From the IMG/VR virus record IMGVR_UViG_3300031088_000759: 64,000 nucleotides of DNA; one strand, written 5' to 3'. The position numbers were made by a program, and so were the translations under genes. Numbering within the stretch: the stretch's first letter is position 1; each line of letters starts with the position of its first letter. Below the pieces are notes generated by a model. That model had not been told where the DNA came from, did not search any database, and saw only the letters and a list, made by a program, of their open reading frames with translations. The DNA is from a virus. Of this stretch, positions 1 to 64,000 are shown piece after piece.

Positions 1-301
1 CGGCAAATATAGGGGTAATATTCATTTGGTGTAATCCTCTTTCATAAAAATACAAATTAATAAAAACAAAACCGAAAGTAGAACTTTACCATTATTTATC
101 ATATACATATTGTCAACTTTAAGTGCGAATTCTACTTCATTGGTTTAACTATTGATACTTTATATTAATAAATATAATTTGTCAAATTCAAAAAGAATAT
201 TTTTTCGGTTTAACCTGCTTTTTTGTATAATAATTACATAAATCAATACAATCAATGTAATTAATTCTCCTACAATCAAAGAGTCGGACTGTATTGTACG
301 G

Positions 302-1768
302 TCACTTTTTGAGAAACAATTCATCATCATAAAGATTTATCCACATTGTAAAAGGCAGACCTTCATTCGAATTCGACCAAAAAGCCACAGCAAGAATAAA
401 ACCATATGTAAAAGATATGGAAAGTTCTTCTGAATAATTTAAACCTCTAGAAATTTTAAAAATTTTCCCCATAGAATCTGTCTGATGAAAACGTATAGTT
501 TTAAGTTCTGTAATATGCCCAACTAAATCATCTAAGAACGAAACTACCTCGGAAAACTTATCCATATCATGACCAACCAAATGTGCTACAAGAGAAAGGT
601 CTAATAACTCCACCAAATGAGGATTAACATTATTCAACATTTCGTCGTTCAACTTTTCTTTGCAGTTAGTTTCACCGTCCAACGCACCAAAAGCATCATG
701 AAGCTTTTTATAATACTCAGTGTCGTTTTGAATCTTTCGCCAACCAATCTCAACAGTATCAGAATAAGATGCTTCAACAGCCATATTGCTAAAACAAAGC
801 TTATACATTGAAGCTGGTAAACAAAAAATATTTTGAAGAACAACCTTATTAGGCAAATAACTCTTACTAATGCGTACAAGTTTTTCATTAAAACTATCTC
901 TCGTACTGAAAAACGGCGCAACAGCCAATGAAGATTGTATAATGTAATCTAAATCGAAATAAACTTCATCATTTCTCATACTATAAACCTTGTAACTATC
1001 ATCCGCATCAGTAGGCTCACCAAGAGCAATAATACTCAACAACGTAATATATACTTTTATCTCGGTTGTATAGTTTTTCGAAAATAGATCATTTAAACTA
1101 TCCATATTCTCAGGAATGACAATCAAAGGGAGAACAGAAGTAAAAAAGCTCAGATTCGCCCTGTCTTCAACCGCAACTTTTCTATAATCAAAAGGATTAG
1201 ACAAACTCTTTTTAGTAAAAGTTTCTGAAAGAATGACTTTACTTTTCAGCACATAACTCATAAGAAAGAATTTAAACAAATAATCTCCTGATGAAGACGA
1301 AAGAATATGTGAAATATGTTTCATTCTTATCTCAGAATCCTCTTTTTGATGAAGAAAATCCCCAGAATCCACAACCTTATTGTTTAATAAAATTTTATAA
1401 AAAGATTCATACTTTACAAAAGCATAAATACTTTTAATAAGTTCTTTCTGCTGCTTCTTAGACAACAAGTTAACATAATTCATAGCCCACAAGTTTTTAC
1501 CCGTTAAATGATCATGAATAGAAATTGTTCCATAAAATTTTGACGCTGAGTATTCAACAGACACAATATCTAAGTTTTTTCGTTCTTGATCTGTTGCCTT
1601 CACAACTTCAGAATTATGATCCACTGATATGAGTGGACGCTTTAAATAAAAATCTAAATAATTACCGTCACTAAACAAGCTGAATTCTCTGAACACATCA
1701 TTTAGTTCTTTATTTGATCCTTTATCACCAAATACACCATTCTTATCCTTGTGAAGAATATTAAGCAT
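302..1768 (-). CDS. Hypothetical protein, 488 aa; member of the C-terminal 'PF motif' family
   Basis: Long ORF; ends FWSNSNEGLPFTMWINL; overlaps the nrdI stop by 8 nt. Confidence 0.8.
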   Translation of the reverse strand: MLNILHKDKNGVFGDKGSNKELNDVFREFSLFSDGNYLDFYLKRPLISVDHNSEVVKATDQERKNLDIVSVEYSASKFYGTISIHDHLTGKNLWAMNYVNLLSKKQQKELIKSIYAFVKYESFYKILLNNKVVDSGDFLHQKEDSEIRMKHISHILSSSSGDYLFKFFLMSYVLKSKVILSETFTKKSLSNPFDYRKVAVEDRANLSFFTSVLPLIVIPENMDSLNDLFSKNYTTEIKVYITLLSIIALGEPTDADDSYKVYSMRNDEVYFDLDYIIQSSLAVAPFFSTRDSFNEKLVRISKSYLPNKVVLQNIFCLPASMYKLCFSNMAVEASYSDTVEIGWRKIQNDTEYYKKLHDAFGALDGETNCKEKLNDEMLNNVNPHLVELLDLSLVAHLVGHDMDKFSEVVSFLDDLVGHITELKTIRFHQTDSMGKIFKISRGLNYSEELSISFTYGFILAVAFWSNSNEGLPFTMWINLYDDELFLKK

Positions 1769-2195
1769 TATTTAGCCCTCTCATCTCAAGCAGATTTGCC
1801 CAATGTTGTGAAATTCCATTATGAATGATTTGCTCATCATTCACAGTTCCCATGAGCTCAAAACGATGTAGAATAGGAACATTCAACTTTTCAGAAATCA
1901 CATCCCCAGAAATACAAAAATCAACCCCGAAATTAACATTACCCGCAGCTACTACTCCAACAGTATACTTACGATTCTGCTCATCATTGAGAAAGTTGAT
2001 GACTTGTCTCGGAACAGCACCAGTATTAGCCCCACCTTTATAAGTAGGAGTAATTAAGATATGCGGATAATCAACCTTCAATAAATCACCTTTTATCTTC
2101 AGTCCAATACGCTCAGAAGGGTAGCCTAATTTATCTACAAAACGTTTAGTATTCTCTGTTACTGAACTAAAAAACACAATCCTCGGTTCAAACAT
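1761..2195 (-). CDS. nrdI: Class Ib ribonucleotide reductase flavodoxin NrdI
   Basis: FFSSVTENTKRFVDKLG, LITPTYKGG, VPRQVINFLN, GVVAAGNVNFGVDFCISGDVISEKLNVPILHRFELMGT are characteristic NrdI segments. Confidence 0.92.
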   Translation of the reverse strand: MFEPRIVFFSSVTENTKRFVDKLGYPSERIGLKIKGDLLKVDYPHILITPTYKGGANTGAVPRQVINFLNDEQNRKYTVGVVAAGNVNFGVDFCISGDVISEKLNVPILHRFELMGTVNDEQIIHNGISQHWANLLEMRGLNNA

Positions 2196-2253
2196 CTTAC
2201 ACTCCTAAAACTCACAACAATCAACACCATTATATCTTATAATACCGACTATT

Positions 2254-2937
2254 TCAACCTTCAATATTTTTGTATAACTGAAAAGGTATATAACCCTCCT
2301 GATCACAAAAATCTTTCCATTTTAATGCTGTTCCTAGAATCTCAGAAGAAACATTTCGAAAAAGACTATCCGAAACATTATTATCCTCATCAACGAATTT
2401 TTCATGAGGATATTCTTTAAATATTTTACTCAAACTTCGAGAATCTAAACCATGAAAAGAATCGAATCTTTCATTCATCTTCTTGGTGAAAACTTGTTTA
2501 GGGTTATACCCGTATTCATTATAGTTCATTTCATGATTTATATAATTTGAAAAAACTTCTGGTGCAATAGCAATATATTCCAGACAAGTCCTATCTAGTA
2601 TGCTTCTATACTTCCCATTAATCTGTTCATCATAGATAAAGTTTTCTATTATGTCCTCATATGACCCTACGCTTCTCCCATCTTTCAGCGCATGAGTTTC
2701 AACATATTTGACAGTCTCATGATACTGACTAAAACTATGACGATTAAAAACATGCATTGCTATCTCCATTACAGAATAGTCATCATAATCAATGTTTTTC
2801 ACTGTATCTAAGAACGTTGAAGATAACTCGCTTTCAAACAACCACACGTAAATCGAGATAGAAGCTTTCGTCTTTTTAGATTTTCTGTTCTGTTTCTGAT
2901 ACGCTACTTGATTTGTGTTAATCACTGAACTGGTCAT
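2254..2937 (-). CDS. Hypothetical protein, 227 aa; C-terminal 'PF motif' family
   Basis: ORF with AAGG SD; ends WKDFCDQEGYIPFQLYKNIEG. Confidence 0.8.
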   Translation of the reverse strand: MTSSVINTNQVAYQKQNRKSKKTKASISIYVWLFESELSSTFLDTVKNIDYDDYSVMEIAMHVFNRHSFSQYHETVKYVETHALKDGRSVGSYEDIIENFIYDEQINGKYRSILDRTCLEYIAIAPEVFSNYINHEMNYNEYGYNPKQVFTKKMNERFDSFHGLDSRSLSKIFKEYPHEKFVDEDNNVSDSLFRNVSSEILGTALKWKDFCDQEGYIPFQLYKNIEG

Positions 2938-2947
2938 TGTGATACCT

Positions 2948-4135
2948 TCAACCTTCGATTATATTTTTGTATAAAGACCATGGAACACTGCTATAATCAA
3001 CAACCCACTCACGAATGTTTTTATAGAACTCTTCATCAGCTATTAAATGATACTGGAACGTATCATCTGCGTCAGATATGTAATCATATACTTCATAAAA
3101 TTTCGCAATATCGTTCTCTAATAGTGCAAAAATAAAAATATAAAAATGTTGCTCATCGGTCATACTGTTAGTAGACATATTTTTAGAAAATTCTTTTTTG
3201 AACAGCTCAACATCTACCCTGCTAAGAAAAATACCCCAATTTTCTTTAAAAACCTGAAGAGTATAAACTTTTTCATCTTTTTCATTCTCAGATTGGAATC
3301 TTTCACAATTAACAATTTCGGCAAATGTTAAAAATTCTAGAGCACTAATTTTTTCAATGCCTTCAATCATTTTCTTCTTAGTCTCTACTTCTTCAACTGT
3401 GTCATCAATATGATAGTTTCTAGGGTCATCTATACCAAAATAAGGCTTTTCCATGAAGTATTGATATGTTTCGCTCACAAGCTCCTGGTCTATGTCGTGA
3501 AAGTCAGTGTTTTCATTACATTCTAGATAATCACGATTCAATGATTCACCAAAAGTAGTAAACATATTTCTATCACTCAACCAGTTATAGAATCTATGCT
3601 GATTAATAAAAGCATCTTCAGAAGCAACATCTTCTTTTTCAAAATAATATTCATGAGAAGGTGAAACAAGCTGAAACAAATTTTTGTCCTTTTTGATCTC
3701 TCGAGAAAAGTTCTTGAACAGATCATCAATAACCTGAATTGACAAAAAGTTTTTAACAACACTATTAAGAATGAACAAGAGCGCTTTAAGTCTATGCTTG
3801 TTTGTATCATAATGAAGAATATATTTTGCCTGTGTGAGCTTAACGGGATCAAGACCTACCCCATCTTTACAATCACGCAACAAAAATTCCCATGATTCTT
3901 CAAAAAAGTAAAATTCTTCTTCAACTAATTTTGACAAAATACGTTGCTCTTCTTCAGTCAAAACCGAAGATGAAGAATCATAAAAGTAAGGATGTTGAGT
4001 GCTATAATCTTTAAAAGTAGCATTTCTAGTATAAGCACGTTGATTTGTTAAAAGTTTTGAATAATCAACAGCCTTGTACAATGGATTTAGACTGGAAGTA
4101 TCCATGTAAACAGCATCATAGTTAACATTAATCAT
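2948..4135 (-). CDS. Hypothetical protein, 395 aa; C-terminal 'PF motif' family
   Basis: ORF with GAGG SD; ends EWVVDYSSVPWSLYKNIIEG. Confidence 0.8.
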   Translation of the reverse strand: MINVNYDAVYMDTSSLNPLYKAVDYSKLLTNQRAYTRNATFKDYSTQHPYFYDSSSSVLTEEEQRILSKLVEEEFYFFEESWEFLLRDCKDGVGLDPVKLTQAKYILHYDTNKHRLKALLFILNSVVKNFLSIQVIDDLFKNFSREIKKDKNLFQLVSPSHEYYFEKEDVASEDAFINQHRFYNWLSDRNMFTTFGESLNRDYLECNENTDFHDIDQELVSETYQYFMEKPYFGIDDPRNYHIDDTVEEVETKKKMIEGIEKISALEFLTFAEIVNCERFQSENEKDEKVYTLQVFKENWGIFLSRVDVELFKKEFSKNMSTNSMTDEQHFYIFIFALLENDIAKFYEVYDYISDADDTFQYHLIADEEFYKNIREWVVDYSSVPWSLYKNIIEG

Positions 4136-4385
4136 TTAGAACCTCATTAAAAACATAATATATTTATGAATCACTGTATCATATATTTGAAAAATAGTCA
4201 ATATTCAAGCCACTATTCAAAATTATTTAAAACAAGACTTTGAGAAAATTTTTAAACTACCTATTCGCTAAAAAATGTACACTTGAGACAGTTATTGAAT
4301 ACTCTATGCTGTTTTATGTTTAAACTTTGAGAGCAATTTTAAGAATCAGTTTTTCTTGAAACAGTATCAGGTGTCAAAACAATAA

Positions 4386-4480
4386 GTTTTTGAAATTCTT
4401 CTTAAAAACACAAAAATATACCCCAAATACTTACGGTTATTTCAACGGTATTTAGGGTATATTTTCTAAGCGTTTTCCAG
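4386..4480 (-). repeat. Conserved intergenic hairpin element, copy 1 (terminator-like on minus strand)
   Basis: 18-bp stem 4413-4430/4448-4465 with one G.U pair on the minus strand, 17-nt loop; flanks gtttttgaaattctt and ctaagcgttttccag resemble those of the other copies. Confidence 0.65.
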
Positions 4481-4532
4481 TGTTTAAAAATATCGCAATT
4501 ATTACTCAAAATACTATGAACTTATTAAGAAC

Positions 4533-6362
4533 CTATAAAGAAGATTCATACTCAGATGCAGTTAAACATTCTCGAATAGTGTCTTTAATAGATTCCTGAT
4601 CCTCCAGCCAATCATCCTCCCAGATATGAACCAGCTTAATTCCCACTTGTTCACACATAATAGTTTTGAACATTTCAGGGCTGTCAAAACTATTCTTATC
4701 CAAATCATTTATATACCGAGTCTTATCGTGCCAATAAATTCCATTATATTCAAATGCTATATTTAAAGAAGGCACATATATATCTAATTCTTTTGGAGCT
4801 ATAACAGAACGATCATTGCGAATTACTTTGTCTACTCCCATCAAAGATTCTACAAAATCAGCAAGAATTCTTTCCTCAGTAGAGGCAAAACCATTCCAAC
4901 ATTTATGGCAAAGTTTTTTCTTAGCGTTAGGCGAAAGAAAATAAGAATGCCCTTTTTGGCACTTCCACCAAACTTTTAACGAAGACTTGCCCGCAATTTT
5001 AGTAGGATCCAGCTCAATTCCTTCAAGAGCATTCTTCTCATAGTCCCATTGTGCAACAAGCTCTGGTCGAATAGTTGCTAAATCATTTAAACCCGTCAAG
5101 ACTTCTCTGTTAGCACAATAAGGACATCCAACGCCATTTTTTCCAGTTCGAGTTATCAGCACAGTTGCCCAAGAATGTTTAGATTTTTGGCATATCCACC
5201 AAACTCTTTGCTCACTGCTCACACCAAACTTAGTCGGATCAACACCTAAAGCATTGTTCTTCTCATAATCCCATTCCTTTATCAAATCTGGTCGAACAGT
5301 AGCAAGATCGTTAAAACCAGCAAGAATACTCATACCTGAACAGTAAGGACAATTAGTTGGCTTATTTCCAGTTCTTGTATGAATTACTGCTTCCCACTCA
5401 TGCCCTTTTCTACATTTCCAAAAAGCCCTCAATCCTGACCGAGCTGTTAAATCATCAAAAACTAACCCTCTGTTCTTATTCTTCTCATAATCCCACTCGT
5501 TTCTTAACTCAGGATACTTTTCAGCTAAACCATTCTTACACAAAAGACAACCTGATTTAATTCGGGTTTTTATCATAGTTTTTCTCGAATGACCTTTTTC
5601 ACAAATCCACCAAAAACTCTCAGTTGAATACATTGAATAATTTTTTGGATCAAGATCTTTATTTTTCACATAATCCCATTGTTCTAACAAATTACTATGG
5701 GTTGTAGCAAAATCATTCACTCCATTAAGTACTCTACCATAACAAATACCACATCCTTGAATCATAGACCTAACTTTAGGAGACATCATTTTGCTATGTC
5801 CTTCTTCGCAGATCCACCAAACTTTTTTGTTAGAACCATAAACAACTTCAGATGGAAGTTTACCATTGTTTTTCATATAATCCCAAGTTAGAGATTGCTC
5901 AGGAAATTTAGTTTCGAAGTCATTAAAACCTTTTAGAACACGATGACCAGCACAATAAGGACAACGTTTGCCTCTTCTGATGTTCACCGGAGACATTTTC
6001 CATTCATGTCCGCATTCACCAAGCCACCAATAGTTTTTCTCGGTACCAGGCATAACTTGAGAAGGTAGAACACCATTATTCAGAGTAGGATGCCATAACT
6101 CAACAATTTCGGGAAATCGAAACGCTAAATCATTAAAACCAGCAAGAACTTTTTGATTAGAACAATAATGACACCCTGCACCTTTTATTCTTCGGTGAGG
6201 TTCAGTAAGCCAACTATGACCATATTGTTCGCATTTCCACCAGAACTTCTTATTCATACCTTTGGTAACTAAACGAGGATCAATTTCATTCTTCTCATAA
6301 TCCCATTCATTCAAAAGGTGAGGGGAAACAACAGCAATGCTATTTTCAGACAGTTCAATCAA
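4533..6362 (-). CDS. Zinc-ribbon (DUF4379-like) repeat protein with C-terminal PD-(D/E)xK/Vsr-like endonuclease domain; putative free-standing homing endonuclease
   Basis: 7 repeats of the type EWDYEKN...WWxCxxGH...CPYC...GFNDL; C-terminal ELDIYVPSLNIAFEYNGIYWH and LVHIWEDDW; TTG start. Confidence 0.75.
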   Translation of the reverse strand: MIELSENSIAVVSPHLLNEWDYEKNEIDPRLVTKGMNKKFWWKCEQYGHSWLTEPHRRIKGAGCHYCSNQKVLAGFNDLAFRFPEIVELWHPTLNNGVLPSQVMPGTEKNYWWLGECGHEWKMSPVNIRRGKRCPYCAGHRVLKGFNDFETKFPEQSLTWDYMKNNGKLPSEVVYGSNKKVWWICEEGHSKMMSPKVRSMIQGCGICYGRVLNGVNDFATTHSNLLEQWDYVKNKDLDPKNYSMYSTESFWWICEKGHSRKTMIKTRIKSGCLLCKNGLAEKYPELRNEWDYEKNKNRGLVFDDLTARSGLRAFWKCRKGHEWEAVIHTRTGNKPTNCPYCSGMSILAGFNDLATVRPDLIKEWDYEKNNALGVDPTKFGVSSEQRVWWICQKSKHSWATVLITRTGKNGVGCPYCANREVLTGLNDLATIRPELVAQWDYEKNALEGIELDPTKIAGKSSLKVWWKCQKGHSYFLSPNAKKKLCHKCWNGFASTEERILADFVESLMGVDKVIRNDRSVIAPKELDIYVPSLNIAFEYNGIYWHDKTRYINDLDKNSFDSPEMFKTIMCEQVGIKLVHIWEDDWLEDQESIKDTIRECLTASEYESSL

Positions 6363-6437
6363 AATCCCACCAACTAACGTTTTAGGTATTTAAACATTTC
6401 TTAATTTAACAACATTTTATCAAATTTAAGAGCTAAA

Positions 6438-6473
6438 AAGAGTGCCCACTACTCAAACATAGTGGGCACTCTT
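6438..6473 (-). terminator. Intrinsic terminator-like hairpin
   Basis: Perfect 14-bp IR aagagtgcccacta/tagtgggcactctt just downstream of the M50 gene. Confidence 0.7.
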
Positions 6474-6490
6474 AACAAATGGTATGAAAA

Positions 6491-7717
6491 TCAAATTTGA
6501 CCACGAATAATATTGACTACATCACTGACCATCAATAATCCCATCAAAGCAAAAATCATCAAACCCGTAGTTGCTGTCATTGCTGTAACTTCCCAAACCC
6601 CAACAGGTCTGTATTCTTTACGGAAGATACGAGCAAACCATATTTTGAATTGATCAATAATTGCTATCAAGATTCTACCTCCATCGAGCGGTAGAACAAA
6701 AACTAGGTTAAGCAATCCCAAAGCTAGGTTTATGAGCGCACTGTATGTCAAAAGTATTTGTATTTTACTTTTTGCGGGTAATTCCATATCAGCCGAAGTG
6801 TCTCCATAACTTTTACCAGCATAAACTAATGAAGATGGTGCTTCTGGGTCTCTCTCTCCACCAACAAAAGTTTGTTCAGCAACAGCAGGTATCTTAGCTG
6901 GCAGTTCACTCAAAGCAATCAAGTTCTGTACGAAAACTTCTTGAATAGTGTCAGTAGATTCAGCAAAAGTCAAAGATCGAATCTCTGGTGTAAGATTAAT
7001 TCCAAGAAAACCATTTACTACACCTGATTCAACATTGATTTCTTCGCTACCACGTTGAATTGTCAAACTTACCTCATCTTTACCTACTAAATAAGGTGAA
7101 AGATTTTCTGTCATTTTTACAGCGTTTCCGTCAATTGCTGTAATGGTATCCCCCGGTTGTAAACCAGCTTTTTCAGCTTCACAAGATTGACCTTCACTAA
7201 TTGTTGAACAAGAGTTCACTGTTTCCACAGTATTGTTCACTACCATAGTATTGAATCCCATGAGAACACCGTATATAAGAGCTGTTCCAAGAACAATATT
7301 CACAGCAGGACCAGCAAGGTATACGAGAATTCTCTTCCAAGGCTCTACGTGAGATAATAATCCTTTCTCAGCTGTGTAATTTTCCATTCTTTTCTTTAAT
7401 TCTTTTTTAGCTTTTTTACGTTCTTCATCAGATAATGTTTCGTCATTTACTTTGTTCTCCAAATCAGAAACATCAGGTTTAGCAACGTTTTTATCTTCAA
7501 TTTGAACAAAACCCCCTAACGGCAGCATTTTTATGCCGTATTCCGTTTTATCAGTTTTGAAGCTCCATAATGTTTTACCGAAGCCTATGAAAAATTTCGG
7601 TACATTTAATTTGAAGATTTTGGCAACCGCCATATGACCGCCCTCGTGTAAGGCGACACTAGTCATAAGCATCAGGAGGAATAACAAAATTCCCAAAATA
7701 AAAAGTAAAACTGTCAT
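6491..7717 (-). CDS. Site-2 (M50) intramembrane metalloprotease with PDZ domain, RseP/Rip1-like
   Basis: N-terminal TM with ALHEGGH (HExxH), FFIGFG and LPLGGFV beta-loop, AGPAVN, PDZ segment AEKAGLQPGDTITAIDG, LGLLNLVFVLPLDGGRI. Confidence 0.88.
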   Translation of the reverse strand: MTVLLFILGILLFLLMLMTSVALHEGGHMAVAKIFKLNVPKFFIGFGKTLWSFKTDKTEYGIKMLPLGGFVQIEDKNVAKPDVSDLENKVNDETLSDEERKKAKKELKKRMENYTAEKGLLSHVEPWKRILVYLAGPAVNIVLGTALIYGVLMGFNTMVVNNTVETVNSCSTISEGQSCEAEKAGLQPGDTITAIDGNAVKMTENLSPYLVGKDEVSLTIQRGSEEINVESGVVNGFLGINLTPEIRSLTFAESTDTIQEVFVQNLIALSELPAKIPAVAEQTFVGGERDPEAPSSLVYAGKSYGDTSADMELPAKSKIQILLTYSALINLALGLLNLVFVLPLDGGRILIAIIDQFKIWFARIFRKEYRPVGVWEVTAMTATTGLMIFALMGLLMVSDVVNIIRGQI

Positions 7718-7730
7718 AATTGTTAATCTC

Positions 7731-9983
7731 CTATAAATTTTTCTTATACATGGTTCTACTACACTGCCATATCTTATTTATATCTACTGTATCAATATCT
7801 TTATGTTTTCTCAAAAAAGAATTCTGATCCCAGACTTTGCTCTTATAGAAAATTTTAAAGTCTGGTTCAAGCTCTTTTTCAGCTTTAAAATCATTATCTA
7901 AGCATAAAAAATTCATAAAAGAATCTTTTTCAGCAACTATGTCCAGCGTCTCTACCTGAGGAAAAATAAGATTGATTGAATCTAATATCTTTGAGAAAGA
8001 GTCGAACATGTATGAGTCATAGTAAAACTGTTCAAGCTGGAAACCGTTATCTTCTTTAATGGAGAAGAAAGACATTAAATTGTTGTCAAAAAATAACCCC
8101 ATATTATAGTTTTTCAAAGAAATGTTTAATTTTTCTCCGGTGCGCTTCTGAAAATTTTCGATATCTTCAATTTTTAGCTCTCTGATTGAATATGGTTCCA
8201 GAATTCGAGGTTTAGTGGGAGACAAAATTTCTGAAATAGAAGCTTTGATTTTATTTTTTTGTGAATCAGTAGTCCAGTTATACTCCCAAATAGTGATTAA
8301 CTGTATATTTTTATCCTGACATTGTTTCCATTTGTCTTGATGGTAATTTTTTGTTTTACCTGATTTTTCGCTGTGCCAGTATAAGCCGTTAAATTCTATA
8401 GCTATGTTTTTATCCGGTATATAAATGTCAATCTCTTTTGGTGCTATTATATCTCTGTCATTACATTTTATTTCGTGAGAAGAGATTTTGCTAAGATATT
8501 CAAGAATTTCTTGTTCAGCTTTTGAGCTTTTGTTTTTAAAAGCACATTTGCTACATCCTCGTGGCTTTTTGCCTGTTCTTGAGTATATTGCTGCTTGCCA
8601 TTCATGTCCAAGATCACAAATCCACCATGCTTTGTACTGGGATCCATAACTAAATTCAGATATATCTTTATTGTTTCTTGTGTTCCACTCTTTTTCTAAT
8701 TCAGGATTCGTTGTTAAAAGATCATTAAATCCTTTCAAAGTTTTTCTGCCTGTACAATAAGGGCATTTTTCTCCGTGAGAACGAGTATCAGGAGCTGCTT
8801 GCCAAGAATGGTTATTTTCTTTACATCTCCACCAAAATTTAGTTTTAGTTCTTTTGGCAACTGTTGATGGTTTAACCGTGTTCTTATTGTAATCCCATTC
8901 GGATATGATGTCCTTTCGTTGTGAAAAAAGATCGTTAAATCCTTCTAAAACCTTTTGATTAGCGCAATAGGGGCATCCTCTTTTGTAATTAGTTCTTTTC
9001 CTTATTTGAGAATTATAAGAATGCCCCAGAATACATAACCACCAAACTTTTATTGTAGAACCACTAACTATGTTATCAGGAGTTAAAGTATTCTTACTAT
9101 AATCCCACTCTGATGCTATATGGGGATGTGTGGTACTCAGATCGTTGAAGCCCACTTGAACTTTTTTGTTAGAGCAAATTGCACAACCTTTATTCATGAT
9201 TTTAGTATTAAACTCTGTTCTGTAAGAATGATTATTAGAACATTTCCACCATGCTTGATCAAAATTGCGTGGAAAATATTCAGAAGCAGAAATTCCATTT
9301 TTATCTTCATCAAATTCTTTAGCTAATTCAGGATAAACAGTTGCTAAATCATTAAAACCTTTTAAAAATTTAAGATTCGCACAATAAGGACAATTCTTTT
9401 CTTTGAAATTTTTACTAATTCTTTCGCTCCACTCATGACCTAAACCGCATTCCCATAATATAATATTTTTCGTACTGTACAAAATTTTATTTGATGTGAT
9501 TTCGTGGTTTTTTGAAACTTGTTGAGCTATCTTGGGGTATTTCGTTTTTAAATCATTGAACCCCTCTAAAAGTTTTTCACCTGAACAATAGCAACATTTT
9601 GAACCGTTCTGACGATCTTTCACAGTAGCTTTATATTCATGATTTTTATCGCATTGCCAAATCAATATTTTATTGCTCATTGAGGAAACCTCATATGGTT
9701 TTAACTCAGAAGCTTCACTAACCTCATTTGCTAAATCAGGATGCAAAGTTTCTAAATCATTAAAACCTTGTAGAATTTTTCTACCAGAACAGTAAGGACA
9801 ATTGTATTGCCTTAATGTTTTGTGCTTGACCATAGAGCTATAACTATGTTTATATTCTAGACATATCCACCATACTATTTTGCTTGAACCATAAGAATAT
9901 TCTGAAATGTGTTTCGCATTCTTCTCAAAATCCCACTCCTCAATCAAATTAGCATACCAAAGTTCTTCATTCATACAGGCCAC
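7731..9983 (-). CDS. Zinc-ribbon (DUF4379-like) repeat endonuclease, 750 aa, with degenerate C-terminal extension
   Basis: 7 Zn-ribbon repeats; EIDIYIPDKNIAIEFNGLYWHS and LITIWEYNW nuclease segment. Confidence 0.75.
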   Translation of the reverse strand: MACMNEELWYANLIEEWDFEKNAKHISEYSYGSSKIVWWICLEYKHSYSSMVKHKTLRQYNCPYCSGRKILQGFNDLETLHPDLANEVSEASELKPYEVSSMSNKILIWQCDKNHEYKATVKDRQNGSKCCYCSGEKLLEGFNDLKTKYPKIAQQVSKNHEITSNKILYSTKNIILWECGLGHEWSERISKNFKEKNCPYCANLKFLKGFNDLATVYPELAKEFDEDKNGISASEYFPRNFDQAWWKCSNNHSYRTEFNTKIMNKGCAICSNKKVQVGFNDLSTTHPHIASEWDYSKNTLTPDNIVSGSTIKVWWLCILGHSYNSQIRKRTNYKRGCPYCANQKVLEGFNDLFSQRKDIISEWDYNKNTVKPSTVAKRTKTKFWWRCKENNHSWQAAPDTRSHGEKCPYCTGRKTLKGFNDLLTTNPELEKEWNTRNNKDISEFSYGSQYKAWWICDLGHEWQAAIYSRTGKKPRGCSKCAFKNKSSKAEQEILEYLSKISSHEIKCNDRDIIAPKEIDIYIPDKNIAIEFNGLYWHSEKSGKTKNYHQDKWKQCQDKNIQLITIWEYNWTTDSQKNKIKASISEILSPTKPRILEPYSIRELKIEDIENFQKRTGEKLNISLKNYNMGLFFDNNLMSFFSIKEDNGFQLEQFYYDSYMFDSFSKILDSINLIFPQVETLDIVAEKDSFMNFLCLDNDFKAEKELEPDFKIFYKSKVWDQNSFLRKHKDIDTVDINKIWQCSRTMYKKNL

Positions 9984-10057
9984 CTAATCAAAGACATTTA
10001 AAATATTTTATCAATGAAAACAAATGAAATCTTCCGTAAAACTTTTAGACAAAATTT

Positions 10058-11248
10058 TCAAATCAAATTAGCTAACAGACTAAATGGAATGCTACTTATT
10101 GAGCTTTCTGGTTTAGACCACTCAATAATATCTTGTAAATTATCACTCACATAAAAAGCAGCAAGATCTTTATCGTATTTAGATTCATTAACAATAAACT
10201 CACAGAATTGAGAAAACTTTTCTTCATTCCCTCGCATCAACATGAACAAAAAAGCATAAAAATGGTAATCGCCAAAAACACTCTTATACGGATTATTATA
10301 AGAAGAGGCGTTTTTATCATAAACTTTAAGAACTTGAAAACTTTTTTCAAACAACTCTAAAAACTTTTCCTCCTCAAAGCATGTATGATCAATATTGTAC
10401 TTATCCACAAAATCACGCAATTTTGGCAACTCATCAATATATAAAACATCTCTGGATGACTGGTCTAAACATTCATACAATTCATTGTCAAAGTCAGTCA
10501 AAGAGAGGAAAGCAGTTAGTTCGGCAACTGAAACATTCTCATAACCTTTTAACGCAATTCTTAAACTATCAGCCCTGTTCTGAAAACTCCAATCATAATT
10601 GTCTTGATTATGGTTATTATAGAAGTACATATAATCTTGAAGTTTTTTAAGATGTTTAGCACTTTTTATAGTTTCATGTTGTGCTGATTTCTCTTTCAAA
10701 AAACTATTCTTAGGAGAATCATGAAAAGTTTTAGAAGAATCGAGATTAGCGAATAGACTGCTTATTTGATTAACGTTTACAAACTCTTTAGCATCTGTAC
10801 AAGCAACATCATTAATTGAAAACTTATTAAATGGATCTAAAACTCTTCTTATTGGCTGTTCGTAATCTTCAATTCTTTCATGTAGTAGATACTGATCAAT
10901 AATGTATGGATTGAAAAAACGAACGTTGGTCAATAACACTAAAATAATGAATTTCATAGCAGTATTATCACTTTTATGATCCAGGGTATATTCAAAGTTT
11001 TTCAAAGTTTCGGCATCATCAACAATTGCGCCGCTTGGACGGTCAAAACAAGAATGTCCTCGAAAAAGAGATAAGTCCACCTGTTCTAAAAGCTTTATGA
11101 GTTTTTCTTTATAAGGGCGTGTTAAATCTTTGTAGATATTGAACACAATATTACTCGTCCATGAGTCACCTTCATAAACTGCTTTTAAAACAATGTTGTC
11201 ATCCTCCAAGAAGACTTCATTCTTGTTCTTCAGGTAATATTTCGTCAT
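10058..11248 (-). CDS. Hypothetical protein, about 396 aa; C-terminal 'PF motif' family
   Basis: Start reassigned to MTKYYLK (AAAGG SD); HFYAFLFMLM...KFSQF segment; ends EWSKPESSISSIPFSLLANLI. Confidence 0.78.
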   Translation of the reverse strand: MTKYYLKNKNEVFLEDDNIVLKAVYEGDSWTSNIVFNIYKDLTRPYKEKLIKLLEQVDLSLFRGHSCFDRPSGAIVDDAETLKNFEYTLDHKSDNTAMKFIILVLLTNVRFFNPYIIDQYLLHERIEDYEQPIRRVLDPFNKFSINDVACTDAKEFVNVNQISSLFANLDSSKTFHDSPKNSFLKEKSAQHETIKSAKHLKKLQDYMYFYNNHNQDNYDWSFQNRADSLRIALKGYENVSVAELTAFLSLTDFDNELYECLDQSSRDVLYIDELPKLRDFVDKYNIDHTCFEEEKFLELFEKSFQVLKVYDKNASSYNNPYKSVFGDYHFYAFLFMLMRGNEEKFSQFCEFIVNESKYDKDLAAFYVSDNLQDIIEWSKPESSISSIPFSLLANLI

Positions 11249-11307
11249 ATTATTTAACCTTTTGTCTATCCTCTTTCTACTACATTTCACTCTAATTGTA
11301 GTAGTGT

Positions 11308-11616
11308 TTAAAAATTTTTGTAATCTTCTATTTTTAGCGGAAAATACATTGAAAATGGTATGTTTAGTTCTTCTGCTTTCCAGTCTTCAACTAAATCGTA
11401 AAGATTATATTCAAACAAGTCGCAATTCTGTCTATGTGCAACAGAAACAATTTCTAAAATCTCTTCTTGATTATTCAATTTATTCATAATCTTTGTCATT
11501 TTAATGCGATTCACAGCAGCGTAGAGACAAACATCACCATTTAGGTTGTCTTTAATGATTTTAAAATAATGACCAATATTTGAGACGAATTGTTCTTTTG
11601 TGATTGTTTCATTCAT
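11308..11616 (-). CDS. Hypothetical protein, 102 aa; C-terminal 'PF motif' family
   Basis: ORF; contains EDWKAEELNIPFSMYF near its end. Confidence 0.65.
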   Translation of the reverse strand: MNETITKEQFVSNIGHYFKIIKDNLNGDVCLYAAVNRIKMTKIMNKLNNQEEILEIVSVAHRQNCDLFEYNLYDLVEDWKAEELNIPFSMYFPLKIEDYKNF

Positions 11617-11646
11617 TGTCTTGTCTTTCTTTTTGTAAGAATTACA

Positions 11647-12513
11647 TCAACTTTTCTCGGCTACAATAATCATGTTGCTTGAAGGGTATGCAATAGGGTT
11701 GCCGTTACTGTCAAATAGTTCGATAAGGTGCTCCAGGTTTTTAGGGTAACCTGGTTGGAGATATTCTTCGGCATATGGAATTTTCCAACCATTATTTGCC
11801 AAAGAATTTTTGTAATCATTGAGTGTCATGATTCCATAGAATTCTTGTGATTCACGGGGGAGGCTGTCCCAACCCCAGGTGTATGTGTATATAAGCTCCA
11901 TGATAGAACTCATATCCGCTTCAACTGTAAAATCTCCAAGCATGTCATAATGAACCTTTCCGAAAGAAGCTTCTTTAGGATTATGGAAAGGTGCTTTGTG
12001 AACATACTCATTCAAGAATTTCATTCCATCAGGTGTTTTAAATTTCAAGAAGAACTTTTCATAATAATTTGAAGGTGCAACTCCATCACGAATGATCAAG
12101 TGACCTTTTGGCTTTAGAAGTTTTTTGAAAATATCCATCATATCCATAATATTTTTCAGCTGGTAAGGTTCATGCTCATCATCACCGTATGAGTATACTT
12201 CGTGAAAAATCGAAGAGCACACAATGTTTGTGAAACTTTCAGTTTCAAAATGATGCAAAAGATTATTACCCATTGACTCTACTGTTTCAATTTTTGGGTA
12301 GAGACTATTGATTCGCTTGATAGCCTGAGCTGAGCCATCAACAGCAACAACTTCACGTCCTGTATGACGAATTGTTTCAGCTAGGTCACCACCACCTGCA
12401 CCAAAATCCATGACTTTTCCAGATGGTGTCAAATATTCCATAACTCGCGCTTTGTCCCCTATGGAAGCCATCATTCGATCAAAATAAATTTTATTATGGC
12501 TTTCTTGAATCAT
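11647..12513 (-). CDS. Class I SAM-dependent methyltransferase, substrate unknown
   Basis: VMDFGAGGG motif I, VVAVDGS, IVCSSIFHEVYSY, LKPKGHLIIRDG. Confidence 0.8.
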   Translation of the reverse strand: MIQESHNKIYFDRMMASIGDKARVMEYLTPSGKVMDFGAGGGDLAETIRHTGREVVAVDGSAQAIKRINSLYPKIETVESMGNNLLHHFETESFTNIVCSSIFHEVYSYGDDEHEPYQLKNIMDMMDIFKKLLKPKGHLIIRDGVAPSNYYEKFFLKFKTPDGMKFLNEYVHKAPFHNPKEASFGKVHYDMLGDFTVEADMSSIMELIYTYTWGWDSLPRESQEFYGIMTLNDYKNSLANNGWKIPYAEEYLQPGYPKNLEHLIELFDSNGNPIAYPSSNMIIVAEKS

Positions 12514-12560
12514 TAGATACCTCTTTTATTTTTTATGAAAATGTTCTATAACTACTATAC

Positions 12561-12600
12561 TGTGAAAAAATGTGGAGAACTATGTGGATTTTGTGGATAA
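12561..12600. promoter_or_regulatory. Cluster of four co-oriented DnaA-box-like 9-mers
   Basis: tgtgaaaaa (12561), tgtggagaa (12571), tgtggattt (12583), tgtggataa (12592; a perfect TTATCCACA on the minus strand); intergenic. Confidence 0.5.
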
Positions 12601-12680
12601 CGCTAAGATAGAAACCACTATATAAAGTAATAGCGCACAAAACATACTTAAATATTGTGCGCTATTACTTTGTCAAACGG

Positions 12681-12935
12681 TCAATCCTTTACTGGACGCT
12701 CAGAGTTGTTGAACTCCAGAATGTCTACAATGATTGCTCGCATAGGCCCTGGAATATCCATGTTCTCAGCAACCTCTACCAGATGCTTGATTGAAGCACT
12801 CCAGCCTGCGATAAATGCGTCAGTTTCTGCAATCTCATCAGAGCTATCCCCATAAACAGGATTCAGTGGCTCAGCTAGATACTCCTGCAGAGCCTTATCA
12901 GCAAATTCAGTACGCTCAGTAATGTTCTCAGCCAT
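12681..12935 (-). CDS. Hypothetical acidic protein, 84 aa
   Basis: AAGGAG SD; TTGCTA-N17-TATTAT promoter upstream; GC-richer than flanks. Confidence 0.75.
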   Translation of the reverse strand: MAENITERTEFADKALQEYLAEPLNPVYGDSSDEIAETDAFIAGWSASIKHLVEVAENMDIPGPMRAIIVDILEFNNSERPVKD

Positions 12936-13031
12936 AATATTCTCCTTGATATGTTCTACTGTCTTATGACTACATAATAACAGAAAAAATAAATATTAGC
13001 AAGCTTTTGTAATATATCTTATAAGCATATA

Positions 13032-14309
13032 TCAAATATCCACATTGTTAAGATTAGCCAAATACATGATAGGAACAGAAGTCTTCATATGGTCAACAAT
13101 CAAATTGCGCAACTCTTGATTTTTAGGCGAAATTAAACGCGCTTTCCAATCATTAGCAAAATAGCTCCATGACCAAGAGTAGCTATTTGAAACCTTTTTT
13201 GATGATTGATCAAAAACAGATTCAATTTCTTGGACAACATGCATAAAGTGAACTTCGGATTCTATGGAAACAAAGAGATATGCCAAAAGCATCAAATAAG
13301 CCCAATCAACTACTTTCTGCTCGTTGATATGACTCGAACGTTCAAAAATGATTTTGTCATAATTAACGTTTACTACTTGCTCAAACTTTTCAAACTCTTC
13401 TGAAGTGAGGTAGAACGTCTTATAAGGTTCACCCTGATCAGCAAAAACCACTTTATCTTTAACAACTCTATCAGTGATAAAGCGTATCATCTCCTTCGGG
13501 AGCTTAGGAAGAAAAGAAACCCCGTAGAAAGCAACAAAGCTTTTCTTATCCAGATTGAATGAACTCTCCTCAGTAGACTTGCTCATAGTGTCATAAGAAT
13601 TCCTTAAAGCTTGGATTTCGCTTTTTTCCATTTCTCTTTTTAACGGAACAAAACCTTTTTCGTACGCTTCACCTAATGTATCAGCAGCTCCAGCATAAAG
13701 CGCTGTTACGGCATGAACATTTTTGAATTCAACTTCTTTTTTAATACTGATTGACACATTTTTAGACAAGAAAAAAGGAGCAGTATAATATTCGGATTCT
13801 TCTAAGGTAAGAGGAGCATAATCTTCTGGTTCCACTTGATTTTGTAAAATGTCTTCAAATATGGCTGCATATCCCTCTCTTGTCAAGCGATTATAATGCG
13901 AAAGAACACTTGACAGAATGCACCATTTTTTAATGTCTGAAAGATCTTTTCTGTCAACAATTTGATACAGAAATTCTCTGTTGAAATCATTCTCATAGCT
14001 AAGTTTGCGAGGTTTCTGGGCCATATTGTCTACTGTTAACCCATTGAAGCGTGCAAAAGCGTCAAACAAATCAATGAATTTATGTAGATAACCAGTGTCA
14101 TATTCTGTACCAAGCTTGCCAATGGTTGCTAATAGTCTACAACCGTTTTGATGGTCTGATTTCTTTGCGGAAAACTTAGCAACGTGGAAGTTTTGCTCAG
14201 GATAAGATTCACTAGTTCCATGTATCTCTACAGCTTGAGTGTCATAAATATCAATAGTGTAGCCTTTGTAAGAAAAGGTTTCTACTATTTGACGATTTTT
14301 CTTAGTCAT
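13032..14309 (-). CDS. Hypothetical protein, 425 aa; probable C-terminal 'PF motif' family
   Basis: Long ORF; ends DHMKTSVPIMYLANLNN. Confidence 0.78.
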   Translation of the reverse strand: MTKKNRQIVETFSYKGYTIDIYDTQAVEIHGTSESYPEQNFHVAKFSAKKSDHQNGCRLLATIGKLGTEYDTGYLHKFIDLFDAFARFNGLTVDNMAQKPRKLSYENDFNREFLYQIVDRKDLSDIKKWCILSSVLSHYNRLTREGYAAIFEDILQNQVEPEDYAPLTLEESEYYTAPFFLSKNVSISIKKEVEFKNVHAVTALYAGAADTLGEAYEKGFVPLKREMEKSEIQALRNSYDTMSKSTEESSFNLDKKSFVAFYGVSFLPKLPKEMIRFITDRVVKDKVVFADQGEPYKTFYLTSEEFEKFEQVVNVNYDKIIFERSSHINEQKVVDWAYLMLLAYLFVSIESEVHFMHVVQEIESVFDQSSKKVSNSYSWSWSYFANDWKARLISPKNQELRNLIVDHMKTSVPIMYLANLNNVDI

Positions 14310-14412
14310 GCCATAAACCCCTGAAAATTAGTATGTTTTGCTCCATGATATAGTACAAGTTCCACATTGTCAAATCTTCAATCTTGGTTTAACAGTTCAA
14401 GACAATAAAAGT

Positions 14413-14465
14413 ATAAAGAGCTGGGACCAACAATTAGATTGAACTTGTTGGTCCCAGCTCTTTAT
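14413..14465 (-). terminator. Long-stem terminator-like hairpin
   Basis: Perfect 21-bp IR, 11-nt loop, downstream of hsp20. Confidence 0.7.
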
Positions 14466-14479
14466 TATGAAAAACTAAA

Positions 14480-15034
14480 TCACATAAGAATTGATTTTCG
14501 AACATCTATGTTAATTCTCTTCTTCTTGTCCTCTTCTTCAAAAGGAACGAGTAGAGTTAAGATGCCCTTATCTAGTGAAGCGCTAATTTTTTCTTCACTG
14601 ATTTTTCTTGTGCCTAAATCAATTCTACGTTCTAAACGTTTGTGAGTGCTTCGCTCTTGAACTAAGTTGCGAGTATTCTCCTCTTTGCCTTGAACTTCTT
14701 GTGATTCAGCTTTTTCTTCTGATTCAGAGGTTTTATTCTTTTCGAGTTCTGAATCTTTATCATTGTCTGTTGTGTCAGCTTTGTCAAACGTTTCCGTATG
14801 TTCAGCAACAATATGCAAAACGTTATCCTCTATGGAAACATCTACATCTTCTACATCAAACCCTGGAAGGTCTGTTTTAATGATGTATTGTTTACTGTCT
14901 TCATCAACATCTATCGCTAAGGAGCGTGTTAGATTGAAGAAGAAAGGTGGATTGTATAAAAAACGCTCAGGACGAGCTGACATTATTTGACGTGCTGGTG
15001 AAAAAATATCGAGAAAGTTGTTCATATTAATCAT
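14480..15034 (-). CDS. Small heat shock protein (Hsp20/alpha-crystallin family)
   Basis: IDVDEDSKQYIIKTDLPGFDVEDVDVSIEDNVLHI, ERRIDL, ISASLDKGILTLLVP, RINIDV; acidic insertion in the middle; start could be MNNF. Confidence 0.88.
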   Translation of the reverse strand: MINMNNFLDIFSPARQIMSARPERFLYNPPFFFNLTRSLAIDVDEDSKQYIIKTDLPGFDVEDVDVSIEDNVLHIVAEHTETFDKADTTDNDKDSELEKNKTSESEEKAESQEVQGKEENTRNLVQERSTHKRLERRIDLGTRKISEEKISASLDKGILTLLVPFEEEDKKKRINIDVRKSILM

Positions 15035-15177
15035 CTCCCATGTTCGTTATTTTCGTATTAACCAGAAAATCAACAATTTCATATTCTATTAATTAATAAA
15101 TTACAGAATTGTTGATTAGAATTATATATCAAAACAATAAAAGAACTAAATTTATTTCATACTAAAAGTGAAATAAA

Positions 15178-15336
15178 TTACATTAATCGACTTGAACGTT
15201 CTTTAACTAATCTCATTTGCTCTAACTGCACATGATTAGTATCTTGTCGAACTGACATAGCAATCTCTACAGGTGCATCAGCCATATTATTGAAAAAAGT
15301 ATTCACCTTTTTCATAAAAGAAACAACTTTATTCAT
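15178..15336 (-). CDS. Small hypothetical protein, 52 aa (not in ORF track)
   Basis: Hand translation MNKVVSFMKKVNTFFNNMADAPVEIAMSVRQDTNHVQLEQMRLVKERSSRLM; AAGGATGG upstream. Confidence 0.5.
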   Translation of the reverse strand: MNKVVSFMKKVNTFFNNMADAPVEIAMSVRQDTNHVQLEQMRLVKERSSRLM

Positions 15337-15480
15337 TTCATCCATCCTTTTTAAATATACTTATTGAAACATTAGATAGACACCGTTGTCTCTAAAATAC
15401 CTACTACTAAGTATATCACATATAAAGCTCAAAAAGCCTGTTTAAAAGGGGTTTTTGTGAGTAAACTTACAAAACTTGAA

Positions 15481-16215
15481 TCAGAACATCTTATTGAAGT
15501 ACTCAGGTGGAACAACCCACATGTTTTCCATTTCATCATCCATTCCTATCACAATACCACTGAAACTTTTGCTCCCGGCAACTCGTGCTGCAGCAAACCT
15601 ATGATTACCATCAATCACATAAGCATTTCCTTTATGTACTAAAACTCTCATAAGACTTGGAGGGTGCCCTTCATCCTCATCATCATAAACAGTAATACTA
15701 TCTGTCTCACCCGTATGAGCATAATAATTGACTAAATCTTCTGAAACGAATTTTTGAACAGTATGTAAAGGAACATTTGTGGAATACCCTTCTCTCACAT
15801 CTTCCACATCAAATTCATCAAATAATTCATCTAATTGTTCAAAACGATAAAAAACACTACCATCATCATTCGTCTCAATATACGCCGTATCATGCTCAGG
15901 AGAAGCAAAAACGATTCCATAATCATCGCTTTGTTTTTCAAAGACATATTCAAAATCTTCTTCATAATACTTATCCAAAGAAAAATCTTCAGGAAGTGAT
16001 AATGTTTTTTCAACATTTGCCTCACGAGAATAGTCTCTTCTATCATTGTGTAAGCTGAACAATATTTGAGAATTCTGTGCTTCTTCATATGCTACTCTAG
16101 CTTCTTCAATAGTTGAATAATGTTCTTCACTGCTTAATTTATACTTACATCCGCCATCTTTTTTAGCTACGCATATGCCAGGATCACCATTTGGTTTGAT
16201 ATGATATTTCTTCAT
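15481..16215 (-). CDS. HCCH-module protein with ParB/Srx-like C-terminal domain
   Basis: N-term KYHIKPNGDPGICVAKKDGGCKYKLSSEEHYSTIEEARVAYE; C-term VLVHKGNAYVIDGNHRFAAARVAG. Confidence 0.75.
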   Translation of the reverse strand: MKKYHIKPNGDPGICVAKKDGGCKYKLSSEEHYSTIEEARVAYEEAQNSQILFSLHNDRRDYSREANVEKTLSLPEDFSLDKYYEEDFEYVFEKQSDDYGIVFASPEHDTAYIETNDDGSVFYRFEQLDELFDEFDVEDVREGYSTNVPLHTVQKFVSEDLVNYYAHTGETDSITVYDDEDEGHPPSLMRVLVHKGNAYVIDGNHRFAAARVAGSKSFSGIVIGMDDEMENMWVVPPEYFNKMF

Positions 16216-16280
16216 GTAGTATTCTCCAATAAAACCTTTTAATAAATGGTTTTTCTAAAAAGCCCAAGAAAGAAAACACA

Positions 16281-16721
16281 GTGAAAACATTACAAATTGA
16301 AACTCCTACTTATGATAGAATTAGAAAAGTTTTTTCTATTATTTACGGAACAGTATTAGCAATTATCTCAGTATATTTATTTCTTATACTCAGCAGCTCA
16401 GGTGAATTCATCAGCTTGAAAACTCTTACCATTATTCTCATAACGCTTATCGTAGGAACAGTAATCCCATATTCAACTTATAGAATTTTAGATAATGCAA
16501 TACATCATGATAAGAACAATTCGCTTCTTGAATATGCCCAACAATTAGAAGCCAAATATAACGTAGCATTCGATAAGCCTCAAAGAGTTTATATTAATCA
16601 GGCAACTGTTTTTCAGAATAAAGAAACTGGAAAAAGATTTTGGGGTGTAGCTACTGTGGATGATGATGGAAAAACACCACTTTTGAAGACCATAGAAGAA
16701 TACAACCAACACTCTGAATGA
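16281..16721 (+). CDS. Membrane protein with 2 TM segments
   Basis: Two hydrophobic stretches; GTG start after AAGAAAG. Confidence 0.7.
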   Translation: MKTLQIETPTYDRIRKVFSIIYGTVLAIISVYLFLILSSSGEFISLKTLTIILITLIVGTVIPYSTYRILDNAIHHDKNNSLLEYAQQLEAKYNVAFDKPQRVYINQATVFQNKETGKRFWGVATVDDDGKTPLLKTIEEYNQHSE

Positions 16722-16833
16722 CTTATTACGTTTTCATTGCTGGAAAAATTTTCTTTTATTTGTTCTCTACGTCATGTCAAGGTTATCAAAAAAATTACGA
16801 TTCTTGATTTATGTCTTTTGCGGTCTATTATTA

Positions 16834-17805
16834 TCAAGTAGCTTTTGCTACAGCTCCCATGAATGTTATCAGACCAAAGATAGATTTAATAAGCAGTACT
16901 ATAATGAACAGAGGACCGTAATAAAGAGCTACCGGCACAAACCGAAAAACAGTCTTTCCAAATTTTTCCTCTTCTAAATATTCTTTTCCTATATTTTTTA
17001 TGTCTTTATGTCGAGAAACAAGCGCTGCTACGAATAAGGTCAATACGGACAATCCAGAGAGAAGGGTTGAAACTATTGTCAAATAAAATATAATGATTTG
17101 ATTATATGGGGTTTCTGGAATTTGTTCTATGCTACCTAAAAGAGGAACAGCATACTGCCAAGAAGCAGCTATGAATAAACCAATGATCAGACCCACTACT
17201 AAAGACAGAACTTTTGGTGTGTACCTGTATTTGTCCCACCACACTCGAACTGAATCAGGATACTCTTCGAGAAACACTTGCCAAGCAATTTTTGAATTAT
17301 GCTGGATCAACTGTGTCATTTCTGGTCTTACACGTTTAGCTCCATCACCGTATTCAAGAATTACTTTTCCTTTGTGTTTCTCTGGTGGTTCTATCCTATA
17401 CTTTGATCTCTTAGGCAGCTTTGCTTTTTGAGGTTTAGGCTTTTTCTCTTTCTTCTTCTGGTTGTTTTCAAAAGTAGATGTTTTTTCCTCATCAGACGAA
17501 TAATCTTGTTCTATATTTGAAGCATTCTGAGCGTTCATCAATTCTCTGTCACGGGCACTATCTACATGTTCCTGGCTCTCGCGTCCATAGCTGCCCTCTG
17601 AGGCGGTTCTCGATGGGTTTACGGGTGTTTGAGTAGCATCCGCATTAAAACCTCTCTGAGAAGGCCCCAGGGGTGTTCTAACAGGGTTTTGAGTAGGCAA
17701 ACCAGAGTTGCTTTGCAGGGAAACGTTTTCAACCTCATCATCATAATTCAAGAACTCTTCAAAGTCAGGTAGAGCATCATCTTTCTCAGTCATAAAAGCA
17801 TCCAT
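16834..17805 (-). CDS. Membrane protein with disordered acidic/polar N-terminus and about 3 C-terminal TM segments
   Basis: Low-complexity N-half; hydrophobic C-terminal helices. Confidence 0.72.
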   Translation of the reverse strand: MDAFMTEKDDALPDFEEFLNYDDEVENVSLQSNSGLPTQNPVRTPLGPSQRGFNADATQTPVNPSRTASEGSYGRESQEHVDSARDRELMNAQNASNIEQDYSSDEEKTSTFENNQKKKEKKPKPQKAKLPKRSKYRIEPPEKHKGKVILEYGDGAKRVRPEMTQLIQHNSKIAWQVFLEEYPDSVRVWWDKYRYTPKVLSLVVGLIIGLFIAASWQYAVPLLGSIEQIPETPYNQIIIFYLTIVSTLLSGLSVLTLFVAALVSRHKDIKNIGKEYLEEEKFGKTVFRFVPVALYYGPLFIIVLLIKSIFGLITFMGAVAKAT

Positions 17806-18106
17806 TTCTTAAGCAGAATATAATATATTGGCATACTTCAAATATCACAGTTTCTTTTACGGGTTCTCTGAAAATGTAAAAAGCTTAACCGACAAGCTTA
17901 TTTACATACCATGTAAGATTCAAATGTGAAGAAAGTGTGAAAACAGTCAAAAAAGGTTGTAATAATTTTAAAAAACGGATCTAAAAAATTAAAATAGAAC
18001 ACAACAAGACAATGAGATAAGCTGTTATGCTTCAAGAAAGTTCGATTTGTACTGCAACAATCAATTGTATTATTGTCGAGTTGGATTCAAGAATTTCTTC
18101 TACTAA

Positions 18107-19234
18107 TTAGTTATTATTGTCTTTATTCTTCGTAGGCATCTCAAATGTCCCTAACGATTGTATAGTCTGTTCAATAAAATTAACATCATCTTCATCTAAT
18201 CGGTATTTTTCAATTAATTGCTGATTTATTTCTTCTGTGCTTTTTGTGAAATCAATTTCAGAGTTATCGTTAGAGTACTTTTCCAAAAGAGGAACGTTAA
18301 CTCCAAAGTTCTTTATTCTTCGAGAGGATGACAGTATTAACGTTCTTATGATTGGTGTACTCATCCATTTCATAAAGTTTTTTGCTGTTGTTTCATCATT
18401 GAATTTTGCTACACCAAATCTACAATCACCGAATATTTCTCCTGGTTTAAAAATGTGCGCTTGTTGAGACCTTCCTCCGTATCCAGCAGCATTTCTAGGG
18501 CTAATAGCAATAACATAATCATTGATAGTTTCGGAATTCCTTTTTACATCTTTGGTGGGAATCCAGAACCAGTTCACTCTACCACCTTTTCCTGACGATG
18601 ATAAAGCTAACGTTCTTACGTAATAAGGTTCTTGGTCATAATCAGTATCTTCTATATGTGTAGTAGATTCTTGAATGTAACGACTATGTATTCCATAAAA
18701 AGAGCTACTTAAAAGTAAATCCGACAAAAATTGAGGTTGAGGTTCTTCAAATAGTTTTTCTTTTTTGCTAACGTGTTTATCTTTATTCCAATGAGTACAC
18801 ATGACTTTTTCTACGAGAGTGTTCATACGATTAGAAGTGGATACAGTTCTTGGGTAAAGATTATTAATAAAAATACTAGAATAGTATCCGTCCATCTCCC
18901 GCGAAGAAATATTGATAAGGTTATTATTGGTTATAGTATTATCTGTTTCAACAATGCTTATTCCACCGTGTAGAGCAATAGTTTCAAAAACATAATTAGC
19001 ATCTTCGTAAACAGTAATACTTTTGATGTTTTGAGATTTTAATTGATTATCAGAAAACTCATCAAAACCAGAGCCTTTACCAGATTTGTTCATCCATTTA
19101 TCAGCAGGATATATAAGAGAGGTTTTTTTGCCTACTAGATCACTGAATTTTTGGAAATGATGAAAAATAGCAGAGTTAGCTTTGTCTTGATAAGGTGGAT
19201 TACTGAAAACATAATCAAATTTTTTACTTTTCAT
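18107..19234 (-). CDS. Eco57I-like adenine methyltransferase C-terminal half (NPPY motif IV + TRD), lacking motif I
   Basis: Begins MKSKKFDYVFSNPPYQ; VFETIALHGGISIV; no FxGxG-like motif in the ORF. Confidence 0.72.
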   Translation of the reverse strand: MKSKKFDYVFSNPPYQDKANSAIFHHFQKFSDLVGKKTSLIYPADKWMNKSGKGSGFDEFSDNQLKSQNIKSITVYEDANYVFETIALHGGISIVETDNTITNNNLINISSREMDGYYSSIFINNLYPRTVSTSNRMNTLVEKVMCTHWNKDKHVSKKEKLFEEPQPQFLSDLLLSSSFYGIHSRYIQESTTHIEDTDYDQEPYYVRTLALSSSGKGGRVNWFWIPTKDVKRNSETINDYVIAISPRNAAGYGGRSQQAHIFKPGEIFGDCRFGVAKFNDETTAKNFMKWMSTPIIRTLILSSSRRIKNFGVNVPLLEKYSNDNSEIDFTKSTEEINQQLIEKYRLDEDDVNFIEQTIQSLGTFEMPTKNKDNNN

Positions 19235-19312
19235 CTTTTCCTCTTATACATATAATATAACTTATATAACTTTTTATATTGATTAAACATAATTAATATT
19301 GTTTTTAGCTTA

Positions 19313-20407
19313 TCATTTCTTAATTAAATGCTCTTTTTCAATGAGTTTTATTTCATCAATACTTAAATCAAATATATTATACAATTGATTGTCTAATTCT
19401 TTCGCTGTTAAATCATTCCACTGTATGAAACTATTGTTCAAATAATGTTCAAAGTCAGGAACAAAAACCCCAAAAGTTTTCAATCTTCCTGCTATTGACA
19501 AACGTAAGCAGAATTCAAAAAACTTAGTAGAAGCGTATTTATAAAAATTTTCTGATTCAATTTTAGTGTCAAAAAAGGCCAGTGAAATAGCAGCTCTACC
19601 ATATGTAGTGTTTTTGTCAAAATGAAATAATCTTATACTGCGATTTTCGTTTTCTATAATAGATTGACCCATACATATTTTGTATTTATCTTCTTGTATA
19701 AGATTTTTTCTATATTTATTATCATTTAAAACTTTTAAATCCCTAGAAATAACATAGTATGATGCTTTTCCTGTTCTTTCACCAGAAATGTTAGCATATA
19801 ATTTCAAAGATTCATCAAACTCTTTCTCTGACATAATCTTTTTAGCCTCTTCGAGAGAAATGGGGTTTAATTTTTTAACTTGTTGTGCTGAAAGACCGAT
19901 TTCGTTAACAAAAGCAGATTCATCACGATTATACAATGTTGAAATATTCATTTCTTTCATCTTATACAAAAGTTTTTTAGCAAGTGAAGCATAGGAAGCT
20001 TTTAAAGGCATAAGAGAATCATCATGTAATATTTTTGTGGAAAAATTTGTCAAATTCTCACTAAGAGTAAAACCTTCAGCATTCTCATTATTGCTCAGCT
20101 CAACGATTGTCAAACCTCCTGATATGAGTGTTCCAGGGAATATAGTTTTATTAGTTTCTCTTTCGTGGAAATAATGAACTCTTTTCAATCTTCTATTAGT
20201 GAGCAATTCTTTACGAAATTCAGGCAATCCGGTTGTTCCGTACCACCATCTACTAGCCATGTAAATCATGATAGAGCTTTTAGCAATATTTGTTCCCATC
20301 TTTTGAAAACAATGAAAAATAGGTCTATTCTGCGTGTTCTGATATGGCGGATTAGAGATTATGTAATCAAACTTTGGAACAGAATATGTTTTCTTCGAGA
20401 TTTTCAT
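19313..20407 (-). CDS. Eco57I-like adenine methyltransferase C-terminal half (NPPY + TRD), paralog 2
   Basis: KFDYIISNPPYQ at residues 11-22; IFPGTLISGGLTIV; C-term FVPDF...LDNQLYNIFDLSIDEIKLIE. Confidence 0.72.
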   Translation of the reverse strand: MKISKKTYSVPKFDYIISNPPYQNTQNRPIFHCFQKMGTNIAKSSIMIYMASRWWYGTTGLPEFRKELLTNRRLKRVHYFHERETNKTIFPGTLISGGLTIVELSNNENAEGFTLSENLTNFSTKILHDDSLMPLKASYASLAKKLLYKMKEMNISTLYNRDESAFVNEIGLSAQQVKKLNPISLEEAKKIMSEKEFDESLKLYANISGERTGKASYYVISRDLKVLNDNKYRKNLIQEDKYKICMGQSIIENENRSIRLFHFDKNTTYGRAAISLAFFDTKIESENFYKYASTKFFEFCLRLSIAGRLKTFGVFVPDFEHYLNNSFIQWNDLTAKELDNQLYNIFDLSIDEIKLIEKEHLIKK

Positions 20408-21144
20408 TTACAATCCCAATATAAAAAATGGTTCTTAAAAGATTTATCGTTGATGCTTGATTTTGACACCCAGAAGCTACCAACACCCATATTTCCCCAG
20501 ATGACAACATTGTCAAAAGTTCTCGACCCCAAAAAATGAACAAAATCGTCTATATTTCTTTTTTCTACTTTTTTACGGATATCATCTTGCTTAAAATGAG
20601 GATAACCACCTAACCATAAGGGATAGTGTTTTTCTGGCAATTTTTCATAATGATCCCAGTATTCAGAATCGCTAGGTGCCTCAATAGACTGAGGATGAGG
20701 CATCATTTCAAATGTTTCGCCAGATAAATAAACCCTACTGTCAGGATCTTCTAATGGCGATATAGCATCATCACTAGCACGCAATGTTTCAGCTTCAAAT
20801 TGTATAAAGCTTTCTTCATCATGTAATTCTTTAAGATAAAAGATTTTAGATATGCTTTTTGTTATATTGTCGAGATTTTTACCGTATGTTTGAGTGTCAC
20901 TGTGATAGAAATGCAGAAAACCATAATTTGGAATATTCAGAACTTTTATAATATGCTCAGGAATATTACTTAAATCAATTTGAGCAAAGAATACTAGTGG
21001 TGTTCCATCTTCTTCTACTGGATAGTCAAAATCGTCGCTTACATAAGGGTTGCCACCTAAAAACGAAGTTGTTGGAACATTGTCTTCAGATGGTGTGTAA
21101 CCAAAAGAAATTCTTTTCATAACATGAGAATAATCTTTTTCCAT
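20404..21144 (-). CDS. YwqG/DUF1963 family protein
   Basis: SFLGGNPY, PLVFFAQIDLS, GFLHFY, LGGYPHFKQDDIR, WGNMGVGSFWV, LYWDC; ATGA overlap with the MTase gene. Confidence 0.8.
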   Translation of the reverse strand: MEKDYSHVMKRISFGYTPSEDNVPTTSFLGGNPYVSDDFDYPVEEDGTPLVFFAQIDLSNIPEHIIKVLNIPNYGFLHFYHSDTQTYGKNLDNITKSISKIFYLKELHDEESFIQFEAETLRASDDAISPLEDPDSRVYLSGETFEMMPHPQSIEAPSDSEYWDHYEKLPEKHYPLWLGGYPHFKQDDIRKKVEKRNIDDFVHFLGSRTFDNVVIWGNMGVGSFWVSKSSINDKSFKNHFLYWDCK

Positions 21145-21269
21145 AATGAAACCTTTATTAGTGAGCTAATTTGTCAAATGTGATGTTTCCTACTTGTGTT
21201 TTTGTACTTATAATTATAACAACATGAATCTAATAGTTTTCTAATTATAATTACACTCTTTTCTATTCG

Positions 21270-21563
21270 TCACTCATAGTTGTAGGTTTCGGTTTCTGAA
21301 TCTTGGAGATAGGCTTCAATAATCCAACCTACGATTGTTTCTTCATCATCAAGGTCTACTTCTACGGGTTCAATCTCGAATTCATTTCCAATGATTTCTG
21401 TGTCTTGACCCGTAGCGATTTCTTCAATCATTTCAGTGCCAATGTCCCAGGCTTCGTTTTCATCCTGCGCTGAAACTTCTGATACTTTCAATTCTTCATT
21501 AACTTCTCTCTCGCACCAAAATTCATCACCTTCATGCGGAACAACAACTTGAATATTTTTCAT
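21270..21563 (-). CDS. Very acidic hypothetical protein, 97 aa
   Basis: AAGGAG SD and consensus promoter upstream. Confidence 0.75.
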   Translation of the reverse strand: MKNIQVVVPHEGDEFWCEREVNEELKVSEVSAQDENEAWDIGTEMIEEIATGQDTEIIGNEFEIEPVEVDLDDEETIVGWIIEAYLQDSETETYNYE

Positions 21564-21614
21564 GATTAACTCCTTCTATACAAAAGATCTTCTTATATTT
21601 TTCACAAGATTATA

Positions 21615-21643
21615 ATTATATCTATATTGGTGTTTCTTGTCAA
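21615..21643 (-). promoter_or_regulatory. Sigma70/SigA-type promoter
   Basis: TTGACA-N17-TATAAT on the minus strand. Confidence 0.75.
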
Positions 21644-21724
21644 GAATTATTATTAACAAAAACATACAGAAACGATTTTAAAAACCTTAGTTTCTGTGTT
21701 CAGTATCCCTTGTCTAAAATACGG

Positions 21725-21815
21725 TTTTCTTAAAAAGATGTAAAAATACAGAAAAACTCCCTCAAATAATTACGATAACAAGCGGTTTATTTGAGGGAGT
21801 TTTCTAAGCGATTCT
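21725..21815 (-). repeat. Conserved intergenic hairpin element, copy 2
   Basis: Perfect 17-bp stem 21753-21769/21787-21803, 17-nt loop, followed by ctaagcgattc. Confidence 0.6.
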
Positions 21816-21846
21816 AAAAGCTCTGTGTCGCTTCTATTAAACAATA

Positions 21847-23103
21847 TTATTTTCGTTTTTCTTCGTTTTCGTAGTAAGGTGAAAAATCCTCATTTGCTAT
21901 CTTTTCCAAATCGTCTTTATCAAACCATCCAAATATTTGATGTTTACCATTTTTTAAGTTAGCTTTCGGAGAGTAATTAATAAAAAACTTAGATTCCCTA
22001 ACGTCTTTTATGTCTGAATCTGCATTACTGCTCAAAGCATAAAGATTTCCATTAGTATTAAGTTTTGTTCGTGTTGGTTCAATGTACTCATCAGCTGCTT
22101 TTTTAGCTACATTACTACGGACTTCTTGTTCTTTAGATTTGCGACTTACATCTCGTTCATCATAGAACAAAGCCCCATTGCTGAAGGGATTGTTGCTACT
22201 TCCTAACCTCAAAGTACCATTGTCATTCGAGTCTTTGACTTTTTTCATCGTAGCAATCATTGCAGGGTTATCAGACACAATAGCTAAGAAGTCGCCACGC
22301 TGAAATTCTCCTTGCGGTGGTTTTATTGAATCTTTTTGTTCACCTTTTTCAAGTTTTACAGCAGCATTCACAAGATCGTCACGTTTAGTAGGAAGAGGCT
22401 TAACTTTACCTTTTAACATTTCACGAAGTTCAGATACTTTCATTCTATTGTACTTCCAGCTAGATTTCATGTCATCGTAGGATCTGTAATTCTTAAAGCG
22501 TTCTAATGCTGTTTCAATTCTTTCTTCTTTGCGCTCATCAGATCTGTATCCATGGCTCCTATCCTCACCAGCAATAACTAATACGCCTTTACCATCTTTC
22601 TCCAAATAAGTTATATCTTCTGGCTTAGATTCTCCATTGCTCAATCTTTTTGAAATTGCCGCTAAACCCCATTCTTCTTCAGCTTTAAAATCAGCTGAAT
22701 AAGTTAATCCAATGACTTTATCATCACTATCTTCTGAGCGAAGAAAACCTATGCCTGCTTCTCTGTTATTTACTTCTAATTCGGACATTTCTTTTAATTC
22801 TTCAGCACTTACTTCTTTAAGCAATTGTTGATAAGTAGTGTCTTTGAATTGTCTTTCATCCCTTGCTTTGAAATCATTCTCTAATTTTTTGATAAGTTTA
22901 TCAGCTTTTTGAACATGATTAGTATAAGGATTCGATTTTTTGAATAATCCAAACATACCTTTTTCTTTAACCATAGATTTTTCGTAAGCTTCTTGTGCTT
23001 CTTCTTTGTTGTTGAAGTGTGAGCCACCCACTGGACAATCTCTCACATCAGCACTACAAGGCTTAGGTCCATTCTCTGTATTGTGAAATTTCGTATTTGT
23101 CAT
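21847..23103 (-). CDS. HCCH-module protein, cargo unknown (about 418 aa)
   Basis: Start reassigned to MTNTKFHNTENGPKPCSADVRDCPVGGSHFNNKEEAQEAYE (AGGAG SD). Confidence 0.8.
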   Translation of the reverse strand: MTNTKFHNTENGPKPCSADVRDCPVGGSHFNNKEEAQEAYEKSMVKEKGMFGLFKKSNPYTNHVQKADKLIKKLENDFKARDERQFKDTTYQQLLKEVSAEELKEMSELEVNNREAGIGFLRSEDSDDKVIGLTYSADFKAEEEWGLAAISKRLSNGESKPEDITYLEKDGKGVLVIAGEDRSHGYRSDERKEERIETALERFKNYRSYDDMKSSWKYNRMKVSELREMLKGKVKPLPTKRDDLVNAAVKLEKGEQKDSIKPPQGEFQRGDFLAIVSDNPAMIATMKKVKDSNDNGTLRLGSSNNPFSNGALFYDERDVSRKSKEQEVRSNVAKKAADEYIEPTRTKLNTNGNLYALSSNADSDIKDVRESKFFINYSPKANLKNGKHQIFGWFDKDDLEKIANEDFSPYYENEEKRK

Positions 23104-23143
23104 ATTATCTCCTATGTTGATCATTGACAACTAGAATTTCTAA

Positions 23144-23848
23144 TCAAACCTTAGAAGAAGCAATGACAAGAGTAGTATCATCTTGTAGCTGTGATTCTTG
23201 ATCCATAAGATTCAAGAAGTTTTGAATGTCAAGGTTGCCTTCTAATGCTTGTTGTACAAGAGGTGCCCAAAAATCATGAGAGACTTGTTTTTCTGAAATA
23301 TTTAAAGATATTCCGGCTAATCCATCTGAGGAAACAGCAATTGCTTGAATATCCCCTTCACCGTACATGAATAAGGGTTCATAAGCTTCATCAGTTAAAA
23401 GTTTCGGATTGCCAGGATTGCTACTATCTTGATTTCGACAAATAAGTGTATGATCATCTTCTGCCTGTGATACTACTGCAAAAGCATCTCCTACTAAAGC
23501 TACACCCCAACTACTATGAGACTTCACTGCTAATGAAAGAGTGCAGCCCAAAGTGTCTCTATCATCACGAGACAACAATACTTCACGAGAAGCTTCAATA
23601 CCTCTATGTAAGGCTTCATCAATATCATTCCCAGCAATCAGAGAATCCAACGTTTCTTCAACACTTGTAGCAGCAGCTATTGAAGCACCAGTTACAGAGT
23701 TTTCGCCCAAAGAACTATCACCATCAGCAACAGCAATAACCGTATACCCATTTTCTTGTAAATACGCAAAAGAATCCTGATTTCCTTGATTATTTTCTCT
23801 ATGCGGGGCACTTTCAACGGTTCCAGCACTGATCCTCATATCACTCAT
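23144..23848 (-). CDS. PP2C-like (PPM family) protein phosphatase
   Basis: NQDSF, VIAVADG, GCTLSLAV, LVGDAFAV, AVSSDGL, DDTTLV; start set to MSDMRIS by GGAG spacing. Confidence 0.82.
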   Translation of the reverse strand: MSDMRISAGTVESAPHRENNQGNQDSFAYLQENGYTVIAVADGDSSLGENSVTGASIAAATSVEETLDSLIAGNDIDEALHRGIEASREVLLSRDDRDTLGCTLSLAVKSHSSWGVALVGDAFAVVSQAEDDHTLICRNQDSSNPGNPKLLTDEAYEPLFMYGEGDIQAIAVSSDGLAGISLNISEKQVSHDFWAPLVQQALEGNLDIQNFLNLMDQESQLQDDTTLVIASSKV

Positions 23849-23923
23849 TGTCATTCTCCAATCGTTGTTAAACTTCATTACAACTAATATCTGTCAAATC
23901 ACAAAAATACAAAGAAAAAGTGT

Positions 23924-24871
23924 TCAGAACAGCGTGTTCTCCTCTGTGTCTTCAAAAACTTTGTTACTATCATCCTCATTTAATATAGCTTTCCCATACA
24001 AACGCATATACTCTTCTACTACATCAGCTTTCCCAAAACCTCTTACAGAAGTATTCTTCTCACCCAGTTTATTGAAATCTATATTTTTCAAATTATCTAA
24101 TACTTTTTTATTAGCGCTTTTGAAAAACATCCATTGTTTTTTCCTGTCTAATTTCAAATCGGGAGAGTTAGTCAAAGGTGTAAACTCACCCCAACCTTGA
24201 CGGTACACAGCAAAATCCCAATCATGATCAAACATCCACAAAGCGGAGGGAACACAGTTGTATATAAACATTTCAAAATCTTCATGTTTAGTAGGTGGTG
24301 CTGTGTAGATTCTATAATCTACCAAATTCGTATCAGTGATAGGCAATTTAGTCCACACTTGAAAAACACAGCGTACAGAATACGCTTTCCCCTCAAAAGT
24401 AAATGAATCAGGATTGATAACCTCATTTACAACAAGCCTTGCGTATTTATCAATATTCTTCATAGTTAAATATTTCATAAACTGAATAGGCAATATGAAA
24501 GCCACCGTATCAGAATACTCAAATGCTTTCTCAATAAAGTCTAATGCTAATTGACTACGCTTACCAAAAGGTGGATTACCTATGACTACTAACTCTTCTT
24601 TGCCAGGAAAATTTTCAAATATTCTTTCTACATCATCATCAATAAAATCAGCATATTCTATTTCGTCTCTCTGAGGGTCAATGTCTGTGCCAAAAATTCT
24701 ATACCCTCTATCATGAGCAGCATCTATGAAGCTTCCCCCACCAGCTGAAGGTTCAAGAAAAGAAACCTTGTTATAGTTTAATGATTCTAAAACAGGCTTT
24801 AATACATCAATGCACTCACCCGCCATTTTTTCTGTGGTAAAAAACTGGTCCAACTCTTTTGCTTTACTCAT
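23924..24871 (-). CDS. N6-adenine DNA methyltransferase, complete (gamma-type motif order)
   Basis: LDQFFT, FLEPSAGGGSF (motif I), VIGNPPFG (motif IV), AFILP. Confidence 0.82.
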   Translation of the reverse strand: MSKAKELDQFFTTEKMAGECIDVLKPVLESLNYNKVSFLEPSAGGGSFIDAAHDRGYRIFGTDIDPQRDEIEYADFIDDDVERIFENFPGKEELVVIGNPPFGKRSQLALDFIEKAFEYSDTVAFILPIQFMKYLTMKNIDKYARLVVNEVINPDSFTFEGKAYSVRCVFQVWTKLPITDTNLVDYRIYTAPPTKHEDFEMFIYNCVPSALWMFDHDWDFAVYRQGWGEFTPLTNSPDLKLDRKKQWMFFKSANKKVLDNLKNIDFNKLGEKNTSVRGFGKADVVEEYMRLYGKAILNEDDSNKVFEDTEENTLF

Positions 24872-24926
24872 TCTTTCTCCAAAGATTTTTGTATGTACAA
24901 AGAAATCTTATCAAAATATTGCAGAA

Positions 24927-26072
24927 TCAGTCTTTTTCCAGACCTTCTTTATACCATACATTATAAGAGCCAGTTCCCATTTGTAATTTACTTGGGATAC
25001 GAATCAACTCATCAGTATTGTAGTTCTTCTTATTCACAATCTTTAAAGAACCATCTGGGTTTTTAATAGCATAAGTACTATTTTTATTATTGAAAAGAAC
25101 TTTTAAGTATTTTTGACCATCTGTTGTCGTAAATTCATAAGACAAACGCGCTGTATCTGTTCCAGAATTCACAACAGCAGTAACATTCCACTGCTCATCT
25201 TCACTGAGAGAAATTTCTGTTTCGCTAATGTATCCTTTGCCATCGTTCTGCCTGAAATTAACAATACTATAATCTTTTACTTGTTGGCTATTTCCTTTTT
25301 TCCCGCTGCTTTTTACGATATCATAAATTTCTTGAGAATTAACTGTATGATTCTTAGAATTAAAATCCTCAGCATAGGTTCTCATCTTCGCATCAAGTTT
25401 TTGAATTACGGCAGCTTCATCCTTGCCACCCTCTTTACTGTAAATATTCAACAATTCTAATTTTTCAGAGTTATCTAACGTGAAAGCGTCTGCGTTGATA
25501 AGAGATGACACTCTTTGAATCCCCGCTGCTGAATTAGTAGCAGCACCAAACTTAGTTTCCAAGTTCATTACATTTTCATCATTTGCAATAACTACAAGAT
25601 CACTATCAGCGCTATTTCCACCACTATTTCCTGATTGAATGGAAAAATTATCAGAACCTATCTTTTCAGCGGTTAATTTTCTTAAAGATTGTTTCCATTC
25701 ACTAAGGATTTTTTCTATTTCTTCTTCTTTCAGTCCACGTAGTGCTACAACTCTTTGAGAATCATTTATTTGACTAATATTTTTCGCAATAACTTTTATG
25801 TCTGATCCAGTGGCAACTGCTTCTTCGCATAAATTAGTCACTAACGATACATTAGAGCCAAAAACTTGAGTATTCTGCTTGACAATTTTTTTGACTAATT
25901 TAGGCGTTCCAACTTTTTGCTGCAAAAGGTTTTCTGCGGCTGAAATTGCTTCTTGTTTTGAAGAATAGTGTGTGCGTTCAGAATTATCTTCATCTCGAAA
26001 CAAGCAATTTCCTGGCTGAGCTCTACATATTCCAGCACGCATAGTATCTGGATTAATGTGATATCTTGACAT
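24927..26072 (-). CDS. HCCH-module protein with putative PD-(D/E)xK restriction-like nuclease cargo
   Basis: N-term RYHINPDTMRAGICRAQPGNCLF...HYSSKQEA; ADSDLVV...MNLETKFG resembles D-x(n)-ExK; directly upstream of a DNA MTase. Confidence 0.55.
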   Translation of the reverse strand: MSRYHINPDTMRAGICRAQPGNCLFRDEDNSERTHYSSKQEAISAAENLLQQKVGTPKLVKKIVKQNTQVFGSNVSLVTNLCEEAVATGSDIKVIAKNISQINDSQRVVALRGLKEEEIEKILSEWKQSLRKLTAEKIGSDNFSIQSGNSGGNSADSDLVVIANDENVMNLETKFGAATNSAAGIQRVSSLINADAFTLDNSEKLELLNIYSKEGGKDEAAVIQKLDAKMRTYAEDFNSKNHTVNSQEIYDIVKSSGKKGNSQQVKDYSIVNFRQNDGKGYISETEISLSEDEQWNVTAVVNSGTDTARLSYEFTTTDGQKYLKVLFNNKNSTYAIKNPDGSLKIVNKKNYNTDELIRIPSKLQMGTGSYNVWYKEGLEKD

Positions 26073-26073
26073 G

Positions 26074-26126
26074 AAAAAACTCCTTAGACAATAACTTTTA
26101 TCAGTTAATTATCTAACGAGTTTTTT
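26074..26126 (-). promoter_or_regulatory. Hairpin/terminator whose 3' arm contains the SD of the nuclease-cargo gene
   Basis: Minus-strand RNA AAAAAACUC G UUAGA U AAU U AACU-GAUAAA-AGUU AUU G UCUAA G GAGUUUUUU C AUG. Confidence 0.6.
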
Positions 26127-26141
26127 ATAGTTAATTAGACT

Positions 26142-26318
26142 TCAGAGAATCTGTTCAGCGTAGATTCGATCACCCATAATCACCTGAACAACAATGTCCT
26201 CACCAAAGACTTCATCCATAGCTTCACAAGCAGCATACTCATTTTCAAAAGAAATTTCGCTCACAAGCTCACCATCAACAGTAATAACTCGAAGGGTAAC
26301 ATCATCATTCTGAAACAT
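26142..26318 (-). CDS. Small acidic protein, 58 aa (not in ORF track)
   Basis: MFQNDDVTLRVITVDGELVSEISFENEYAACEAMDEVFGEDIVVQVIMGDRIYAEQIL; GAAAGG SD; TTGACA-N17-TATTAT at 26365-26393. Confidence 0.7.
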   Translation of the reverse strand: MFQNDDVTLRVITVDGELVSEISFENEYAACEAMDEVFGEDIVVQVIMGDRIYAEQIL

Positions 26319-26389
26319 TTGAACAACCTTTCACAGTGTCAATAAATATCTTGTTTTCATAAATATAATAACATAAACTTAGTATAGTG

Positions 26390-27052
26390 TCAATTCACAA
26401 ATTTAGACGAAAAATTATTTAACAAATTCATATCATCTCTAGACAAACCATACCAGTCATTAGGGCACAGAAGCAAAAGATTGTCATCAGTAAACGATGA
26501 AACATCAAACACTTCTCTGCGAACTAAATCAGCGTTCTTGTGAACAACATCATCAACCCAAGCTACACCTACTGAATCATTTTTAAAACCTTTGAAATAG
26601 TCAAGAAAAGCGTCGATTTTTGAAAAATGGTCAGAAGAAAGTTCGTTATTACCCCATGGAAGATAAACTGGGTTTCGACTATACGTAAAACCAAGCCTAT
26701 CTGATACATCTTTCATATGACCTCTCCAAGTTGTCAACCATACAACCTGAACACTATCATTATTCGTCAAATCATTAGAAGCCTCTACAAGATCTTTTGA
26801 CCAAGCAAGAGGATATGATTTCGGCTCTTTGTTCAAAACCTTAACACCATTGACAAACTTTGGAGCTTTAGGGTTGTAATGAGGATTAGGATGGTTCTCT
26901 TTATGCGTTAAATTGTAATAATCTTTTTTAAAGGTTCCTGAACGATACATAGCATTGAAAACACCATCAAAATCATAAAAAAGGAATAATTTAACCCCAT
27001 CAGACATATATTTATCAACCGTGAATTTAACTTTGTCTAACATTCTAATCAT
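26390..27052 (-). CDS. HAD-superfamily hydrolase (HAD_SAK_2-like)
   Basis: LFLFYDFDGVFN, VVWLTTWR, AWVDD. Confidence 0.72.
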   Translation of the reverse strand: MIRMLDKVKFTVDKYMSDGVKLFLFYDFDGVFNAMYRSGTFKKDYYNLTHKENHPNPHYNPKAPKFVNGVKVLNKEPKSYPLAWSKDLVEASNDLTNNDSVQVVWLTTWRGHMKDVSDRLGFTYSRNPVYLPWGNNELSSDHFSKIDAFLDYFKGFKNDSVGVAWVDDVVHKNADLVRREVFDVSSFTDDNLLLLCPNDWYGLSRDDMNLLNNFSSKFVN

Positions 27053-27090
27053 TACTCCTTTTTTTTATTCATCAATGCTTATCGAAAATT

Positions 27091-27480
27091 TCAGAGATCC
27101 ATCTCGTTGTCAATAGTATAAAAGACCTTGCGAATTCCTCGTGCCTTAAGTGCCTCCTGGCAACGCTTACAGGGCTTGCTCATACGAGGCTCACCATTCT
27201 TGATAACACGTGCAATGTAAATCGTAGCACCATTAAGATCAACCTTGCGGCAAGCATTAAGAGCAGCCACCTCAGCATGAACAGCTGCATGCTCAGCAGC
27301 CACTTCATCAGTAAGATATGCCGGATCATTCACACCATAATTAATTCCCACAGAGATAGTCTTTCCCGACTTTCGAATAACAGCACCATGCTTATAGTTG
27401 CACTCACTCATCTTTGCCAGCTCACAAGCCTGATCAAGATACTTCTGATCCGACTTGGACATCTCCTTGACATACTTCAT
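27091..27480 (-). CDS. Zinc-dependent cytidine/deoxycytidylate deaminase family protein
   Basis: HGAVI, HAEVAAL, MSKPCKRC; GAAAGG SD. Confidence 0.85.
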   Translation of the reverse strand: MKYVKEMSKSDQKYLDQACELAKMSECNYKHGAVIRKSGKTISVGINYGVNDPAYLTDEVAAEHAAVHAEVAALNACRKVDLNGATIYIARVIKNGEPRMSKPCKRCQEALKARGIRKVFYTIDNEMDL

Positions 27481-27518
27481 TTTTTGAACCTTTCACATTC
27501 AATATCTTCTATGTCCTT

Positions 27519-27547
27519 ATAATACTACAAAAAACTTATCTTGTCAA
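27519..27547 (-). promoter_or_regulatory. Sigma70/SigA-type promoter
   Basis: TTGACA-N17-TATTAT upstream of the deaminase. Confidence 0.7.
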
Positions 27548-27660
27548 ACTCTACAAAAAACGCAGAATTAAAAGAACAGACATGAACATGATAACACAAA
27601 GATTATATAACAGAAGCACAAATATCTTAGGCCATTTTGTTAAACCTGTATCTATTATCC

Positions 27661-28974
27661 TCAACTTAAACTTCTGTTACGAGCAATCCAGTAGCCCATA
27701 ATCCATCTTCTAACTTCATCCGCACTATCACCACGTGATGAGCCATATAAATAAGAATTAGAAGAAGGATAATAAAAACCTTCAGAAGCTCTTGTCAAAA
27801 GTTCTCTACCATTGTAAAGACCCATATACTCATCAGGAAAACCTTTATAGCACTTAACACTTAAAGATTCATCAAAGTATTCTTCTTTTTTCAGCTTCGC
27901 AAACATTTGTGATTCAGCAAAAGTGTTATCCTCTAACTGAACTAGATGAACATATTCATGCAGTAGAACACTTGATTCAGCGTTGTTTGTATAATCTTTC
28001 TTCGCAAGAATCACGCTACCTTGAAGGAATTTTGTGTCTTTTATTTCATACATAGGCTTGTCAATAGTTTGTAATTTACCATTGAAATGTACTTTTGAAC
28101 TGTCAGAAATCTTTTTTCCCCGAGATTTTGTTGATAAACCTTCTCCAATCCATACTTCATCATAGATATCCGAGTCAGCACGTTTGACTTTAGCACGTGA
28201 ACCCCAACCTTTGCCCATCTCATCTTTATACACGAAATCTCTAATATAGACAGTTCCGTCCTCTAAGTCTTTTATCATTTCACGCTCAATCTCACCAATT
28301 TTTGCCCCACTTGATTTAACAGACACACCAAACGAAGTATTGCCAGAATGTTGTCCATCAAACTTATTGTTGTCTATACGAGTAGCTTTAGCAAGAATAG
28401 GAGTTCCTGATAAACGCTTTTTAACACTGTTAGGCAACACTTCCACGGCTTTATTCAGCTGCTTAGACAAACTTCCATAAACATCATTAGATAGTGATTC
28501 TCCAGTGGTTGTAAGCTCATTCATAAGCTTATGTGTTTCCTCTTCCACTGTTTTAAGCTGCTCTTGACTGAGTTGTTGTTCGAAAATGTCAAAAGAAACA
28601 CGTTTACTCAGTTCTTCATCAAAAATTTCGCCAATTTTCACTAAATTATCTGGTGAAAAATTTTTTAAATAAGAGACAAACTTGTCAACATCAGAAGAGG
28701 AAATATTAATGTTCTCATTAAACAATTCATCAATTTTTGATTTTAAAATTTCAACATCTTTTCTTGCGTTCTTGTTTGAGCCTTTCTTCACAGTTGTGGT
28801 TACACTGTTTTTCTGTGAAAGTCTAGTTTCAGCAACTTTCACTGCTTCTGTGAAATTTTCATAGTGAGATTCAGTACCACCAAATCTACATTCTCTTAGA
28901 GTAGCATTACACGGTTTAACCTCATCGTTACTATTAATGTGAAACTTTTTTAGTTTAGCCATGATTTTTATCAT
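27661..28974 (-). CDS. HCCH-module protein with HEXXH zincin-like metallopeptidase cargo
   Basis: KFHINSNDEVKPCNATLRECRFGGTESHYENFTEA; C-term VLLHEYVHLVQ and downstream RELLTRASEG; start could be 28962. Confidence 0.68.
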   Translation of the reverse strand: MIKIMAKLKKFHINSNDEVKPCNATLRECRFGGTESHYENFTEAVKVAETRLSQKNSVTTTVKKGSNKNARKDVEILKSKIDELFNENINISSSDVDKFVSYLKNFSPDNLVKIGEIFDEELSKRVSFDIFEQQLSQEQLKTVEEETHKLMNELTTTGESLSNDVYGSLSKQLNKAVEVLPNSVKKRLSGTPILAKATRIDNNKFDGQHSGNTSFGVSVKSSGAKIGEIEREMIKDLEDGTVYIRDFVYKDEMGKGWGSRAKVKRADSDIYDEVWIGEGLSTKSRGKKISDSSKVHFNGKLQTIDKPMYEIKDTKFLQGSVILAKKDYTNNAESSVLLHEYVHLVQLEDNTFAESQMFAKLKKEEYFDESLSVKCYKGFPDEYMGLYNGRELLTRASEGFYYPSSNSYLYGSSRGDSADEVRRWIMGYWIARNRSLS

Positions 28975-29046
28975 CTACCTTTTTAAAGTATTTTTATTCT
29001 AATCTTTTTCTATACGACTTAGAAGAGAATGTAAGCTTGTCAAAGA

Positions 29047-29075
29047 TTGACTTTTTCGTGTTTTTGATGTATAGT
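29047..29075 (+). promoter_or_regulatory. Sigma70/SigA-type promoter
   Basis: TTGACT-N17-TATAGT. Confidence 0.7.
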
Positions 29076-29111
29076 GTTCATAACTATTATTCTCATTGAG
29101 GAAGGTCTAAT

Positions 29112-29855
29112 ATGTTTGTACATGAAAAAGATGGTAAGATGGAAGGCTTTACTGATCATACTGAATATTTTTTACATACTGAATGGTGGCGAAACATTTC
29201 AGTGTTTTCGGTAGACAAAGAATTAGCAACAAAAAAATTTAACCAGCAGAAAACATTGCAAAAGATTTTAGTGCTGAACTTGCTTTTAATTCCTGTTGCA
29301 GTAGGAGCTTTTACTGGGTTTAATTATGGGAGCTGGATTGGGGGAATTTTTGCAGGAATTGGAACAGCTTTTGCTATTCTGGTAGGTCTTCTTACAACTG
29401 GTGCTGGCGAGGGAATTGAGGATTTAAATGATCCTAATAGCTTTTATAAAAAATATACAATTAGAAAAGGCAACAACAAAAATGTTGACCTCATCTATCC
29501 TTTAGGAATTCAAGTTTCTTCTGAGCTTTTCGCTGATGGAAATTCTGATTTCTGGAAAAAATTCTTATCGTTATCAACAGATGATCACGAAATGTTAGCA
29601 GAAGCAACTAATATTATGATTATGGAGAATCGTCTCAATGATTCGCTTAACGAGATTGAGCTTTACCTTTCTCAAACAAGAAATAGCATTCTTGAGAAAG
29701 ACGCAAAACAGAAGAGACAAGAAATCTATGAGATTCAATCCCAGCTCCAAAAACGTTTTGACAATTTTGTTCACCAAGTTATGAGTGCCCCTAACAACGA
29801 ATTGGATAAGAAAGTTATCAAAGCAATGTCAGCAGTTGATCAGATAGCTGCGTAA
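29112..29855 (+). CDS. Membrane protein with 2 TM segments and C-terminal coiled coil
   Basis: Hydrophobic Gly-rich hairpin; GAGGAAGG SD. Confidence 0.75.
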   Translation: MFVHEKDGKMEGFTDHTEYFLHTEWWRNISVFSVDKELATKKFNQQKTLQKILVLNLLLIPVAVGAFTGFNYGSWIGGIFAGIGTAFAILVGLLTTGAGEGIEDLNDPNSFYKKYTIRKGNNKNVDLIYPLGIQVSSELFADGNSDFWKKFLSLSTDDHEMLAEATNIMIMENRLNDSLNEIELYLSQTRNSILEKDAKQKRQEIYEIQSQLQKRFDNFVHQVMSAPNNELDKKVIKAMSAVDQIAA

Positions 29856-29880
29856 GACTAGAGACTTGTAACATAAGTGT

Positions 29881-29932
29881 ATGAATATGAGGCTACATCA
29901 TTAAAAAAAACTCGATGTGGCCTCATATTCAT
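29881..29932. terminator. Bidirectional terminator-like hairpin between convergent genes
   Basis: 19-bp stem with one wobble. Confidence 0.65.
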
Positions 29933-29966
29933 GTCAAACATCAAAATTACAAAAACCTAGCACTTT

Positions 29967-30224
29967 TCAATCTAATAAGGAAGCTATCTCTTCAACAGCT
30001 TTTCTTTGAATCCTTTCTTTGTCCTCAAATATTTCGTTCAATTTTATTCGATTATTTTTAAACATTTCTTTAATCTTTTCAAATTCAGTGAGAGTCACAT
30101 AAGAAGTATTGTCAATTGCAAAGGTATTGATATAATCACGCTCAGCAAGCATTTTCAAGTGAAGACGAGATACACTAAGCTCTTTGCTAACATCGTTAAT
30201 CGACATAAAATTATTTTTTTCCAT
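29967..30224 (-). CDS. Small excisionase/MerR-like HTH DNA-binding protein
   Basis: FMSINDVSKELSVSRLHLKMLAERDYI; start MEKNN with GAGGA SD. Confidence 0.55.
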   Translation of the reverse strand: MEKNNFMSINDVSKELSVSRLHLKMLAERDYINTFAIDNTSYVTLTEFEKIKEMFKNNRIKLNEIFEDKERIQRKAVEEIASLLD

Positions 30225-30501
30225 TTTTATCCTCTTCACATTAAAAAAGTTCGGTTAATAAGTAACCATATCATCTTTCAGGTTTTTATCAATTGTTTTT
30301 GACTCTATTCGCTGGTTTTTGTTCATTAATTGAGATCTCATTCATTCGATATATCCTTGAAAATTGAAGTTACATCTCAATATTAACATATAGCCAAAAT
30401 CTTTGTTAAGATAATGTACTGTTAAGGAAATAAATTCTTTAACTATGCAGTAAGCAGTAGAAAATATAGATAACATAAACACTAACGAAGGAGAATATAT
30501 T

Positions 30502-30624
30502 ATGAATAAATTAGTTCTAAATGTAAGTGATAGTGAAGTTAAAGTTTTCGAAGCTGAAACACGCGAGGACTTGGATAGACAAGTTGCTGAATATGTTGAA
30601 GAAACCTATTTGACAACTGTATGA
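30502..30624 (+). CDS. Small acidic protein, 40 aa (not in ORF track)
   Basis: MNKLVLNVSDSEVKVFEAETREDLDRQVAEYVEETYLTTV; AAGGAG SD; terminator follows. Confidence 0.65.
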   Translation: MNKLVLNVSDSEVKVFEAETREDLDRQVAEYVEETYLTTV

Positions 30625-30640
30625 ATTAACAAAGATTGAC

Positions 30641-30681
30641 AAAAAGCAGAGAAGTGCGAAATAATCACTTCTCTGCTTTTT
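30641..30681 (+). terminator. Intrinsic terminator
   Basis: Perfect 16-bp IR aaaaagcagagaagtg/cacttctctgcttttt. Confidence 0.7.
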
Positions 30682-30695
30682 GCTGCTTAAAGTTC

Positions 30696-30723
30696 TTGAC
30701 AAAAACCTTAAAAAATGTATAAT
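30696..30723 (+). promoter_or_regulatory. Sigma70/SigA-type promoter
   Basis: TTGACA-N16-TATAAT. Confidence 0.65.
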
Positions 30724-30763
30724 AAAAATTAAATTATATTCAAAAAAGAGGAATTAAACAATC

Positions 30764-31207
30764 ATGAATGTTAAAAACTTTAAGAAAATGACCAATGAAG
30801 AAATCGAAGATTTTATTACCAATAACGATCACAATGAAGAATATGATGAAGAACACGATCTTGTTCATATCTATTGGGACTGCGAAAAATGCGAAGCTGA
30901 GTCAGAAAAAGAATATCGCTACCAAGTTCTCATTTCAAAAGATTCTGGTAATTTGCCTTTTATGGAAAGATCTATTTCTAAAATCATTTTCGCAGGAGAT
31001 GTAAAAGTTGGAGATTACACTAAATATCTAAGTCGTCCTGGAGTATCTAATTATCCTTATGAATATGCTGAATGTGTAGCATTGTGGTATGATTCAAATC
31101 TTACGGGCAAAGTAACCATAGAATGGAAGAAAACAAACACATCTGATAAGCCTTTCGCTGTTATGTATGACACTCTTGACAATGTCAATATTATCCGTTC
31201 TCTTTAA
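30764..31207 (+). CDS. Hypothetical protein, 147 aa
   Basis: GAGG SD, promoter and terminator bracket the ORF. Confidence 0.72.
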   Translation: MNVKNFKKMTNEEIEDFITNNDHNEEYDEEHDLVHIYWDCEKCEAESEKEYRYQVLISKDSGNLPFMERSISKIIFAGDVKVGDYTKYLSRPGVSNYPYEYAECVALWYDSNLTGKVTIEWKKTNTSDKPFAVMYDTLDNVNIIRSL

Positions 31208-31219
31208 AAAACATTCTAT

Positions 31220-31259
31220 AATAAATCCCTCCAGTATGTTTTAACTGGAGGGATTTATT
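31220..31259. terminator. Bidirectional terminator-like hairpin
   Basis: Perfect 16-bp IR between convergent genes. Confidence 0.7.
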
Positions 31260-31283
31260 GTTTTATGTTTATTACAAGAATTT

Positions 31284-32546
31284 TCAGAAATCATCAACGC
31301 TTAAATCAGGATGATTATCTACCCAAGAAGTTGCCTGGTTTGTACGAACTGATGGATTAGAATGAGGATAAAGATCACTTAACTTGTCAATTTTATACTC
31401 TCTTGATTTTTCATCATATTCTTTATTAATCTCTTGAACCTTTACAGAAGCTTGAGATTTATCTGCTTGTGTAATATTTTCAGCATCTTGAATCTTTCTA
31501 TCATTTCTTAAATAATCATTGTTAAAACGATTTATGCTATTCTCAATATTGGTTTTCTGACGTTTCCTGCCGGATTGCGACAAACCTCTATATTCAGGGT
31601 TCTTATCAAAAACAAAACCTTTCTTATTATTGGACTTTTCATAATCTCTTATCTCATGTAGTTTTTCTACTGCTTCATTACTGCGCTTAAGCAAAACTTT
31701 ATTGGCTTTCTCTAATCTTTGTATCTCTTTATCGTTGTTGATAATTTTGTTCAACTTTTTAATTCTGTTTGAAGGATCAGAAGGTTTAACAGCTTTATTT
31801 GTAAGATTATTGTTTCGCTTAGGCTTATCATCCATTGTTATTGAAGTAGGAATAGAAGCCCAGTCAGGAAGCTCCGGGTTAGAAGCTTTGGAATGATACG
31901 GTTCGTACTTATCAAACTCTTTCAAACCTTCTAAATCGTCTTGAAATTCATCAGGGACTCGATAACGACTTCTTGTATAACTGTCATCATTGTAATAGCC
32001 AGCAATTGTTAAAGTAGAGTCTACATGTTCATCAATATTTACATAATCATGGTCTAAATATGTGTAAGCATCATCATAAGAATAGTCTATATTATTATCT
32101 TCATCATAAGGAACAGCAGCATATTGTTCTACTATAAGATATCCATCACGATCCAAAGCTACATAAGTGCCATAATCGTTAAAGCCTGGGATTCTGTCTA
32201 AACCAATAGTTTGAGCGATATCTTCTTTTAGTTTCTCTTCTTTACCGTGATGTTGATTATGCACATCATTAATGTATTTTCTGATTTCAGATGCTTTTTT
32301 GCCTCTCAATTCTCCAAAACCAATTACATCAGTGTCAAAAACATGATTATCAATATCATATGTTCTATTCTTTGGCTTTTTCAAAGGTTTTTGAACAGTT
32401 TGAGAATTCATTGTTTTCTCATATGCTGATTGTGCTTCTTCTTTTGTCGAAAAATGTTCTGATTCATCCAGACCTAATCGACATTGGATTTTAGCATCAC
32501 ATTTACCGGCACGCCCTGTTTCCTTGTTAAAGTGGTATTTCGCCAT
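31284..32546 (-). CDS. HCCH-module protein, cargo unknown (acidic aromatic region plus coiled coil)
   Basis: MAKYHFNKETGRAGKCDAKIQCRLGLDESEHFSTKEEAQSAYE; AGGAG SD. Confidence 0.82.
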   Translation of the reverse strand: MAKYHFNKETGRAGKCDAKIQCRLGLDESEHFSTKEEAQSAYEKTMNSQTVQKPLKKPKNRTYDIDNHVFDTDVIGFGELRGKKASEIRKYINDVHNQHHGKEEKLKEDIAQTIGLDRIPGFNDYGTYVALDRDGYLIVEQYAAVPYDEDNNIDYSYDDAYTYLDHDYVNIDEHVDSTLTIAGYYNDDSYTRSRYRVPDEFQDDLEGLKEFDKYEPYHSKASNPELPDWASIPTSITMDDKPKRNNNLTNKAVKPSDPSNRIKKLNKIINNDKEIQRLEKANKVLLKRSNEAVEKLHEIRDYEKSNNKKGFVFDKNPEYRGLSQSGRKRQKTNIENSINRFNNDYLRNDRKIQDAENITQADKSQASVKVQEINKEYDEKSREYKIDKLSDLYPHSNPSVRTNQATSWVDNHPDLSVDDF

Positions 32547-32590
32547 AACATTACACTCCTATTTTAATGCTCTATTGTTGTCTTTCCGAA

Positions 32591-33991
32591 TCAGTTAACA
32601 GCTAAAAAGTTTTTAGGCATTTTTGGAGCTGGTTCGTCATAAACCCATCCTGATTCCCAAACTTTACGACGTTCTTCTTCTATTTTGTTTCTATATATTG
32701 CTACTGAATTAAAATTGTTCTCATAAGAATTTTCTATCATTTTAAAAGGTTTAGCAAAATCCTCTAAATCTCTTGAGCCACTTTCGAGTAAGTATTTGTT
32801 AGACTTTAACTCGTGCCCTAGCACACTACCTCTTTCATATGTTCTTTTAACAGTAACGTTTCTTCTTCCTTTTTTCTCCGTAGCATTGTAACTAGCAGTT
32901 CCACGATCAGCAAGTAAATATTCTTTCAATGCTGAGCCATCTTCTAAAAGCTCAGCCTCTTTATAAGCATTCTCCAAAACTTCATACTCTCTGATTTTTC
33001 TATGCGCATCTTTTACTTTGTCAAGATCGTACTTACTATACCTTTTATTATAACTATTAAATTTTTGAACTTCTTCTAATGAAATATTATCAAAATCCTT
33101 GTTCTCTAGCTTGCTTAGTATAGCACCAGCAGCATCAGCTATTTCTTTGTCATTTTTTACACGCTGTATAGCATTTTCATAACTTTGCTTTGAATCACGA
33201 TACTTATCCATATTTTTTCTGTAATCTTCAACATTATTGATAAACCAAGCAGGTGCTTTTCCATCTTCTATCAAAGATCTTTCGTTTTTAAGATGAGTAT
33301 AGTTCTTATTTTTCTCATAATCAGAATGGTACTTATCAAATTGTTCTTTTGTAATTTTATTGTCAAAAACAAAGTAATTGTATGTTGAATCAAAATCATC
33401 ATCATAATCAGTAACATAATTTGGATGTTCAGAAGTAATCTCATTGTTCAGAGCTAAACAACCATCTTCATGGCTATCATAATCCTCGCAATAGCACTCT
33501 CTGTTTCCACCACCTTGACGTGCTGAAACTATGACTACATATTCTGAATCAGGATGAAAGCTGTCTTTGCTAACATTGTATGGTTCTTCTTTAACTAAAT
33601 CATCTATTTTTTCAAAGAAGGTTCCACGAGGTCTCATAACATATGATGACTCCACGAGATAATCATCAGGTGAAACATCTAAAGGTTCCTCGATTTCTCC
33701 TTTCTCAACCTTGTTCAATAACTCATAATGTTTATTCCAAGCACTGACTAGTTTCTTTCTGTTTTCCTGTGAAATACCCGATAAATCAACGTTAACACCG
33801 GAAAGGTTTTGAGAAGTAGAAGCTTTTTGTTTCTTAACAACTGTTGAAAGATTTTGAGTTTCTTCAAAAGCTTTTTGTGCTTCTTCTCTAGTTTCAAAAT
33901 GCTCGGATTCTGTCAAACCTAATCGACATTGCACCTGTGCTTTACATAAACCTGTTTTTCCAGTGTCTCTATTGAAGTGATATTTCGCCAT
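32591..33991 (-). CDS. HCCH-module protein, cargo unknown
   Basis: MAKYHFNRDTGKTGLCKAQVQCRLGLTESEHFETREEAQKAFE; cargo has ARQGGGNRECYC...HPNYVTDYDDDFDSTY. Confidence 0.82.
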   Translation of the reverse strand: MAKYHFNRDTGKTGLCKAQVQCRLGLTESEHFETREEAQKAFEETQNLSTVVKKQKASTSQNLSGVNVDLSGISQENRKKLVSAWNKHYELLNKVEKGEIEEPLDVSPDDYLVESSYVMRPRGTFFEKIDDLVKEEPYNVSKDSFHPDSEYVVIVSARQGGGNRECYCEDYDSHEDGCLALNNEITSEHPNYVTDYDDDFDSTYNYFVFDNKITKEQFDKYHSDYEKNKNYTHLKNERSLIEDGKAPAWFINNVEDYRKNMDKYRDSKQSYENAIQRVKNDKEIADAAGAILSKLENKDFDNISLEEVQKFNSYNKRYSKYDLDKVKDAHRKIREYEVLENAYKEAELLEDGSALKEYLLADRGTASYNATEKKGRRNVTVKRTYERGSVLGHELKSNKYLLESGSRDLEDFAKPFKMIENSYENNFNSVAIYRNKIEEERRKVWESGWVYDEPAPKMPKNFLAVN

Positions 33992-34089
33992 ATTCTTATC
34001 CTTTATGTGTTACAATCTTTACAATCATTTTTCTAAACCATTTTCAGGAACAAATATGGCAATTAATGACCACTGACCCTTATAAGCAA

Positions 34090-34183
34090 GTTTTAGAAAA
34101 AATTCTTCAAAAAACAGAAATACACCCCGAAAAAGACTGGTATAATCTTTGTTTTTCGAGGTGTATTTCTAAGCCGTTTTCAG
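34090..34183 (-). repeat. Conserved intergenic hairpin element, copy 3
   Basis: 19-bp stem 34116-34134/34152-34170 with one G.U pair on the minus strand, 17-nt loop; flanks gttttagaaaaaattctt and aagccgttttcag. Confidence 0.65.
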
Positions 34184-34320
34184 TTGTTGGATATAGTTAA
34201 TTTTTTATCTAATGCTACAGCTTCTGCTTCATCTTTATTACTATAATGAACGCCAGGAGCATAGCAATCCCAGGTATTCTTACAAAAAACAACTTTATTA
34301 AGATTGTCAATATGGTACAT
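34180..34320 (-). CDS. Stand-alone HCCH module, 46 aa, no cargo (not in ORF track)
   Basis: Hand translation MYHIDNLNKVVFCKNTWDCYAPGVHYSNKDEAEAVALDKKLTISNN; GAGGA SD just upstream. Confidence 0.8.
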   Translation of the reverse strand: MYHIDNLNKVVFCKNTWDCYAPGVHYSNKDEAEAVALDKKLTISNN

Positions 34321-34392
34321 TTTTATCCTCATTTTTCAACTCTACAAGAAATACAACCTTCATCTTATCTAAAACGAAAACTTTATTAAACA

Positions 34393-35334
34393 TTAGACAA
34401 ATTTCAGAAAACTTACACTATCATGCAAACCTTGAAAAGTTTGATAACCACAGTTATTGTATTCTCTCTCTACTACACCTTCAGAAATGTCTTTCTCCAA
34501 CTGATCCCAGAAAGCTTCTGAACCAGTACAACCACCTTGATCTTCACCAATATTAACAATCTTAATATGAGGATATTCCTTTTTCACAAGATCATAAACT
34601 TCTTTATCAATTTTCCCATCCATAGGTGCCCAAGACATTACTACATGTGTTATATCTTTGCCATACTTCTTCAAACTCTTCACAGCATCAAGATTTTCTA
34701 TTCCATCATCCGTCTGAACCTTTCCCCAAGACTTATCATCACTCCCAATAGTCTTCACCCCCTCATCACGCATTGCTTTTACCAGGTACCCTTTGCCTGC
34801 CATCGGATCTAAAACAATAGGATCAGAACCACCTAAATCATCTTTCATCTTTTCTTTAAGATTTTTACTAAACCTTTTTGTTATCTTAGCGAAATACCCA
34901 GCATCTTGACAATAAATATGAACAGTCATGCCTAACATGCTTGCATCATAAGAAAATCTTGGAGGAACTTCATCAGGAATATTCCCATTTGAAAAATCTT
35001 CGACAAATTTCTTCTCTACCTCATTAAAAGAGTTAATTTCACGTCCAAAAGATAAGAATTCAGACATTCTTTCAAAGTCTTCAAAAACTTCCTCTGCTTT
35101 CTTGTTTGGCGAAATAACAATAGGAGACAAGAGACTACTCGTGAAACTTTTCTCAACCTTTTTTACTACTGGAAAAGACTTTGTGTTCATAGAATTTTCA
35201 AAAGCAAGTTGTGCTTCTTCACGAGTTTTAAAATGCTCATGGAAATCAGACTTCGTTGCTTTGCAAGTTTCAGGTGTTTTAGCTTGACACCTTCTTGGTA
35301 CACCATCTCTACTAATATGGTATTTTGCTGTCAT
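34393..35334 (-). CDS. HCCH-module protein with SAM-dependent methyltransferase-like cargo
   Basis: KYHISRDGVPRRCQAKTPETCK...HFKTREEAQLAFE; VLDPMAGKGYL, VMSWAP, IGEDQGGCTG. Confidence 0.65.
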   Translation of the reverse strand: MTAKYHISRDGVPRRCQAKTPETCKATKSDFHEHFKTREEAQLAFENSMNTKSFPVVKKVEKSFTSSLLSPIVISPNKKAEEVFEDFERMSEFLSFGREINSFNEVEKKFVEDFSNGNIPDEVPPRFSYDASMLGMTVHIYCQDAGYFAKITKRFSKNLKEKMKDDLGGSDPIVLDPMAGKGYLVKAMRDEGVKTIGSDDKSWGKVQTDDGIENLDAVKSLKKYGKDITHVVMSWAPMDGKIDKEVYDLVKKEYPHIKIVNIGEDQGGCTGSEAFWDQLEKDISEGVVEREYNNCGYQTFQGLHDSVSFLKFV

Positions 35335-35382
35335 CTGAAACCCCTTTTTGAAATATTTTTAAACTTTATGATTCACTTCTTT

Positions 35383-36462
35383 TCACGATTCTTTTGTGAA
35401 ATCCTCATAGGAAATCGGTGTTGGTTGCGAACCTTCATTGTCAAAAATGAGAGGTTTTTCTGTGAATACACCCATCTTAGTTAATTGAGCAATGTTTTCA
35501 GCATTTTTTGAACGGTATTTACTTCCAGGTTGTGTAGCTTGTGATTCTATTATAGAAGATGGCAAATACCTTCCACCTAAGCCTTTTCCGTTTGTAGCGT
35601 AATCGTTCAAGCCAGAAGCATATCTTTGACCAGCGCGTTTTACAGATGTTTTAGGGTCTACATCAATAAAAATAGCTTTTATATTGTTGTATCCTCTATG
35701 TTTTATATCTTCTGTCTTTTCTGTAACACTCCATGCTTTGTTCATAGTCATGTCCATAATAATATTAGAACGCTGAGAAACTAACTTTTCAAAAATCTTA
35801 TCTGTGAGGTCTAATGATTCTTCGTGAATAAGTGCTGAAGCTTCCATAGGTGTTAAACCTTTTACTTCTGGGACCATACCTTTTTCGGCCATTATTTCTT
35901 TAATGTCATCAGCACTTAAAGAAACATAATCTTTCTGATCTATTTCAACATAGTTCTTGATAATGGTTGACTTTCCGGCACCTGCTAATCCACCTGAAAA
36001 GATAATTTCACCATTGTTTTTTGCTATGTTCGATTGTACCATGAATTCTTCAATAATTTCTTCTTGCTGTTTTTTGCGTTTATCTGAGTAATTGTAATAC
36101 CCGTAAGAGGCATTAGCATAATTATTCTCATCACTAGGTGGTGCGTTGCGCATTTTTGAAATTGCTTCTGAAACATACTCTTTTCTTTCGGCAAGTTCGA
36201 TACCAGTTAGGGATCGTTTGCTCAATCTTGCTTCTTCAAGCATTCTTTGCTGATGTTCTGCTTTTTCCTCAAAAGTATTATTGTTCTTTTTTACTAATGG
36301 CTTAAAAGTATTGAATGTTTGTTTCAATTCGTATGCTGATTGAGCAGCTTCAATTGTAGAATAGTGCTCTTTTAAATCTTGTGTAGTTGCTTTGCATGTT
36401 TCAGGTGATTTAGCCTGACATTTTCTTGCTACACCATCTTTACTAATGTGGAATTTGCTCAT
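35383..36462 (-). CDS. HCCH-module protein with zeta-toxin-like P-loop kinase cargo
   Basis: KFHISKDGVARKCQAKSPETCK...HYSTIEAAQSAYE; GGLAGAGKST, SADDIKE, IHEES, NIIMDMTM, IFIDVD...RAGQRY, GRYLP. Confidence 0.8.
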   Translation of the reverse strand: MSKFHISKDGVARKCQAKSPETCKATTQDLKEHYSTIEAAQSAYELKQTFNTFKPLVKKNNNTFEEKAEHQQRMLEEARLSKRSLTGIELAERKEYVSEAISKMRNAPPSDENNYANASYGYYNYSDKRKKQQEEIIEEFMVQSNIAKNNGEIIFSGGLAGAGKSTIIKNYVEIDQKDYVSLSADDIKEIMAEKGMVPEVKGLTPMEASALIHEESLDLTDKIFEKLVSQRSNIIMDMTMNKAWSVTEKTEDIKHRGYNNIKAIFIDVDPKTSVKRAGQRYASGLNDYATNGKGLGGRYLPSSIIESQATQPGSKYRSKNAENIAQLTKMGVFTEKPLIFDNEGSQPTPISYEDFTKES

Positions 36463-36522
36463 TTTTACCTCATGTTTGATACTTTTATTGACTAATCTTA
36501 TTTCTAATAATATTGCAAAATA

Positions 36523-36560
36523 AAGAACAAAGACAAAACTTGAATCTTGTCTTTGTTCTT
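36523..36560 (-). terminator. Terminator-like hairpin between the HAD and zeta cargo genes
   Basis: Perfect 14-bp IR. Confidence 0.6.
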
Positions 36561-36593
36561 ATCTTTTTAAATCAAGGCAACGAAGCTTATGAA

Positions 36594-37490
36594 TCAATCT
36601 CGAATGATAAGTGAGGCTTCTACTGATGATTCTGTTTCTTCACTAGGGTCAACAAGAGTTGAATGGTGAGAGTTATCAAATAGCGGCTTATCACTGGTTG
36701 TGTCACCAAATGCTAAAATCCTTTTGAACCTGTTGATTCCCAGTTTTTCAATGTAGCCTTGTTTTGCTTTTCCGCCGAACATACCTTCAATCATACCGTT
36801 GAGAGAACCATCTTCATCAGTAAGGTATTCACTACCCTTACCAAAAAACCCATTTCGTTCGGCAAAAGGCTGAACAAGGAAGTTTGGGGAACCACTGATA
36901 AGCTGAATTTCCCATCCACGACGCTTAAACTCTTTCAACTGATCCATAGTTGAATAGAATTGATTATCGTTTTGTTCATAACCATCTAAGAATTCTTCTA
37001 CTTTAAGATCTTCGATTTTCATACCATGAATCTGTTCACGATACTTTTCAGCAAGTTTCACAATAACTTTTTCGTTTTTTGGGTTTTTCTTCCATTTTTT
37101 AGGAAGATTGCCCAAATCAATTGCTCCGCTATCATGAAGATAAATAGCATGGTCAAGAACTAATGAGCCACGAGTCAAGGTTCCGTCAACATCAGAAAGA
37201 ACGGCATATTTTGCTTGAGGGTCATGTGGGACCTCAATTTCTTCTGGTGTAATAGAGAATTCTCTATCCTTGTATTCTTCTTGTACACGTGGACGTTCGT
37301 TTTCAGGAACGTTTTCAATACTCTTGTTAACACCATCCAAAGGGTTGTTCATTTCATTCATATATTTTTCATAATTTTCACGAACTTCTTTTTCGGATTC
37401 ACCATGAGCTACTACATCAGAAAGTCTGCACTGTTTCTGAGCTTTACAAATAGAAGGTGTTCCATCTTTACTAATATGCCAATTCGTCAT
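36594..37490 (-). CDS. HCCH-module protein with HAD-IB (SerB-like) phosphatase cargo
   Basis: Start MTNWHISKDGTPSICKAQKQCRLSDVVAHGES; SDVDGTLT, LISGSP, K, AFGDTTSDKPL. Confidence 0.82.
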   Translation of the reverse strand: MTNWHISKDGTPSICKAQKQCRLSDVVAHGESEKEVRENYEKYMNEMNNPLDGVNKSIENVPENERPRVQEEYKDREFSITPEEIEVPHDPQAKYAVLSDVDGTLTRGSLVLDHAIYLHDSGAIDLGNLPKKWKKNPKNEKVIVKLAEKYREQIHGMKIEDLKVEEFLDGYEQNDNQFYSTMDQLKEFKRRGWEIQLISGSPNFLVQPFAERNGFFGKGSEYLTDEDGSLNGMIEGMFGGKAKQGYIEKLGINRFKRILAFGDTTSDKPLFDNSHHSTLVDPSEETESSVEASLIIRD

Positions 37491-37694
37491 AAACTCTACC
37501 TTTGTTAAATATATTCTATCATAAGCTTTTCTAAAAACATTTGAAAACAATGCTATATCATCAAAAAAACTTATTCTACAACAGTATCAATTTCGGTTAA
37601 TGATAGCACATAAAATTCACAAAAGTCAAAAACTTAGCATTACTTAACTTATCTCATCTACAGTGCTAAATATCTTTTATTTTGAAATTTACAC

Positions 37695-38414
37695 TCAGAA
37701 AAACTTTGGCAAAGATACAGGATTTCTTAATGAGTTATTTTTCCAATTGTACACTAACCAGGCAGTTCTTCCGTTTCCGTCAACAAAGCCATGAATCCAT
37801 AATTGTTGTTTTGTGAATTCCTCAGCAGTTAATTGATCACCATATTCATAAAGATTGAACATTAATCTTTCAACATCATTATGGTTTGCTGAACTTCCTC
37901 CAGAAACAAAAGTCACAGGAGTTGAACGATATTTTCCTCTATTATCCGGTTCAACAACACCAGCTAATTTTTCAATATATTTATAATCAATAGGAACATT
38001 ATTCTGTGAATCTTCAGAAAACTTATTATATCCTTCAATCAATGTTTTAGCTCGCTCAACACCAACACTCTGTTTCACACATTCTTCCATAACTCTGTTC
38101 ACAACATTCGCTGGATTGTCAGTGTGTTTTTTATTGACATCTGAAATTAATTCTTTATGAATACGTGAATCTGACAATTCAGCGTATTTTTCATCAGTGG
38201 TATTTTGCCTTAGAGATTTCATAGTTTCTTTATCAAAAGTTGAAACTGAGGATATTGTTCCATAATCATTTGACAACATATTTTCTAATTTTAAGGATGC
38301 TTTACTCTTATTTTCGAAGTGAAGTTCAGTGTTGCTTACGGGGCAGTTTCCGGGTTTAGCATTGCAAATCCCTACTTCTTTTGTCTCATTGTTTATATGA
38401 TATTTTGTAGCCAT
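37695..38414 (-). CDS. HCCH-module protein with Fic/Doc domain cargo
   Basis: KYHINNETKEVGICNAKPGNCPVSNTELHFEN; GKYRSTPV; IHGFVDGNGRTAW. Confidence 0.82.
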   Translation of the reverse strand: MATKYHINNETKEVGICNAKPGNCPVSNTELHFENKSKASLKLENMLSNDYGTISSVSTFDKETMKSLRQNTTDEKYAELSDSRIHKELISDVNKKHTDNPANVVNRVMEECVKQSVGVERAKTLIEGYNKFSEDSQNNVPIDYKYIEKLAGVVEPDNRGKYRSTPVTFVSGGSSANHNDVERLMFNLYEYGDQLTAEEFTKQQLWIHGFVDGNGRTAWLVYNWKNNSLRNPVSLPKFF

Positions 38415-38533
38415 AATTTAGCCGACCTTTTAATATGTTTTTGAATATTTTCAGTAATATTTCTATATAACTATAAATATTCAAAAAGCAACAAGCTATT
38501 TGCTTTTAAAAATAAATAAAACACTATATTTTC

Positions 38534-38562
38534 TTGCTCTAACAAAATATGTATGATATAGT
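38534..38562 (+). promoter_or_regulatory. Extended -10 sigma70-type promoter
   Basis: TTGCTC-N17-TATAGT with TG at -15/-14. Confidence 0.6.
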
Positions 38563-38627
38563 TGAAAATACAAAAATTAGTAACAAATTTTCAGCATATA
38601 TTTTGAACATATATTCAAGGAGACAAT

Positions 38628-39347
38628 ATGGACACCATTCAGCCTAAACCTGTAATCTCAGGACATGAGGACAACAGTGAAGACCCGCTTGAACTCACTG
38701 TAATCGTAGAAGACACTAAAAACTTCACCGAACCAGAACTAATTCAAGCAGTCGCAGAATCAGTGATCAGTTTCGTCCCTGTTCCCAGCCAAATGCCCGA
38801 AAATTCACACTTTGCGCAATGGATACAAGGAAGATTTCGAAAACTTCTCAAAAGAATGAAACCAAATTATTTCGTAAAACTGCCCAAAGAACTTGAAAAC
38901 AACAACATTGCCTTCTCCACCTACAAAAAAGGTAATGTCAACCTCATAATTATTGAACCTCAGCCTAAAAGCTTCACTCTTCCTGTTCTTAAAAGAGCGC
39001 AAGTGTCTGGTTTGTCTCTATTGCCTATTGAAACATATCCTAAAGCCACAATGTTTGGCAAAGTTGAGATTGTTATTAACGAAAATTTGACAATGAGCGC
39101 ATCTAAATCAGCTATTGCAGCTGCTCATGCTCTTCAACTATTCCGTGATGATGCCTACTTGAACAATAAACTTACTTATGAAGTTCTGATGAGATCAATG
39201 CCTGTTCATATTGTATGGCAAAAAATTGAAAAAGAAACCGATGATCAGGATTTTACAGTAGTTATTCGAGATGCTGGTTTGACCGAAGTTGAACCAGGGA
39301 GTATTACCGCTGCAGTTCGCGTAAGAGGGTCATTTTTTCTAAGGTGA
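38628..39347 (+). CDS. Peptidyl-tRNA hydrolase (PTH2)-like protein, actinobacterial type
   Basis: WIQGRFRKLLKR, VEIVINENLTMSASKSAIAAAHA, VVIRDAGLTEVEPGSITA. Confidence 0.72.
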   Translation: MDTIQPKPVISGHEDNSEDPLELTVIVEDTKNFTEPELIQAVAESVISFVPVPSQMPENSHFAQWIQGRFRKLLKRMKPNYFVKLPKELENNNIAFSTYKKGNVNLIIIEPQPKSFTLPVLKRAQVSGLSLLPIETYPKATMFGKVEIVINENLTMSASKSAIAAAHALQLFRDDAYLNNKLTYEVLMRSMPVHIVWQKIEKETDDQDFTVVIRDAGLTEVEPGSITAAVRVRGSFFLR

Positions 39348-39425
39348 TTGTTTTCAAAAACTAAAACACTCAGAAAGCATTAGAGAACAAGAATGTTCAA
39401 AAACAAGCCAGGGACATTAAAACCG

Positions 39426-39520
39426 TGTTTTGAAAAATTCTTTACTCAAACAAGAAATTACCCCCGAAAAGCTTACATTTTAGCGAAGCTTTTCGGGGGT
39501 AATTTGTAAGCCTTTTTCAG
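39426..39520. repeat. Conserved intergenic hairpin element, copy 4
   Basis: Perfect 20-bp stem 39455-39474/39486-39505; flanks gttttgaaaaattctt and gtaagcctttttcag. Confidence 0.65.
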
Positions 39521-39572
39521 GATATAAATCATGTCATAAAATACCCCTCAAACACCTCAACAAATAAGATTG

Positions 39573-40310
39573 TCAATTTTGAGACAAGAATTGCAAATGC
39601 TGGTTCTGTCTATAATTCTTTTTAAAGACTTCAGCTTCCTTCGAATAGTCTTCTACCGCTTCAAAGAACAAAGCCGAAGATTCACTATACCTTGACAACA
39701 AATCATCAAATAACGGATCATTCTCATCAGAGTCTTCTAACAAGGCACTTATTCTCATCAAAGACGAATATGGTTGTAGAGAGAATCTTTTGTCTATCAA
39801 TTGCCAAAAACCAGAATTGTGTAAATTCTTCCTAAAGCTAGAATCATTAATGCTCGGAATAACTTCTTTATTCAAAAGGCTGGAAAGATTCAAAACTAAC
39901 ATGTTCAACTGTTTATGTTCTAAGATCTGCTTATTCCTCATATCGCTTGTTGAATAAGCAAGTTCTTTCATTTTGTCATAATCTACAATACTTTTCTTTT
40001 TCAACCAACCCACTTGATTCGTGAAATCATTCTTATTGAATTCAAAAATAAGCATATAAGTGGAGTATAAAGCATAGAGATAAGTTTTGTTATGCGAATA
40101 ATCTTCTATCCATACAGAATCATCTCTTTGATAACGACTGAACTGATTATAGAGACCCCATATTATTCCCGGTTTTGATGAATTAAACTTGTTCTTATCA
40201 AAAATGTACTCTTCATGTAAAGCTACGTGTTTTTTCTTGCCCTCTTCGAAACCATCTAACACAGGTGTAGAGATTTCTTTTTTGTAAGAATTCCAAAAAC
40301 TTTTCATCAC
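39573..40310 (-). CDS. Hypothetical protein, 245 aa
   Basis: Long ORF with plausible SD. Confidence 0.7.
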   Translation of the reverse strand: MMKSFWNSYKKEISTPVLDGFEEGKKKHVALHEEYIFDKNKFNSSKPGIIWGLYNQFSRYQRDDSVWIEDYSHNKTYLYALYSTYMLIFEFNKNDFTNQVGWLKKKSIVDYDKMKELAYSTSDMRNKQILEHKQLNMLVLNLSSLLNKEVIPSINDSSFRKNLHNSGFWQLIDKRFSLQPYSSLMRISALLEDSDENDPLFDDLLSRYSESSALFFEAVEDYSKEAEVFKKNYRQNQHLQFLSQN

Positions 40311-40438
40311 ACGGTTCCACCATTCTTAAAATTTAAATATATTTGGTCATATACTATCATATCTTAAAAATTCAGTCAATCATTTTAGGTAATATACATG
40401 ATATTGATGTTAAAAATAATTGAAGAAAGAGAGTAATT

Positions 40439-40636
40439 ATGAAAATGAAACAACAACGAAAGCTATTGAAGAACCCTCCTTACAAACATACTTGTCATTG
40501 TATGATGCAAGAGTTTGAATATCTTCAGGAACTTCCCGAAACCAGCCATTGCGTTAATCCAAGATTCTTCGAACGAGATGAGAAAAATAACTGGATTGAT
40601 GTTACAGATCAAGTTGAAATTATCAAATATTATTGA
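40439..40636 (+). CDS. Small hypothetical protein, 65 aa
   Basis: GAAAGAGAG upstream; divergent from the preceding gene. Confidence 0.5.
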   Translation: MKMKQQRKLLKNPPYKHTCHCMMQEFEYLQELPETSHCVNPRFFERDEKNNWIDVTDQVEIIKYY

Positions 40637-40683
40637 AACACTTTAAATCAAACAAAATTTACCCAAGAGGTGGGGCTAATCGT

Positions 40684-41424
40684 TTATTTAGAAGTTTTAT
40701 TGAGCGTTCTCAAACCGTGTTTCACTACATAATGAACTTTGTCAGAATCATCATTTTTTAGCCATCTTTCAGAGCATTCTAGCGCTAAATTTGACGAAAT
40801 TTTTGAGATATCATTTAAATTATTCGCCACTGAACGGCGAACATACAAAGAATCATCATTATACAATTTATCTAATACAGGAATGATAGGAGCTGGGTTT
40901 TCTACATAAGGACGAAAGTTAGGGGACCAAGGTAGAAAGGGGCGAATAGACTCACTTGCTAACCTGCGAACATGAAAACTTTTATTATCACACCATTTTA
41001 AAACGTTCGAATAAGTCAGATCATAATGTTTATTTAAAAAAGGTCTTACAGCATGTTCACAAGTGTTTCTCTTCGTCAATTCTTTCATATATTTTAACGA
41101 ATCCTCTGGATAAGGCTGTCCAAAAATTTCTACATATTTCACAATCACCGAAACATGAATATATTTAACAACGCTTCCAGCATCAGTAGGAAGAGCAGAA
41201 GGTAATCGAGAAATAACACTTTCCATAGTTTCTTGAAAAGATAGATAATTAAATTCGTTGAATTTTTCAGTCATCAATAACAAACGTTCTTTGTACTCTA
41301 ATCCTTCTAAACAATCTTCAAGAGATCTTACATAAGTGTCTGTGGGGAATCCTTCAACTAAATTCCCCACAGACACTGCAGACTCCGCATTATACCGGCT
41401 TTTCATACTGTAATCTTTTTTCAT
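40684..41424 (-). CDS. DNA alkylation repair protein (AlkC/AlkD-like HEAT-repeat glycosylase family)
   Basis: CEHAVRPFL, HVRRLASESIRPFLPW, DDSLYVRRSVANNLNDISK, VVKHGLRTL. Confidence 0.82.
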   Translation of the reverse strand: MKKDYSMKSRYNAESAVSVGNLVEGFPTDTYVRSLEDCLEGLEYKERLLLMTEKFNEFNYLSFQETMESVISRLPSALPTDAGSVVKYIHVSVIVKYVEIFGQPYPEDSLKYMKELTKRNTCEHAVRPFLNKHYDLTYSNVLKWCDNKSFHVRRLASESIRPFLPWSPNFRPYVENPAPIIPVLDKLYNDDSLYVRRSVANNLNDISKISSNLALECSERWLKNDDSDKVHYVVKHGLRTLNKTSK

Positions 41425-41454
41425 TATTCTCTAAACTTTTCACATAGTACAGAA

Positions 41455-43725
41455 TTAGATAATCTCTTTCACAAAGCGAGTCTTTCCGAAATCCCATAAA
41501 CGAGGCAAATCATTCAACTCAGCTAACTGCTTCTCAGTATAACCCTCCACATATTTAAGCTCCGGGTCATTCCTAAAACGCTTCAACCTGAAACCAAACT
41601 TATGCTTACGCAAGCCTTCATGAACATACCGATAATCAGGCATCAAGATCTTGTCCAAAGTAAAACCAAGGGAATGATACAAACCACCATTAGACACTTG
41701 ATGATCCGCAAAAGTAATAATCTGAGAACACCCCATAGACTTACCCCACTTCTCACCAGCTCTCAACAATTTGCCCATACCACCCACAACAGTCTGAGCT
41801 GTACAATAACGATCAAGATACAACTCATTAACATTCTTACGCCAAATACTTACAGCAAGAATATTCGTCAAATCATCATGATCCACCAAAGCAAAATACT
41901 TAGCACCACCAGTAAAACCCTGAATATGATGCTTATTACAAAAATCTTTCGCATCCTTAGAACTTACCTCTACAACCACAGTATTTCTAGCATAAACTTT
42001 TTTACCTTGAGAAACACCAAGCTTATAGGCTAACATAGATTTCACAATATCTTGCTTATCTCTCCACTCATCCTCCCAAACAGTGATAAGCTGAATGCCC
42101 GCATCATTACAAGCCTTCCACTTATCATAGTGGTAGTTTTTAGGATTACTTGAATTTTTACTCAATTGTTTTTCACTATGCCAATACAGACCATTGTACT
42201 CAATAGCTATCTTTTTCTCAGGAATATAAATGCCAAGCTCTTTAGGAGGAATGATTGATCTACTTCCTCTATGAATAGTTCCCTCATAGATACTACTTAC
42301 AAAATCATACACTTCTTTTTCTCCTTTTGATGAACCTTTACCAAAACCTAAACACTCATGACAGCCTTTATTCTCAATAACGCTTTTCACTGATCTTAAC
42401 CATTTTCCACCGCAAACTTTACAATGCCATAAAAACTTATCTATATTTGATTTTCTAAGTTGATCAAATTCTATATCATTCTCTTTCGAAAATAGTTCAG
42501 GTAAGAATGGATACAAAGTTGTTAAATCATTGTAGCCTTCAAGAATTTCTAAACCAGCCACAAACGGAGAACCACCCTTATTAATTACAACTCTTCCCAC
42601 AGGAGATATCCATTTGCCACCACTAACAGGGCAAATCCAAGAAAAATTCTTTTCTGACTTTCTTGAAACATCAGTTGGTCTTACGGGGAAATTATTTTCA
42701 TAATCCCACAATTTAGCAATTTCTGGTTCTGTAGTTGCTAAATCATTAATTCCTTCAAGAACAGAAGCAGATTTACAAATAGTACAACCTTCCTTATGCT
42801 GACCTTTTATTTGCGCATAGTACTCATGTCCATATTTACAAAAGAACAAAGCATATTTAGTAGTCTTTTCAGCTGAATTTAAAACTTCAAAAGAGTTTTT
42901 AGGAGATATCTTGTGTTTCAAAGCATCACTGTCTTTAACCAATACACCTGGTGGAATGCTATAATTTGCTCTTGCCAACCCTCTTTCGGGAAGAATTAAC
43001 TCATGATTGTATTCTCTTTTTAAACTTGTTGTTCTGACACAAAGTAAGCCTAAGCTTCTATAAATTCGCAAATCATTATTTAATAGATCATTGTGCTCAG
43101 TTCTTTTCAAACCAGCATTCCACGAAAGTATTTTTTGAATAGGAACAGGATTATCATCATGTAATTTAATTTTATATGAAGCTGAATCAACTCTATTGGC
43201 TAATTCATCAATCCAAAAAGCAGGATCAACATATGAAAGCCATTTATCAACAGTCATCATAGTTTTTTGAGCACTTATTTTAGCAGACCCTGCATAACTC
43301 TTACCATCATATATTTTTACTATTTCTCTGTTTTTATCAATTTTTAAAACAGGCTTTGAGTAATCTCTGGGGTTTATTTTATTAAAGATAGATTGAGCAA
43401 CTATTTTAGCATCTGCATCCATTAAATGTTGTTCTGTAATGACTATTAAATTCAGATCGTTTTTCCAAGCAGTTTCTTCAATAATTGACAATGAGTTAAG
43501 CACTCTTCCATTGCGGGACTTCCTTGCCCAGCTATTCGGAACATACCTCAGACAAAACAATTCATCTTTTTCAGAGCGAACAGCATAAGGAAACATTATC
43601 TGTTTATCCATAACAGTATATCTTTTATTGGTTTTTTCAAAAACAAGTCCAACCTTTTTCAGTTCTTTAATCAAGTCATCTGGAAGATCTACCCACCATT
43701 GTTCTTTTGATATGTTCAGTGTCAT
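41455..43725 (-). CDS. Zinc-ribbon endonuclease with N-terminal unknown domain and C-terminal homing-endonuclease-associated (Hef-like) domain
   Basis: About 3 Zn-ribbon units; ELGIYIPEKKIAIEYNGLYWHS; KVYARNTVVVEVSSKDAKDFCNKHHIQG...VVGGMGKLL...ITFADHQVSNGGLYHSLGF. Confidence 0.72.
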   Translation of the reverse strand: MTLNISKEQWWVDLPDDLIKELKKVGLVFEKTNKRYTVMDKQIMFPYAVRSEKDELFCLRYVPNSWARKSRNGRVLNSLSIIEETAWKNDLNLIVITEQHLMDADAKIVAQSIFNKINPRDYSKPVLKIDKNREIVKIYDGKSYAGSAKISAQKTMMTVDKWLSYVDPAFWIDELANRVDSASYKIKLHDDNPVPIQKILSWNAGLKRTEHNDLLNNDLRIYRSLGLLCVRTTSLKREYNHELILPERGLARANYSIPPGVLVKDSDALKHKISPKNSFEVLNSAEKTTKYALFFCKYGHEYYAQIKGQHKEGCTICKSASVLEGINDLATTEPEIAKLWDYENNFPVRPTDVSRKSEKNFSWICPVSGGKWISPVGRVVINKGGSPFVAGLEILEGYNDLTTLYPFLPELFSKENDIEFDQLRKSNIDKFLWHCKVCGGKWLRSVKSVIENKGCHECLGFGKGSSKGEKEVYDFVSSIYEGTIHRGSRSIIPPKELGIYIPEKKIAIEYNGLYWHSEKQLSKNSSNPKNYHYDKWKACNDAGIQLITVWEDEWRDKQDIVKSMLAYKLGVSQGKKVYARNTVVVEVSSKDAKDFCNKHHIQGFTGGAKYFALVDHDDLTNILAVSIWRKNVNELYLDRYCTAQTVVGGMGKLLRAGEKWGKSMGCSQIITFADHQVSNGGLYHSLGFTLDKILMPDYRYVHEGLRKHKFGFRLKRFRNDPELKYVEGYTEKQLAELNDLPRLWDFGKTRFVKEII

Positions 43726-43867
43726 TCAACAATCTCTTTTCTTAATTCTCTTTGAGACTATTCTATCAAAAAGTTTTTAAAAGAAAATGTTTTCCACCTT
43801 TATATCTGTTTTTCTTGTTTTGGTGTTACTTGACAATGAAGTTTTTGTATTGCTTTTATCTTAAATA

Positions 43868-43928
43868 AATAATGGTAGAAAGATTTTAAAAAGACGAAAA
43901 TCTCTTCAAAAATCTTTCTACCATTATT
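43868..43928 (-). terminator. Long-stem terminator-like hairpin downstream of rpfB
   Basis: Perfect 20-bp IR, 21-nt loop. Confidence 0.65.
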
Positions 43929-43973
43929 ATACAATAAATAATACTTTAAAACAAGGTTTGACCTGGGGTTTTA

Positions 43974-45317
43974 TCAGATGTAACCATATTTCGAGCTACA
44001 TGAGGGCCAAGCTCCCCATCCTTGCATGCTTTGTAATTGAACACCTGTGGCAATTTGCTCCTCACGAGTTGCCAAATAAGCTTCAGGTGCATACTTACCT
44101 CCACCAGCAGCTAACCAGCTGGACCTTGTGAACTGAATACCTCCAGTGAACGAATTACCAGTATTAATTGACCAATTTCCACCACTTTCACATTGTGCTA
44201 ATTGGTCAAATCTATCAATCTTCCACTGGGGAATACCAGACAACAAACCAGAACCATTTCCTGAAGATCTTGCTTCAACCTTAGAAGACGAACTACTAGA
44301 CTCATTTGATTCAGATTTGTTTGATGATGGTTTACTAGAAGACTCTTCAGCTTTTTTCTCAGAAGAAGAATTGCTTGAAGAAGACTTAGGTGCTGAAGTA
44401 GCATCACTAGAAGATTCAGTCTCTACCTTTTTCGGTTCTACTTCTTCAACCACAGGAGCTGGCTTCTTCTTAGTTCCCTTAGTGGTAACCTCATTCACAG
44501 GCTTTTTAGTTACTTCTTCTTTAATTACTTCAGATTTTGTAACTTTTTTATCAACCTTGGTATCTTTGATAGTTTTTGTGAGAACCCCATTTACCCCTTT
44601 AGTAGTTACTTTCTCTTCACCTTCAAAAAGGTCTTCTGATTCTACTGTTGTCTTCTTAAAGGGAATAGATTCAGTCTCTACTCTTTCATCATTACGTGTT
44701 CTTACTATTTCTACTGTTGTATCACTTGTCAAAAGAGTTTCGCGCCCTGGTGTCAAAGTATCACGTTCAGGGTCATAGTTAGACAAATATTCATCAGCTA
44801 CTTCTCCAATTGTTTTATGGAAAACATCTTCTGCTGTGTATTCTCCATACATACCTTTGAAGGTTACTGAGTATGGTGTATCAATAGTGATGTGAGTTGT
44901 TTTTCCTGGGACTAATTCTGTGTCCATTGAAGGTGAAACTTTTTGTTTAGTAATTTCATATCCATTTTCCGCTAATACTTGTTCAATGTTAGCAGCATCA
45001 GTATGCAGGGTTACATTTTCGTAGCTACCATCAATTGTTATATTGACTGTGGCTAGCTGTTCGATAATGATTTTATTATCGTTTGTGCTTATTTCTTGGT
45101 TTAATGCGGGTGTTACCTTTTCAGCTTTTTCAATTTGTATTCCCTGTTTGTCAAGAATTTCATCAACATTCTTGTCAAAAGTTCTTACCTTTGTTATTTC
45201 CCCATTATTATCAATGTCAACTTCATTAGATAGGCCGAATGCTGTTGCAGCTCCACCACTTGATAGAGCAATAACAACCCCTGCTGCTATCCCGAATATA
45301 CGTTTCTTTCTCTGCAT
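43974..45317 (-). CDS. rpfB: Resuscitation-promoting factor, RpfB architecture (signal/TM, DUF348-like repeats, G5, Ser-rich linker, Rpf transglycosylase)
   Basis: G5 segment ESIPFKKT...VTTKGVNG...KKPVNEVTTKGTK; catalytic FDQLAQCESGGNWSINTGNSFTGGIQF...WGAWPSCS. Confidence 0.9.
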   Translation of the reverse strand: MQRKKRIFGIAAGVVIALSSGGAATAFGLSNEVDIDNNGEITKVRTFDKNVDEILDKQGIQIEKAEKVTPALNQEISTNDNKIIIEQLATVNITIDGSYENVTLHTDAANIEQVLAENGYEITKQKVSPSMDTELVPGKTTHITIDTPYSVTFKGMYGEYTAEDVFHKTIGEVADEYLSNYDPERDTLTPGRETLLTSDTTVEIVRTRNDERVETESIPFKKTTVESEDLFEGEEKVTTKGVNGVLTKTIKDTKVDKKVTKSEVIKEEVTKKPVNEVTTKGTKKKPAPVVEEVEPKKVETESSSDATSAPKSSSSNSSSEKKAEESSSKPSSNKSESNESSSSSSKVEARSSGNGSGLLSGIPQWKIDRFDQLAQCESGGNWSINTGNSFTGGIQFTRSSWLAAGGGKYAPEAYLATREEQIATGVQLQSMQGWGAWPSCSSKYGYI

Positions 45318-45486
45318 CTCATCTCCAATATGTCTTTTATTTCGGCAATTTTAAAAGTGTCCTTGAACAATATCTCGCAAAATGATTAAAAAACAGGTTT
45401 TACACCTCTTAAATGTGCTTTGGATTACATTTTTTAATGCCTCTTTTTCAAGATTTTAAGGTTTCTTGAACTTTGCTCCGGACACG

Positions 45487-45529
45487 GGAAAGCGCAACAG
45501 TAAATTTTTAAACTACTGTTGCGCTTTCC
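45487..45529 (-). terminator. Terminator-like hairpin
   Basis: Perfect 16-bp IR. Confidence 0.65.
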
Positions 45530-45598
45530 TTAAATATTTAATTTTCAATACAAACTATTCTATCAAATTTTATTTTTAATTTTAATTTTAATGAAAAA

Positions 45599-46810
45599 TC
45601 ATCCGCTACTGTCAATTTTTCCTACGAACACACCTGTTTCAGGGTTATATGTAGCACCTGCATTGTATCCACCACCGAATAATGCTTCAACATCAGATTT
45701 AGTAAAACCATGCTTATCAATCTTCTGTTTGTCTAATTGCACTTGTTCAGCATAATATGAAGTTCCCAATTTATTTGATACAACTTCTTTTTGCTTAAGC
45801 TCAGATTTAAGCTCCGCAACAGAAGTTGTTCCAGTAGCACGTTGCATCTTTCCTATACTTGCAACTCGTGGGAAAGCACCTTCAAGCTCTTGCTTAATCT
45901 TTTCGTTAGTGTTTTTATGGTAATAGAATTGTTCTACACTATTCCCAGCTGCTCCACTTCGCACTATCTTTTCAATTGTTTTACTTGGCAAGTTTTTATT
46001 TTGTACAACTTTATCCCAATTACTATTTGGCAATTCTGGGCTACGCTGAATCATTTCATCAACATATCCGTCAATAACTTTTTTATTGCTAAGGTGAGGG
46101 AATCTTGTGTAAACCTGTGCCTGTAATTCATTGTCATTGAGCTTCTTCAAACTGTCAGTGCCATAATACCCTTTATTAATCGCTTCTGTTATAAGATATG
46201 GTTCACTATTGATTACCTCATCTCTTTTTTCATCGCTCAATTTGTTATTCATATTAAACGCTAAAGCTGATAGTGTTTTTATCTCTCTTGCTGATAACTT
46301 CTGAATCACGCTAGCTTTTTCATCATCAATAGAATCATCTCCAGCAATTCTTACTCGCTCTTCTGCTCCCGCGAAATATTGTCTCATAACAGGCAAAATC
46401 TGATGTTTTGTCAAGTCTTCAACAGGATAGTTCTTGTGCTTTAAAATAGATTTTGATTCTTCAGAGTTAGGTGTTGAAGTTTTGTAAAGTTCACGAAGAG
46501 CTTCAGGTCCAGTATTGTGATTCGAAACAACAGAAGCACGAACACGAGAACTTCCTCTTTGTGCAGCATCTAAAAGAATAGTTTGATCATCAGTGAATTT
46601 TGCTACCTTGTTGAGTTTAGACGCACTTAGCTTGCCAGCATTTTTTACACCCTCAGGAACAATCTCTTCGACCATTTTCTTTTCATATCCTGCACGTGCT
46701 TCTTGTGCTGTGTCATAATGTTCTTCCTCAGAAGCATTAAACCTACACTTGTGAACAGCATTACATATTCCCGGTTCACCTTTATCATTAACGTGATACT
46801 TAGTTGCCAT
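45599..46810 (-). CDS. HCCH-module protein with helical-repeat (LRV/HEAT-like) cargo
   Basis: KYHVNDKGEPGICNAVHKCRFNASEEEHYDTAQEARAGYE; repeats such as RVRASVVSNHNTGPEALRELY and VVQNKNLPSKTIEKI. Confidence 0.72.
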   Translation of the reverse strand: MATKYHVNDKGEPGICNAVHKCRFNASEEEHYDTAQEARAGYEKKMVEEIVPEGVKNAGKLSASKLNKVAKFTDDQTILLDAAQRGSSRVRASVVSNHNTGPEALRELYKTSTPNSEESKSILKHKNYPVEDLTKHQILPVMRQYFAGAEERVRIAGDDSIDDEKASVIQKLSAREIKTLSALAFNMNNKLSDEKRDEVINSEPYLITEAINKGYYGTDSLKKLNDNELQAQVYTRFPHLSNKKVIDGYVDEMIQRSPELPNSNWDKVVQNKNLPSKTIEKIVRSGAAGNSVEQFYYHKNTNEKIKQELEGAFPRVASIGKMQRATGTTSVAELKSELKQKEVVSNKLGTSYYAEQVQLDKQKIDKHGFTKSDVEALFGGGYNAGATYNPETGVFVGKIDSSG

Positions 46811-46924
46811 AATAGACTCCTTGATAAAAACTTAATATTTATTTGACATCATAATATTTTCTAATTATTTTTAATAATTTTCAGATCAAAGGCATTTGGT
46901 TTCAAGAAGGGCTAAATTATAGAG

Positions 46925-47287
46925 TCAATCCTTCTTGTCATTATCAGAAGAATCGTCATTCTTGTTCATTTCAGCAATTTTTTTGTCAACTTTCATAAGA
47001 ACAAGATGCTCTAAGAGCCAGAAGAAAACGATTCCATGAATAAGAACTACAGTAAACGTTGAAAGGGCATTATGGCTTTCTGGGTTGAAATGATAACCGA
47101 AAGCGTATAAGACAATAGCAATGCTGAGTAAGATTCGACTTTTAAAGTTTTTAGTGAAAAAACTCGCAATCATAAATACAAAATAGCCAGCAGTGATGAG
47201 CATAGAGTACTCTACTGCTGTACTATTCAAAAATGAATAAATGTTTTCCATAACTGGACTAATGTATATACGCAATAAATCAAACAT
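46925..47287 (-). CDS. Small membrane protein, about 3 TM segments
   Basis: Hydrophobic segments; GAAGG SD. Confidence 0.7.
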   Translation of the reverse strand: MFDLLRIYISPVMENIYSFLNSTAVEYSMLITAGYFVFMIASFFTKNFKSRILLSIAIVLYAFGYHFNPESHNALSTFTVVLIHGIVFFWLLEHLVLMKVDKKIAEMNKNDDSSDNDKKD

Positions 47288-47524
47288 GTAGTGACCTTCT
47301 CAATTTTTTATATTTCACTCAAAACACTCGTATTCAATTCGCTTTTATAGAATCGTATTTTAATACTCTGTACTCTGTAAGCAAAGTTAGATGTTTATTA
47401 TTTAAACTATTTTATCTTACGATGAGTTTTTTGTCAAAATGTTTGTTATTAGAGCTTTGAGCAAGATTTTTGGTAAGATGAGATGAAATTATTTTCAAAT
47501 ATATAAATAGAAAGCGTAATTTTC

Positions 47525-47953
47525 ATGAATGTTATAGATGTTGTTGAACAGTTAATTAAACAGGATCCTTCTAAGGTAAGCACTAAACAAGATGCTTTGA
47601 AGCATATTTTCTTGGTAAGTGGGAACGGTTTAGGTTGGAACAACAATGGTGAGGCTCTGTTTTACACTAATGTTCCCTTATGGACCGAAGAACAAGAATA
47701 CGCAGCAATTCAAGATCTTCCTGAAAGAATTCAAGATGCGGTGAAACCTATTGTTGAAAAGAGAGTACAATCTAATCAAAGAGTTCTCCAAAGATTAGAT
47801 GAAGAGCTTGAAAACAATGTGGAATCTCTATCTGGTGATGTTTTCGTAGAAAGAGGATGTCTTGCTTGGACAATGCCTGAGAATGTTTCAGCTGATTGGA
47901 AAAATGCTTTTGCGAAACTAACTGAAGATGCCAACATTATTATTGATGAATGA
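47525..47953 (+). CDS. Hypothetical protein, 142 aa
   Basis: ORF with GAAAG SD. Confidence 0.7.
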   Translation: MNVIDVVEQLIKQDPSKVSTKQDALKHIFLVSGNGLGWNNNGEALFYTNVPLWTEEQEYAAIQDLPERIQDAVKPIVEKRVQSNQRVLQRLDEELENNVESLSGDVFVERGCLAWTMPENVSADWKNAFAKLTEDANIIIDE

Positions 47954-48056
47954 GCTTTAATTTCATAGCATTTTATTGAACCAGTAATACAATAAAAGAT
48001 GTTAACCATGTATTATAGTATTTTCTTTTAGTTTTTAGCGAAAAGAGTATACCATT

Positions 48057-48494
48057 TCACTCGTTAGCGTCTTTTTTGTGTATTCTGACACCTTTGAATT
48101 CTTTGTCTTGTTGTTCTTTTAAGTTTTCTTGGTTTCTCATGTTTTTCCATTCAGGAATTATTTTGGTGACGAAAAGATATAAGGCATGAATCCAGAAGGC
48201 AATCCATATGATACTGAACAGTTTTACAAGAAGTGAAGCTATAATTGCTATGGGTGTTGGCCCTAAAATCCATATCCCCCATGTAAAGAATTGTAGAATA
48301 ATTAATCCTGTCATCCATGTTGCCATTTTAGGTTTATGGGCTATGAGATAAACAACTGGAACAAGAATATTGATGATGAGCGAAGCTATTGCTGCTATGA
48401 GTCTTACTTCGCTGGGCTGTTTTGACAATGTTTCATCTAAATTTCTGTAAATGACATAGATGGGTTCAAGTTTTTGATTTATGGTTTCCAGCAT
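48057..48494 (-). CDS. Membrane protein, 3 TM segments
   Basis: Hydrophobic helices; CAGGAG SD. Confidence 0.72.
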   Translation of the reverse strand: MLETINQKLEPIYVIYRNLDETLSKQPSEVRLIAAIASLIINILVPVVYLIAHKPKMATWMTGLIILQFFTWGIWILGPTPIAIIASLLVKLFSIIWIAFWIHALYLFVTKIIPEWKNMRNQENLKEQQDKEFKGVRIHKKDANE

Positions 48495-48672
48495 ATTAAC
48501 TCCTGCATTGGTGATGATTGCTTTGTTATAAGAAATATCTGAATATCAAAGACTTGGAAAGCGCTTGCTGTAAGGCTTTGATTAACTATCTGATACATTT
48601 TGTTGTTGAGGCTTCTTAAACGCTTCTACGGGGCGTTCTGAGGCCATATGAACGGTGTTGCGTAGTTATGAG

Positions 48673-48711
48673 AAGAATCCCCAAACCATTCGTTGTGGTT
48701 TGGGGATTCTT
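48673..48711 (-). terminator. Terminator-like hairpin
   Basis: Perfect 16-bp IR downstream of the 48728 gene. Confidence 0.65.
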
Positions 48712-48727
48712 TCTGTTTCTTCAACTA

Positions 48728-49051
48728 TCAAAGATTGACTGATAGGTCAGCTTCACGAATCTTTCGGTTTGTGCTTTCTACTACTGGTTTCAAAGCTCCC
48801 TCAGCATGAATTTCAGGAACAATGTAGAACCCTTTATCAAGGTCTAAATTGAGAGATACGCTATTCATTATCTCACCTTGGAACCAATATGATTCAGGAA
48901 CACTTGTTGTAAAGAGTTCAAGAAAATCTTCTTTTTTCTTCTCGTAGAATTTAACAGCACCTTCGGGCATTTCTTCTTGACGGAAGACTCCAATATTCTT
49001 ATCCAAGATAGTGTATAGATGAAGAGCATCTTCTCTAGTCATAGTAGCCAT
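48728..49051 (-). CDS. Hypothetical protein, 107 aa
   Basis: GAAAGG SD; terminator downstream. Confidence 0.75.
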   Translation of the reverse strand: MATMTREDALHLYTILDKNIGVFRQEEMPEGAVKFYEKKKEDFLELFTTSVPESYWFQGEIMNSVSLNLDLDKGFYIVPEIHAEGALKPVVESTNRKIREADLSVNL

Positions 49052-49161
49052 TTTAATCAGTGACCTTTCTCAGTTATATACATTCTCAATAAACAGAAAC
49101 TTTTTCTGTTTTTGTATTTTAACAAATTTGCAATATTTCTTGCTGAATTATTAAAACATTT

Positions 49162-50268
49162 TCAACTTTCTAACTGCGGAATTCCAGCAATATTGAAAAT
49201 AAGCCTGGGACTCATTTCACCCCCATATTCGTTTTCGTACTCTACAAGAGCAATAATATGATCCAACGTCAAATTAGATTCAGGATAATTGAGGTCCCTA
49301 ATGTTTTCATAAGCTTTCACAAAATTTTCTACTCCATAGGCGGTAAAAACAAGAGCAGTGAAGTGAGCAAAATAATTCTTTCTGTTCTCCACCTTTATCT
49401 CTTCTTCTCTTGTTGCCCTGTATCGACTATAACCATAAGCAAAAAGATCAGGATTTGAATTTCGAATTGCACTAACAATAGGTAAAACCTCATTTTCTAG
49501 AATGCCATATTCTTTTGAAAGGTTTTTTGTAATATTGTCATAATTTAAATCTTGAAAAATTCTATAATATATCTCAAAATCTTCGTAATTCTGCTTTTCG
49601 ATTTTGTTGAACGAATTTGTAAGAATCTCCATAGTTCTCTCATTCTTCAAAATTTCTTTCATCAAAAAATCTGCGTAGTTAATAATAAAGTTTAAAATTG
49701 TGTTATTGAATTTATTGACATTACTGATAATTTCATCGGGAAGCGAAACCAGAGCTTCATACGCTTGTTTCTGTTTGCTAAGTGTTTGACCATAATCTTT
49801 GAAAACTTGAAGAACATTAGCAACAGGCATTCTTCGACTGAGCACATAAATCATTTCAAGAGTGCTTTGTTTTGTTTTATCATCCATTTGAACAACGCTA
49901 TGCTTAGCAATTTCAGCGATGGTTTCAAGGCTCAAATCTTCACTATTGTTGAGGATAATAATCATTGCTGCAAGACTTTTAGGAATGCCTGCTGAAACAA
50001 ATTTCCTAATTTTTGGAAGACTTGCTTCGTCAATCTCTAATGTTCCCACAATATTGATCAAGGCTTTGTTAATCCTCGTAGCAAAAATAGCGTCATCTGA
50101 TAGGTAGTCAAGAAGTTCACTGATTTCTTCTTCTGAAACTTTCCAGTCTATTTCAGCAATTGGGTATCCATCAATAAGAATTTGATTGTTGATAGTCTTA
50201 TTGGAAGGTACAACTGTTATTTCATGGCTTGTGAGTCCATGTATTTTTCTTGTGTCTATGAGCAACAT
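49162..50268 (-). CDS. Hypothetical protein, 368 aa; possible distant 'PF motif' family member
   Basis: HFTALVF...NFVKAYENI; ends EMSPRLIFNI; TTGATT-N17-TATTAT promoter upstream. Confidence 0.75.
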   Translation of the reverse strand: MLLIDTRKIHGLTSHEITVVPSNKTINNQILIDGYPIAEIDWKVSEEEISELLDYLSDDAIFATRINKALINIVGTLEIDEASLPKIRKFVSAGIPKSLAAMIIILNNSEDLSLETIAEIAKHSVVQMDDKTKQSTLEMIYVLSRRMPVANVLQVFKDYGQTLSKQKQAYEALVSLPDEIISNVNKFNNTILNFIINYADFLMKEILKNERTMEILTNSFNKIEKQNYEDFEIYYRIFQDLNYDNITKNLSKEYGILENEVLPIVSAIRNSNPDLFAYGYSRYRATREEEIKVENRKNYFAHFTALVFTAYGVENFVKAYENIRDLNYPESNLTLDHIIALVEYENEYGGEMSPRLIFNIAGIPQLES

Positions 50269-50492
50269 TATTCTACTCCTGCTATTTTAGAATGTGTTCA
50301 AACATAATAGCATAGTATTTCTTGTAAATCAAGTGGAATAGTTGCTTAATTTTAATTTTTGTTTTATTGGTTTTTGAACAACTATTTCAGTGTCAAATCT
50401 TGTTTAGCGAGAGTTTAGTGACTTGTGAGATAAGGAACAAGTAGGGTTTTGTCAACTTTTTAAAAGAATTCTTTGTCTTTAAAATTTTGTTG

Positions 50493-50909
50493 TCAGCTGG
50501 CAAGAACAACGTTTCGGTCAATGTCCACAATCTCAGAGAGGGCCTTCTCACCGGCACGAATGTTCTCAATGGTGGAAACGGGAAGAAGCGCCTTGATATC
50601 GCCAGAAACCTCGCTAAGAATGGTTCGGACGTGATGGTGAACCAGGTTCTCAATCTTCTGCTTGTTGAAACGACGAGCGGAAAGGTGCTCATCCCAGGCA
50701 ATAGCATAAGAAATGGAATCACAGTCAGGGTTCAGAGTATCCCATGCCTGCTTGAAGCTGTTGTAAGTAAGAATGAACATACGAAGCTCCGCACGATCAC
50801 GGCTAGTAGAGCAAGTATCACGACGCGAAATGATCTCAACGTCAAGAGTGTTGATAATAGCGGCCATGGCCCTACGGGCTGCAGTGTCTCGCATGACATT
50901 TCCGAACAT
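50493..50909 (-). CDS. Hypothetical protein, 138 aa, GC-rich gene
   Basis: AAGGGAG SD and promoter on the minus strand. Confidence 0.72.
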   Translation of the reverse strand: MFGNVMRDTAARRAMAAIINTLDVEIISRRDTCSTSRDRAELRMFILTYNSFKQAWDTLNPDCDSISYAIAWDEHLSARRFNKQKIENLVHHHVRTILSEVSGDIKALLPVSTIENIRAGEKALSEIVDIDRNVVLAS

Positions 50910-50959
50910 TTCAGACTCCCTTTTTCCTCACTGGCTTTTCTTGCTTCCTTATACCTGAA

Positions 50960-50988
50960 ATCTTACCACATCTGAACCACTAAATCAA
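50960..50988 (-). promoter_or_regulatory. Extended -10 sigma70-type promoter
   Basis: TTGATT-N17-TAAGAT with TG at -15/-14. Confidence 0.6.
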
Positions 50989-51055
50989 GCCCCAGAGAAA
51001 ATTTTTTAAAATAATTTTCAAAGCAAAACTACTGGTCAGAGCGTTTTTTGAGCAC

Positions 51056-51084
51056 TTGACAAAGAGATTTTTAAGCTCTATAAT
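51056..51084 (+). promoter_or_regulatory. Perfect consensus sigma70 promoter with no ORF for about 230 nt downstream
   Basis: TTGACA-N17-TATAAT. Confidence 0.7.
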
Positions 51085-51316
51085 CACGCGATCAAAAGCG
51101 CTTAAAACTAATATCAGAGTCCCTAAAAACACCTGTATTATACTAAACAAAAGCGCTAAAAAGCCGCTGTTTTTCGCAGCTATAGAACCTCGCCATAGAA
51201 GGTAAAGTTTTAGCAAAATAAACTTGAAACGTTTCAAATTTATATTTTGATTTTTTGACGATTTTTCTTGTTAAGATAAAGTTAAGAATAAACAATAACC
51301 CGAAAGGATGATTATT

Positions 51317-51448
51317 ATGATTGATACACAAAACTATGTTGAGGAAAATCGCTATGTTGCTGAAAGCGATTGGAACGCTCCAAGCGAAGAAGATATGAAC
51401 GATTATCTTACAGGCAACCTATTAAGCGAAAGACCTGTCTCAGCCTGA
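51317..51448 (+). CDS. Small acidic protein, 43 aa (not in ORF track)
   Basis: MIDTQNYVEENRYVAESDWNAPSEEDMNDYLTGNLLSERPVSA; GAAAGGA SD; terminator follows. Confidence 0.6.
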   Translation: MIDTQNYVEENRYVAESDWNAPSEEDMNDYLTGNLLSERPVSA

Positions 51449-51457
51449 AAACACTAT

Positions 51458-51515
51458 AAAAAAGATCATCTAAAAGATTAAGAATTTCCACGTAATCTTT
51501 TGGATGATCTTTTTT
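51458..51515 (+). terminator. Long-stem terminator
   Basis: 23-bp stem with one U.G pair on the plus strand. Confidence 0.65.
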
Positions 51516-51531
51516 AACATTCTACTGTTTT

Positions 51532-51584
51532 TGAGTGTATTAAAACCCCAAGCCATTTTTGAACTTGGGGTTTTAATACACTCA
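51532..51584 (-). terminator. Long-stem terminator of the 4xHTH gene
   Basis: Perfect 21-bp IR. Confidence 0.65.
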
Positions 51585-51601
51585 GTTTTTCAAACTATAA
51601 T

Positions 51602-52552
51602 TCAAGATTTTTTGACAATCTTGTAGCGAACGTTGATCTTCAATCCGTCAATGTATCGTTTGAGAGTAGACATGGAAGCTTGTGAGGTGGGGAAAATTTT
51701 CACCGCACGATAAGTAGTTCCAATTTCCCTAGCAAAATCAGAAGGAGTATATCCTTGAGAAACGCGAAGTTCATCTAAGAACCCAGGAAGATCCGTAGCT
51801 GCAATATTCTGATCATCAACAATAACACGAAGCTGGTAGCCCATACTATCCACAACCTTAGCTGCAGTAGTCAGTCGAGTATTAGACTGTTCAACCTTTG
51901 CCATAGAAGCGTCTTTAATGCCAGCCAGACGAGCAACTTCTGCCTTGCTGAAGCCCTTCTTCTCTCGAAGAGACTTAATTTGATCACCAAGACGATTATC
52001 AGCCTTAATTTCAGCAATATCTTTAATCATAGACTGCTTGAAATCAGCACGAAGTGACTTAAGCTTTTCCTTGTCAAGAAACTCAGAAGGGATCACAATT
52101 GAATTATCTTCATTGTTGATAACAGTGTACTCGGCTCGCAGACCAATAGCATCAATAAAACGTGAATAACTGCGAACACGAGGCGCAGCAGCCTTTTCGA
52201 AAACATTCACGCTAGCATAGGGAACACCCATGGTATGAGCAATCATTGAGCGTGGCACATCATTGACCTGACGATAATCAGCAAGCGCATCACGAAGCCC
52301 AAGAAGATTCGTAGTGGCAACCTCAGCATCATCCTTGAAAAGCTTCACTTCAACAGTGGTATCAAGCATTTCAGAAATTTTGTGAAGAATGTTGATAGAG
52401 CCACGTCCATCTTCAACACTCGTATATGCAACATGAGTCATCTCATCGTTACGAACCACGTTAATACTCGTACGAGACTTCAGACGCACAGCCTTCAGGC
52501 GGAATCCGATCTCCTCAATATCACTGAAAACTGCTGTATCAAAATTCGACAT
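51602..52552 (-). CDS. Protein with four tandem XRE/Cro-C1-type HTH domains (316 aa)
   Basis: Units starting RLKAVRLKS, DALADYRQVN, DQIKSLREKKGFSKAEVARLAGI, FLDELRVSQGYTPSDFAREIG; start MSNFD. Confidence 0.75.
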   Translation of the reverse strand: MSNFDTAVFSDIEEIGFRLKAVRLKSRTSINVVRNDEMTHVAYTSVEDGRGSINILHKISEMLDTTVEVKLFKDDAEVATTNLLGLRDALADYRQVNDVPRSMIAHTMGVPYASVNVFEKAAAPRVRSYSRFIDAIGLRAEYTVINNEDNSIVIPSEFLDKEKLKSLRADFKQSMIKDIAEIKADNRLGDQIKSLREKKGFSKAEVARLAGIKDASMAKVEQSNTRLTTAAKVVDSMGYQLRVIVDDQNIAATDLPGFLDELRVSQGYTPSDFAREIGTTYRAVKIFPTSQASMSTLKRYIDGLKINVRYKIVKKS

Positions 52553-52597
52553 AATATTCTCTTTCTCATTTCTCACTCGAAAAAACTTTATAGCAAA

Positions 52598-52627
52598 ATT
52601 ATAACATAATAAAAAAGCTTTTGTCAA
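52598..52627 (-). promoter_or_regulatory. Sigma70/SigA-type promoter
   Basis: TTGACA-N18-TATAAT with TG extension. Confidence 0.65.
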
Positions 52628-52827
52628 GCCCGATCAATAATTATTTTATCAAAAATGAAGATTTGATTATACATGCAGGTTGATGATACATTTTAAAATT
52701 TTACCATGAAAAAATTTTATATTTTAAAAATAATAATCTAAACAATAAAATGGTTCTTCTACTCAAGAGAATATTATAAGTATGAGAACTGTCTAAAATC
52801 TTGTCCCTAATCAAAGCAGACAATTCA

Positions 52828-53493
52828 TCAACGACAAGAACAATCAGCAATATTAACCATATTTATCAATTCTTGAGCAAGCTTGATGTATGCTTTATCA
52901 ATTGATGAATCACTAACTTCTATGTATAGTTCTTTTTCACCCAGCAAAGTTCTATCCAGCATGATAGTCAAAATTATTTTATCGTTTTCAATAGTATGAT
53001 TCACATTATCATGCCCATTACGAGTTGACCAAACAAGAGTCGGAATCTGGTTCAATGGATACCAGAACAGCGGAAAACGTTCAATAAAAATATAAGCATC
53101 CTGCCATGATGCTGAAGGCCCTTGAATAGACCTAGCTTTATCCTGCCATGTTTTCCACTCAGCATTCAACTTATCCAATTTATCAACGTCATTGTTCACA
53201 AAAATAAATTGAGGATTATCAGATTCTTGAACCAAAACACAATTGTTTCTCACTTTGTATTTATTCTTTACTGTTGCATCAATAGACAAATTACAATCTT
53301 TCTTAATTGCTTGTGTAATCTGTTCATAATACTCAACTTCATTGTCTTTATCATTCGTTACCCAAAACATATTTTTAGTCTCATCAAATCCCAAAGTTCC
53401 GCACTCTCTAAAACTCGGGATTTTATTTGTGAACCACTCTGGAAGATTGTGTTCTTGATAGTTCTTTGGTGATTCTGTTTCTTGTATACTCAT
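52828..53493 (-). CDS. Hypothetical protein, about 221 aa
   Basis: Start MSIQETE with AAAGG SD. Confidence 0.72.
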   Translation of the reverse strand: MSIQETESPKNYQEHNLPEWFTNKIPSFRECGTLGFDETKNMFWVTNDKDNEVEYYEQITQAIKKDCNLSIDATVKNKYKVRNNCVLVQESDNPQFIFVNNDVDKLDKLNAEWKTWQDKARSIQGPSASWQDAYIFIERFPLFWYPLNQIPTLVWSTRNGHDNVNHTIENDKIILTIMLDRTLLGEKELYIEVSDSSIDKAYIKLAQELINMVNIADCSCR

Positions 53494-53562
53494 AATTACC
53501 TTTATCCTATAATTGTTTTTAAATAGCTTAACAAAACTCATCTTTAAAAACACATAAACAAA

Positions 53563-53618
53563 ATAGAATATTCCAACCCAAACATGTAATCACAAAAGTT
53601 TGGGTTGGAATATTCTAT
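53563..53618 (-). terminator. Long-stem terminator
   Basis: Perfect 21-bp IR. Confidence 0.65.
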
Positions 53619-53629
53619 AAATTAAACAA

Positions 53630-54733
53630 TCAGTATTGGAACACTACTGAAGAAGGATAAATTTCAGCAAAACCTTTGACCTCATCCAGGACTAATTGAT
53701 CCAAGTCATCCACCAAAATCAAAACTTTCTTGTTTTTCTCTTCATAACCTTCAAAAGAGTCAATACTATAAAGACTATTCACAAAAGCATTTATTACCTC
53801 AGCTGATGAGTGTCTTACATCAACAGTAATCAAATAATCATCGTTATCCTCTTTCAGAAAATCCCGAACCTTAGAGAAAGAACGACGAACCTTTTGGTTG
53901 CTAAGGTCATTGTCTAAAAGATTTGTCAAATCAATGTTCAAGAATTCATACCCTTTGTTCTTAGCAGCCATCAAAGCTAAGAACAAAGAATTATTCTCAT
54001 TGTCAGAATCCACAATAACACCAAATGAAGATCCTTCTCTTGTAGCATGTGTATCCAGAATACTAATAAATTCAGAACCTGAAGAAATATTATCTCCTCT
54101 ATAATAATGAACAGTTTCAGAACTATCAGAAAGATTATTCATAGAAACGCTATTAATCTTGCTGTTAGCCTTCTCAGTAAGTGCGTGTAATTGAACATTG
54201 AGGGAATTCAGTAAATTATCAAACTTTTCAGCGTTCCTCTCATTAGCCACATGCTTGTTCCATTTATTACCAAGGTCAGATAACGCTTCCGAATAGTTCT
54301 TGCCCTTAGTGTTTTGATGATTTGCGGCTTCGTGATTGAACCCTGTACTAGGTGTTGTACGCATTAAGCTTTCTACTTCTTCTTCAACGCTCTTGCTGTT
54401 TTTCTCTGATTCATTATCTAATCCACCCATTGCGTCTGAAAACGCTGTGTTTCTAGTTTTTTCTGGTTCACCTTGCTCATCAGTGTTAACTTTTTCGTTG
54501 AGCCGAGAAACTGCTTCTGAAAATTTTGTAGAAACTGTTGAAGAGAAAACACCTAATTTTTCTTCAGCTTTATTAAGAGATGACTCAACATCAAAATCTT
54601 TAAAGCTTTTAGAACTATGACTTTGGCTTTCACTGTCCCAGTTCTTTTTAGGCTTGTTAAATTTTTGCTCTGTTTCTCGAACTTTATTTGTCAATCCATT
54701 CAAAAAATTGCTAATGGGGGTTTTATCACTCAT
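53630..54733 (-). CDS. Hypothetical protein coupled to clpB (polar N-half, alpha/beta C-terminal domain)
   Basis: ATGAGTGA overlap with the clpB stop. Confidence 0.72.
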   Translation of the reverse strand: MSDKTPISNFLNGLTNKVRETEQKFNKPKKNWDSESQSHSSKSFKDFDVESSLNKAEEKLGVFSSTVSTKFSEAVSRLNEKVNTDEQGEPEKTRNTAFSDAMGGLDNESEKNSKSVEEEVESLMRTTPSTGFNHEAANHQNTKGKNYSEALSDLGNKWNKHVANERNAEKFDNLLNSLNVQLHALTEKANSKINSVSMNNLSDSSETVHYYRGDNISSGSEFISILDTHATREGSSFGVIVDSDNENNSLFLALMAAKNKGYEFLNIDLTNLLDNDLSNQKVRRSFSKVRDFLKEDNDDYLITVDVRHSSAEVINAFVNSLYSIDSFEGYEEKNKKVLILVDDLDQLVLDEVKGFAEIYPSSVVFQY

Positions 54734-57419
54734 TGTTTTCTCCTTCATCTGAGTTTGTCATGCTTTCAATAACTTCTTTCATTTCAACGTTTAGGTCACT
54801 TGTTGCAACTGCGACTATATTAAGCTCTTCTGTTGCTTCATCCATTTCCACAATAGCGGTTTGTCCATCATAGAGTTTTCCTTCAAGAATCATCATAGCC
54901 ACTGTGTCACCAATTTGCTTTTGGATTAAACGACGAAGTGGACGAGCACCGTATGCTGGATCGTAACCATTCTCAGATAGCCAATCCATAGCTTCATCTG
55001 AAACTTTAATGCCAATGTTCTTATGAGAAAGACGGTTAGCAAAATCAGCTACTTGAAGATTAACAATTACTCTTAATTCTTCCTGCGAAAGAGCATTGAA
55101 AATCACAATTTCATCTAAACGGTTGATAAATTCAGGTCGGAAAGAGCTTTTTACAGCGTCCATAACATAATCATGTTGTTCTTGCGTTGACAGAGTATCA
55201 TCAATCAAAGCTGAAGCTCCTAAGTTAGAAGTCAGAACAATAATAGTGTTTCTGAAATCAACAGTTGTTCCCTGTCCATCAGTTAGTCTACCATCATCAA
55301 AAACTTGTAGAAGAATGTCAAAGACTTCAGCATGTGCTTTTTCAACTTCGTCAAGAAGCACTACACTGTAAGGTTTGTTTCGAACAGCTTCAGTCAACTG
55401 TCCACCTGCTTCATATCCAGCGTATCCTGGAGGTGCTCCCACAAGACGTGCCACACTATGCTTTTCACTGAACTCTGACATGTCAACACGAACCATAGCA
55501 TTCTCATCATCAAACAAGAACTTAGCCAAAGTCTTAGCAAAGAAGGTTTTTCCTGAACCAGAAGGACCAAGGAACATGAAAGAACCAGTAGGTCGATTCG
55601 GATCGTTGACACCAGCACGTGAACGACGCACAGCATCACTCACAGCGCTCACAGCATCAGTTTGACCAATAACTTTACTATTGATTGTCTCTTCCATCTT
55701 AATCAAGCGTTGTGCCTCTCCTTCAAGAAGCTTTCCAACTGGAATACCTGTCCAAGCAGCAACAATAGCAGCTACTTCATCGCTTCCGACATGATCAGGA
55801 ACTAATGGTGTTTTAATGACCATAGCAAATTCTTCTTCTAAGCTTTCAATTTCTTTAATAACTTCTGGAATATTGTCATAGCGAATAAAAGAAGCATCCT
55901 GGTATTCGTTGTTTTTCAACAGCTCATCAGCTTTTTTCTCAAGATTATCTCGTTCAACCTTTAATGTAGTGATTTTTGAACGTAATTCTTGCTCACTCTT
56001 CCATTGAGCACGAAGGTTTCGTAGCTCTTCTTCAACATTAGACTTATGAGACTGTAATTCTGTCAATCGCGTAGTGCTGAAATTATCGCTTCCTTTTTCA
56101 AGGGCAATTTCCTCCATTTTCAGCAAGTCTAATTGACGTTGAACATCATCAATCTCATGAGGAGAACTGTCTAATTCCATTCTCAAACGAGTTGCTGCTT
56201 CGTCAATAACATCAATTGCTTTGTCAGGAAGCGCACGATCACTAACATATCTTTCAGAAAGGTGAGCAGCTGCTACTAATGCATCATCAGTAATCTCTAC
56301 TTCATGATGAGCTTCATAACGTGAGACAATACCACGGAGAATAGTAACTGTTTCGGAAATACTAGGTTCTTCAATGTCAATACGCTGGAATCTACGCTCC
56401 AAAGCGCTATCTTTTTCAATATTCTCACGATACTCATCAATAGTAGTAGCACCCACAAGTCGCAAAGTACCACGAGCAAGCATAGGCTTCAAAATCTCAG
56501 CTGCACCATTTTCAGTAATAGTGTGGATTTCATCAATGAAAAGAATAATGTCCCCACTGCTATCTGATGCTTCTTCTAAAACTTTTTTGAATCGTTGTTC
56601 AAATTCACCACGCATTTTCGCACCGGCAATAATAGAAGTCATGTCCAGACTGATCAATCTTTTATCAAGAAGGTTCTTAGGAACATCACGATTAACGATA
56701 CGTTGAGCTAACCCTTCAATCAAAGATGATTTTCCTACACCAGGAAGACCTACAACGACAGGGTTATTCTTGTTCCTTCGAGAAAGCATCTGGACAACTT
56801 GACGAATTTCTTTGTCTCTACCTACTACTGGATCCATCTTTCCATCAGCGGCAATTCTTGTAAGATCTTTACCATACTGCTGAATACCAGACTCTTCATT
56901 GCTGTTCTTGTTATTATCATCAGAAGAAACAGATGAGTTTACAGAAGACGCATTTGAAGAAGCATATTTAGTAGGCACTTCTTTATCCACAGAAGGAAGA
57001 AGATTGATGATTTTATGTTCATTTACGCCGTGTTTTGAGAAAATTTCTTTAAACTCAGGCTCATTAACAAGGGTAAGCAGAATATGGTGACTAAACAGGT
57101 TGTTGTCACCTAGACGTGTTTTAGTGTCATTGATCCGCTCAAAAAACTTAGTAGTTTCGGGAATCAGGTCTTTTTCGTATTCACCGATTTGAGAAGAATC
57201 AACTTGTGAAGCAATAGCATCAGCTTCGTCTTGAAAATCAAGAATTGCAACATTAAGTTGAGACAGAATATTAAAACTTAATGATTGAGAAGAGACAGTT
57301 GACAGAAAATTGTTTTTAGTCAGATGCTTATGATTTCGTCTTTTTACGTCACCAATAGCATCATTGACCCATTGATCAATGTTTCTTGTACTGCTAATTG
57401 CATTCTCAGTATAATTCAT
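54726..57419 (-). CDS. clpB: ATP-dependent disaggregase ClpB
   Basis: DPVVGRDKEIR, RRNKNNPV, GLPGVGKS, ILFIDEIH, DSALERRFQ, LPDKAIDVIDEA, M-domain coiled coil, FLGPSGSGKT, DEVEKAH, FRPEFINRLDE, YGARPLRR; start set to MNYTE. Confidence 0.93.
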   Translation of the reverse strand: MNYTENAISSTRNIDQWVNDAIGDVKRRNHKHLTKNNFLSTVSSQSLSFNILSQLNVAILDFQDEADAIASQVDSSQIGEYEKDLIPETTKFFERINDTKTRLGDNNLFSHHILLTLVNEPEFKEIFSKHGVNEHKIINLLPSVDKEVPTKYASSNASSVNSSVSSDDNNKNSNEESGIQQYGKDLTRIAADGKMDPVVGRDKEIRQVVQMLSRRNKNNPVVVGLPGVGKSSLIEGLAQRIVNRDVPKNLLDKRLISLDMTSIIAGAKMRGEFEQRFKKVLEEASDSSGDIILFIDEIHTITENGAAEILKPMLARGTLRLVGATTIDEYRENIEKDSALERRFQRIDIEEPSISETVTILRGIVSRYEAHHEVEITDDALVAAAHLSERYVSDRALPDKAIDVIDEAATRLRMELDSSPHEIDDVQRQLDLLKMEEIALEKGSDNFSTTRLTELQSHKSNVEEELRNLRAQWKSEQELRSKITTLKVERDNLEKKADELLKNNEYQDASFIRYDNIPEVIKEIESLEEEFAMVIKTPLVPDHVGSDEVAAIVAAWTGIPVGKLLEGEAQRLIKMEETINSKVIGQTDAVSAVSDAVRRSRAGVNDPNRPTGSFMFLGPSGSGKTFFAKTLAKFLFDDENAMVRVDMSEFSEKHSVARLVGAPPGYAGYEAGGQLTEAVRNKPYSVVLLDEVEKAHAEVFDILLQVFDDGRLTDGQGTTVDFRNTIIVLTSNLGASALIDDTLSTQEQHDYVMDAVKSSFRPEFINRLDEIVIFNALSQEELRVIVNLQVADFANRLSHKNIGIKVSDEAMDWLSENGYDPAYGARPLRRLIQKQIGDTVAMMILEGKLYDGQTAIVEMDEATEELNIVAVATSDLNVEMKEVIESMTNSDEGENNE

Positions 57420-57530
57420 AATTATATTCGCCTTCTGTTCTGCTATAAAATATATTACATAATCAAGCGATACTCTATCAAAAATTATAAACCCTGTCAA
57501 GTTAAACTTTTCGTCACTATAAACCTGTTA

Positions 57531-57869
57531 TTAGTGGTATTTTCTGATAGTTGTAGATATAGCATGCAAACCACCTTTATGTTTTGCCACTAGTGGAACT
57601 TCTACTACTCTCATTCGAGGATAAGGAGTGTCTAAAATAGCTTTGCATAATTCAAAGGTTATATAATCCTGATGAGGAAGTATTACCGCTGAAATGCTTC
57701 GGTTATTCTCGTATTCTTTTTTATCGGACACTATTGTACAATTGTCTTTGCTACTATCTACAACAATTAATACGGGAGTCCTTTCCATTTCCTCATCTTC
57801 CACTATTAATGCGTAATAAGCGCTGTGCGGGGAAACATCAAGTTTTGTAGAGTGTGAAAAATTATACAT
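57531..57869 (-). CDS. Hypothetical protein, 112 aa
   Basis: AAGGAGG SD. Confidence 0.72.
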   Translation of the reverse strand: MYNFSHSTKLDVSPHSAYYALIVEDEEMERTPVLIVVDSSKDNCTIVSDKKEYENNRSISAVILPHQDYITFELCKAILDTPYPRMRVVEVPLVAKHKGGLHAISTTIRKYH

Positions 57870-57959
57870 AACTAAACCTCCTTACAATTTTTCTTAAAAG
57901 TTTTGTATCTATATATTATCAAAAATTTTCTTAAAATCTTTCAACGCCCAAAAATAGAA

Positions 57960-58003
57960 GTAGGGCTAAGCAAAAATTTTTAAGACTTTTTGCTTAGCCC
58001 TAC
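57960..58003 (-). terminator. Terminator-like hairpin
   Basis: Perfect 17-bp IR. Confidence 0.65.
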
Positions 58004-58028
58004 ACAAAAAACAAGTTAATTACACTGG

Positions 58029-58610
58029 TCAGTCGTCAAATTGCCCCAATCTGTTTTCGCCATAAGTACCAATTCTTGGAATCCATACTAAGGAAGAAGC
58101 CAAAGTGCAAAACATCACAGCATTCGAGATAAAATTATCAGAATCAAAAAAGTTTTCTACATTTGTCATAGAAATCCAACTTACAACATGAGTTGTTATC
58201 CAAGCGTTCAGCATTAATAATACTATATTGACAACAACGGCTAAGATAATTGTCACTATATCCGATTGCGCTATTTTGAAAACAAATTTTACAATATTCG
58301 CAAGATAAGTAGTGGCTGAACGCATTAAACCTAATACAAGCACTACGACAAGAACAGTAACCACCCAAACGGGAACACTACTTGTATTGATAAAGTCAGG
58401 TGCCCCCAAAGCACTTGCCCAGTTAATCAAAAAACTTGAAAGATGGTAAACACCAAAAGCTGCTATGATAAGGATAATAGCAACAGCAACAATAAAGATT
58501 GGTCCAAATTTCTTGAACTGTTGAGTAATTGGTATACTCTGATCCTTGATGCGTTGTGGTTCACTGCTCATTGAACGCTCATCGTGACTGTAAAAATTAG
58601 GCTTCATCAA
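58029..58610 (-). CDS. Membrane protein, about 4 TM segments
   Basis: Hydrophobic helices; GAAAGG SD. Confidence 0.72.
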   Translation of the reverse strand: MMKPNFYSHDERSMSSEPQRIKDQSIPITQQFKKFGPIFIVAVAIILIIAAFGVYHLSSFLINWASALGAPDFINTSSVPVWVVTVLVVVLVLGLMRSATTYLANIVKFVFKIAQSDIVTIILAVVVNIVLLMLNAWITTHVVSWISMTNVENFFDSDNFISNAVMFCTLASSLVWIPRIGTYGENRLGQFDD

Positions 58611-58674
58611 ATTGTTTTACCTTTCAAAAGTTTCAATAAGCTGAATATCGTGGTTTGTTTGATTTTTAAATGTT

Positions 58675-58726
58675 TTAATAAAAAATGGATCAAACTTTTG
58701 TATTAGTTTGATCCATTTTTTATTAA
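58675..58726 (-). terminator. Long-stem terminator
   Basis: Perfect 22-bp IR. Confidence 0.65.
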
Positions 58727-58733
58727 AGATTAG

Positions 58734-58853
58734 TCATTTTTTGTCAGAGTTATTACGCCCTGTTACATGTCTCCAAATAGCAAACCCAAATATACCAGCG
58801 ATAACTAGACCAAAAGCAACGTATCCCAAAATGGGAATTTCAACACCTGTCAT
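58734..58853 (-). CDS. Single-TM microprotein, 39 aa (not in ORF track)
   Basis: MTGVEIPILGYVAFGLVIAGIFGFAIWRHVTGRNNSDKK; AGGAG SD. Confidence 0.65.
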   Translation of the reverse strand: MTGVEIPILGYVAFGLVIAGIFGFAIWRHVTGRNNSDKK

Positions 58854-58909
58854 ACTTGACTCCTAAGAACGGGATTTATTTTACAAAGCATTAACAATAT
58901 CAGAAAAAG

Positions 58910-58953
58910 CTAAACGCGCTAATTGGCACATGGTACTCAATTAGCGCGTTTAG
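58910..58953 (-). terminator. Terminator-like hairpin
   Basis: Perfect 16-bp IR. Confidence 0.65.
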
Positions 58954-58966
58954 AACGAAAGTTTTA

Positions 58967-59380
58967 TCAAATCACCTTAGTGTTAATAAGTCGATCAATA
59001 TGAGCACTAGCCTCAGGAGTCATAAGCGTGTTGACGTTAAGCTTACGGATAGTGTCAAAGTTGACATATGTCATGGTAGCCTTCCCCTTCTCGCTAACAG
59101 TGAGCTGCTTGACATACATGGAACCCGTCTTAGAGCGGTACACTCGATACACCTGATTGTTGAGCTTGTGATAACCCACAATCTGGTTCCTAGCCGTCAC
59201 AATAGCGTTATTCTGGGGGAACTGAAGCATACCCTGAATATATCCGTCAGCAGCCTCAGTAGTGAAAAGACCATTGTTCCACATAGTGCGCATAGTCTCA
59301 ATAAGAGCAAGAGGAACATAGCGCTCAGACTGAAGAATGTTAATAAAATCAATCTGCTGCTTAGTAACCGTGTTAACCAT
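58967..59380 (-). CDS. Hypothetical phage-type protein, 137 aa, GC-rich gene
   Basis: Start MVNTVTKQQ with GGAGAG SD; VYRVYRSKTGSMYVKQL segment. Confidence 0.75.
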   Translation of the reverse strand: MVNTVTKQQIDFINILQSERYVPLALIETMRTMWNNGLFTTEAADGYIQGMLQFPQNNAIVTARNQIVGYHKLNNQVYRVYRSKTGSMYVKQLTVSEKGKATMTYVNFDTIRKLNVNTLMTPEASAHIDRLINTKVI

Positions 59381-59419
59381 GATGCTCTCCTTCTCGACTG
59401 TGTTTCTCTGTATGGCTAA

Positions 59420-59448
59420 ACTATACCAACAATTTTTGTTCTTGTCAA
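59420..59448 (-). promoter_or_regulatory. Sigma70/SigA-type promoter (divergent pair, left)
   Basis: TTGACA-N17-TATAGT with TG extension. Confidence 0.72.
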
Positions 59449-59536
59449 ACAGCATGTTAAAAATGCTTAGCTTGACCTTTAAAACATTGTAGTTGCTTTT
59501 TGTTTCGAGTAGTAACAAAAAAAGATAATGGAAGAT

Positions 59537-59565
59537 TTGACATAGTTTTTTAAAAATGATATAGT
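59537..59565 (+). promoter_or_regulatory. Sigma70/SigA-type promoter (divergent pair, right)
   Basis: TTGACA-N17-TATAGT with TG extension. Confidence 0.72.
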
Positions 59566-59613
59566 TCAACATAGTTAAACAGTAAACATAGTTTTCGAAA
59601 GGAACTAACTATT

Positions 59614-59790
59614 ATGGCTCGCAATTTTAATCGTCGTCAGGATGGCCGTAAAGTCCAGCGTAATCTCCATTCACTTCAAGGTCGATATGTTCGTGATCTA
59701 GATCTTGAAGATTATGAAGATTATGAGGATTATGAACCCTTTGACAATAACACTCCCCGACGATTCCAGCATAATACAGATGATGACTGA
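59614..59790 (+). CDS. Small protein, 58 aa, basic N-half and acidic C-half (not in ORF track)
   Basis: MARNFNRRQDGRKVQRNLHSLQGRYVRDLDLEDYEDYEDYEPFDNNTPRRFQHNTDDD; GAAAGGA SD. Confidence 0.7.
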   Translation: MARNFNRRQDGRKVQRNLHSLQGRYVRDLDLEDYEDYEDYEPFDNNTPRRFQHNTDDD

Positions 59791-59805
59791 TTTTGAATTA
59801 TCTTA

Positions 59806-59854
59806 AATAATAAAAAGCACAACAGTTTAAGAAGCTGTTGTGCTTTTTATTATT
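59806..59854 (+). terminator. Long-stem terminator
   Basis: Perfect 20-bp IR. Confidence 0.68.
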
Positions 59855-59938
59855 TTGGTGTTTTGTTAATTCTTACTGTGGTTTTAGAAAAACAAATAAA
59901 TGATATAGTATATTACGCAACTTATAGATAGGAATAAC

Positions 59939-60946
59939 ATGGATAATTACAAACCATTAGCTCCCGCTGACGAAACTTTAATTCAATTCTTGAAAATGGG
60001 ATCAGACTTAGTAAACCGAAGAAAAAATGCTCAACTAGAAATGACTTCAAGCCCTGAAAACCAGAACCTTCTACTTGATGACACTTTCTCTATTGGATCC
60101 ATCACTCTCAGAGCAAAAAACTATGTTAACCTATCAGGCTTTTATCGCACAGTTCTAGGTCTTGAAGTTCTATCAAATGACCGCAGTTCAACCACTCTTG
60201 GACGCGGATCTACCCCTCTTCTTCACATTAAAGATGGTCAAGTTCTTACAGACAGGAACAAACAAGCCCCAGGGTTATTCAACTTTGCTCTTCTATACCA
60301 GAACAGTTCAACATTAGCATCCGTACTTACCAGAGTTAATTATTATCATCCAGAACTGTTTCGAGGTGCCACTTATAACGGGGTATCCACTAACTTCTAT
60401 TTAGAAGACCCTGAAGGAAATGGGATAAAACTTTATGTTGACAAAAAACCTAGCTCTTGGAAATGGTTAGGCAACACAATTCAAGTTAACCCTCAGCCAA
60501 TAGACCAAACAGAATTTTTGAAATATCATTTTAACGAAACCATTGATGAGACATGGGATAAACAACCAGTAAAAGTAGGCCATGTACACTTACAAGTACC
60601 CAGCATGGCAAAAGCAAAAGAATTTTACAATGATTTATTCGGATTAAATACCACACTTGATCTACCTTCCGTGAACTTCTATTCATCCAACAATTATCAC
60701 CAGCACATTACAGTCAACACATGGAACAGTCGTGGAGTATCACCTGTTGTATCAAAAGGAGTTGAAGAAATTCAGATTCTTGTTTCCGAAAGCACTTACC
60801 TCAGTGCTCTTAAAAGAAAATTAGAAAATTCACCATTGAAAAGCTGGAACGACAAATCAGGAAGATTGCTCATCGTAGATCCTTCAACCCTGATAAGATT
60901 TGAAGTGAAGCTCATCTCAGCACCAAAAATAATCGTTCAAGACTGA
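59939..60946 (+). CDS. VOC/glyoxalase family protein (CatE-like, two domains)
   Basis: FYRTVLGL, GLFNFALL, FYLEDPEGNGIKLYVD, VGHVHLQV...AKEFY, YHQHITVNTWNS. Confidence 0.82.
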   Translation: MDNYKPLAPADETLIQFLKMGSDLVNRRKNAQLEMTSSPENQNLLLDDTFSIGSITLRAKNYVNLSGFYRTVLGLEVLSNDRSSTTLGRGSTPLLHIKDGQVLTDRNKQAPGLFNFALLYQNSSTLASVLTRVNYYHPELFRGATYNGVSTNFYLEDPEGNGIKLYVDKKPSSWKWLGNTIQVNPQPIDQTEFLKYHFNETIDETWDKQPVKVGHVHLQVPSMAKAKEFYNDLFGLNTTLDLPSVNFYSSNNYHQHITVNTWNSRGVSPVVSKGVEEIQILVSESTYLSALKRKLENSPLKSWNDKSGRLLIVDPSTLIRFEVKLISAPKIIVQD

Positions 60947-60955
60947 AAAAAAAGT

Positions 60956-60998
60956 AAAAAACACCATCTGCGAAGCAAAAAGGCAGATGGTGTTTTTT
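60956..60998. terminator. Bidirectional terminator
   Basis: Perfect 16-bp IR between convergent genes. Confidence 0.7.
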
Positions 60999-61788
60999 AT
61001 TCTTCAGGTTCTTCAAAATAAACATTACTATAATCTTTTTTAGAAGAAGTCAAAAATTGAGTTGGCTCTACGTTAACCTCATTGACCATAACTTCCCAGT
61101 GAAGATGACATCCGGTACTTCTTCCCGTGTTTCCTACTTTCCCGATAAACTGACCTTGTTTTACAATTTCACCTTCATTGACATGAATATTTGACAAATG
61201 ATAGTAACTAGTAGATAAGCTGTCCTCACCTCTTATTTGCGTATTTGTTTTTTCAAATCCTAAGTGATCAACAACGATAGCATTACCTGCTGTATCATTT
61301 TTCCATTCAGCCATTGAGACTTTTCCATCAGAAGGAGCAAACACATTAGTTCCGCATGTTGCACCATAGTCAACACCCGCATGAAGTTTTGACTCACCAG
61401 TTACAGGATGAATTCTATAACCATAATCTGAAGTTTGAACAGGATTTTTCAACGGATTAATAAGTCCATCAATATTGTTTGCTATATTCTTGTCTGCTTT
61501 ACCATTGTTAGCCTTATCTACTGATAATTTTTCAATTGGCTCAGGTAATTTTACTTTGGGAACAACAATCAATTTACCTGTATCAAATGTATTGACTTTA
61601 TCTGCTTTTCCCGGCTCAACTGAGGGGATTTGAACAGGAGAAGTTGACCCTAAATCTATTGTTGTAGAACTTTTTCCATCTTCTGCATAAGCAATACTAA
61701 CATTTGTCATAGTTGTTAATGCTATTAAAACCACGCTTATTGGTACATACATTTTGGCACAAAACCGATTTTTTCTTCTAACTATCAT
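60997..61788 (-). CDS. Secreted M23 family metallopeptidase
   Basis: Signal peptide; HPVTGESKLHAGVDYG, YYHLS, IGKVGNTGRSTGCHLHWEV. Confidence 0.88.
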   Translation of the reverse strand: MIVRRKNRFCAKMYVPISVVLIALTTMTNVSIAYAEDGKSSTTIDLGSTSPVQIPSVEPGKADKVNTFDTGKLIVVPKVKLPEPIEKLSVDKANNGKADKNIANNIDGLINPLKNPVQTSDYGYRIHPVTGESKLHAGVDYGATCGTNVFAPSDGKVSMAEWKNDTAGNAIVVDHLGFEKTNTQIRGEDSLSTSYYHLSNIHVNEGEIVKQGQFIGKVGNTGRSTGCHLHWEVMVNEVNVEPTQFLTSSKKDYSNVYFEEPEE

Positions 61789-61886
61789 CTTCTTAACCTA
61801 TCAAAAATTTCACAATTATATTCATAGGTTAATATCCCATAAAAACAAGGCAAAAACAATAATAATCGCATTTTTTATGAAGAAAC

Positions 61887-62999
61887 TCACTTATTTTTAG
61901 ATGACATTTCAATAGGTAATAAATCTTCAAATGCTTTCAAAGCAAACCCCTCACTAGTCAAAAACCTTATTACTGAAATCTTGCCATTATGACCAATTCG
62001 TTTTTTGTTTTTACATGCCTTACAATTATCGTCACAAGACATAGGTTCTACCATTTTTAACCCATCCATCTGCCATAAGTTCCAAGAAGCGATTTCAGAA
62101 ACTTCTAATATTAACTCATTGTTAGGCATTTCATTAAAAACATCCTCATAATATTCAATGAATGTATTAAGCATATTTAAACGGGCAAGTAGTAAGTTAT
62201 CTCCCTGCCATTCATAACCAAAAGTATTAACTAATGACAACATGGCATAATTAACCCATTGTTCCTTAGTCTTTTCATCAATTTCTTCAACAACTCTACC
62301 TGTTCTATCCTTTTTGAAATCTTTGAACACATTTTCATACACTACTCGCAATTTTCGGTCTAGTAACCCGATTCGAGAAAACTTTCCCTCATCATCACGA
62401 ACAGGAATACCTTTACCAGTAGTTGTATCATAAGGAGACATTAGATAAGGACCTTCACCGCAGGCTAATTCCAATCTTCGTTCTACAATATAATCCAACC
62501 ATGTATAATCTTTAGTGAAAGGAACTTTTCTCTTCGTAGAAGTCCAGCTTTTCTTATCTTCTGAAACTTTATTGAAAACATTAGGTTTCAACAAGTGATC
62601 ATCTATTAGATTGTTTTGAACATTACATACCCAGCTAGGAGTGAACACTTCAGCTTTATCCTTGACTCGCCTTTTCTGCTCAGCTTTGCTTTTGTCCACA
62701 CGCGGAACGATAATTGAAAGATCTTGAATAGGCTGTTTAAATCCATATTCATCACCACGTTCAGAATAATTATCAGTAGCCCAAATGACAGTAGTCTCAT
62801 ATGTTTGAACAGGAGAAGTAGTAAAGCTTGGAGTTTCATCTAACATGTCCATCAAACTACCTGAGTTGATTTCTTTGTTGCTAAGAAATTTTTTATCCAA
62901 AATCTCTTTTCTGTGTTGTTCAACATTTTTCAAATGACGAGACTGGATCAAAACATTCTTTACATCATTCGGCAAATTCTTTAACTCATAAGTAGTCAT
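61887..62999 (-). CDS. N-terminal (SAM-binding) half of an Eco57I-like methyltransferase ('restriction endonuclease subunit M'-like), no NPPY motif
   Basis: IWATDNY, KDKAEVFTPSWVCNVQNNLID, RLELACGEGPYL, RIGLLDRKLR, GYEWQGDNLLLAR, SWNLWQMDGLK. Confidence 0.75.
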   Translation of the reverse strand: MTTYELKNLPNDVKNVLIQSRHLKNVEQHRKEILDKKFLSNKEINSGSLMDMLDETPSFTTSPVQTYETTVIWATDNYSERGDEYGFKQPIQDLSIIVPRVDKSKAEQKRRVKDKAEVFTPSWVCNVQNNLIDDHLLKPNVFNKVSEDKKSWTSTKRKVPFTKDYTWLDYIVERRLELACGEGPYLMSPYDTTTGKGIPVRDDEGKFSRIGLLDRKLRVVYENVFKDFKKDRTGRVVEEIDEKTKEQWVNYAMLSLVNTFGYEWQGDNLLLARLNMLNTFIEYYEDVFNEMPNNELILEVSEIASWNLWQMDGLKMVEPMSCDDNCKACKNKKRIGHNGKISVIRFLTSEGFALKAFEDLLPIEMSSKNK

Positions 63000-63211
63000 A
63001 AAAGTCCTTAACAAATTATCTTTGACACAATATATCAATCTCTATTCTATCAAATCTCCACCAATAATTTCGTCAACAAGAAATACATCTAGTTCATTAA
63101 CAAAATCTTTAAAGAATTTGATGACTATAAGCTTGATTATTTAAAAATAACATGCTAAGATGGTCAAATCTATATTTCAAATAAACTTAGGAAATTTAAG
63201 AGGGAATTACA

Positions 63212-64000
63212 ATGAATAAAACTTTTTTATCTGTTGATGACAACATATCAACCTACCTTGTTTCAGAGGCACCTAGGCCCAGAATGTGGAGCTATACTTC
63301 TGGAGAATCTTCTGAAAATATTGATAAAACCCTAATTTATGTTGAACAACGTCCTTTACAACCACCTTATGATCAACTTCGTGATGAAGCTCTTGCCAAC
63401 GTTCAAGAAGAGATTGAAGAAGAAAATAAATCTTTCTTCACTAAGGTAAAAGAAGTTTTTCGAAGCAAAGACAAAAAAGACAGAATAAAAAAGGCAAAAT
63501 CTCTGTTATCTGAAAACAAAAACTTTATAAAAAATTTTGCTATAGGATGTGTCCCTTTAGCGGCTTTCGCTTTTATAATGCCACATTTCGTCTTTTCGCT
63601 GCCTCTTTTTGTTCTCCTGGGGGCACCTTTAATACCCTTAGCATATGCTTTCTTGGAACAGAATGCCTCAACAATAACTTTATATGAAACGAGAATAGAT
63701 AAGTACTATCAGAAAGAAGGTAAACCTTACTCTGTTCTCACTTCTGAAAGAGTGTCCAAAGAACAGGAAAGACTTCTTCAAAACTGGCTTAAAGAGAATC
63801 CTCAATCAAAAAATAAAAATGATTTCAAACAAGTAGAACATTCGATTTCCAAAAAGATACGTCATCATCACGATAAAATTTCAAAAACATTATGGATAAA
63901 ACTGTGTAAGAAAGTTATAGAAAAACACGATTTTGGTTTAGATTACAAAAAAACTATAACCGCTTTAAAAAAGATTAATTCAGATTCCCCTTTTTACAAT
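63212..64000 (+). CDS. Membrane protein (2 TM segments), runs off the window end
   Basis: ATG at 63212 after AGAGGG; the frame appears open to the window end; hydrophobic FAIGCVPLAAFAFIMPHFVFSLPLFVLLGAPLIPLAYAF. Confidence 0.65.
   Translation, partial: MNKTFLSVDDNISTYLVSEAPRPRMWSYTSGESSENIDKTLIYVEQRPLQPPYDQLRDEALANVQEEIEEENKSFFTKVKEVFRSKDKKDRIKKAKSLLSENKNFIKNFAIGCVPLAAFAFIMPHFVFSLPLFVLLGAPLIPLAYAFLEQNASTITLYETRIDKYYQKEGKPYSVLTSERVSKEQERLLQNWLKENPQSKNKNDFKQVEHSISKKIRHHHDKISKTLWIKLCKKVIEKHDFGLDYKKTITALKKINSDSPFYN

Follow-up and report, generated by a model that had tools for sequence, protein, structure and literature searches.

Phage T4 marks its internal proteins IPI-III and the ADP-ribosyltransferase Alt with a capsid-targeting sequence, a short peptide without structure of its own that the prohead protease removes and that gives these proteins one common destination. 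The dockerins of cellulosomes, which are C-terminal, calcium-binding and extracellular, are read by cohesin. Polymorphic toxins (LXG, Rhs and CdiA) combine a constant N-terminus with hypervariable C-terminal enzymatic domains and undergo 3′ cassette replacement (Zhang et al. 2012, PMC3482391). Polyvalent proteins of phages and conjugative elements join many domains into a single very large chain that is tethered to a head protein (Iyer et al. 2017, PMC5512222). Bacillus phage G contains a ~35-copy expansion of zinc ribbons, which stand alone and have been tentatively described either as transcription factors or as DNA-packaging proteins (Iyer et al. 2021, PMC7824862).

The 12 genes described here are members of a very large protein family, so far without annotation, that occurs in uncultivated giant phage-like elements, and they share a ~48-residue His-Cys-Cys-His (HCCH) module, hereafter the head. 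Like the T4 sequence, the head is a constant part at the N-terminus of phage proteins that are otherwise unrelated, host-modifying enzymes among them, but it is folded, probably zinc-binding, and sometimes tandem or alone. The logic proposed for it, a small metal-binding module on many unrelated enzymes with one receptor, is that of dockerin and cohesin, although the head is N-terminal and has no known cohesin-like receptor. The effector repertoire of the family overlaps that of polyvalent proteins and MuF-toxin fusions (zeta kinase, ART, nucleases, methyltransferases and peptidases), which serves against the host on entry; however, each HCCH gene has a single cargo behind the common small head, and no link to MuF or a head protein was seen. 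As in phage G, a small domain, here probably zinc-binding, has undergone lineage-specific expansion in a very large phage genome, whereas the HCCH modules, in contrast to the ribbons as described in that paper, head diverse enzymes. The likeness to polymorphic toxins drawn in an earlier, sequence-only reading of this DNA holds for the variable C-terminal domains on a constant N-terminal region and for diversification by 3′ cassette replacement, but not for the remaining parts of such systems: the tandem genes have no immunity genes between them, the head resembles zinc domains of the cytoplasmic type, its carrier is phage-like, and no trafficking-domain or secretion-system Pfam match was found in the 11 HCCH proteins or the other genes of the analysed DNA.

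The HCCH module and its predicted fold

The whole stretch of DNA that was analysed (the window, 64 kb) is part of a 727-kb metagenomic contig. An HMM of 147 family members, run against all stop-to-stop frames of the six-frame translation, recovered exactly 12 copies of the module and no 13th; they lie at 15.4 to 46.8 kb, every one of them on the minus strand. These are the same 12 ORFs in which a shared N-terminal motif had been noticed, and the motif is seen in all 12 translations. The E-values range from 1e-14 to 1e-23 for the 11 copies that are N-terminal to a cargo; the remaining, cargo-free copy (34183-34335) has an E-value of 5e-4.

In an alignment of the 12 copies, the H, C, C and H are invariant and the Ala that follows the first Cys is nearly so, as is the EA..A.E helix; across the 147 family sequences, H, C, A, C, H and A are invariant. 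The ligands, each a single residue, are spaced H-x9-C-x5-7-C-x5-11-H. The protein N-terminus is stereotyped (M-[A/T/S/P]-[K/R]-[Y/F/W]-H), a short Lys/Ser/Thr-rich linker connects head and cargo, and a Lys-rich patch lies behind the head in about half of the members. The net charge of the module is about zero (−0.4 ± 2), and its conserved helix, EEA-R-x-A-Y-E, is acidic. The HCCH domain is a discrete conserved unit at residue 1, with the module starting at most 10 residues from the N-terminus in 153 of 156 proteins. Two genes of the window likely start at ATG 23103 instead of TTG 23130 and at ATG 37490 instead of TTG 37550, which places the module at the very N-terminus of both proteins.

In a confident AlphaFold model (AF2, pLDDT 83), the module is a hairpin-loop-helix mini-domain, with strands at residues 4-7 and 13-16 and a helix at 35-50. 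The invariance of the four ligands in 147 sequences makes metal binding plausible, and the HCCH set, which would hold the mini-domain together, most probably binds one zinc ion. No clear known fold emerged from the structural searches (insignificant rows, Z ≤ 3.1, TM < 0.5). The only good structural matches were many proteins of one uncultured siphovirus (at least 10 of ‘Siphoviridae sp. ctHip2’) and Atlas clusters that carry the label Uroviricota. A classical zinc ribbon or treble-clef finger was rejected, as the ligands are single residues without paired knuckles and neither structure is among the fold matches. In line with the earlier impression that the module is not a named Pfam, it exceeds no model threshold in Pfam-A 2025, NCBIfam 20.0, PHROGs v4 or PDB sequences, and the PHROG matches of the window proteins are confined to cargo regions. 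The best library match, DUF2188 (E 0.015, in one of the 12 members), was likewise rejected, since hhalign of the module A2 against 15 DUF2188 sequences gave a probability of 19% over 14 aligned columns. DUF2188 and RNase H1 N-terminal hybrid-binding-type domains have in common with the module the size and a strand/helix-cap motif, [FY]-x-[ST]-x-E-E-A, but they lack the His/Cys ligands and their TM is below 0.5. The helix likeness to AP2 and RNase H1 N-terminal domains that had been suggested comes down to a short strand-helix motif, with a TM of only 0.45-0.49. We consider the HCCH head a new domain family that deserves a database entry.

Cargos of the window and of the family

From residue 56 onward, the 11 window cargos have no BLASTP similarity (E ≤ 0.01) to one another or to other window genes, as the complete divergence seen behind the motif had implied. 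Among the cargo folds named from the letters alone, the zeta kinase (35383), HAD (36594) and Fic (37695) are supported by Pfam, whereas DGNHR (15481), HEYVH (27661), DPMAGKG (34393) and D...ExK (24927) are visible as short motifs only, with no Pfam or NCBIfam match even at E ≤ 5.

The first gene (15481..16215, minus strand, as are all those that follow; 244 aa, module E 9e-20) has a putative ParB/Srx-like DGNHR motif near the C-terminus, no Pfam/NCBIfam match and a cargo orthologue, P0135, at 65% identity. The second (21847..23103; 418 aa from ATG 23103, module E 2e-14) has an AGGAG Shine-Dalgarno motif 6 nt upstream of its start and no family match, and the protein of 433-437 aa at 27661..28974 (module E 6e-15), also without a family match, has its HEYVH motif near the C-terminus. 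A tandem array begins at 31284..32546 (420 aa, module E 1.5e-23; cargo orthologues P0020 and P0080) and continues with 32591..33991 (466 aa, module E 2.4e-20; orthologue P0081) and the cargo-free module of 46 codons at 34180..34320, which has a GAGGA Shine-Dalgarno motif and all four ligands. Next are a 313-aa protein (34393..35334, module E 5e-17), whose cargo has the SAM-methyltransferase-like DPMAGKG motif and matches phrog_19090, a PHROG of unknown function, and a zeta-toxin/AAA_33-type P-loop kinase (35383..36462, 359 aa; Pfam Zeta_toxin 1.8e-19), whose closest cultured relatives are in Mycobacterium phages and whose PHROG matches include polynucleotide kinase. The HAD phosphatase gene (36594..37490, 298 aa; Pfam HAD 1.9e-8, phrog_23509 7.6e-31) has its own sigma70-like promoter (37629-37600) and terminator (36560-36523) and a 78% identical orthologue in L002-L004, and next to it in coordinate order is a Fic-domain protein gene (37695..38414, 239 aa; Pfam Fic 3.2e-6, HGFVDGNGR motif). 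Between the tandem genes 31284-38414, the spacers are 44-213 nt long and contain no immunity gene, the sole small ORF being another head copy. The last gene (45599..46810, 403 aa, module E 1e-21; orthologues P0002-P0006, P0063 and P0155) represents the most widely conserved cargo family and adjoins an RpfB gene, as it does in L001. Its helical-repeat assignment is probable, based on a weak LRV match (E 0.011).

Beyond the window, the module matches 5,382 representative clusters (50% identity) at E ≤ 1e-3, of which 842 reach E ≤ 1e-10; nearly always, the match lies in residues 1-50. Two or three tandem heads occur in eight relatives, and 14 of 149 members are nearly head-only. Cargo variability outside the window, chosen beforehand as a test of the proposal, is very large, with 113 unrelated cargo (BLAST) clusters among the best 142 matches having a cargo region; as judged by sequence comparison, hundreds of unrelated C-terminal domains are attached to the head, one per gene. 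A few family cargos contain Pfam domains (Zeta, ART, 2H-SAK [2H phosphoesterase], GmrSD_C, GNAT, HEAT and SPOR), and ~90% have none, so that the term ‘effector enzymes’ is an extrapolation from ~10% of the cargos, function being unassigned for most. The idea that the 12 genes form one ‘system’ is conjectural.

The most similar heads are those of neighbours (31284/32591, 69%; 34393/35383, 60%), and the cargos of each pair are unrelated, each with its own orthologues elsewhere. New members arise when a head is duplicated and the sequence 3′ of it is replaced. If the promoter, ribosome-binding site and head are retained while the 3′ part is swapped, the N-terminal place may be a by-product.

The carriers are taken as phage on account of other groups' labels on relatives and of gene content. 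Related elements reach 828 kb and have jumbo-phage auxiliary genes, and the neighbouring genes encode Rnl1, PNK, a CCA enzyme, Thg1, NAMPT/PRS/NMNAT, a split DnaE and a clamp loader. Besides the 12 copies in the window, 19-20 copies lie on small contigs binned into one MAG, and none was found in 300 other genomes of the phylum of that MAG. Nearly all genes of giant phages of 0.7-0.8 Mb are without known function, and the head provides a handle on this content: dozens of genes in a single genome are marked by it, the protein clusters that have it run into the thousands, and it gathers otherwise unclassifiable proteins into one functional class.

Possible roles of the head

We give an even chance to the explanation that enzymes of host takeover or counter-defence carry the head as a handle for protein-protein docking, read by one common partner. 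Docking to protein is preferred over DNA binding because the net charge is near zero and the best-conserved surface is an acidic helix, and a binding domain is preferred over a cleavable signal because of the tandem and nearly head-only members. The handle would bring to the partner, in the infected cell or on the infecting particle, a changing set of enzymes that includes a kinase, an AMPylase, a phosphatase, an ADP-ribosyltransferase and a probable nuclease. The head would thus point to one missing partner, identification of which would explain how these phages deploy their enzymes, and the recognisable cargos (zeta kinase, Fic, ART, phosphoesterases and nucleases) suggest a rich source of host-modifying and counter-defence activities. 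If the head is a tag for docking or loading, a further use as a tool is conceivable. It is possible, albeit unlikely, that megaphages have a hitherto undescribed effector-sorting system in which the head serves as the address label, with one receptor that is placed in the capsid or the ejection apparatus or else on a structure that the phage builds in the cell. In that case, every head-bearing protein would be part of an injected or co-localised host-takeover arsenal, which could be read off the sequences of thousands of uncultured giant phages, and the label would be a portable loading tag.

The packaging or delivery tag proposed in the sequence-only reading, in which the head would dock on a capsid, scaffold or portal component so that the enzymes are packed and enter the host with the DNA, much as with the T4 sequence or with MuF-linked polyvalent proteins, appears doubtful to us. 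The strict N-terminal placement, the overlap of cargo types (zeta kinase, ART, nuclease and methyltransferase-like) with injected polyvalent proteins, the match of the zeta cargo (35383) to a segment of a PHROG ‘minor head protein’, and the tandem genes without immunity genes, as expected of host-directed weapons, are all consistent with loading. Giant-phage prohead proteases cleave at S/A/G-x-E, a site that the conserved A-[YF]-E closing the helix might loosely resemble. However, no structural (capsid, portal or terminase) or protease gene was found in the window or in the ~130 kb that were examined from related loci, nor was a cleavage site or partner found; the head is a folded 48-residue domain rather than a short peptide, and tandem and stand-alone heads, odd for a cleavable tag, fit a binding domain better. 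Furthermore, sigma70-like promoters are enriched where nine of the genes sit, one of them preceding the HAD gene, which suggests early-type transcription by the host RNAP.

Also proposed earlier was a nucleic-acid anchor, a small zinc finger tethering repair or modification enzymes to DNA, RNA or tRNA, which we regard as improbable. Several cargos act on nucleic-acid ends or bases (the PNK-like kinase, HAD as in T4 Pnkp, 2H-SAK, a GmrSD-type nuclease and the methyltransferase-paired probable nuclease), tRNA-repair genes adjoin, and the Lys-rich patch, the N-terminal zinc domain of Ada as a weak Foldseek row and the [FY]-x-T-x-E-E-A motif of DUF2188 and RNase H1 HBD-like domains point in the same direction. 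Yet the likeness is limited to that short motif, given the hhalign and structural scores above, the module is nearly uncharged with an acidic helix, and the Fic, HEAT/LRV-repeat and SPOR cargos have no obvious need for such a tether.

The Fic inhibitory helix has the pattern S-x-x-x-E-N. Least probable is a stability, timing or regulatory unit (a metal/redox switch, or a handle for phage- or host-encoded Clp machinery that sets the lifetime of potentially toxic enzymes). Such a unit would be carried along when cargo is swapped while promoter, ribosome-binding site and head stay fixed. The ClpB/ClpC-type double AAA+ ATPase encoded in the window, ClpS near HCCH genes in related elements, the stereotyped N-terminus, the toxicity of many cargos (zeta, Fic, ART and nuclease) when unregulated and the S-x-x-x-E-N in the head helix of the Fic fusion are wholly circumstantial support, whereas the aromatic residue and Lys are likely structural residues of strand 1 and one regulatory head is unlikely to suit hundreds of unrelated folds.

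A candidate nuclease and its neighbouring methyltransferase

The HCCH protein of 381 aa encoded at 24927..26072 (minus strand; module E 1e-15) has a D...E-x-K cargo that may be a nuclease, its D...E-x-K columns being invariant in seven orthologues. In the AF2 model of this cargo (pLDDT 73), the rows to Dna2, Cas4-like proteins, MspI and HinP1I are within noise (Z 3.5-4.3 for the best and in no case above 4.5, or probability 0.13). The adjoining gene (23924..24871, minus strand) encodes a module-free N6-adenine-type DNA methyltransferase with EPSAGGG and NPPF motifs and a weak Eco57I Pfam match, and has the SAM and catalytic motifs and the conserved adjacency of a type II restriction-modification partner. 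Methyltransferase genes 62-72% identical to it directly follow the 24927 orthologue in L002, L056/L057 and L058. A methyltransferase gene always lies downstream of the 24927 family gene, and four independent elements retain the pair.

The HCCH module and its family

The sequence-only reading had ascribed a common opening to 12 minus-strand ORFs of the window (named here by their lower coordinates), and this opening was seen in all 12 translations: M-x-K-[YFW]-H, a Cys about 9 residues later, a second Cys after 5–7 residues and a His after another 5–11, usually followed by a helix of the form [YF]-x-[ST]-x-E-E-A-x-x-A-[YF]-E. The H, C, C and H are invariant in an alignment of the 12 ORFs. We searched an HMM of this N-terminal module (the head), built from 147 family members, against all stop-to-stop frames of the 64-kb window and retrieved exactly these 12 loci and none besides, 11 of them at E-values of 1e-14 to 1e-23; the remaining one, a cargo-free copy of 46 codons on the minus strand (34180–34320), scored E 5e-4 with its four ligands intact. 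With two starts moved to in-frame ATGs at 23103 and 37490, each preceded by a Shine-Dalgarno motif, every copy in the window forms the extreme N-terminus of its protein. The complete divergence proposed for the remainder of these proteins, the cargos, was likewise confirmed: compared by BLASTP from residue 56 on, none of the 11 full-length proteins resembles another or any other gene of the window.

Among 1.84 billion representative proteins, the family profile matched 5,382 at E≤1e-3, of which 842 reached E≤1e-10. The module starts no more than 10 residues from the N-terminus in 153 of the 156 sequences inspected and is present in tandem (two or three copies) in 8 of these 156, and 14 of the best 149 matches are nearly head-only proteins (≤110 residues). 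Across 147 sequences, the series H, C, A, C, H, A is invariant, and the family N-terminus is stereotyped, M-[A/T/S/P]-[K/R]-[Y/F/W]-H. A semi-conserved patch occurs family-wide 12–17 residues past the module helix, hydrophobic at first, then Ser/Thr/Pro and then Lys-rich, with K at 20–30% of the positions and a basic pair in about half of the members.

The module, which the sequence-only reading did not recognize in Pfam, indeed has no match in Pfam, NCBIfam, PHROGs or PDB sequences, and the domain is new to these libraries; a literature search found no description of such a module. Neither INPHARED phages nor PLSDB plasmids gave a megablast match to 20 kb of the window or a tblastn match to a 65-aa family member, and of the 597 stretches that fitted the pattern in a scan of IMG/VR, none was confirmed. 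The domain family is real, large and unannotated, and its members are unusually densely arrayed in the window.

The AlphaFold2 model of the module, based on the 147-sequence alignment, is confident (pLDDT 83) and comprises strands at residues 4–7 and 13–16, a loop that holds the second Cys, and a helix (35–50) that begins right after the second His. Kunitz/BPTI, the Ada N-terminal zinc domain and other PDB matches were rejected as homologues, being at noise level (Foldseek and VIA-align; E>2, Z≤3.1). The likeness to AP2, the RNase H1 N-terminal domain and DUF2188 amounts to a strand-helix-cap motif in common; homology to DUF2188 was rejected, the hhalign probability being only 19% over 14 columns, and the ESM-Atlas matches bearing on this likeness had TM scores below 0.5. 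We regard the module as a new mini-domain that most probably binds zinc.

Cargos and growth of the family

Among the cargos proposed for the window, Pfam supports a Zeta_toxin/AAA_33 kinase (35383), a HAD phosphatase (36594) and Fic (37695), all on the minus strand, whereas the ParB, HEXXH, SAM and nuclease calls found no family support. Short motifs alone characterize the minus-strand cargos 15481 (DGNHR), 27661 (HEYVH), 34393 (DPMAGKG) and 24927 (D...E-x-K), which are unsupported by Pfam even at E≤5, or by NCBIfam. Weak-threshold Pfam searches together with NCBIfam yielded nothing credible for the eight window cargos without assignment; a weak LRV-repeat match to 45599 (minus strand) came from the weak-threshold Pfam search. 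In the Fic fusion (37695–38414), the head helix has diverged to S-L-K-L-E-N at about residues 38–45. The inhibitory helix of Fic proteins follows the pattern [ST]-x-x-x-E-[GN], which this segment fits, so that the head might double as an auto-inhibitor.

The AlphaFold2 model of the 24927 cargo, derived from seven orthologues, has a pLDDT of 73 and no match above noise in the PDB, where the weak rows include Dna2, a Cas4-family protein, MspI and HinP1I. No clear fold emerged, and a nuclease fold is possible but unproven. Directly downstream of the 24927-type gene, four independent elements carry an N6-adenine-type methyltransferase gene that lacks the head (23924–26072 for the pair in the window; 3881–5977, 5748–7900 and 6001–7875 in the related loci L002, L056 and L058, respectively), and the pair is retained although its surroundings are rearranged among the four. 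Judged from the gene arrangement, this could possibly be a phage-borne, restriction-modification-like pair in which the head resides solely on the non-methylase partner, a probable nuclease.

Cargo variability, which the sequence-only reading required of the family at large, clearly extends beyond the window: the 142 matches with a cargo region fall into 113 unrelated BLAST clusters. Pfam assigns only about a tenth of these cargos, among them zeta kinase, ADP-ribosyltransferases, 2H-SAK phosphoesterase, GmrSD_C nuclease, GNAT, HEAT/LRV and SPOR. One family protein, P0116, contains a lipoprotein-signal-like segment after the head, at about residues 55–80 (KK, a hydrophobic stretch and I-S-A-C), as well as a DUF1524/GmrSD_C-like motif. 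Either a cytoplasmic head has possibly been fused to an exported nuclease here, or the start may be mis-called.

The closest pairs of heads in the window belong to physical neighbours, 31284/32591 (69% identity) and 34393/35383 (60%). Despite these similar heads, the cargos within each pair are unrelated, and each has its own orthologues, with the same head subtype, in other elements. The family has grown in this way: the head is duplicated, expression signals included, and the 3′ part is then exchanged, a process that long predates the divergence of these elements. Tandem arrays of head genes are also present in contigs of a MAG labelled Pararhizobium.

Carrier elements

Among what was searched, the domain is confined to giant phage-like elements. 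Good structural matches to the module came only from a single uncultured 'Siphoviridae sp. ctHip2', with at least 10 proteins including a zeta toxin, and from ESM-Atlas clusters labelled 100% viruses, Uroviricota. A scan of GTDB genomes yielded a single locus, in the Pararhizobium-labelled MAG. This MAG has 19–20 module copies, spread over roughly a dozen small contigs, against none in 300 other genomes of the same phylum; we take these contigs to be a mis-binned element.

The window, with a GC content of ~34%, is part of a 727,572-bp contig from a phyllosphere metagenome (ENA ERZ27247443, k141_1824502), and a relative resides on an 828-kb contig (JGI Ga0540622_0000002, 828,236 bp) with 56% GC; neither contig was recovered in the IMG/VR pattern scan. 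Provided that each is one phage genome, the two rank with the largest described so far; the highest figure that we found in the literature is 841 kb (bioRxiv 10.1101/2025.01.14.633092). Family members elsewhere are neighboured by genes for T4-type RNA ligase, polynucleotide kinase, CCA-adding enzyme and Thg1, by NAMPT, PRPP synthetase, NMNAT, PnuC, SIR2 and NERD, and by the replication genes for a split, intein-containing DnaE and a clamp loader; jumbo phages carry this set as auxiliary genes. In the related locus L022 (12152–16575), the DnaE-type polymerase is divided by a Hint/intein insertion, with the clamp-loader gene between the halves.

Expression signals are bacterial, given that Shine-Dalgarno motifs precede many genes and sigma70-like promoters are enriched (105 observed against 75 ± 9 expected), and the same features led us to reject a eukaryotic giant virus. 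Perfect or near-perfect intergenic TTGACA-N16/17-TATAAT sites lie at 21615–21643, 27519–27547 and 30696–30723, and the promoter pattern suggests that the host RNA polymerase with its primary sigma factor reads much of this region. Neither tRNAs nor Rfam families were found in the window. No capsid, portal or terminase gene was seen in the DNA examined, and for this reason the identification of the carriers as giant phages is well supported but not proven.

A full-length RpfB (DUF348, G5 and Rpf transglycosylase) is encoded at 43974–45317 on this 34% GC element, and its adjacency to a 45599-type HCCH gene is kept in the related locus L001; together with mycobacteriophage-like zeta domains, the full RpfB hints at an Actinomycetota host. 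Three large proteins with repeats of the DUF4379 treble-clef zinc finger are encoded at 4533–6362, 7731–9983 and 41455–43725 (7, 7 and 2 copies, respectively), the last being 72% identical to the L001 gene that adjoins the RpfB and 45599 orthologues.

Candidate roles of the head

The head is a discrete, conserved N-terminal domain with one variable cargo per gene and many copies per element. Polymorphic toxins, the T4 capsid-targeting sequence, MuF and polyvalent proteins follow the same logic of a constant N-terminus and a variable enzymatic C-terminus, and dockerins are a mirror image of it. However, the HCCH family lies outside each of these systems because it departs from each on a defining feature: unlike polymorphic toxins, the HCCH genes have neither immunity genes nor a known trafficking domain; unlike the T4 sequence, the head presents no evidence of cleavage; and MuF is absent.

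We favour a role of the head as a docking handle that would bind a protein. Virion loading by the head competes seriously with this reading, and the range of cargos is similar to the one in injected polyvalent proteins; the tandem and stand-alone heads, however, are more in keeping with a domain that binds than with a signal that is cleaved off. Protein docking is further favoured by where the genes lie: they are surrounded by genes for nucleotide metabolism and host takeover, in a region with abundant host-type promoter-like sites, at least one of which precedes a head gene. Anchoring to nucleic acid is a weaker alternative: conservation among the exposed features is highest in an acidic helix, and the module has a net charge close to 0, which again favours docking to protein. 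A part in regulation or turnover is speculation, prompted solely by the presence of genes for ClpS and ClpC-like proteins and by the stereotyped N-terminus, which might bear on N-end-rule recognition. As candidate partners of the head we considered the ClpC-like N-region, ClpS and the DUF4379 repeat proteins; none had sufficient prior support, since proximity of the genes does not by itself argue for an interaction. The ClpS genes lie a few kb from HCCH genes (L056, 701–1045; L058, 954–1298), and the window encodes a ClpB/ClpC-type ATPase of 924 aa (54726–57500), with no Pfam match in its first ~220 residues.

Follow-up and report, generated by a model that had tools for sequence, protein, structure and literature searches.

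A putative split gamma-class N6-adenine DNA methyltransferase with one cofactor-binding half encoded 41 kb from two catalytic/recognition halves

CamA, M.TaqI and M.BseCI are gamma-class N6-adenine DNA methyltransferases in which motif X, motifs I-III, motifs IV-VIII and a recognition domain follow one another in a single chain. In M.AquI and M.EcoHK31I the cut separates motif VIII from motif IX, within the variable region, and the two genes are adjacent or overlapping. Both of these are naturally two-polypeptide enzymes of the C5-cytosine type (PMC3404938, PMC2836561). No description of a gamma-class N6-adenine methylase that is split in nature was found in the open-access literature, which yielded C5 split enzymes, engineered splits, broken mod genes of Mycoplasma Type III systems and a split PglX. 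The locus described here keeps the motif order of CamA, M.TaqI and M.BseCI, but its cut falls after motif III and before motif IV, within the Rossmann sheet. It resembles M.AquI and M.EcoHK31I in that one methyltransferase would be made from two separately translated chains; however, its motifs are those of an N6-adenine enzyme (NPPY), the cut is in a different place, 41 kb lie between the genes and the catalytic chain comes in two alternative versions.

The window, which is the whole stretch of 64,000 nucleotides that was analysed, contains three genes (N, H1 and H2, Table 1) that a preliminary description took to be the halves of a split, Eco57I-like gamma-class DNA methyltransferase. The collinear alignment of fused homologues agrees with this and supports complementary halves of an Eco57I/CamA-like gamma-class N6-adenine enzyme, and the motif content on which the description was based was confirmed. 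H1 and H2 begin almost at motif IV and lack motif I. NPPY is found at residues 12-15 of H1, which starts with MKSKKFDYVFSNPPYQ, and at residues 19-22 of H2, in which residues 12-23 are KFDYIISNPPYQ. The Pfam Eco57I model (PF07669, cut-off 25.3 bits) matches both proteins only in its second half, H1 with 27.9 bits over model positions 71-171 of 171 and H2 with 36.4 bits over positions 73-167. N carries AEVFTPSW (motif X) and LELACGEGPYL (motif I), and a regular expression search found no [NDS]PP[YFW] in it. Motif IV, (N/D)PP(Y/F/W), is therefore present in H1 and H2, where it is invariant across the H alignment, and absent from N. Within the H1 and H2 chains motif IV is not preceded by motifs X and I, and the order X/I to IV is restored only by N plus H, as in the fused homologues. 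Together, N (motifs X and I-III) and H (motifs IV-VIII and the recognition domain) hold all the conserved motifs across two separately encoded chains. The PADLOC MTase_II profile PDLC03375 matches H1 over its whole length and PDLC03390 matches N (E 3e-73), which has no family match in Pfam or NCBIfam. The invariant columns of the N alignment include EVFTP, E177, G181, D267 and R273, and D312 is at least 90% conserved. N differs from CamA, M.TaqI and M.BseCI in an additional Cys/His-rich hairpin subdomain at its C-terminus and in a motif I that reads CGE(G/A)P and not GxG.

Table 1. Features of the window discussed in the text (functions are predictions)
Feature	Coordinates	Strand	Description
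H1	18107..19234	minus	375 aa; catalytic (motif IV onward) and DNA-recognition half of a split N6-adenine methyltransferase
H2	19313..20407	minus	364 aa; second, divergent catalytic and DNA-recognition half
DUF1963 gene	20404..21144	minus	Pfam PF09234, E 1.4e-33, full model coverage
Sigma-70-like consensus	21615..21643	minus	TTGACA, 17 nt, TATAAT; 12/12 hexamer matches; consensus match only
Complete methylase	23927-24907		Only other methylase in the window
N (ORF 61887)	61887..62999	minus	370 aa; stand-alone SAM-binding half with motifs X, I and putative II and III

H1 and H2 do not appear to be the remains of longer genes. An in-frame stop lies 0 codons upstream of the start of H2 and 3 codons upstream of that of H1, and the DNA 5' of H2 is an intact full-length DUF1963 gene, so that no hidden or decayed N-terminal half is available for either protein. 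The stop of the DUF1963 gene and the start of H2 overlap in an ATGA, an arrangement that indicates translational coupling, and the two genes are probably in one operon. The sigma-70-like consensus further upstream is a possible promoter of a unit consisting of a 97-aa ORF, the DUF1963 gene, H2 and H1; no terminator-like site was found between it and H1, which has GAGGA as its ribosome-binding site. The DUF1963 gene was rejected as a conserved partner of the H tandem, as the ORF upstream of the tandem in the related contig L001 is unrelated to it. N likely starts at the ATG at 62999, which is preceded by an AAGGA ribosome-binding site and gives the 370-aa gene on record; a TTG at 63038 is a less likely start. 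N is not co-transcribed with H1 and H2. Further N-type or H-type halves were not found in the whole window by regular expression and tblastn searches, and no other N-type half was found when 10 kb beyond the window were included. As the only N-type chain in this readable 74 kb, N is the best candidate partner for both H1 and H2.

Single-chain homologues of 630-770 aa were found; over their whole length they align collinearly with N and then H1 or H2. In one of them, P0057, N aligns with residues 12-333, H1 with 345-696 and H2 with 345-658. Among the best 150 homologues of N, the H region is present in 22 of the 31 long proteins. The same two parts are also encoded as neighbouring genes: of 79 metagenome loci with relatives of H, 19 carry an H-only ORF immediately preceded by an N-type ORF, and 21 are fused. 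All 10 N/H junctions that were checked have a Shine-Dalgarno site and either an ATGA overlap or a gap of 2-4 nt, and the H chain starts with MKFDY.IGNPPYQ. There are about 200 residues between motifs I and IV. Judged by these sequences, the fused homologues and the 21 fused and 19 two-gene loci mean that a split between motifs III and IV recurs in nature.

The H-only form is itself conserved. H1 falls among 11 clusters of homologues, all of 340-392 aa, and close homologues of H1 and H2 are 337-392 aa long with one exception of 439 aa. The aligned homologues of H2 all begin at the same strand, beta-4. Overall, H1 and H2 are 25% identical; identity is 51% over the 60 N-terminal residues, 41% over the 60 C-terminal ones and 13-22% in between. 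The divergence is thus greatest in the part predicted to read DNA, which fits two specificities. A 681-kb relative has an orthologous H2-H1 tandem, and H1 and H2 are 51% and 48% identical to the proteins Hb and Ha of the related contig L028. The H region had no megablast match in plasmids or phages, and H2 had no relative in IMG/VR and no PDB match by sequence.

Structure models are consistent with the division seen in the sequences. The model of P0057 (pLDDT 82) has CamA, BrxX/PglX, M.TaqI and M.BseCI as its best whole-length PDB matches (Foldseek; E 3e-12 for CamA). P0057 has the class I Rossmann-like fold and the recognition domain in one chain; the proteins of the window have them only as the modelled N-H2 heterodimer. 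N alone was modelled with a pLDDT of 92.5 and matches only N-terminal parts of methylase domains. With VIA-align, the Z-scores were 10.3 for MmeI (rmsd 3.5, 161 aligned), 7.1 for residues 26-153 of CamA and 6.9 for LlaBIII. This partial methylase fold is visible only by VIA-align, Foldseek having found nothing at E of 0.001 or below, and the only PDB match of N by sequence, to an M32 carboxypeptidase, was judged spurious. A model of N, H2 and SAM together gave ipSAE values of 0.93, 0.92 and 0.93, the best control being 0.02, and these scores may reflect mere likeness because single-chain relatives have solved structures. Of 80 solved complexes, 58 reach the mark used for such scores, as do 2 of 110 mismatched pairs. 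Contacts agreed by at least 81% between runs and the partners had pLDDT values of at least 79. The tightest contacts are between residues 173-180 of N and 13-20 of H2, which would place beta-1 next to beta-4 and rebuild the Rossmann sheet. H1 and H2 are 45% identical at the modelled interface and 23% elsewhere, a difference that was rejected as evidence of a shared partner because the interface is largely motif IV itself.

What would these halves do together? H1 and H2 would each supply motifs IV-VIII and a target-recognition domain to a gamma-class N6-adenine DNA methyltransferase that is naturally split, and N, of the same family, would be its cofactor-binding subunit with motif X, motif I and putative motifs II and III. 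Neither type of chain would have a complete Rossmann fold. Pairing of beta-1 of the N-type chain with beta-4 (FDYxxSNPPY) of the H-type chain would bring SAM next to NPPY, and N may alternate between H1 and H2, so that one cofactor module provides two sequence specificities. At the level of sequence it is established which motifs each half holds, that the halves are collinear with fused enzymes, that the two-gene layout recurs and that the truncated forms are conserved. The model suggests that N pairs physically with H2; that N also pairs with H1, that the pairs are active methylases and that their specificities differ are things we infer. The chance that N is the cofactor subunit of both H1 and H2 and so provides two specificities is put at about even.

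The main reason for caution comes from related contigs. Three of these (L028, L001 and L201/L202) have, 2-4 kb from the orthologous H2-H1 tandem, a gene for a different type of cofactor-binding half, termed N2, with the motifs EVFTPRWV and VEPAVGTGNY and no NPPY. The preliminary description had proposed that a shared SAM subunit pairs in trans with either recognition subunit and had expected no other partner half beside the H genes. The confident N-H2 model speaks for the pairing, but the presence of N2 beside the tandem in relatives speaks against N as the shared partner. At other loci, N usually opens an operon with a helicase-methylase gene. In about 60 of its best 80 genome loci, and in the giant-contig relatives L002 and L108, it is adjacent to or at most 5 kb from a ResIII-Eco57I ORF, mostly directly upstream of a helicase-methylase gene of 1300-1380 aa. 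It may be, then, that the enzyme is indeed split but with other partners: H1 and H2 would use an N2-type subunit encoded outside the window, and N would serve, for example, a Type ISP-like helicase-methylase. However, neither an N2 homologue nor a ResIII ORF was found in the window or the 10 kb beyond, and N-H2 is confidently modelled. In addition, none of the 120 listed N homologues is from the 681-kb relative, a weak sign that N and N2 substitute for each other. This reading is regarded as possible but rather unlikely. The helicase-methylase ORFs that follow N have an H-like C-terminus together with a motif X and a motif-I-like strand of their own; in a profile-profile comparison of N with the region of the large ORFs before NPPY, motif X alone aligned, with 62% probability. 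The large ORF of contig L013 gave nothing useful against the PDB by sequence. Five draft genomes in which N stands alone were searched for H, and each has one elsewhere, in an assembly too fragmented to show linkage.

The absence of N2 could also mean that H1 and H2 have been orphaned. L028 has DUF7226, pilin-like and N2 genes and the N-terminal part of a kinase, all of which are missing from the window between H1 and the ORF at 16834-17805. Because this block is missing at the syntenic place and N2 lies near the tandem in the relatives, N2 may be the ancestral partner and is perhaps encoded elsewhere, in the 650 kb outside the readable 74 kb. If the lineage deleted the block, H1 and H2 may be inactive leftovers that have not yet decayed, with N functionally unrelated to them. 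We consider this improbable, since both ORFs are intact, have all the residues that are invariant in the family and have good translation signals, and both paralogues have been kept at about 50% identity to their orthologues. Each half might alternatively act alone in a role other than methylation. H could, for instance, bind specific DNA sequences or be a regulator, and N could sense SAM; this would fit the very confident fold predicted for N by itself and its association with helicase-methylase ORFs that already contain a motif X and a motif-I-like strand. These roles are thought even less probable, as NPPY and neighbouring catalytic residues are invariant in H-only proteins and fused and translationally coupled forms are common. 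Nothing was found in favour of a single gene broken by assembly error or frameshift, and this is very hard to credit when 41 kb and dozens of genes separate the halves, an identical N gene with the same neighbours is on contigs from two other samples and the H-only form is conserved across many contigs. The suggestion that the genes form part of an anti-restriction strategy found no support. A phage origin was considered and rejected; ten large ORFs had no PHROG match, no tRNA was found and related contigs of 400-730 kb carry cell-type genes.

The proposal that N serves H1 and H2 could be extended. N- and H-type chains may be interchangeable free modules, with one N for several H and with N and N2 replaceable, so that specificities are combinatorial and the active site lies across the interface. 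N, encoded anywhere in the genome, would then serve H1, H2 and perhaps the terminal H domains of helicase-nucleases. This extension is offered tentatively, as possible but rather unlikely. If N- and H-type chains do assemble in trans, they would be a case of natural fragment complementation within a Rossmann fold cut between beta-3 and beta-4, and the fused, adjacent, reordered and unlinked forms would be a ready series for studying how enzymes are split and recombined. It also matters for annotation. Database labels treat each half as complete ('Type II methyltransferase' in PADLOC, 'restriction endonuclease subunit M' in NCBI and the ESM Atlas), therefore methylase counts and genome-based predictions of methylation motifs are biased. 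Annotation based on gene neighbourhood would never pair unlinked halves such as N and H1/H2.

The comparison with other known systems shows where this arrangement may differ. N resembles the N-terminal part of the methylase domains of Type ISP and IIG/IIL enzymes (LlaGI, LlaBIII, MmeI, DrdV), and in most bacteria the N gene precedes a helicase-methylase ORF of this kind (PADLOC REase_MTase_IIG, PDLC03626). The published enzymes, however, are single chains without a separate cofactor subunit, and in the window no helicase or nuclease gene is near N, H1 or H2. The Type ISP-like two-gene layout (PDLC03390 plus PDLC03626), with N directly upstream of a ResIII-Eco57I ORF of 1300-1400 aa, is not found in the window or the 10 kb beyond it. 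Type I systems, with HsdM and exchangeable HsdS, and BcgI-like Type IIB systems follow the same logic of a constant subunit with alternative specificity subunits. HsdS and BcgI-B have no catalytic motif, whereas here the exchangeable subunit would bear NPPY and half of the catalytic fold; H1 and H2 match Eco57I and not Methylase_S, and N has no HsdM match in Pfam. If several catalytic/recognition subunits do share a cofactor subunit, they would diversify methylation specificity in a way that is analogous to HsdS exchange but mechanistically different. A counterpart is in the cultured jumbo phage PTm1 of Tenacibaculum (gp277, gp278 and gp279, NC_049340.1), which has H-only and N as separate genes. 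Its H-only protein has 344 aa, starts with MKFDIIVGNPPYQ and matches the H profile with an E-value of 1e-102; its N protein has 335 aa and matches the N profile at 4e-130. The PTm1 proteins carry the annotations 'DNA methyltransferase' and 'restriction endonuclease subunit M', and the split is not mentioned. In PTm1 the order is H, an HTH gene and N within 2.5 kb with a single H, whereas the window has two H genes 41 kb from N.

H1, H2 and N are, almost certainly, parts of a gamma-class adenine methylase that is naturally split, the cut lying inside the Rossmann fold. All three ORFs are intact. The motif content reported in the preliminary description is correct: H1 and H2, the catalytic and DNA-recognition halves, start near motif IV and reach FDYxxSNPPYQ within 5-12 residues, and N, the cofactor-binding half, has motif X (AEVFTPSW) and motif I (LELACGEGPYL) and no (N/D/S)PP(Y/F/W) motif. 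H1 and H2 share only 25% identity; both pass the Pfam Eco57I cut-off, covering only model positions 71-171 and 73-167 of 171, and N matches no Pfam or NCBIfam family. The recorded N gene starts with the ATG at 62999, codes for 370 residues and has an AAGGA ribosome-binding site. An in-frame stop is found directly upstream of the start codon of both H genes, and a complete DUF1963 gene precedes H2, its stop overlapping the H2 start as ATGA; thus there is no decayed N-terminal half beside H1 and H2. The window holds no further half of either type and one unrelated complete methylase. A perfect TTGACA-17 nt-TATAAT consensus lies upstream of an acidic 97-aa ORF, which is followed by the DUF1963, H2 and H1 genes with no terminator-like site in between.

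Coordinates of the genes and sites discussed
Feature	Sequence	Position	Strand	Remark
H1	window	18107-19234	minus	375 aa
H2	window	19313-20407	minus	364 aa
N	window	61887-63038	minus	longest frame
ORF after H1	window	16834-17805	minus	323 aa, membrane-type
Acidic ORF	window	21270-21563		97 aa
Promoter consensus	window	21615-21643	minus	
Unrelated methylase	window	23927-24907		complete
DUF4379 protein	window	4533-6362	minus	
DUF4379 protein	window	7731-9983	minus	
DUF4379 protein	window	41455-43725	minus	
N2	L001	14943-16025	minus	
N2	L028	14238-15383	minus	
N2	L201	14065-15219	minus	
Ser/Thr kinase	L028	15518-17485		655 aa
gp277-gp279	NC_049340.1 (L204)	193941-196373		phage PTm1
H-bearing contig OJLL01000020.1 (L029/L030)	L030	985-3549		
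N with large ORF	L147	9923-14840		Prevotella corporis DSM 18810
N-helicase fusion	L171	9902-15179		

Fused homologues, proposed earlier as a check on the split, do exist. An exhaustive search with N gave 1201 relatives. Of the 150 best, 119 have fewer than 480 residues and 114 of these lack an H region; the other 31 are longer, and in 22 of them an H region directly follows the N region. The single-chain homologue P0057 (703 aa) aligns collinearly and nearly end to end, with N at 12-333, H1 at 345-696 and H2 at 345-658. Its model (pLDDT 82) matches over the whole length CamA, BrxX/PglX, M.TaqI and M.BseCI, single-chain N6-adenine methylases of the gamma class whose recognition domain is C-terminal. 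The N part of this model contributes beta-1, immediately ahead of the CGEAP loop, together with beta-2, beta-3 and a small hairpin subdomain, and the first element of the H part is exactly beta-4, the FDxVIGNPPY strand. The structure predicted for N alone (pLDDT 92.5) gave no significant whole-chain match in Foldseek, and VIA-align matches were limited to N-terminal parts of methylase domains: MmeI (Z 10.3, rmsd 3.5, 161 residues aligned), CamA residues 26-153 (Z 7.1) and LlaBIII (Z 6.9). EVFTP, E177, G181-E182 and P184 are invariant in the N family alignment, as is D267 after predicted beta-2; D312 after predicted beta-3 is at least 90% conserved. From their positions D267 and D312 are the putative motifs II and III. 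The closest representative homologue of N, P0007 (664 aa, 61% identity, from a 14.7-kb ENA contig), is interrupted by about 300 residues with a LAGLIDADG_3 domain, apparently an intein or homing endonuclease inserted into the cofactor half.

Separate N and H genes are a genuine and recurrent arrangement. In 79 metagenome loci with H relatives, N and H are fused in one frame in 21, and an N-type ORF lies just upstream of an H-only ORF in 19. In seven loci N is upstream of an H ORF that is extended by 100-260 aa, and in two it is upstream of an ORF of more than 1000 aa ending in H. No adjoining N is found for 13 H-only ORFs, 14 H ORFs with an N-terminal extension and three ORFs of more than 1000 aa ending in H. 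All ten adjacent N-H junctions inspected have a Shine-Dalgarno sequence and an ATGA overlap or a gap of 2-4 nt, the frames vary, and H there starts MKFDY.IGNPPYQ. The close homologues, five clusters for H2 and eleven for H1, range from 337 to 392 aa with one exception of 439 aa, and the aligned H2 homologues start at one and the same strand. The PADLOC 'MTase_II' models PDLC03390 (327 positions) and PDLC03375 (348 positions) match N and H, respectively, over their full length, and ESM Atlas labels N clusters 'restriction endonuclease subunit M'; the genes are therefore already catalogued, each half under the name of an entire enzyme. The cultured jumbo phage Tenacibaculum phage PTm1 has the reverse order, with the H-only gene gp277 before an HTH gene (gp278) and N (gp279), annotated as 'DNA methyltransferase' and 'restriction endonuclease subunit M'. 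H-only genes also lack an adjoining cofactor half on the 56-kb metagenome contig OJLL01000020.1: it has two unlinked ones (33% and 30% identity to H2) and an 855-aa H-bearing ORF, and the 40 kb of it that were read contain neither N nor N2.

Which cofactor subunit do H1 and H2 use? That N pairs with both is the best available reading for this genome, and we hold it to be about an even bet. N, H2 and SAM, predicted together from alignments built for this analysis, scored 0.93, 0.92 and 0.93 against 0.02 for the best control, with contact agreement of at least 81% and partner pLDDT of at least 79. In the method's calibration 58 of 80 solved complexes passed the score mark, as did 2 of 110 mismatched pairs; solved single-chain relatives may account for the N-H2 score, and close cousins of a true partner tend to pass too. 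The tightest modelled contacts join N 173-180 (RRLELACG, beta-1) and H2 13-20 (FDYIISNP, beta-4), and pairing of these strands would complete the class I methylase sheet. The model supports binding of N to H2; of the two pairings first proposed, this is the one to which the pass applies. Identity between H1 and H2 falls from 51% in the 60 N-terminal residues to 13-22% in the middle and is 41% in the 60 C-terminal ones, a profile that fits a putative common docking and catalytic part with differing recognition parts.

The main rival reading, less probable, is that H1 and H2 use a subunit of a second type, N2, encoded beyond the window, and that the partner of N is a different protein with an H part. 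The 681-kb relative L028 (Ga0308157_10000026) has an orthologous H2-H1 tandem (Ha 48% identical to H2, Hb 51% to H1), and in L028 and the related contigs L001 and L201/L202 it is N2, not N, that lies 2-4 kb from the tandem. The preliminary description held that another partner half near the H genes would speak against its scheme, and in these relatives there is one. The idea of one cofactor subunit for several H subunits gains from the conserved clusters, but the cofactor subunit there is N2. N2 (P0185) is a stand-alone protein of 360-384 aa, 53-57% identical among the three contigs, with GEVFTPRWV, a canonical motif I (VEPAVGTGNY), YAFDID, a long helical C-terminus, no NPPY and no Pfam match. 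It is convergent to an H gene, and in L001 and L201 a third H gene adjoins it. The window lacks the block of DUF7226, a pilin-like gene, N2 and the N-terminal part of the kinase. Of the L028 kinase, the ORF after H1 matches no more than the 190 C-terminal residues, which suggests that about 4-5 kb next to H1 was deleted or rearranged and that the DUF7226, pilin-like and N2 genes were lost in this way. A homologue of N2 is absent both from the window and from 10 kb of sequence beyond N.

The usual neighbour of N also bears on this alternative. In about 60 of the 80 best loci from named bacterial genomes (L109-L188), N is directly upstream (-84 to +23 nt) of a restriction-type ORF of 1300-1380 aa with a ResIII helicase, an Eco57I domain, an H-like C-terminus and, in some cases, a weak T5orf172 match; this ORF matches PADLOC REase_MTase_IIG. 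These ORFs themselves contain a motif X (ETVLTPWRVVN) and a strand resembling motif I (ILEINSKSGLYPLY), which makes the accompanying separate cofactor half puzzling; in a profile comparison with N, motif X alone aligns. In giant-contig relatives such an ORF lies 2.4 kb (L002) and 4.8 kb (L108) from N; none is found within 10 kb of N in L107 and L003/L004, or in the window. In P0138 (1125 aa) and in L171, where a 1117-aa Eco57I ORF follows with a 151-nt overlap, N is fused in frame to the ResIII helicase, so the N module can also form the N-terminus of a helicase-methylase chain.

The window is part of contig k141_1824502 of ENA ERZ27247443, which has 727,572 bp and a GC content of about 34%, and N homologues occur on other contigs of 407-670 kb. 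The flanks read encode isoleucyl-tRNA synthetase, topoisomerase I, LytR-CpsA-Psr, YkuD, IMPDH and ClpB, ten large ORFs of the window gave no match to a PHROG family, and no tRNA was found. A bacterium with a small genome is a likelier source of this replicon than a phage, which leaves the anti-restriction role first suggested for the split enzyme without support. None of N, H1 and H2 was found next to a restriction endonuclease. In three large window proteins the DUF4379 treble-clef zinc-finger domain occurs two to seven times (E down to 1e-96), and it is found again in L001.

A search of the open-access literature yielded no paper on an N6-adenine methylase that is split in nature. The natural splits cited are those of the C5 enzymes M.AquI and M.EcoHK31I (PMC3404938, PMC2836561). 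The adenine methylase described here has three new features: the distance of 41 kb between the halves, a conserved tandem of two catalytic and recognition subunits that have diverged and, in relatives, the second family of cofactor halves.

Follow-up and report, generated by a model that had tools for sequence, protein, structure and literature searches.

An undescribed HCCH head domain joined to varied cargos in a seven-gene array of a phage-like element

An array of genes that carry one common N-terminal domain in front of dissimilar partners raises two questions, namely what the common domain does and how it came to be joined to each of them. Such an array lies in the window analysed here, a 64-kb (64,000-nucleotide) stretch of viral DNA that is part of a 727-kb contig. 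The initial annotation had described seven adjacent, co-oriented genes at 31284-38414, each opening with a module marked by the residues H, C, C and H, and had proposed that this 5' module duplicates locally and captures new 3' cargos, forming a diversifying effector array. All seven ORFs (31284, 32591, 34180, 34393, 35383, 36594 and 37695, named by their lowest coordinate) are indeed present, neighbouring and on the minus strand, and a module profile matches them with E values of 1e-20 to 1e-25. The profile built from the seven also locates five further copies in the window (E 8e-9 to 4.5e-15), bringing the total to 12 (Table 1).

Table 1. Positions of HCCH genes and putative transcription signals in the window
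Position	Strand	Feature	Detail
15481-16215	-	Further HCCH gene	Module E 4.5e-15
21847-23103	-	Further HCCH gene	Module E 6.3e-11
24927-26072	-	Further HCCH gene	Module E 1.5e-9
27661-28962	-	Further HCCH gene	Module E 8e-9
31218-31261		18-pair hairpin at array boundary	Common to convergent gene 30764-31207
31284-32546	-	HCCH module ('KYHFN...QCRLGL' subtype, as in 32591) + unknown cargo A, 420 aa	Module E 1.1e-25
32591-33991	-	HCCH module ('KYHFN...QCRLGL' subtype) + unknown cargo B, 466 aa	Module E 1.3e-24
34030-34036	-	TTAGAAA promoter-like motif	45 nt before start of 32591
34180-34332	-	Cargo-free HCCH module, 46-50 aa	Alternative start 34320; module E 1.2e-20
34366-34372		Equivalent promoter-like motif	
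34393-35334	-	HCCH module (C-x7-C 'SPETCKAT' subtype, as in 35383) + class I SAM-methyltransferase-like cargo, 313 aa	
35383-36462	-	HCCH module (C-x7-C 'SPETCKAT' subtype) + zeta-type P-loop kinase cargo, 359 aa	Pfam Zeta_toxin
36501-36507		Equivalent promoter-like motif	
36523-36560	-	Terminator-like hairpin between HAD and zeta genes	17-pair stem, then T run
36594-37490	-	HCCH module + HAD-IB phosphatase cargo, 298 aa from ATG at 37490	Module E 4.1e-23
37528-37534		Equivalent promoter-like motif	
37695-38414	-	HCCH module + Fic-domain cargo, 239 aa, first gene of the array	Module E 4.2e-21
45599-46810	-	Further HCCH gene	Module E 6.1e-14

The cargos of the array are mutually unrelated, comprising a Fic domain, a HAD phosphatase, a zeta kinase, a SAM-methyltransferase-like domain and two unknowns, with one further copy free of cargo. 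Pfam assigns one cargo to each protein, not two or more catalytic domains, and the catalytic motifs of the recognised enzymes are intact, save for one residue of the Fic motif. The Fic cargo of 37695 (Pfam Fic, 3.2e-6, 28.3 bits against a cut-off of 24) has the core HGFVDGNGRTA at residue 208, followed by W, in which the final Arg of the consensus HxFx(D/E)GNGRxxR is replaced. The HAD gene 36594, whose start is most likely at 37490 rather than at a TTG at 37550, matches PF12710 (Pfam HAD, 2.2e-8) and NCBIfam HAD-SF-IB (TIGR01488; 1.8e-13, 50.8 bits against a cut-off of 45), and its motif I, DxDGT, reads DVDGT at residue 100. Gene 35383 encodes a zeta kinase (PF06414, Zeta_toxin, 1.8e-19) with the Walker A sequence GLAGAGKS, a cargo that is also matched by the P-loop segment of a PHROG labelled 'minor head protein' (6.5e-8). 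The AF2 model divides this protein into the module (residues 1-52), a disordered linker (53-61, pLDDT <50), a helical region (64-117) and the kinase (127-359). The cargo of 34393 has no sequence-level match in Pfam; its assignment draws on an Atlas feature score of 0.96, on TM scores of 0.70-0.75 to SAM-methyltransferase clusters and on a glycine-rich motif I, VLDPMAGKG. The zeta kinase and SAM-fold labels first given to these two genes are thus borne out. Full-length relatives of 34393 occur in L083 (L083_1111, 54% identity) and in G003 (39%). Gene 31284 is 54% identical to L083_3633 from end to end and 33% identical to its paralog L083_2191, and gene 45599, outside the array, is 67% identical to L082_86 over its full length. 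Cargo B of 32591 has no match in Pfam, PHROG, NCBIfam or PADLOC, and its Atlas model is poor and without a usable match. The cargo-free ORF 34180, whose true start may be at 34320, has a 44-aa counterpart in L083 that is 61% identical, the two making up a starred clade (99/98).

The module itself spans about 47 amino acids at the N-terminus and is composed of a β-hairpin, a Cys loop and a C-terminal helix, which AF2 models as a compact domain (pLDDT 86). The H, C, C and H ligands are the sole invariant columns among the 12 window copies and are invariant also across 148 database members; because of this conservation, they probably form a structural zinc site. The last residues of the module, A-[YF]-E, are not invariant, the A at P3 being the majority residue only. 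No entry of Pfam, PHROG, NCBIfam or the PDB matches it, with 0 hits in the PDB sequence search, yet its profile retrieves 5,319 protein clusters at E<=1e-3 and 690 at E<=1e-10. Among 150 listed cluster members, 145 begin the module within residues 1-7 of proteins of 63-478 aa. Some family proteins carry two or three modules in tandem, and free-standing modules also occur. Cargos in relatives include ART (3 members), zeta (2), 2H, HD, GmrSD_C and GNAT, and relatives are 71-92% conserved in the module vs 54-63% in the cargo. The HCCH module is accordingly an undescribed head domain that marks a large multigene family. A kinship with Kunitz/BPTI-like proteins was considered and set aside, since the resemblance (Foldseek E 0.6, VIA Z 4.1) lies within the chance range and is read as a common small-domain topology.

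The window's contig is best read as belonging to a giant, non-cellular, phage-like clade with actinobacterial-type genes. HCCH copies number 14 in a 345-kb element with ITR ends and 10 in a 420-kb element with DTR ends (both in IMG/VR), five lie within 21 kb of a 164-kb contig, and the uncultured 'Siphoviridae sp. ctHip2' (BFVD) has at least 11 module proteins (TM 0.67-0.89). The S2P protease of the window is 46% and 34% identical to those of these 345-kb and 420-kb IMG/VR elements, taken together. Related elements are classed as viral in IMG/VR, with DTR or ITR ends and CheckV values of 100%, and the BFVD matches are labelled Siphoviridae. This viral status rests on IMG/VR and the submitter's label, because phage hallmark models matched none of them: seven Pfam models (two TerL N-terminal, Terminase_3, HK97 capsid, portal, tape measure and S77 prohead protease) had no match in the elements G001-G003, the control for the last of these (PF03420) having matched nowhere. 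Likewise, ten orphan ORFs of the window gave no hallmark gene against PHROG, their sole match being an M23-type peptidase/endolysin domain at 60997-61788. Both uL2 and RNAP beta are absent from the related complete elements, with controls positive in 14/14 genomes. Among the collections searched, the HCCH family is restricted to giant elements. A sample of 401 genomes from one phylum (that of a Quadrisphaera MAG; apparently Actinomycetota) gave the module 0 hits, and neither the array (blastn) nor the module (tblastn) has a credible match among 50,697 phage records and 72,556 plasmids, where hits at E<=10 are Clostridium phage noise. Searches with single proteins gave nothing in viral contigs for the SAM-like protein, and in genome contigs only distant matches for ClpB, the best at 56% (Quadrisphaera MAG) and no close relative among them; a metagenome search with the zeta alignment returned mostly high-GC zeta genes without the module.

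The reading that we slightly favour holds that the array consists of members of a large undescribed multigene family on giant phage-like elements, in which one adaptor domain serves varied host-modifying enzymes. In the plan of these proteins, an autonomous N-terminal domain of about 47 aa is followed by a disordered linker of about 10 residues and one enzyme. The adaptor role, its destination and the action on the host are inferred. The common domain would bring chemically different host-modifying enzymes to one destination, for which loading into the particle or co-transfer with DNA is preferred, though less likely than not, and the enzymes would then act at the start of infection. Somewhat more doubtful is the fuller proposal that a zinc-binding delivery adaptor loads or carries a dozen or more host-modifying enzymes of giant actinobacteria-associated elements of up to 727 kb, module exchange keeping the tag matched to its receptor.

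Head-packaged, injected enzymes have precedent (PMC5512222, PMC10052503). As here, the T4 capsid-targeting proteins (IPI-III, Alt) and the ejection proteins of phiKZ and SPN3US have a common N-terminal element that a single phage attaches to unrelated proteins; enzymes that modify the host, an ADP-ribosyltransferase among them, belong to the set, and immunity genes are lacking. The prohead protease of SPN3US cuts at A-X-E (PMC10052503), a site that the end of the HCCH module fits, albeit with an A that varies. In contrast, T4 uses a short peptide without a fold as its tag, and the giant-phage propeptides are not a conserved zinc domain; for the HCCH elements G001-G003, the Pfam models for capsid and for prohead protease (the latter with a control that matched nowhere) gave no match. 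The family has no cultured member, nor a match in the 50,697 deposited phage records. A folded zinc domain is also far bigger than the T4 targeting peptide, which counts against a packaging tag. The polyvalent proteins of phages and conjugative elements (Iyer et al. 2017, PMC5512222), which link 2-15 domains into a single chain, have a similar enzyme repertoire (ART, methylase, kinase-like, peptidase), invasive carriers and a predicted early action on the host; here, however, every enzyme is encoded by a gene of its own and preceded by a copy of the one adaptor.

Modules that occur in tandem or on their own are easier to reconcile with a binding domain than with a mere signal, and they weaken the delivery-tag reading. 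They lend some credit to an unlikely but serious alternative, in which the module acts inside the cell as a zinc finger for targeting or regulation and tethers enzymes to a macromolecule of the host or element (nucleic acid, RNA polymerase, ribosome, or a chaperone such as the element's ClpB-like ATPase), with no packaging or transfer. The autonomous fold, the four invariant metal-type ligands, the proteins with two or three modules and the conserved cargo-free copies are all consistent with such a finger, as is an Atlas neighbour with an RNase H1-type hybrid-binding domain (TM 0.57). This neighbour is a lead only: it was not recovered in PDB searches, where sequence hits were none and the best structural match was the Kunitz-like one at a chance-range Z of about 4. 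An intracellular finger also gives no reason for the position of the module at residue 1 in almost every listed member.

The spaces between the genes bear on two further readings. The gaps of 44-204 nt hold no ORFs, so there are no immunity or antitoxin genes between members; they hold promoter and terminator signals instead. A motif T[TA]AGA[AT]A stands 40-54 nt upstream of 8 of the 12 HCCH genes vs 5 of 38 other minus-strand genes (Fisher p = 7e-4), and it also precedes HCCH genes in relatives. Genes 34393 and 31284, which lie 48 nt behind 35383 and 44 nt behind 32591, respectively, have no such motif of their own. The genes would be transcribed singly or as two bicistrons from a common TTAGAAA-type promoter-like motif.

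A polymorphic toxin array of a cellular Gram-positive, with an LXG/T7SS-like secretion or trafficking signal at the N-terminus and toxins aimed at competitors, is a very improbable reading of the locus. The array shares with such systems (LXG/T7SS, CDI, Rhs) a constant N-terminus, swappable C-termini, some of toxin type (zeta, Fic, and ART in relatives), a tandem layout and junction recombination. It differs in having no immunity genes, and no secretion-system gene was found among the Pfam matches within the window. Moreover, the carrier is non-cellular, as the missing uL2 and RNAP beta of related complete elements and the 0/401 genomes suggest; several cargos are not toxins, HAD phosphatases and SAM methyltransferases being atypical in that role; and exchange here swaps the N-terminal module, not the C-terminal tip. 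Smaller still is the probability of a toxin-antitoxin (TA) or abortive-infection island in which zeta and Fic are TA toxins and the module is a fused cis-acting inhibitor. The core motif of the zeta P-loop kinase is intact, and that of Fic is so but for its final Arg, as in epsilon/zeta and Fic TA modules, and PADLOC gives matches to SoFic and VakA, though marginal ones of about 18 bits. No epsilon or other antitoxin partner exists, the 131 nt upstream of 35383 comprising a hairpin and promoter motif only; a fused inhibitor could account for this absence. However, the extra N-terminal module sets both the zeta and the Fic protein apart from TA modules, as does, for the zeta protein, a helical region of about 65 residues; the HCCH module has other partners as well (phosphatases, methyltransferases, HD, 2H and numerous unknown domains), and cargo-free copies occur.

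How the module came to be shared can be followed in the paired genes. The reported identities of 60/69 nt between the modules of 34393 and 35383 (35257-35325 vs 36388-36456) and 83/116 nt between those of 31284 and 32591 (32431-32546 vs 33876-33991) are reproduced exactly. In both cargo pairs similarity ceases past about residue 52 (BLASTP E 0.015 and 0.87), so that likeness is confined to the module, and the stated lack of likeness between the cargos of 31284 and 32591 agrees with an hhalign probability of 0.35%. Plain tandem duplication with whole-gene divergence, leaving cargos homologous beyond recognition, can hardly be credited, for despite real tandem full-length paralogs in relatives (L083_2191 with L083_3633, and three genes of about 585 aa in L168), it is countered by this hhalign value and contradicted for 4/6 cargos by their unrelated folds (P-loop kinase, Rossmann methyltransferase, HAD and Fic). 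The nucleotide similarity of the modules mostly reflects amino-acid conservation and biased codon usage, not recent common ancestry. The same-codon excess is weak in one pair (20/28 vs 14 expected, p = 0.014 uncorrected over 66 pairs) and amounts to 19/33 vs 15.7 expected in the other (p = 0.15). Recent duplication of the modules finds no support: the codon-identity test fails correction for the 66 pairs, and synonymous sites are near saturation.

Module and cargo phylogenies are incongruent, the zeta-linked modules not forming one clade (AU p = 0.0105), and the content and order of the array vary in L083, L144, L143 and G003. The C-x7-C 'PETC[KR]AT' subtype seen in the adjacent SAM-like gene recurs in the zeta gene 35383 and in P0002, its 68% identical relative; a further thirteen zeta fusions have different subtypes, and in the 345-kb G003 the module of the SAM-like homolog is canonical. 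Within each of the two bicistrons, both genes share one module subtype. Because the zeta and SAM fusions are older and widespread, replacement or conversion of the module on a pre-existing fusion is favoured for these genes over cargo capture. The proposal of local module duplication with 3' cargo capture consequently survives in part: tree discord and variable content agree with it, but the zeta and SAM data favour module replacement. The family would change by gene gain, loss and tandem duplication and, now and then, by module exchange between adjoining paralogs across the flexible linker. The term 'diversifying' is not sustained, as the weak codon excess and full-length relatives at 54-68% identity (for the fusions 31284, 34393, 35383 and 45599 and the cargo-free copy) give no sign of recent or ongoing diversification. 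'Effector' is a putative label for the cargos. Sequencing runs with fragments 95-99% identical cover almost the entire array, some bins being without cover; a single read joint (30310->33077, with a 20-nt side) was left out of the evidence.

A domain with more than 5,000 clusters yet no Pfam, PHROGs, NCBIfam or PDB entry represents a sizeable annotation gap. With 10-14 or more copies per element of 0.2-0.7 Mb, it offers a practical marker for giant phage-like elements of a little-known clade that come from soil and from leaf surfaces. The array is also a clear natural example of co-transcribed paralogs that have exchanged modules through a flexible linker. Were the module a delivery adaptor, it would be a portable protein-delivery tag and a clade-wide marker of giant elements. 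If it is a common adaptor, one receptor would route many enzymes, and the module would give a single experimental handle on the tools with which uncultured giant elements take over their hosts; it could also be used as a tag to load foreign proteins.

Six-frame translation of the window places seven ORFs in succession on the minus strand between 31284 and 38414, named here by lower coordinate, and each product begins with the HCCH module, an N-terminal domain of about 47 residues followed in most by a cargo. When the first ~47 residues of the seven proteins are aligned, the module opens with a conserved (K)YH(I) and closes with an EEA..AYE helix, and only the His, Cys, Cys and His columns are invariant. 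A profile of these seven modules, searched against every six-frame ORF in the window, recovers the array members with E values of 1e-20 to 1e-25 and five extra copies, at 15481, 21847, 24927, 27661 and 45599, with values of 8e-9 to 4.5e-15; the best ORF outside these 12 copies reaches 0.09. The seven consecutive, co-oriented HCCH genes described in the initial annotation are thus confirmed, and recounting returned exactly its nucleotide matches between modules, 60 of 69 for 34393 and 35383 and 83 of 116 for 31284 and 32591. The unlike cargos reported under these matching modules also stand, a SAM fold beside a zeta kinase in the first pair and dissimilar cargos A (31284) and B (32591) in the second, for which hhalign gives a probability of 0.35%. 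Sequence comparison of the paired genes finds no likeness past about residue 52. Core catalytic motifs are present in the recognised cargos, except in Fic, where Trp stands in place of the motif's final Arg.

Genes of the HCCH array and associated transcription signals in the window
Feature	Position	Strand	Content or location	Support
37695	37695	minus	Fic cargo	Pfam 3.2e-6
36594	36594	minus	HAD cargo	Pfam 2.2e-8; NCBIfam HAD-IB 1.8e-13
35383	35383	minus	zeta kinase cargo	Pfam 1.8e-19
34393	34393	minus	class I SAM-methyltransferase-like fold	Atlas 0.96, TM 0.75
34180	34180	minus	bare module, without cargo	
32591	32591	minus	HCCH module and cargo B, no assigned family	
31284	31284	minus	HCCH module and cargo A, no assigned family	
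TTAGA[AT]A promoter-like motif	16252-16258, 23137-23143, 26110-26116, 34030-34036, 34366-34372, 36501-36507, 37528-37534, 46858-46864		40-54 nt before HCCH start codons	
Terminator-like hairpin	36523-36560		after HAD gene	
18-pair hairpin	31218-31261		closes array	

The histories of module and cargo differ. The HCCH-zeta fusion is old, and 15 such proteins can be aligned from the module through the linker and helical region to the kinase, with identities of 33-68%. Among them, a C-x7-C module of the 'PETC[KR]AT' subtype occurs only in the protein from the window and in the relative that is 68% identical to it; the same subtype is found in the neighbouring SAM-like gene, in the SAM relative of a related metagenome locus (L083) and with a third cargo in another (L084). 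The SAM-like homolog of G003, a giant element from IMG/VR, has a canonical module. Forcing the zeta-linked modules, a group named beforehand, into one clade of the module tree was rejected (delta lnL 53, AU p = 0.0105) on a tree of only 50 columns with several long branches. The incongruence expected by the initial annotation is upheld, but the older zeta and SAM fusions imply replacement of the module on an existing gene and do not imply the capture of new cargos that it proposed.

As to age, identical residues share the same codon at 20 of 28 positions in one module pair (14 expected; p = 0.014, uncorrected for the 66 pairs) and at 19 of 33 in the other (15.7 expected; p = 0.15); synonymous sites are thus near saturation. 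The high nucleotide identity of the modules is chiefly due to protein conservation combined with AT-rich codon choice. Comparison of relatives shows the module better conserved (71-92% identity) than the cargo (54-63%), the zeta pair being the exception (66% and 68%). Sequencing runs that contain near-identical fragments give coverage in 27-28 of the 30 bins into which the array region was divided. Together, these observations indicate purifying selection and slow turnover in the HCCH family, not the rapid diversification of a cassette system.

Array content is not invariant among relatives. The 5.4-kb L083 contig carries five tandem HCCH genes: one related over its full length to 34393 (54%), one related to 31284 (54%) along with its paralog (33%), one encoding a 44-aa equivalent of the cargo-free 34180 (61%) but placed differently than in the window, and one with a different cargo; it has no cargo-B gene. 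In locus L144, an HCCH-zeta gene adjoins a methyltransferase/S2P protease/NrdI block that lies 24 kb away in the window. This block is contiguous in L144 and is split in the window by DUF4379-repeat proteins and orphan genes. Of 11 HCCH genes in 100 kb of G003, only one is homologous to an array member along its full length. L168, a 164-kb contig of 33% GC, carries within 581-5915 and 8972-10954 three tandem ~585-aa full-length HCCH paralogs with near-identical modules, as well as two more HCCH genes on the opposite strand. Gene content across these loci indicates that HCCH arrays recur across the clade, and that simple gene duplication occurs alongside adjacent genes whose cargos are unrelated.

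Within the array, genes are separated by 204, 131, 48, 60, 188 and 44 nt. The promoter-like motif T[TA]AGA[AT]A precedes the start codon by 40-54 nt in 8 of 12 HCCH genes, an enrichment over the remaining minus-strand genes, where it occurs in 5 of 38 (Fisher p = 7e-4), and is also conserved before HCCH genes of relatives at different GC content (33-42%). It is missing upstream of 34393 and 31284, which lie 48 and 44 nt behind their upstream genes; the array is thus probably read as five predicted units, Fic, HAD, zeta-SAM, short (34180) and B-A. The two pairs with a common module subtype coincide exactly with the likely bicistrons. No ORF able to encode an immunity protein or antitoxin occurs between array genes.

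No model in Pfam, PHROG or NCBIfam covers the module, PADLOC reports nothing, and a PDB sequence search gave no match. A 12-sequence module profile searched against 1.84 billion representatives matched 5,319 clusters at E<=1e-3, 690 of them also at E<=1e-10, whose members come from metagenome assemblies and have no informative names. The module begins within the first seven residues in 145 of the 150 matches listed, the proteins being 63-478 aa long; a few carry two or three tandem copies (e.g. P0042, P0043 and P0044). The His, Cys, Cys and His along with two Ala are invariant in 148 listed members. Cargos that could be recognised in these 148 members include ADP-ribosyltransferase, zeta, 2H phosphoesterase, HD, GmrSD-C and GNAT; the majority have a cargo without any family. 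An AlphaFold model from a 52-row alignment is compact (pLDDT 86), with a hairpin (residues 4-6 and 12-14), a Cys loop and a helix (34-49). Fold searches yielded nothing beyond a Kunitz-like topology, with scores no better than chance. In the predicted model of the full zeta protein, the module is followed by residues 53-61 at pLDDT <50, a helical region and the kinase, suggesting a flexible joint at the point where paralog similarity ends.

The window lies in a 727,572-bp contig from a phyllosphere metagenome, and fragments 95-99% identical to it occur in other phyllosphere and soil runs. Its genes are for the most part orphans, with a few recognisable, actinobacterial-looking ones (RpfB architecture, S2P protease, NrdI, Hsp20 and a ClpB-like ATPase) and no tRNAs. 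The S2P protease is nearest to Streptomyces among named proteins, and closer relatives are found on contigs of 343-683 kb. Two IMG/VR elements at CheckV 100% encode proteases 46% and 34% identical: G003 (344,889 bp, inverted terminal repeats, 14 modules) and G001 (420,240 bp, direct terminal repeats, 10 modules and two HCCH-zeta genes). All 11 module-bearing proteins listed from BFVD, one named zeta toxin, belong to a single uncultured 'Siphoviridae sp. ctHip2'. The absence of uL2 and RNAP beta from the related elements, with controls positive in 14 of 14 genomes, indicates that they are not cells. Seven Pfam models (six structural/packaging, one prohead protease) found no match in them, and the carrier is best described as 'phage-like', its virion unproven. 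If viral, the contig would approach the size of the largest published phage genomes, at 735 kb (PMC7162821). The search that returns 10-14 modules per element did not return any from 401 genomes sampled from the phylum to which a Quadrisphaera MAG belongs; AlphaFold DB clusters contain one cellular match.

On this 34% GC element, a full RpfB-type architecture (DUF348-G5-transglycosylase; 43974-45317) and an M23-type peptidase/endolysin domain (60997-61788) suggest that the cell wall of the host is of actinobacterial type. Three large proteins (4533-6362, 7731-9983 and 41455-43725) have up to seven DUF4379 treble-clef zinc-finger repeats, two of them with Pfam E values of 1e-93 to 1e-96. Eco57I-like methyltransferase fragments (18107-20407, 23924-24871 and 61887-63038) match Pfam in their C-terminal part only. 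Interspersed with the HCCH genes are a PP2C phosphatase, a HAD_SAK_2 ('Swiss army knife' RNA-repair HAD), a dCMP deaminase and a PTH2-like domain (23144-23878, 26390-27052, 27091-27480 and 38628-39347); relatives (L143) contribute Tpt1, NT5C and YpsA, which suggests a nucleotide and RNA-repair toolkit.

The HCCH genes encode a self-contained N-terminal domain with four invariant metal-type ligands, a predicted flexible joint and one enzyme per gene with core motifs intact; they have a promoter-like signal in common and lack partner genes. Among the collections searched, the module is confined to giant non-cellular elements. It would be, we infer, an adaptor common to different enzymes, for which two readings compete. 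The module may load its cargo into a particle or direct co-transfer with DNA, as suggested by its position at the extreme N-terminus, by the precedent of enzymes that are packaged in the head and injected and of targeting propeptides at the N-terminus (PMC5512222; PMC10052503), and by the likeness of the zeta cargo to part of a 'minor head protein' in PHROG. The module also ends in A-[YF]-E, comparable to the A-X-E after which the SPN3US protease cleaves (PMC10052503). Alternatively, the module may bind one common intracellular target, a reading favoured by its predicted fold, its tandem copies and its conserved free-standing copies. Classical polymorphic-toxin, TA and whole-gene-duplication readings each fail specific tests.

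As a putative adaptor family, the HCCH proteins follow the same logic as polymorphic toxins, in which one N-terminal handle serves many C-terminal enzymes, and as T4 capsid-targeted proteins; polyvalent proteins share it, but in fused form. What appears new is the HCCH domain itself, the scale of its family at >5,000 clusters, its restriction, in the collections searched, to giant phage-like elements with actinobacterial-type genes, and the exchange of an N-terminal handle between neighbours predicted to be co-transcribed.

Follow-up and report, generated by a model that had tools for sequence, protein, structure and literature searches.

A predicted 46-codon gene under purifying selection encodes a derived, cargo-free copy of the H-C-C-H module that heads an array of effector-like proteins

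Small stand-alone proteins of the WXG100/Lap type are encoded beside the LXG polymorphic toxins of the type VII secretion system. In phages, a capsid-targeting sequence is found on the internal proteins IPI-III and on Alt of T4, and polymorphic toxins of temperate phages are fused to MuF. Lentiviral Vif contains an HCCH zinc motif, with the spacing H-x5-C-x17-18-C-x3-5-H. In this work we compare these systems with a short reading frame lying in a stretch of viral DNA of 64,000 nucleotides (hereafter the window), where 12 genes of the minus strand start with an H-C-C-H module of about 50 residues. One of these genes, which we call the mini-gene, encodes the module and nothing else.

The locus resembles the WXG100/Lap systems in that a small, cargo-free paralog or partner of an N-terminal toxin domain sits in the same gene row as proteins with varied C-terminal enzymes. 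The fold differs, however, since the WXG100/Lap proteins form a helical hairpin while the module consists of a predicted beta-hairpin and one helix with H/C/C/H, and no relation in sequence or fold links the two. No secretion genes were seen in the window. These proteins are the nearest analogy for the role of a cargo-free copy, which by this comparison could be that of a helper or targeting partner. With the tags of phage head cargo, the module shares the use of one strictly N-terminal unit on many toxin-like or counter-defence enzymes per genome. A complete phage of 324,925 bp with direct terminal repeats (IMGVR_UViG_3300045988_177154, locus L093) carries the module on 11 genes, and Zeta domains occur in large phage proteins. 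The tag of T4 is nevertheless a peptide of about 10 residues, whereas the module would be, according to the models, a folded and probably metal-binding domain of about 45; moreover, in the 325-kb phage the module genes lie dispersed over the genome, and the module is known here from genes and predicted models. As for Vif, its ligands follow one another in the same order within a short zinc site, but spacing, fold context and biology are all different, so that the likeness is in name only.

The module belongs to a large family. A profile search against 1.84 billion cluster representatives retrieved 5368 proteins at E<=1e-3, 781 of them at E<=1e-10. The best 150 of the 5368 measure between 59 and 478 aa; nearly all of them carry the module at about residues 1-50, and a few have two or three modules. 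All of the 144 family sequences aligned keep the H, C, C and H. Pfam, NCBIfam and PHROG contain no model for the module, and our literature searches found no description of it. Cargo domains recognized in the window are a Zeta-type kinase, a HAD-IB phosphatase and a Fic domain; those recognized among the 150 representatives include Zeta toxin, ADP-ribosyltransferase, 2H phosphoesterase, T4-type RNA ligase, HD and a GmrSD-type nuclease, and the majority of these proteins have no known domain. The stretches that follow the module in its window neighbours are rich in K, S, T, N and P. Outside the window, two IMG/VR proviruses have 2 and 6 module genes, and a 2.1-Mb metagenome-assembled genome labelled 'Clostridiales' (L091) has 16. 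The Zeta-kinase cargo of the window (35383-36462) shares 36% identity with the C-terminal part of a 1088-aa protein encoded by the Mycobacterium phages Phrappuccino (gp57, L101) and Settecandela, in which the kinase part only is matched; this cargo has a further match to a PHROG that bears the annotation minor head protein.

The replicon that bears the window is a contig of 727,572 bp and 34% GC, made mostly of orphan genes. Within the 64 kb there is no tRNA, ten large ORFs are without a PHROG match, and a search of the phage collection gave no near match to the region. Actinobacterial-type genes are present on the replicon (RpfB, a Rip1-like M50 protease and ClpC); for the ClpC-like gene no close genome was found, the best match being 56%. 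Other contigs with homologs of the 313-aa protein encoded next to the mini-gene measure 345 and 682 kb. Related DNA was found in phyllosphere metagenomes, together with small, unconfirmed word shares in soil and air runs. Three large proteins of the window (4533-6362, 7731-9983 and 41455-43725) carry DUF4379 'treble-clef zinc finger' repeats, two of them with seven repeats each (E ~1e-94 to 1e-96).

Seven module genes follow one another between 31284 and 38414, and the mini-gene is the third of them by coordinate and the fifth by reading order. The features of the mini-gene and its surroundings are these, all on the minus strand:

34180-34320, minus: mini-gene of 46 codons plus TGA stop, the module alone (sequence, alignment, orthologs, selection and fold)
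34312-34314, minus: codon of H3
34282-34284, minus: codon of C13
34264-34266, minus: codon of C19
34246-34248, minus: codon of H25
34326-34330, minus: Shine-Dalgarno sequence GAGGA, 5 nt ahead of the mini-gene ATG (aligned upstream regions)
34362-34371, minus: -10-like element TAGATAAGAT, a putative promoter element within the conserved upstream spacer of 72 nt
34108-34170, minus: terminator-like hairpin (34116-34170) and T-run (34108-34115) (fold compared with shuffles, orthologous hairpins)
34393-35334, minus: upstream neighbour, module plus unassigned cargo, 313-aa protein; the anchor for finding orthologous mini-genes
32591-33991, minus: downstream neighbour, module-headed 466-aa protein; starts 188 nt past the mini-gene stop

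The reading frame extends from the ATG at 34320 to the TGA at 34182-34180 and encodes the 46-aa protein MYHIDNLNKVVFCKNTWDCYAPGVHYSNKDEAEAVALDKKLTISNN, in which H3, C13, C19 and H25 form exactly the pattern H-x9-C-x5-C-x5-H. A first-pass annotation, made from the letters alone, had proposed a 46-aa copy of the HCCH module at this place, and we could reproduce its frame, its protein, the spacing of the ligands, the helix that follows and the GAGGA. It had further described the gene as hidden, which holds for the ORF track with its 60-aa threshold but not for public gene calls, since the 46-aa gene is called in the assemblies of the 727,572-bp source contig and of a second strain. The orthologs described below have AAGGA at the spacing of the GAGGA. 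A longer form of 50 aa, starting from an in-frame ATG at 34332 (12 nt upstream), was rejected: the orthologs read ATA or AAT at that position, and we therefore take the 46-aa form as the correct gene. A near-identical strain (L002, 96.7% DNA identity) encodes an identical mini-protein with a single synonymous change, while the contigs of four other runs are fragmentary and only one piece, of 308 nt, reaches the 5' part of the mini-gene. Neither TAGATAAGAT nor GNTTAGAAAA is enriched across the window, and we kept neither as a window-wide promoter word.

Behind the stop codon, a hairpin begins after about 10 nt. Its minimum free energy is -36.1 kcal/mol (z -4.3), and 0 of 200 shuffled sequences folded equally well. 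A hairpin with a T-run occupies the matching site in the orthologs, where the letters of the stem differ and the pairing is kept. Rfam has no family for it. The three terminator hairpins (34108-34170 in the window, L096:1181-1260 and L098:1276-1350) share the flank AAACG(G/C)(C/T)TTA(G/A)AAA.

The relationship of the mini-protein to the other modules of the window was studied with a leave-one-out profile, built from the six neighbouring modules without the mini-gene and searched against 1234 six-frame pieces of the window. The mini-gene was matched at E 0.0088 (12.7 bits), ranking 12th of 1234 right behind 11 true modules, and no further piece fell below E 0.2. The other five full-length modules matched at E values from 5.5e-16 to 3.1e-7. 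The orthologous mini-proteins, compared with a profile of 144 family sequences in which they are not included, scored E 4.9e-9 and 1.5e-6. Whether 12, 144 or 150 sequences are aligned, H3, C13, C19 and H25 fall in invariant columns. According to the 144-sequence alignment, the mini-protein spans the module with its whole helix and ends about five residues beyond it, with neither linker nor cargo.

No other module of the array is as short or as diverged as the mini-protein. The Gly of the hairpin turn (139 of 144 in the family) is replaced by Asn, as is the Ala two residues past the first Cys (142/144), and the Glu of the A-[YF]-E motif (137/144) is replaced by Asp; out of the near-invariant residues that are not ligands (turn Gly, Ala, helix Ala and Glu), only the helix Ala is kept. 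The Pro-Phe-Gly that follows the second Cys in the family is replaced too. By these alignments, the mini-protein is a true member of the family, albeit a derived and atypical one. The loss of three near-invariant residues means that it may not bind what ordinary modules bind. Several of the loop substitutions are fixed in the three orthologs (an Asn after the first Cys, Trp-Asp ahead of the second and Ala-Pro behind it), so that its specificity may by now differ from that of ordinary modules. No cargo-bearing protein with a module of this derived type was found in the protein database, IMG/VR or the JGI metagenomes.

When the 46 residues are modelled alone, AlphaFold2 predicts a beta-hairpin, a ligand loop and a helix with a pLDDT of 83, the strands being at 2-4 and 10-12 and the helix at 29-44. 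The model superposes over all 46 residues on the N-termini of cargo-bearing, viral-labelled clusters of the ESM Atlas (TM 0.82-0.83, rmsd 1.2-1.4 A), one of which is a Zeta-toxin cluster; both sides of this comparison are predictions. The module of the Fic neighbour, taken from its Atlas model, also matches viral clusters, one of them Tad2-like. Solved structures gave no convincing fold match: in searches with VIA-align and with Foldseek against the PDB and AFDB, the best scores do not exceed Z 3.2 (N-domain of ribosomal protein L9, Kunitz domains) and the Foldseek E values are above 3, the chance level for 46 residues, and a sequence search of the PDB with the module gave no match. The invariant H/C/C/H pattern suggests that the module is probably a mini-domain with one metal, zinc. 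The charge of the mini-protein, near neutral to acidic, argues against plain binding of nucleic acids. A complex prediction of the mini-protein with the module of a neighbour and zinc scored 0.00, a value that speaks neither for nor against an interaction.

We looked for orthologs of the mini-gene by finding homologs of the upstream 313-aa protein and reading the flanking contigs. In two independent assemblies, a gene of 45 aa lies directly after the ortholog of the 313-aa protein (L096:1043-1180 and L098:1138-1275), the latter being 74% (L096) and 72% (L098) identical to the window protein. Both mini-genes start where the window copy does, stop at almost the same position and keep all four H/C residues. 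In the alignment of the three, 22 of 46 columns are invariant, H3, C13, C19 and H25 among them, and the tails after "EAE" vary. One of the routes used to search for related loci with the 313-aa protein gave no match, and no further orthologs of the derived mini-gene were found in the protein database, IMG/VR or the JGI metagenomes. In the more distant relatives L097 and L100, where the neighbour is about 52% identical, no orthologous mini-gene was found, which indicates that the gene is dispensable or young.

Substitutions between these orthologs follow the pattern of a coding sequence. Using the method of Nei and Gojobori on the first 35 codons, the three pairs gave pS 0.48-0.57, pN 0.10-0.20 and omega 0.13-0.22 (Fisher p from 2e-4 to 6e-3); the test rests on some 35-45 codons because the known lineages are three plus one near-identical strain. 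Changes are most frequent at third codon positions, synonymous sites come close to saturation (dS ~1), and the sense frame alone is open in all four copies of the mini-gene. For the whole mini-gene, the comparison of the window with L096 gives an omega of 0.19, next to 0.16 and 0.46 for the flanking genes in the same pair. The comparison of dN/dS across homologous elements that the first-pass annotation had suggested thus reveals purifying selection, and its proposal of an autonomous unit under selection is borne out by the frame, length and four ligands that the orthologs keep, by these omega values and by the predicted ability to fold alone. It is very likely, from the sequence comparison, that the mini-gene is a real protein-coding gene under selection.

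The DNA around the gene is conserved unequally. Across the three loci, identity amounts to 75-86% in the 72-nt upstream spacer, where the ribosome-binding site and a TAGATAAGAT word are preserved, and to only 55-64% in the 188-nt downstream spacer, so that no coding remains are visible in the latter. Neither a longer ortholog nor downstream remains of a cargo were found at the window, L096 or L098 loci, and no out-of-frame ORF overlapping the stop of the mini-gene was seen. A recent nonsense or frameshift truncation, the outcome named at the outset as speaking against the reading, is at odds with orthologs of equal length and a downstream spacer free of remains. On the aligned loci, the mini-gene is young or lineage-restricted, clearly under selection and not a recent truncation.

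Cargo-free modules also exist elsewhere in the family. P0033 (64 aa) is a complete cargo-free gene, followed after 77 nt by a convergent gene, and P0006 (65 aa) is a cargo-free protein recurring on 6 contigs; a tblastn search of the phage collection with the latter, a stand-alone module, gave no match. P0003 (L102:1606-2292, 228 aa) consists of three tandem modules joined by short linkers, with no other domain, and P0008 (146 aa) has two modules. A different arrangement is that of P0146 (67 aa, L005:6001-6847), which shares 56 nt, read in another frame, with the next ORF, of 232 aa; three independent assemblies (L005, L006 and L007) show the identical overlap. It would be either a split (frameshifted) module-cargo gene or a case of programmed shift. 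Judging from its reading frames, P0146 has the look of a split gene, the pattern of a relic, and the mini-gene does not.

Modules have moved within the array. The conserved 313-aa cargo carries at 35184-35334 in the window a module type different from that of its orthologs (L096:23-181 and L098:114-272). The module of the latter shares 31-32 of 46 residues with the 420-aa gene of the window and only 21-23 of 46 with its own window ortholog, while the distant L097 keeps the window type on its 313-aa protein (30/49). This difference between orthologs implies that modules are exchanged between paralogs by recombination.

Several other explanations for the mini-gene have to be weighed against that of a selected, cargo-free module. 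A chance ORF with a chance H/C pattern could be imagined in an AT-rich genome with many short ORFs, but is ruled out by the conserved alignment of orthologs and the substitution pattern of the codon positions; the match to the leave-one-out profile and a frame that is open in the sense direction only point the same way. That the ORF is instead a decaying relic of a truncated module-plus-cargo gene would agree with its small size and its divergence, both the most extreme in the array, with the existence of such splits in the family (P0146) and with the lack of the mini-gene in more distant relatives. We nonetheless find this very improbable, as three lineages separated by a dS of about 1 keep the start, nearly the same stop, the ligands and an omega of 0.13-0.22, and the stop is followed by a terminator hairpin and by a spacer that is not conserved, with no out-of-frame ORF running over the stop. 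Selection may have acted on what was left by a truncation of long ago; the result would count as a functional gene. Just as little credit goes to a spare cassette for recombination, serving as donor or acceptor for swaps of modules or cargo and whose translation would be irrelevant. Paralogs do exchange modules, as the 313-aa cargo shows for L096 and L098 against the window, but it is the protein that is conserved while synonymous sites approach saturation, the ribosome-binding site is conserved as well, and the derived module type is found on no cargo. For similar reasons the earlier suggestion of an empty acceptor for new cargo is unlikely: the gene has remained without cargo over a dS of about 1, a terminator lies 10-15 nt past its stop, and conservation concerns the protein and not the DNA.

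The order of a short ORF, a strong hairpin with a U-run and a next gene 120 nt later is also that of an attenuator, in which a leader peptide and a terminator would control read-through into the 466-aa gene. This explanation has hardly anything in its favour beyond that order, since the peptide is predicted to be a folded domain with conserved metal ligands and has no regulatory run of codons, no alternative anti-terminator pairing is seen in the fold, and similar hairpins lie behind ordinary long genes of the window. A more serious alternative, which we still consider unlikely, is that of a neofunctionalised mini zinc protein: selected, with derived loops and a new role unrelated to its neighbours, for instance as inhibitor of a host protein. 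The replacement of near-invariant family residues by others that are fixed in three orthologs would be expected of such a protein, as would the low score against the profile of the neighbours and a module type that no cargo-bearing protein has in the databases searched. The ligands, the overall fold and the position inside the tagged array are all kept, however, and other lineages have cargo-free modules of the ordinary type, from which it follows that a cargo-free function does not need derived loops.

We favour, with a probability of roughly 0.6, the explanation of a selected 46-aa gene encoding a derived cargo-free module, the module itself being a self-sufficient binding unit. The mini-gene would then be a genuine, lineage-restricted small gene, predicted to be translated, that encodes a derived copy of the H-C-C-H module and nothing more. 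Purifying selection holds its ligands, its predicted hairpin-plus-helix fold and its reading frame in three diverged lineages, the gene has a ribosome-binding site of its own and a terminator directly behind, and no cargo was lost in recent times. The module would be a self-sufficient binding unit, joined by flexible linkers to varied enzymes, all of which it would bring to a single partner or place. A shared binding or address domain of this kind fits the strictly N-terminal placement, the stretches rich in K, S, T, N and P, the number of copies in one genome and the resemblance of the cargo to toxins. The cargo-free mini-protein would act through the binding surface of the module alone, for which we see about even chances. 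It could then be a small regulator, a competitor, or a helper or adaptor for the tagged enzymes of the array, and that it specifically competes with or assists these tagged neighbours is a tentative idea that we hold with some doubt. A structural filler, another role offered by the first-pass annotation, would be conjecture as well.

The preservation of a cargo-free copy by selection indicates that the module does something by itself, beyond being a passive label. More speculatively, and with little probability, the H-C-C-H module could be an undescribed address domain of giant phages or phage-like elements. It would load enzymes from a shifting repertoire (kinase, Fic, ADP-ribosyltransferase, nucleases, RNA-repair enzymes) into the capsid or some other delivery structure and might be cleaved after A-[YF]-E; the mini-protein would in this case be a dedicated factor for assembly or gate-keeping, occupying or regulating that docking site. 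Indirect hints of a delivery tag are the occurrence of the module in phages and the A-[YF]-E motif at its end. The mini-gene is a useful detail of the larger story of a family of tagged genes and not a new system by itself. That family is large, unnamed and tied to giant phage-like elements with toxin-like enzymes, and the mini-protein, at 5 kDa, is the simplest reagent for finding the function of its module.
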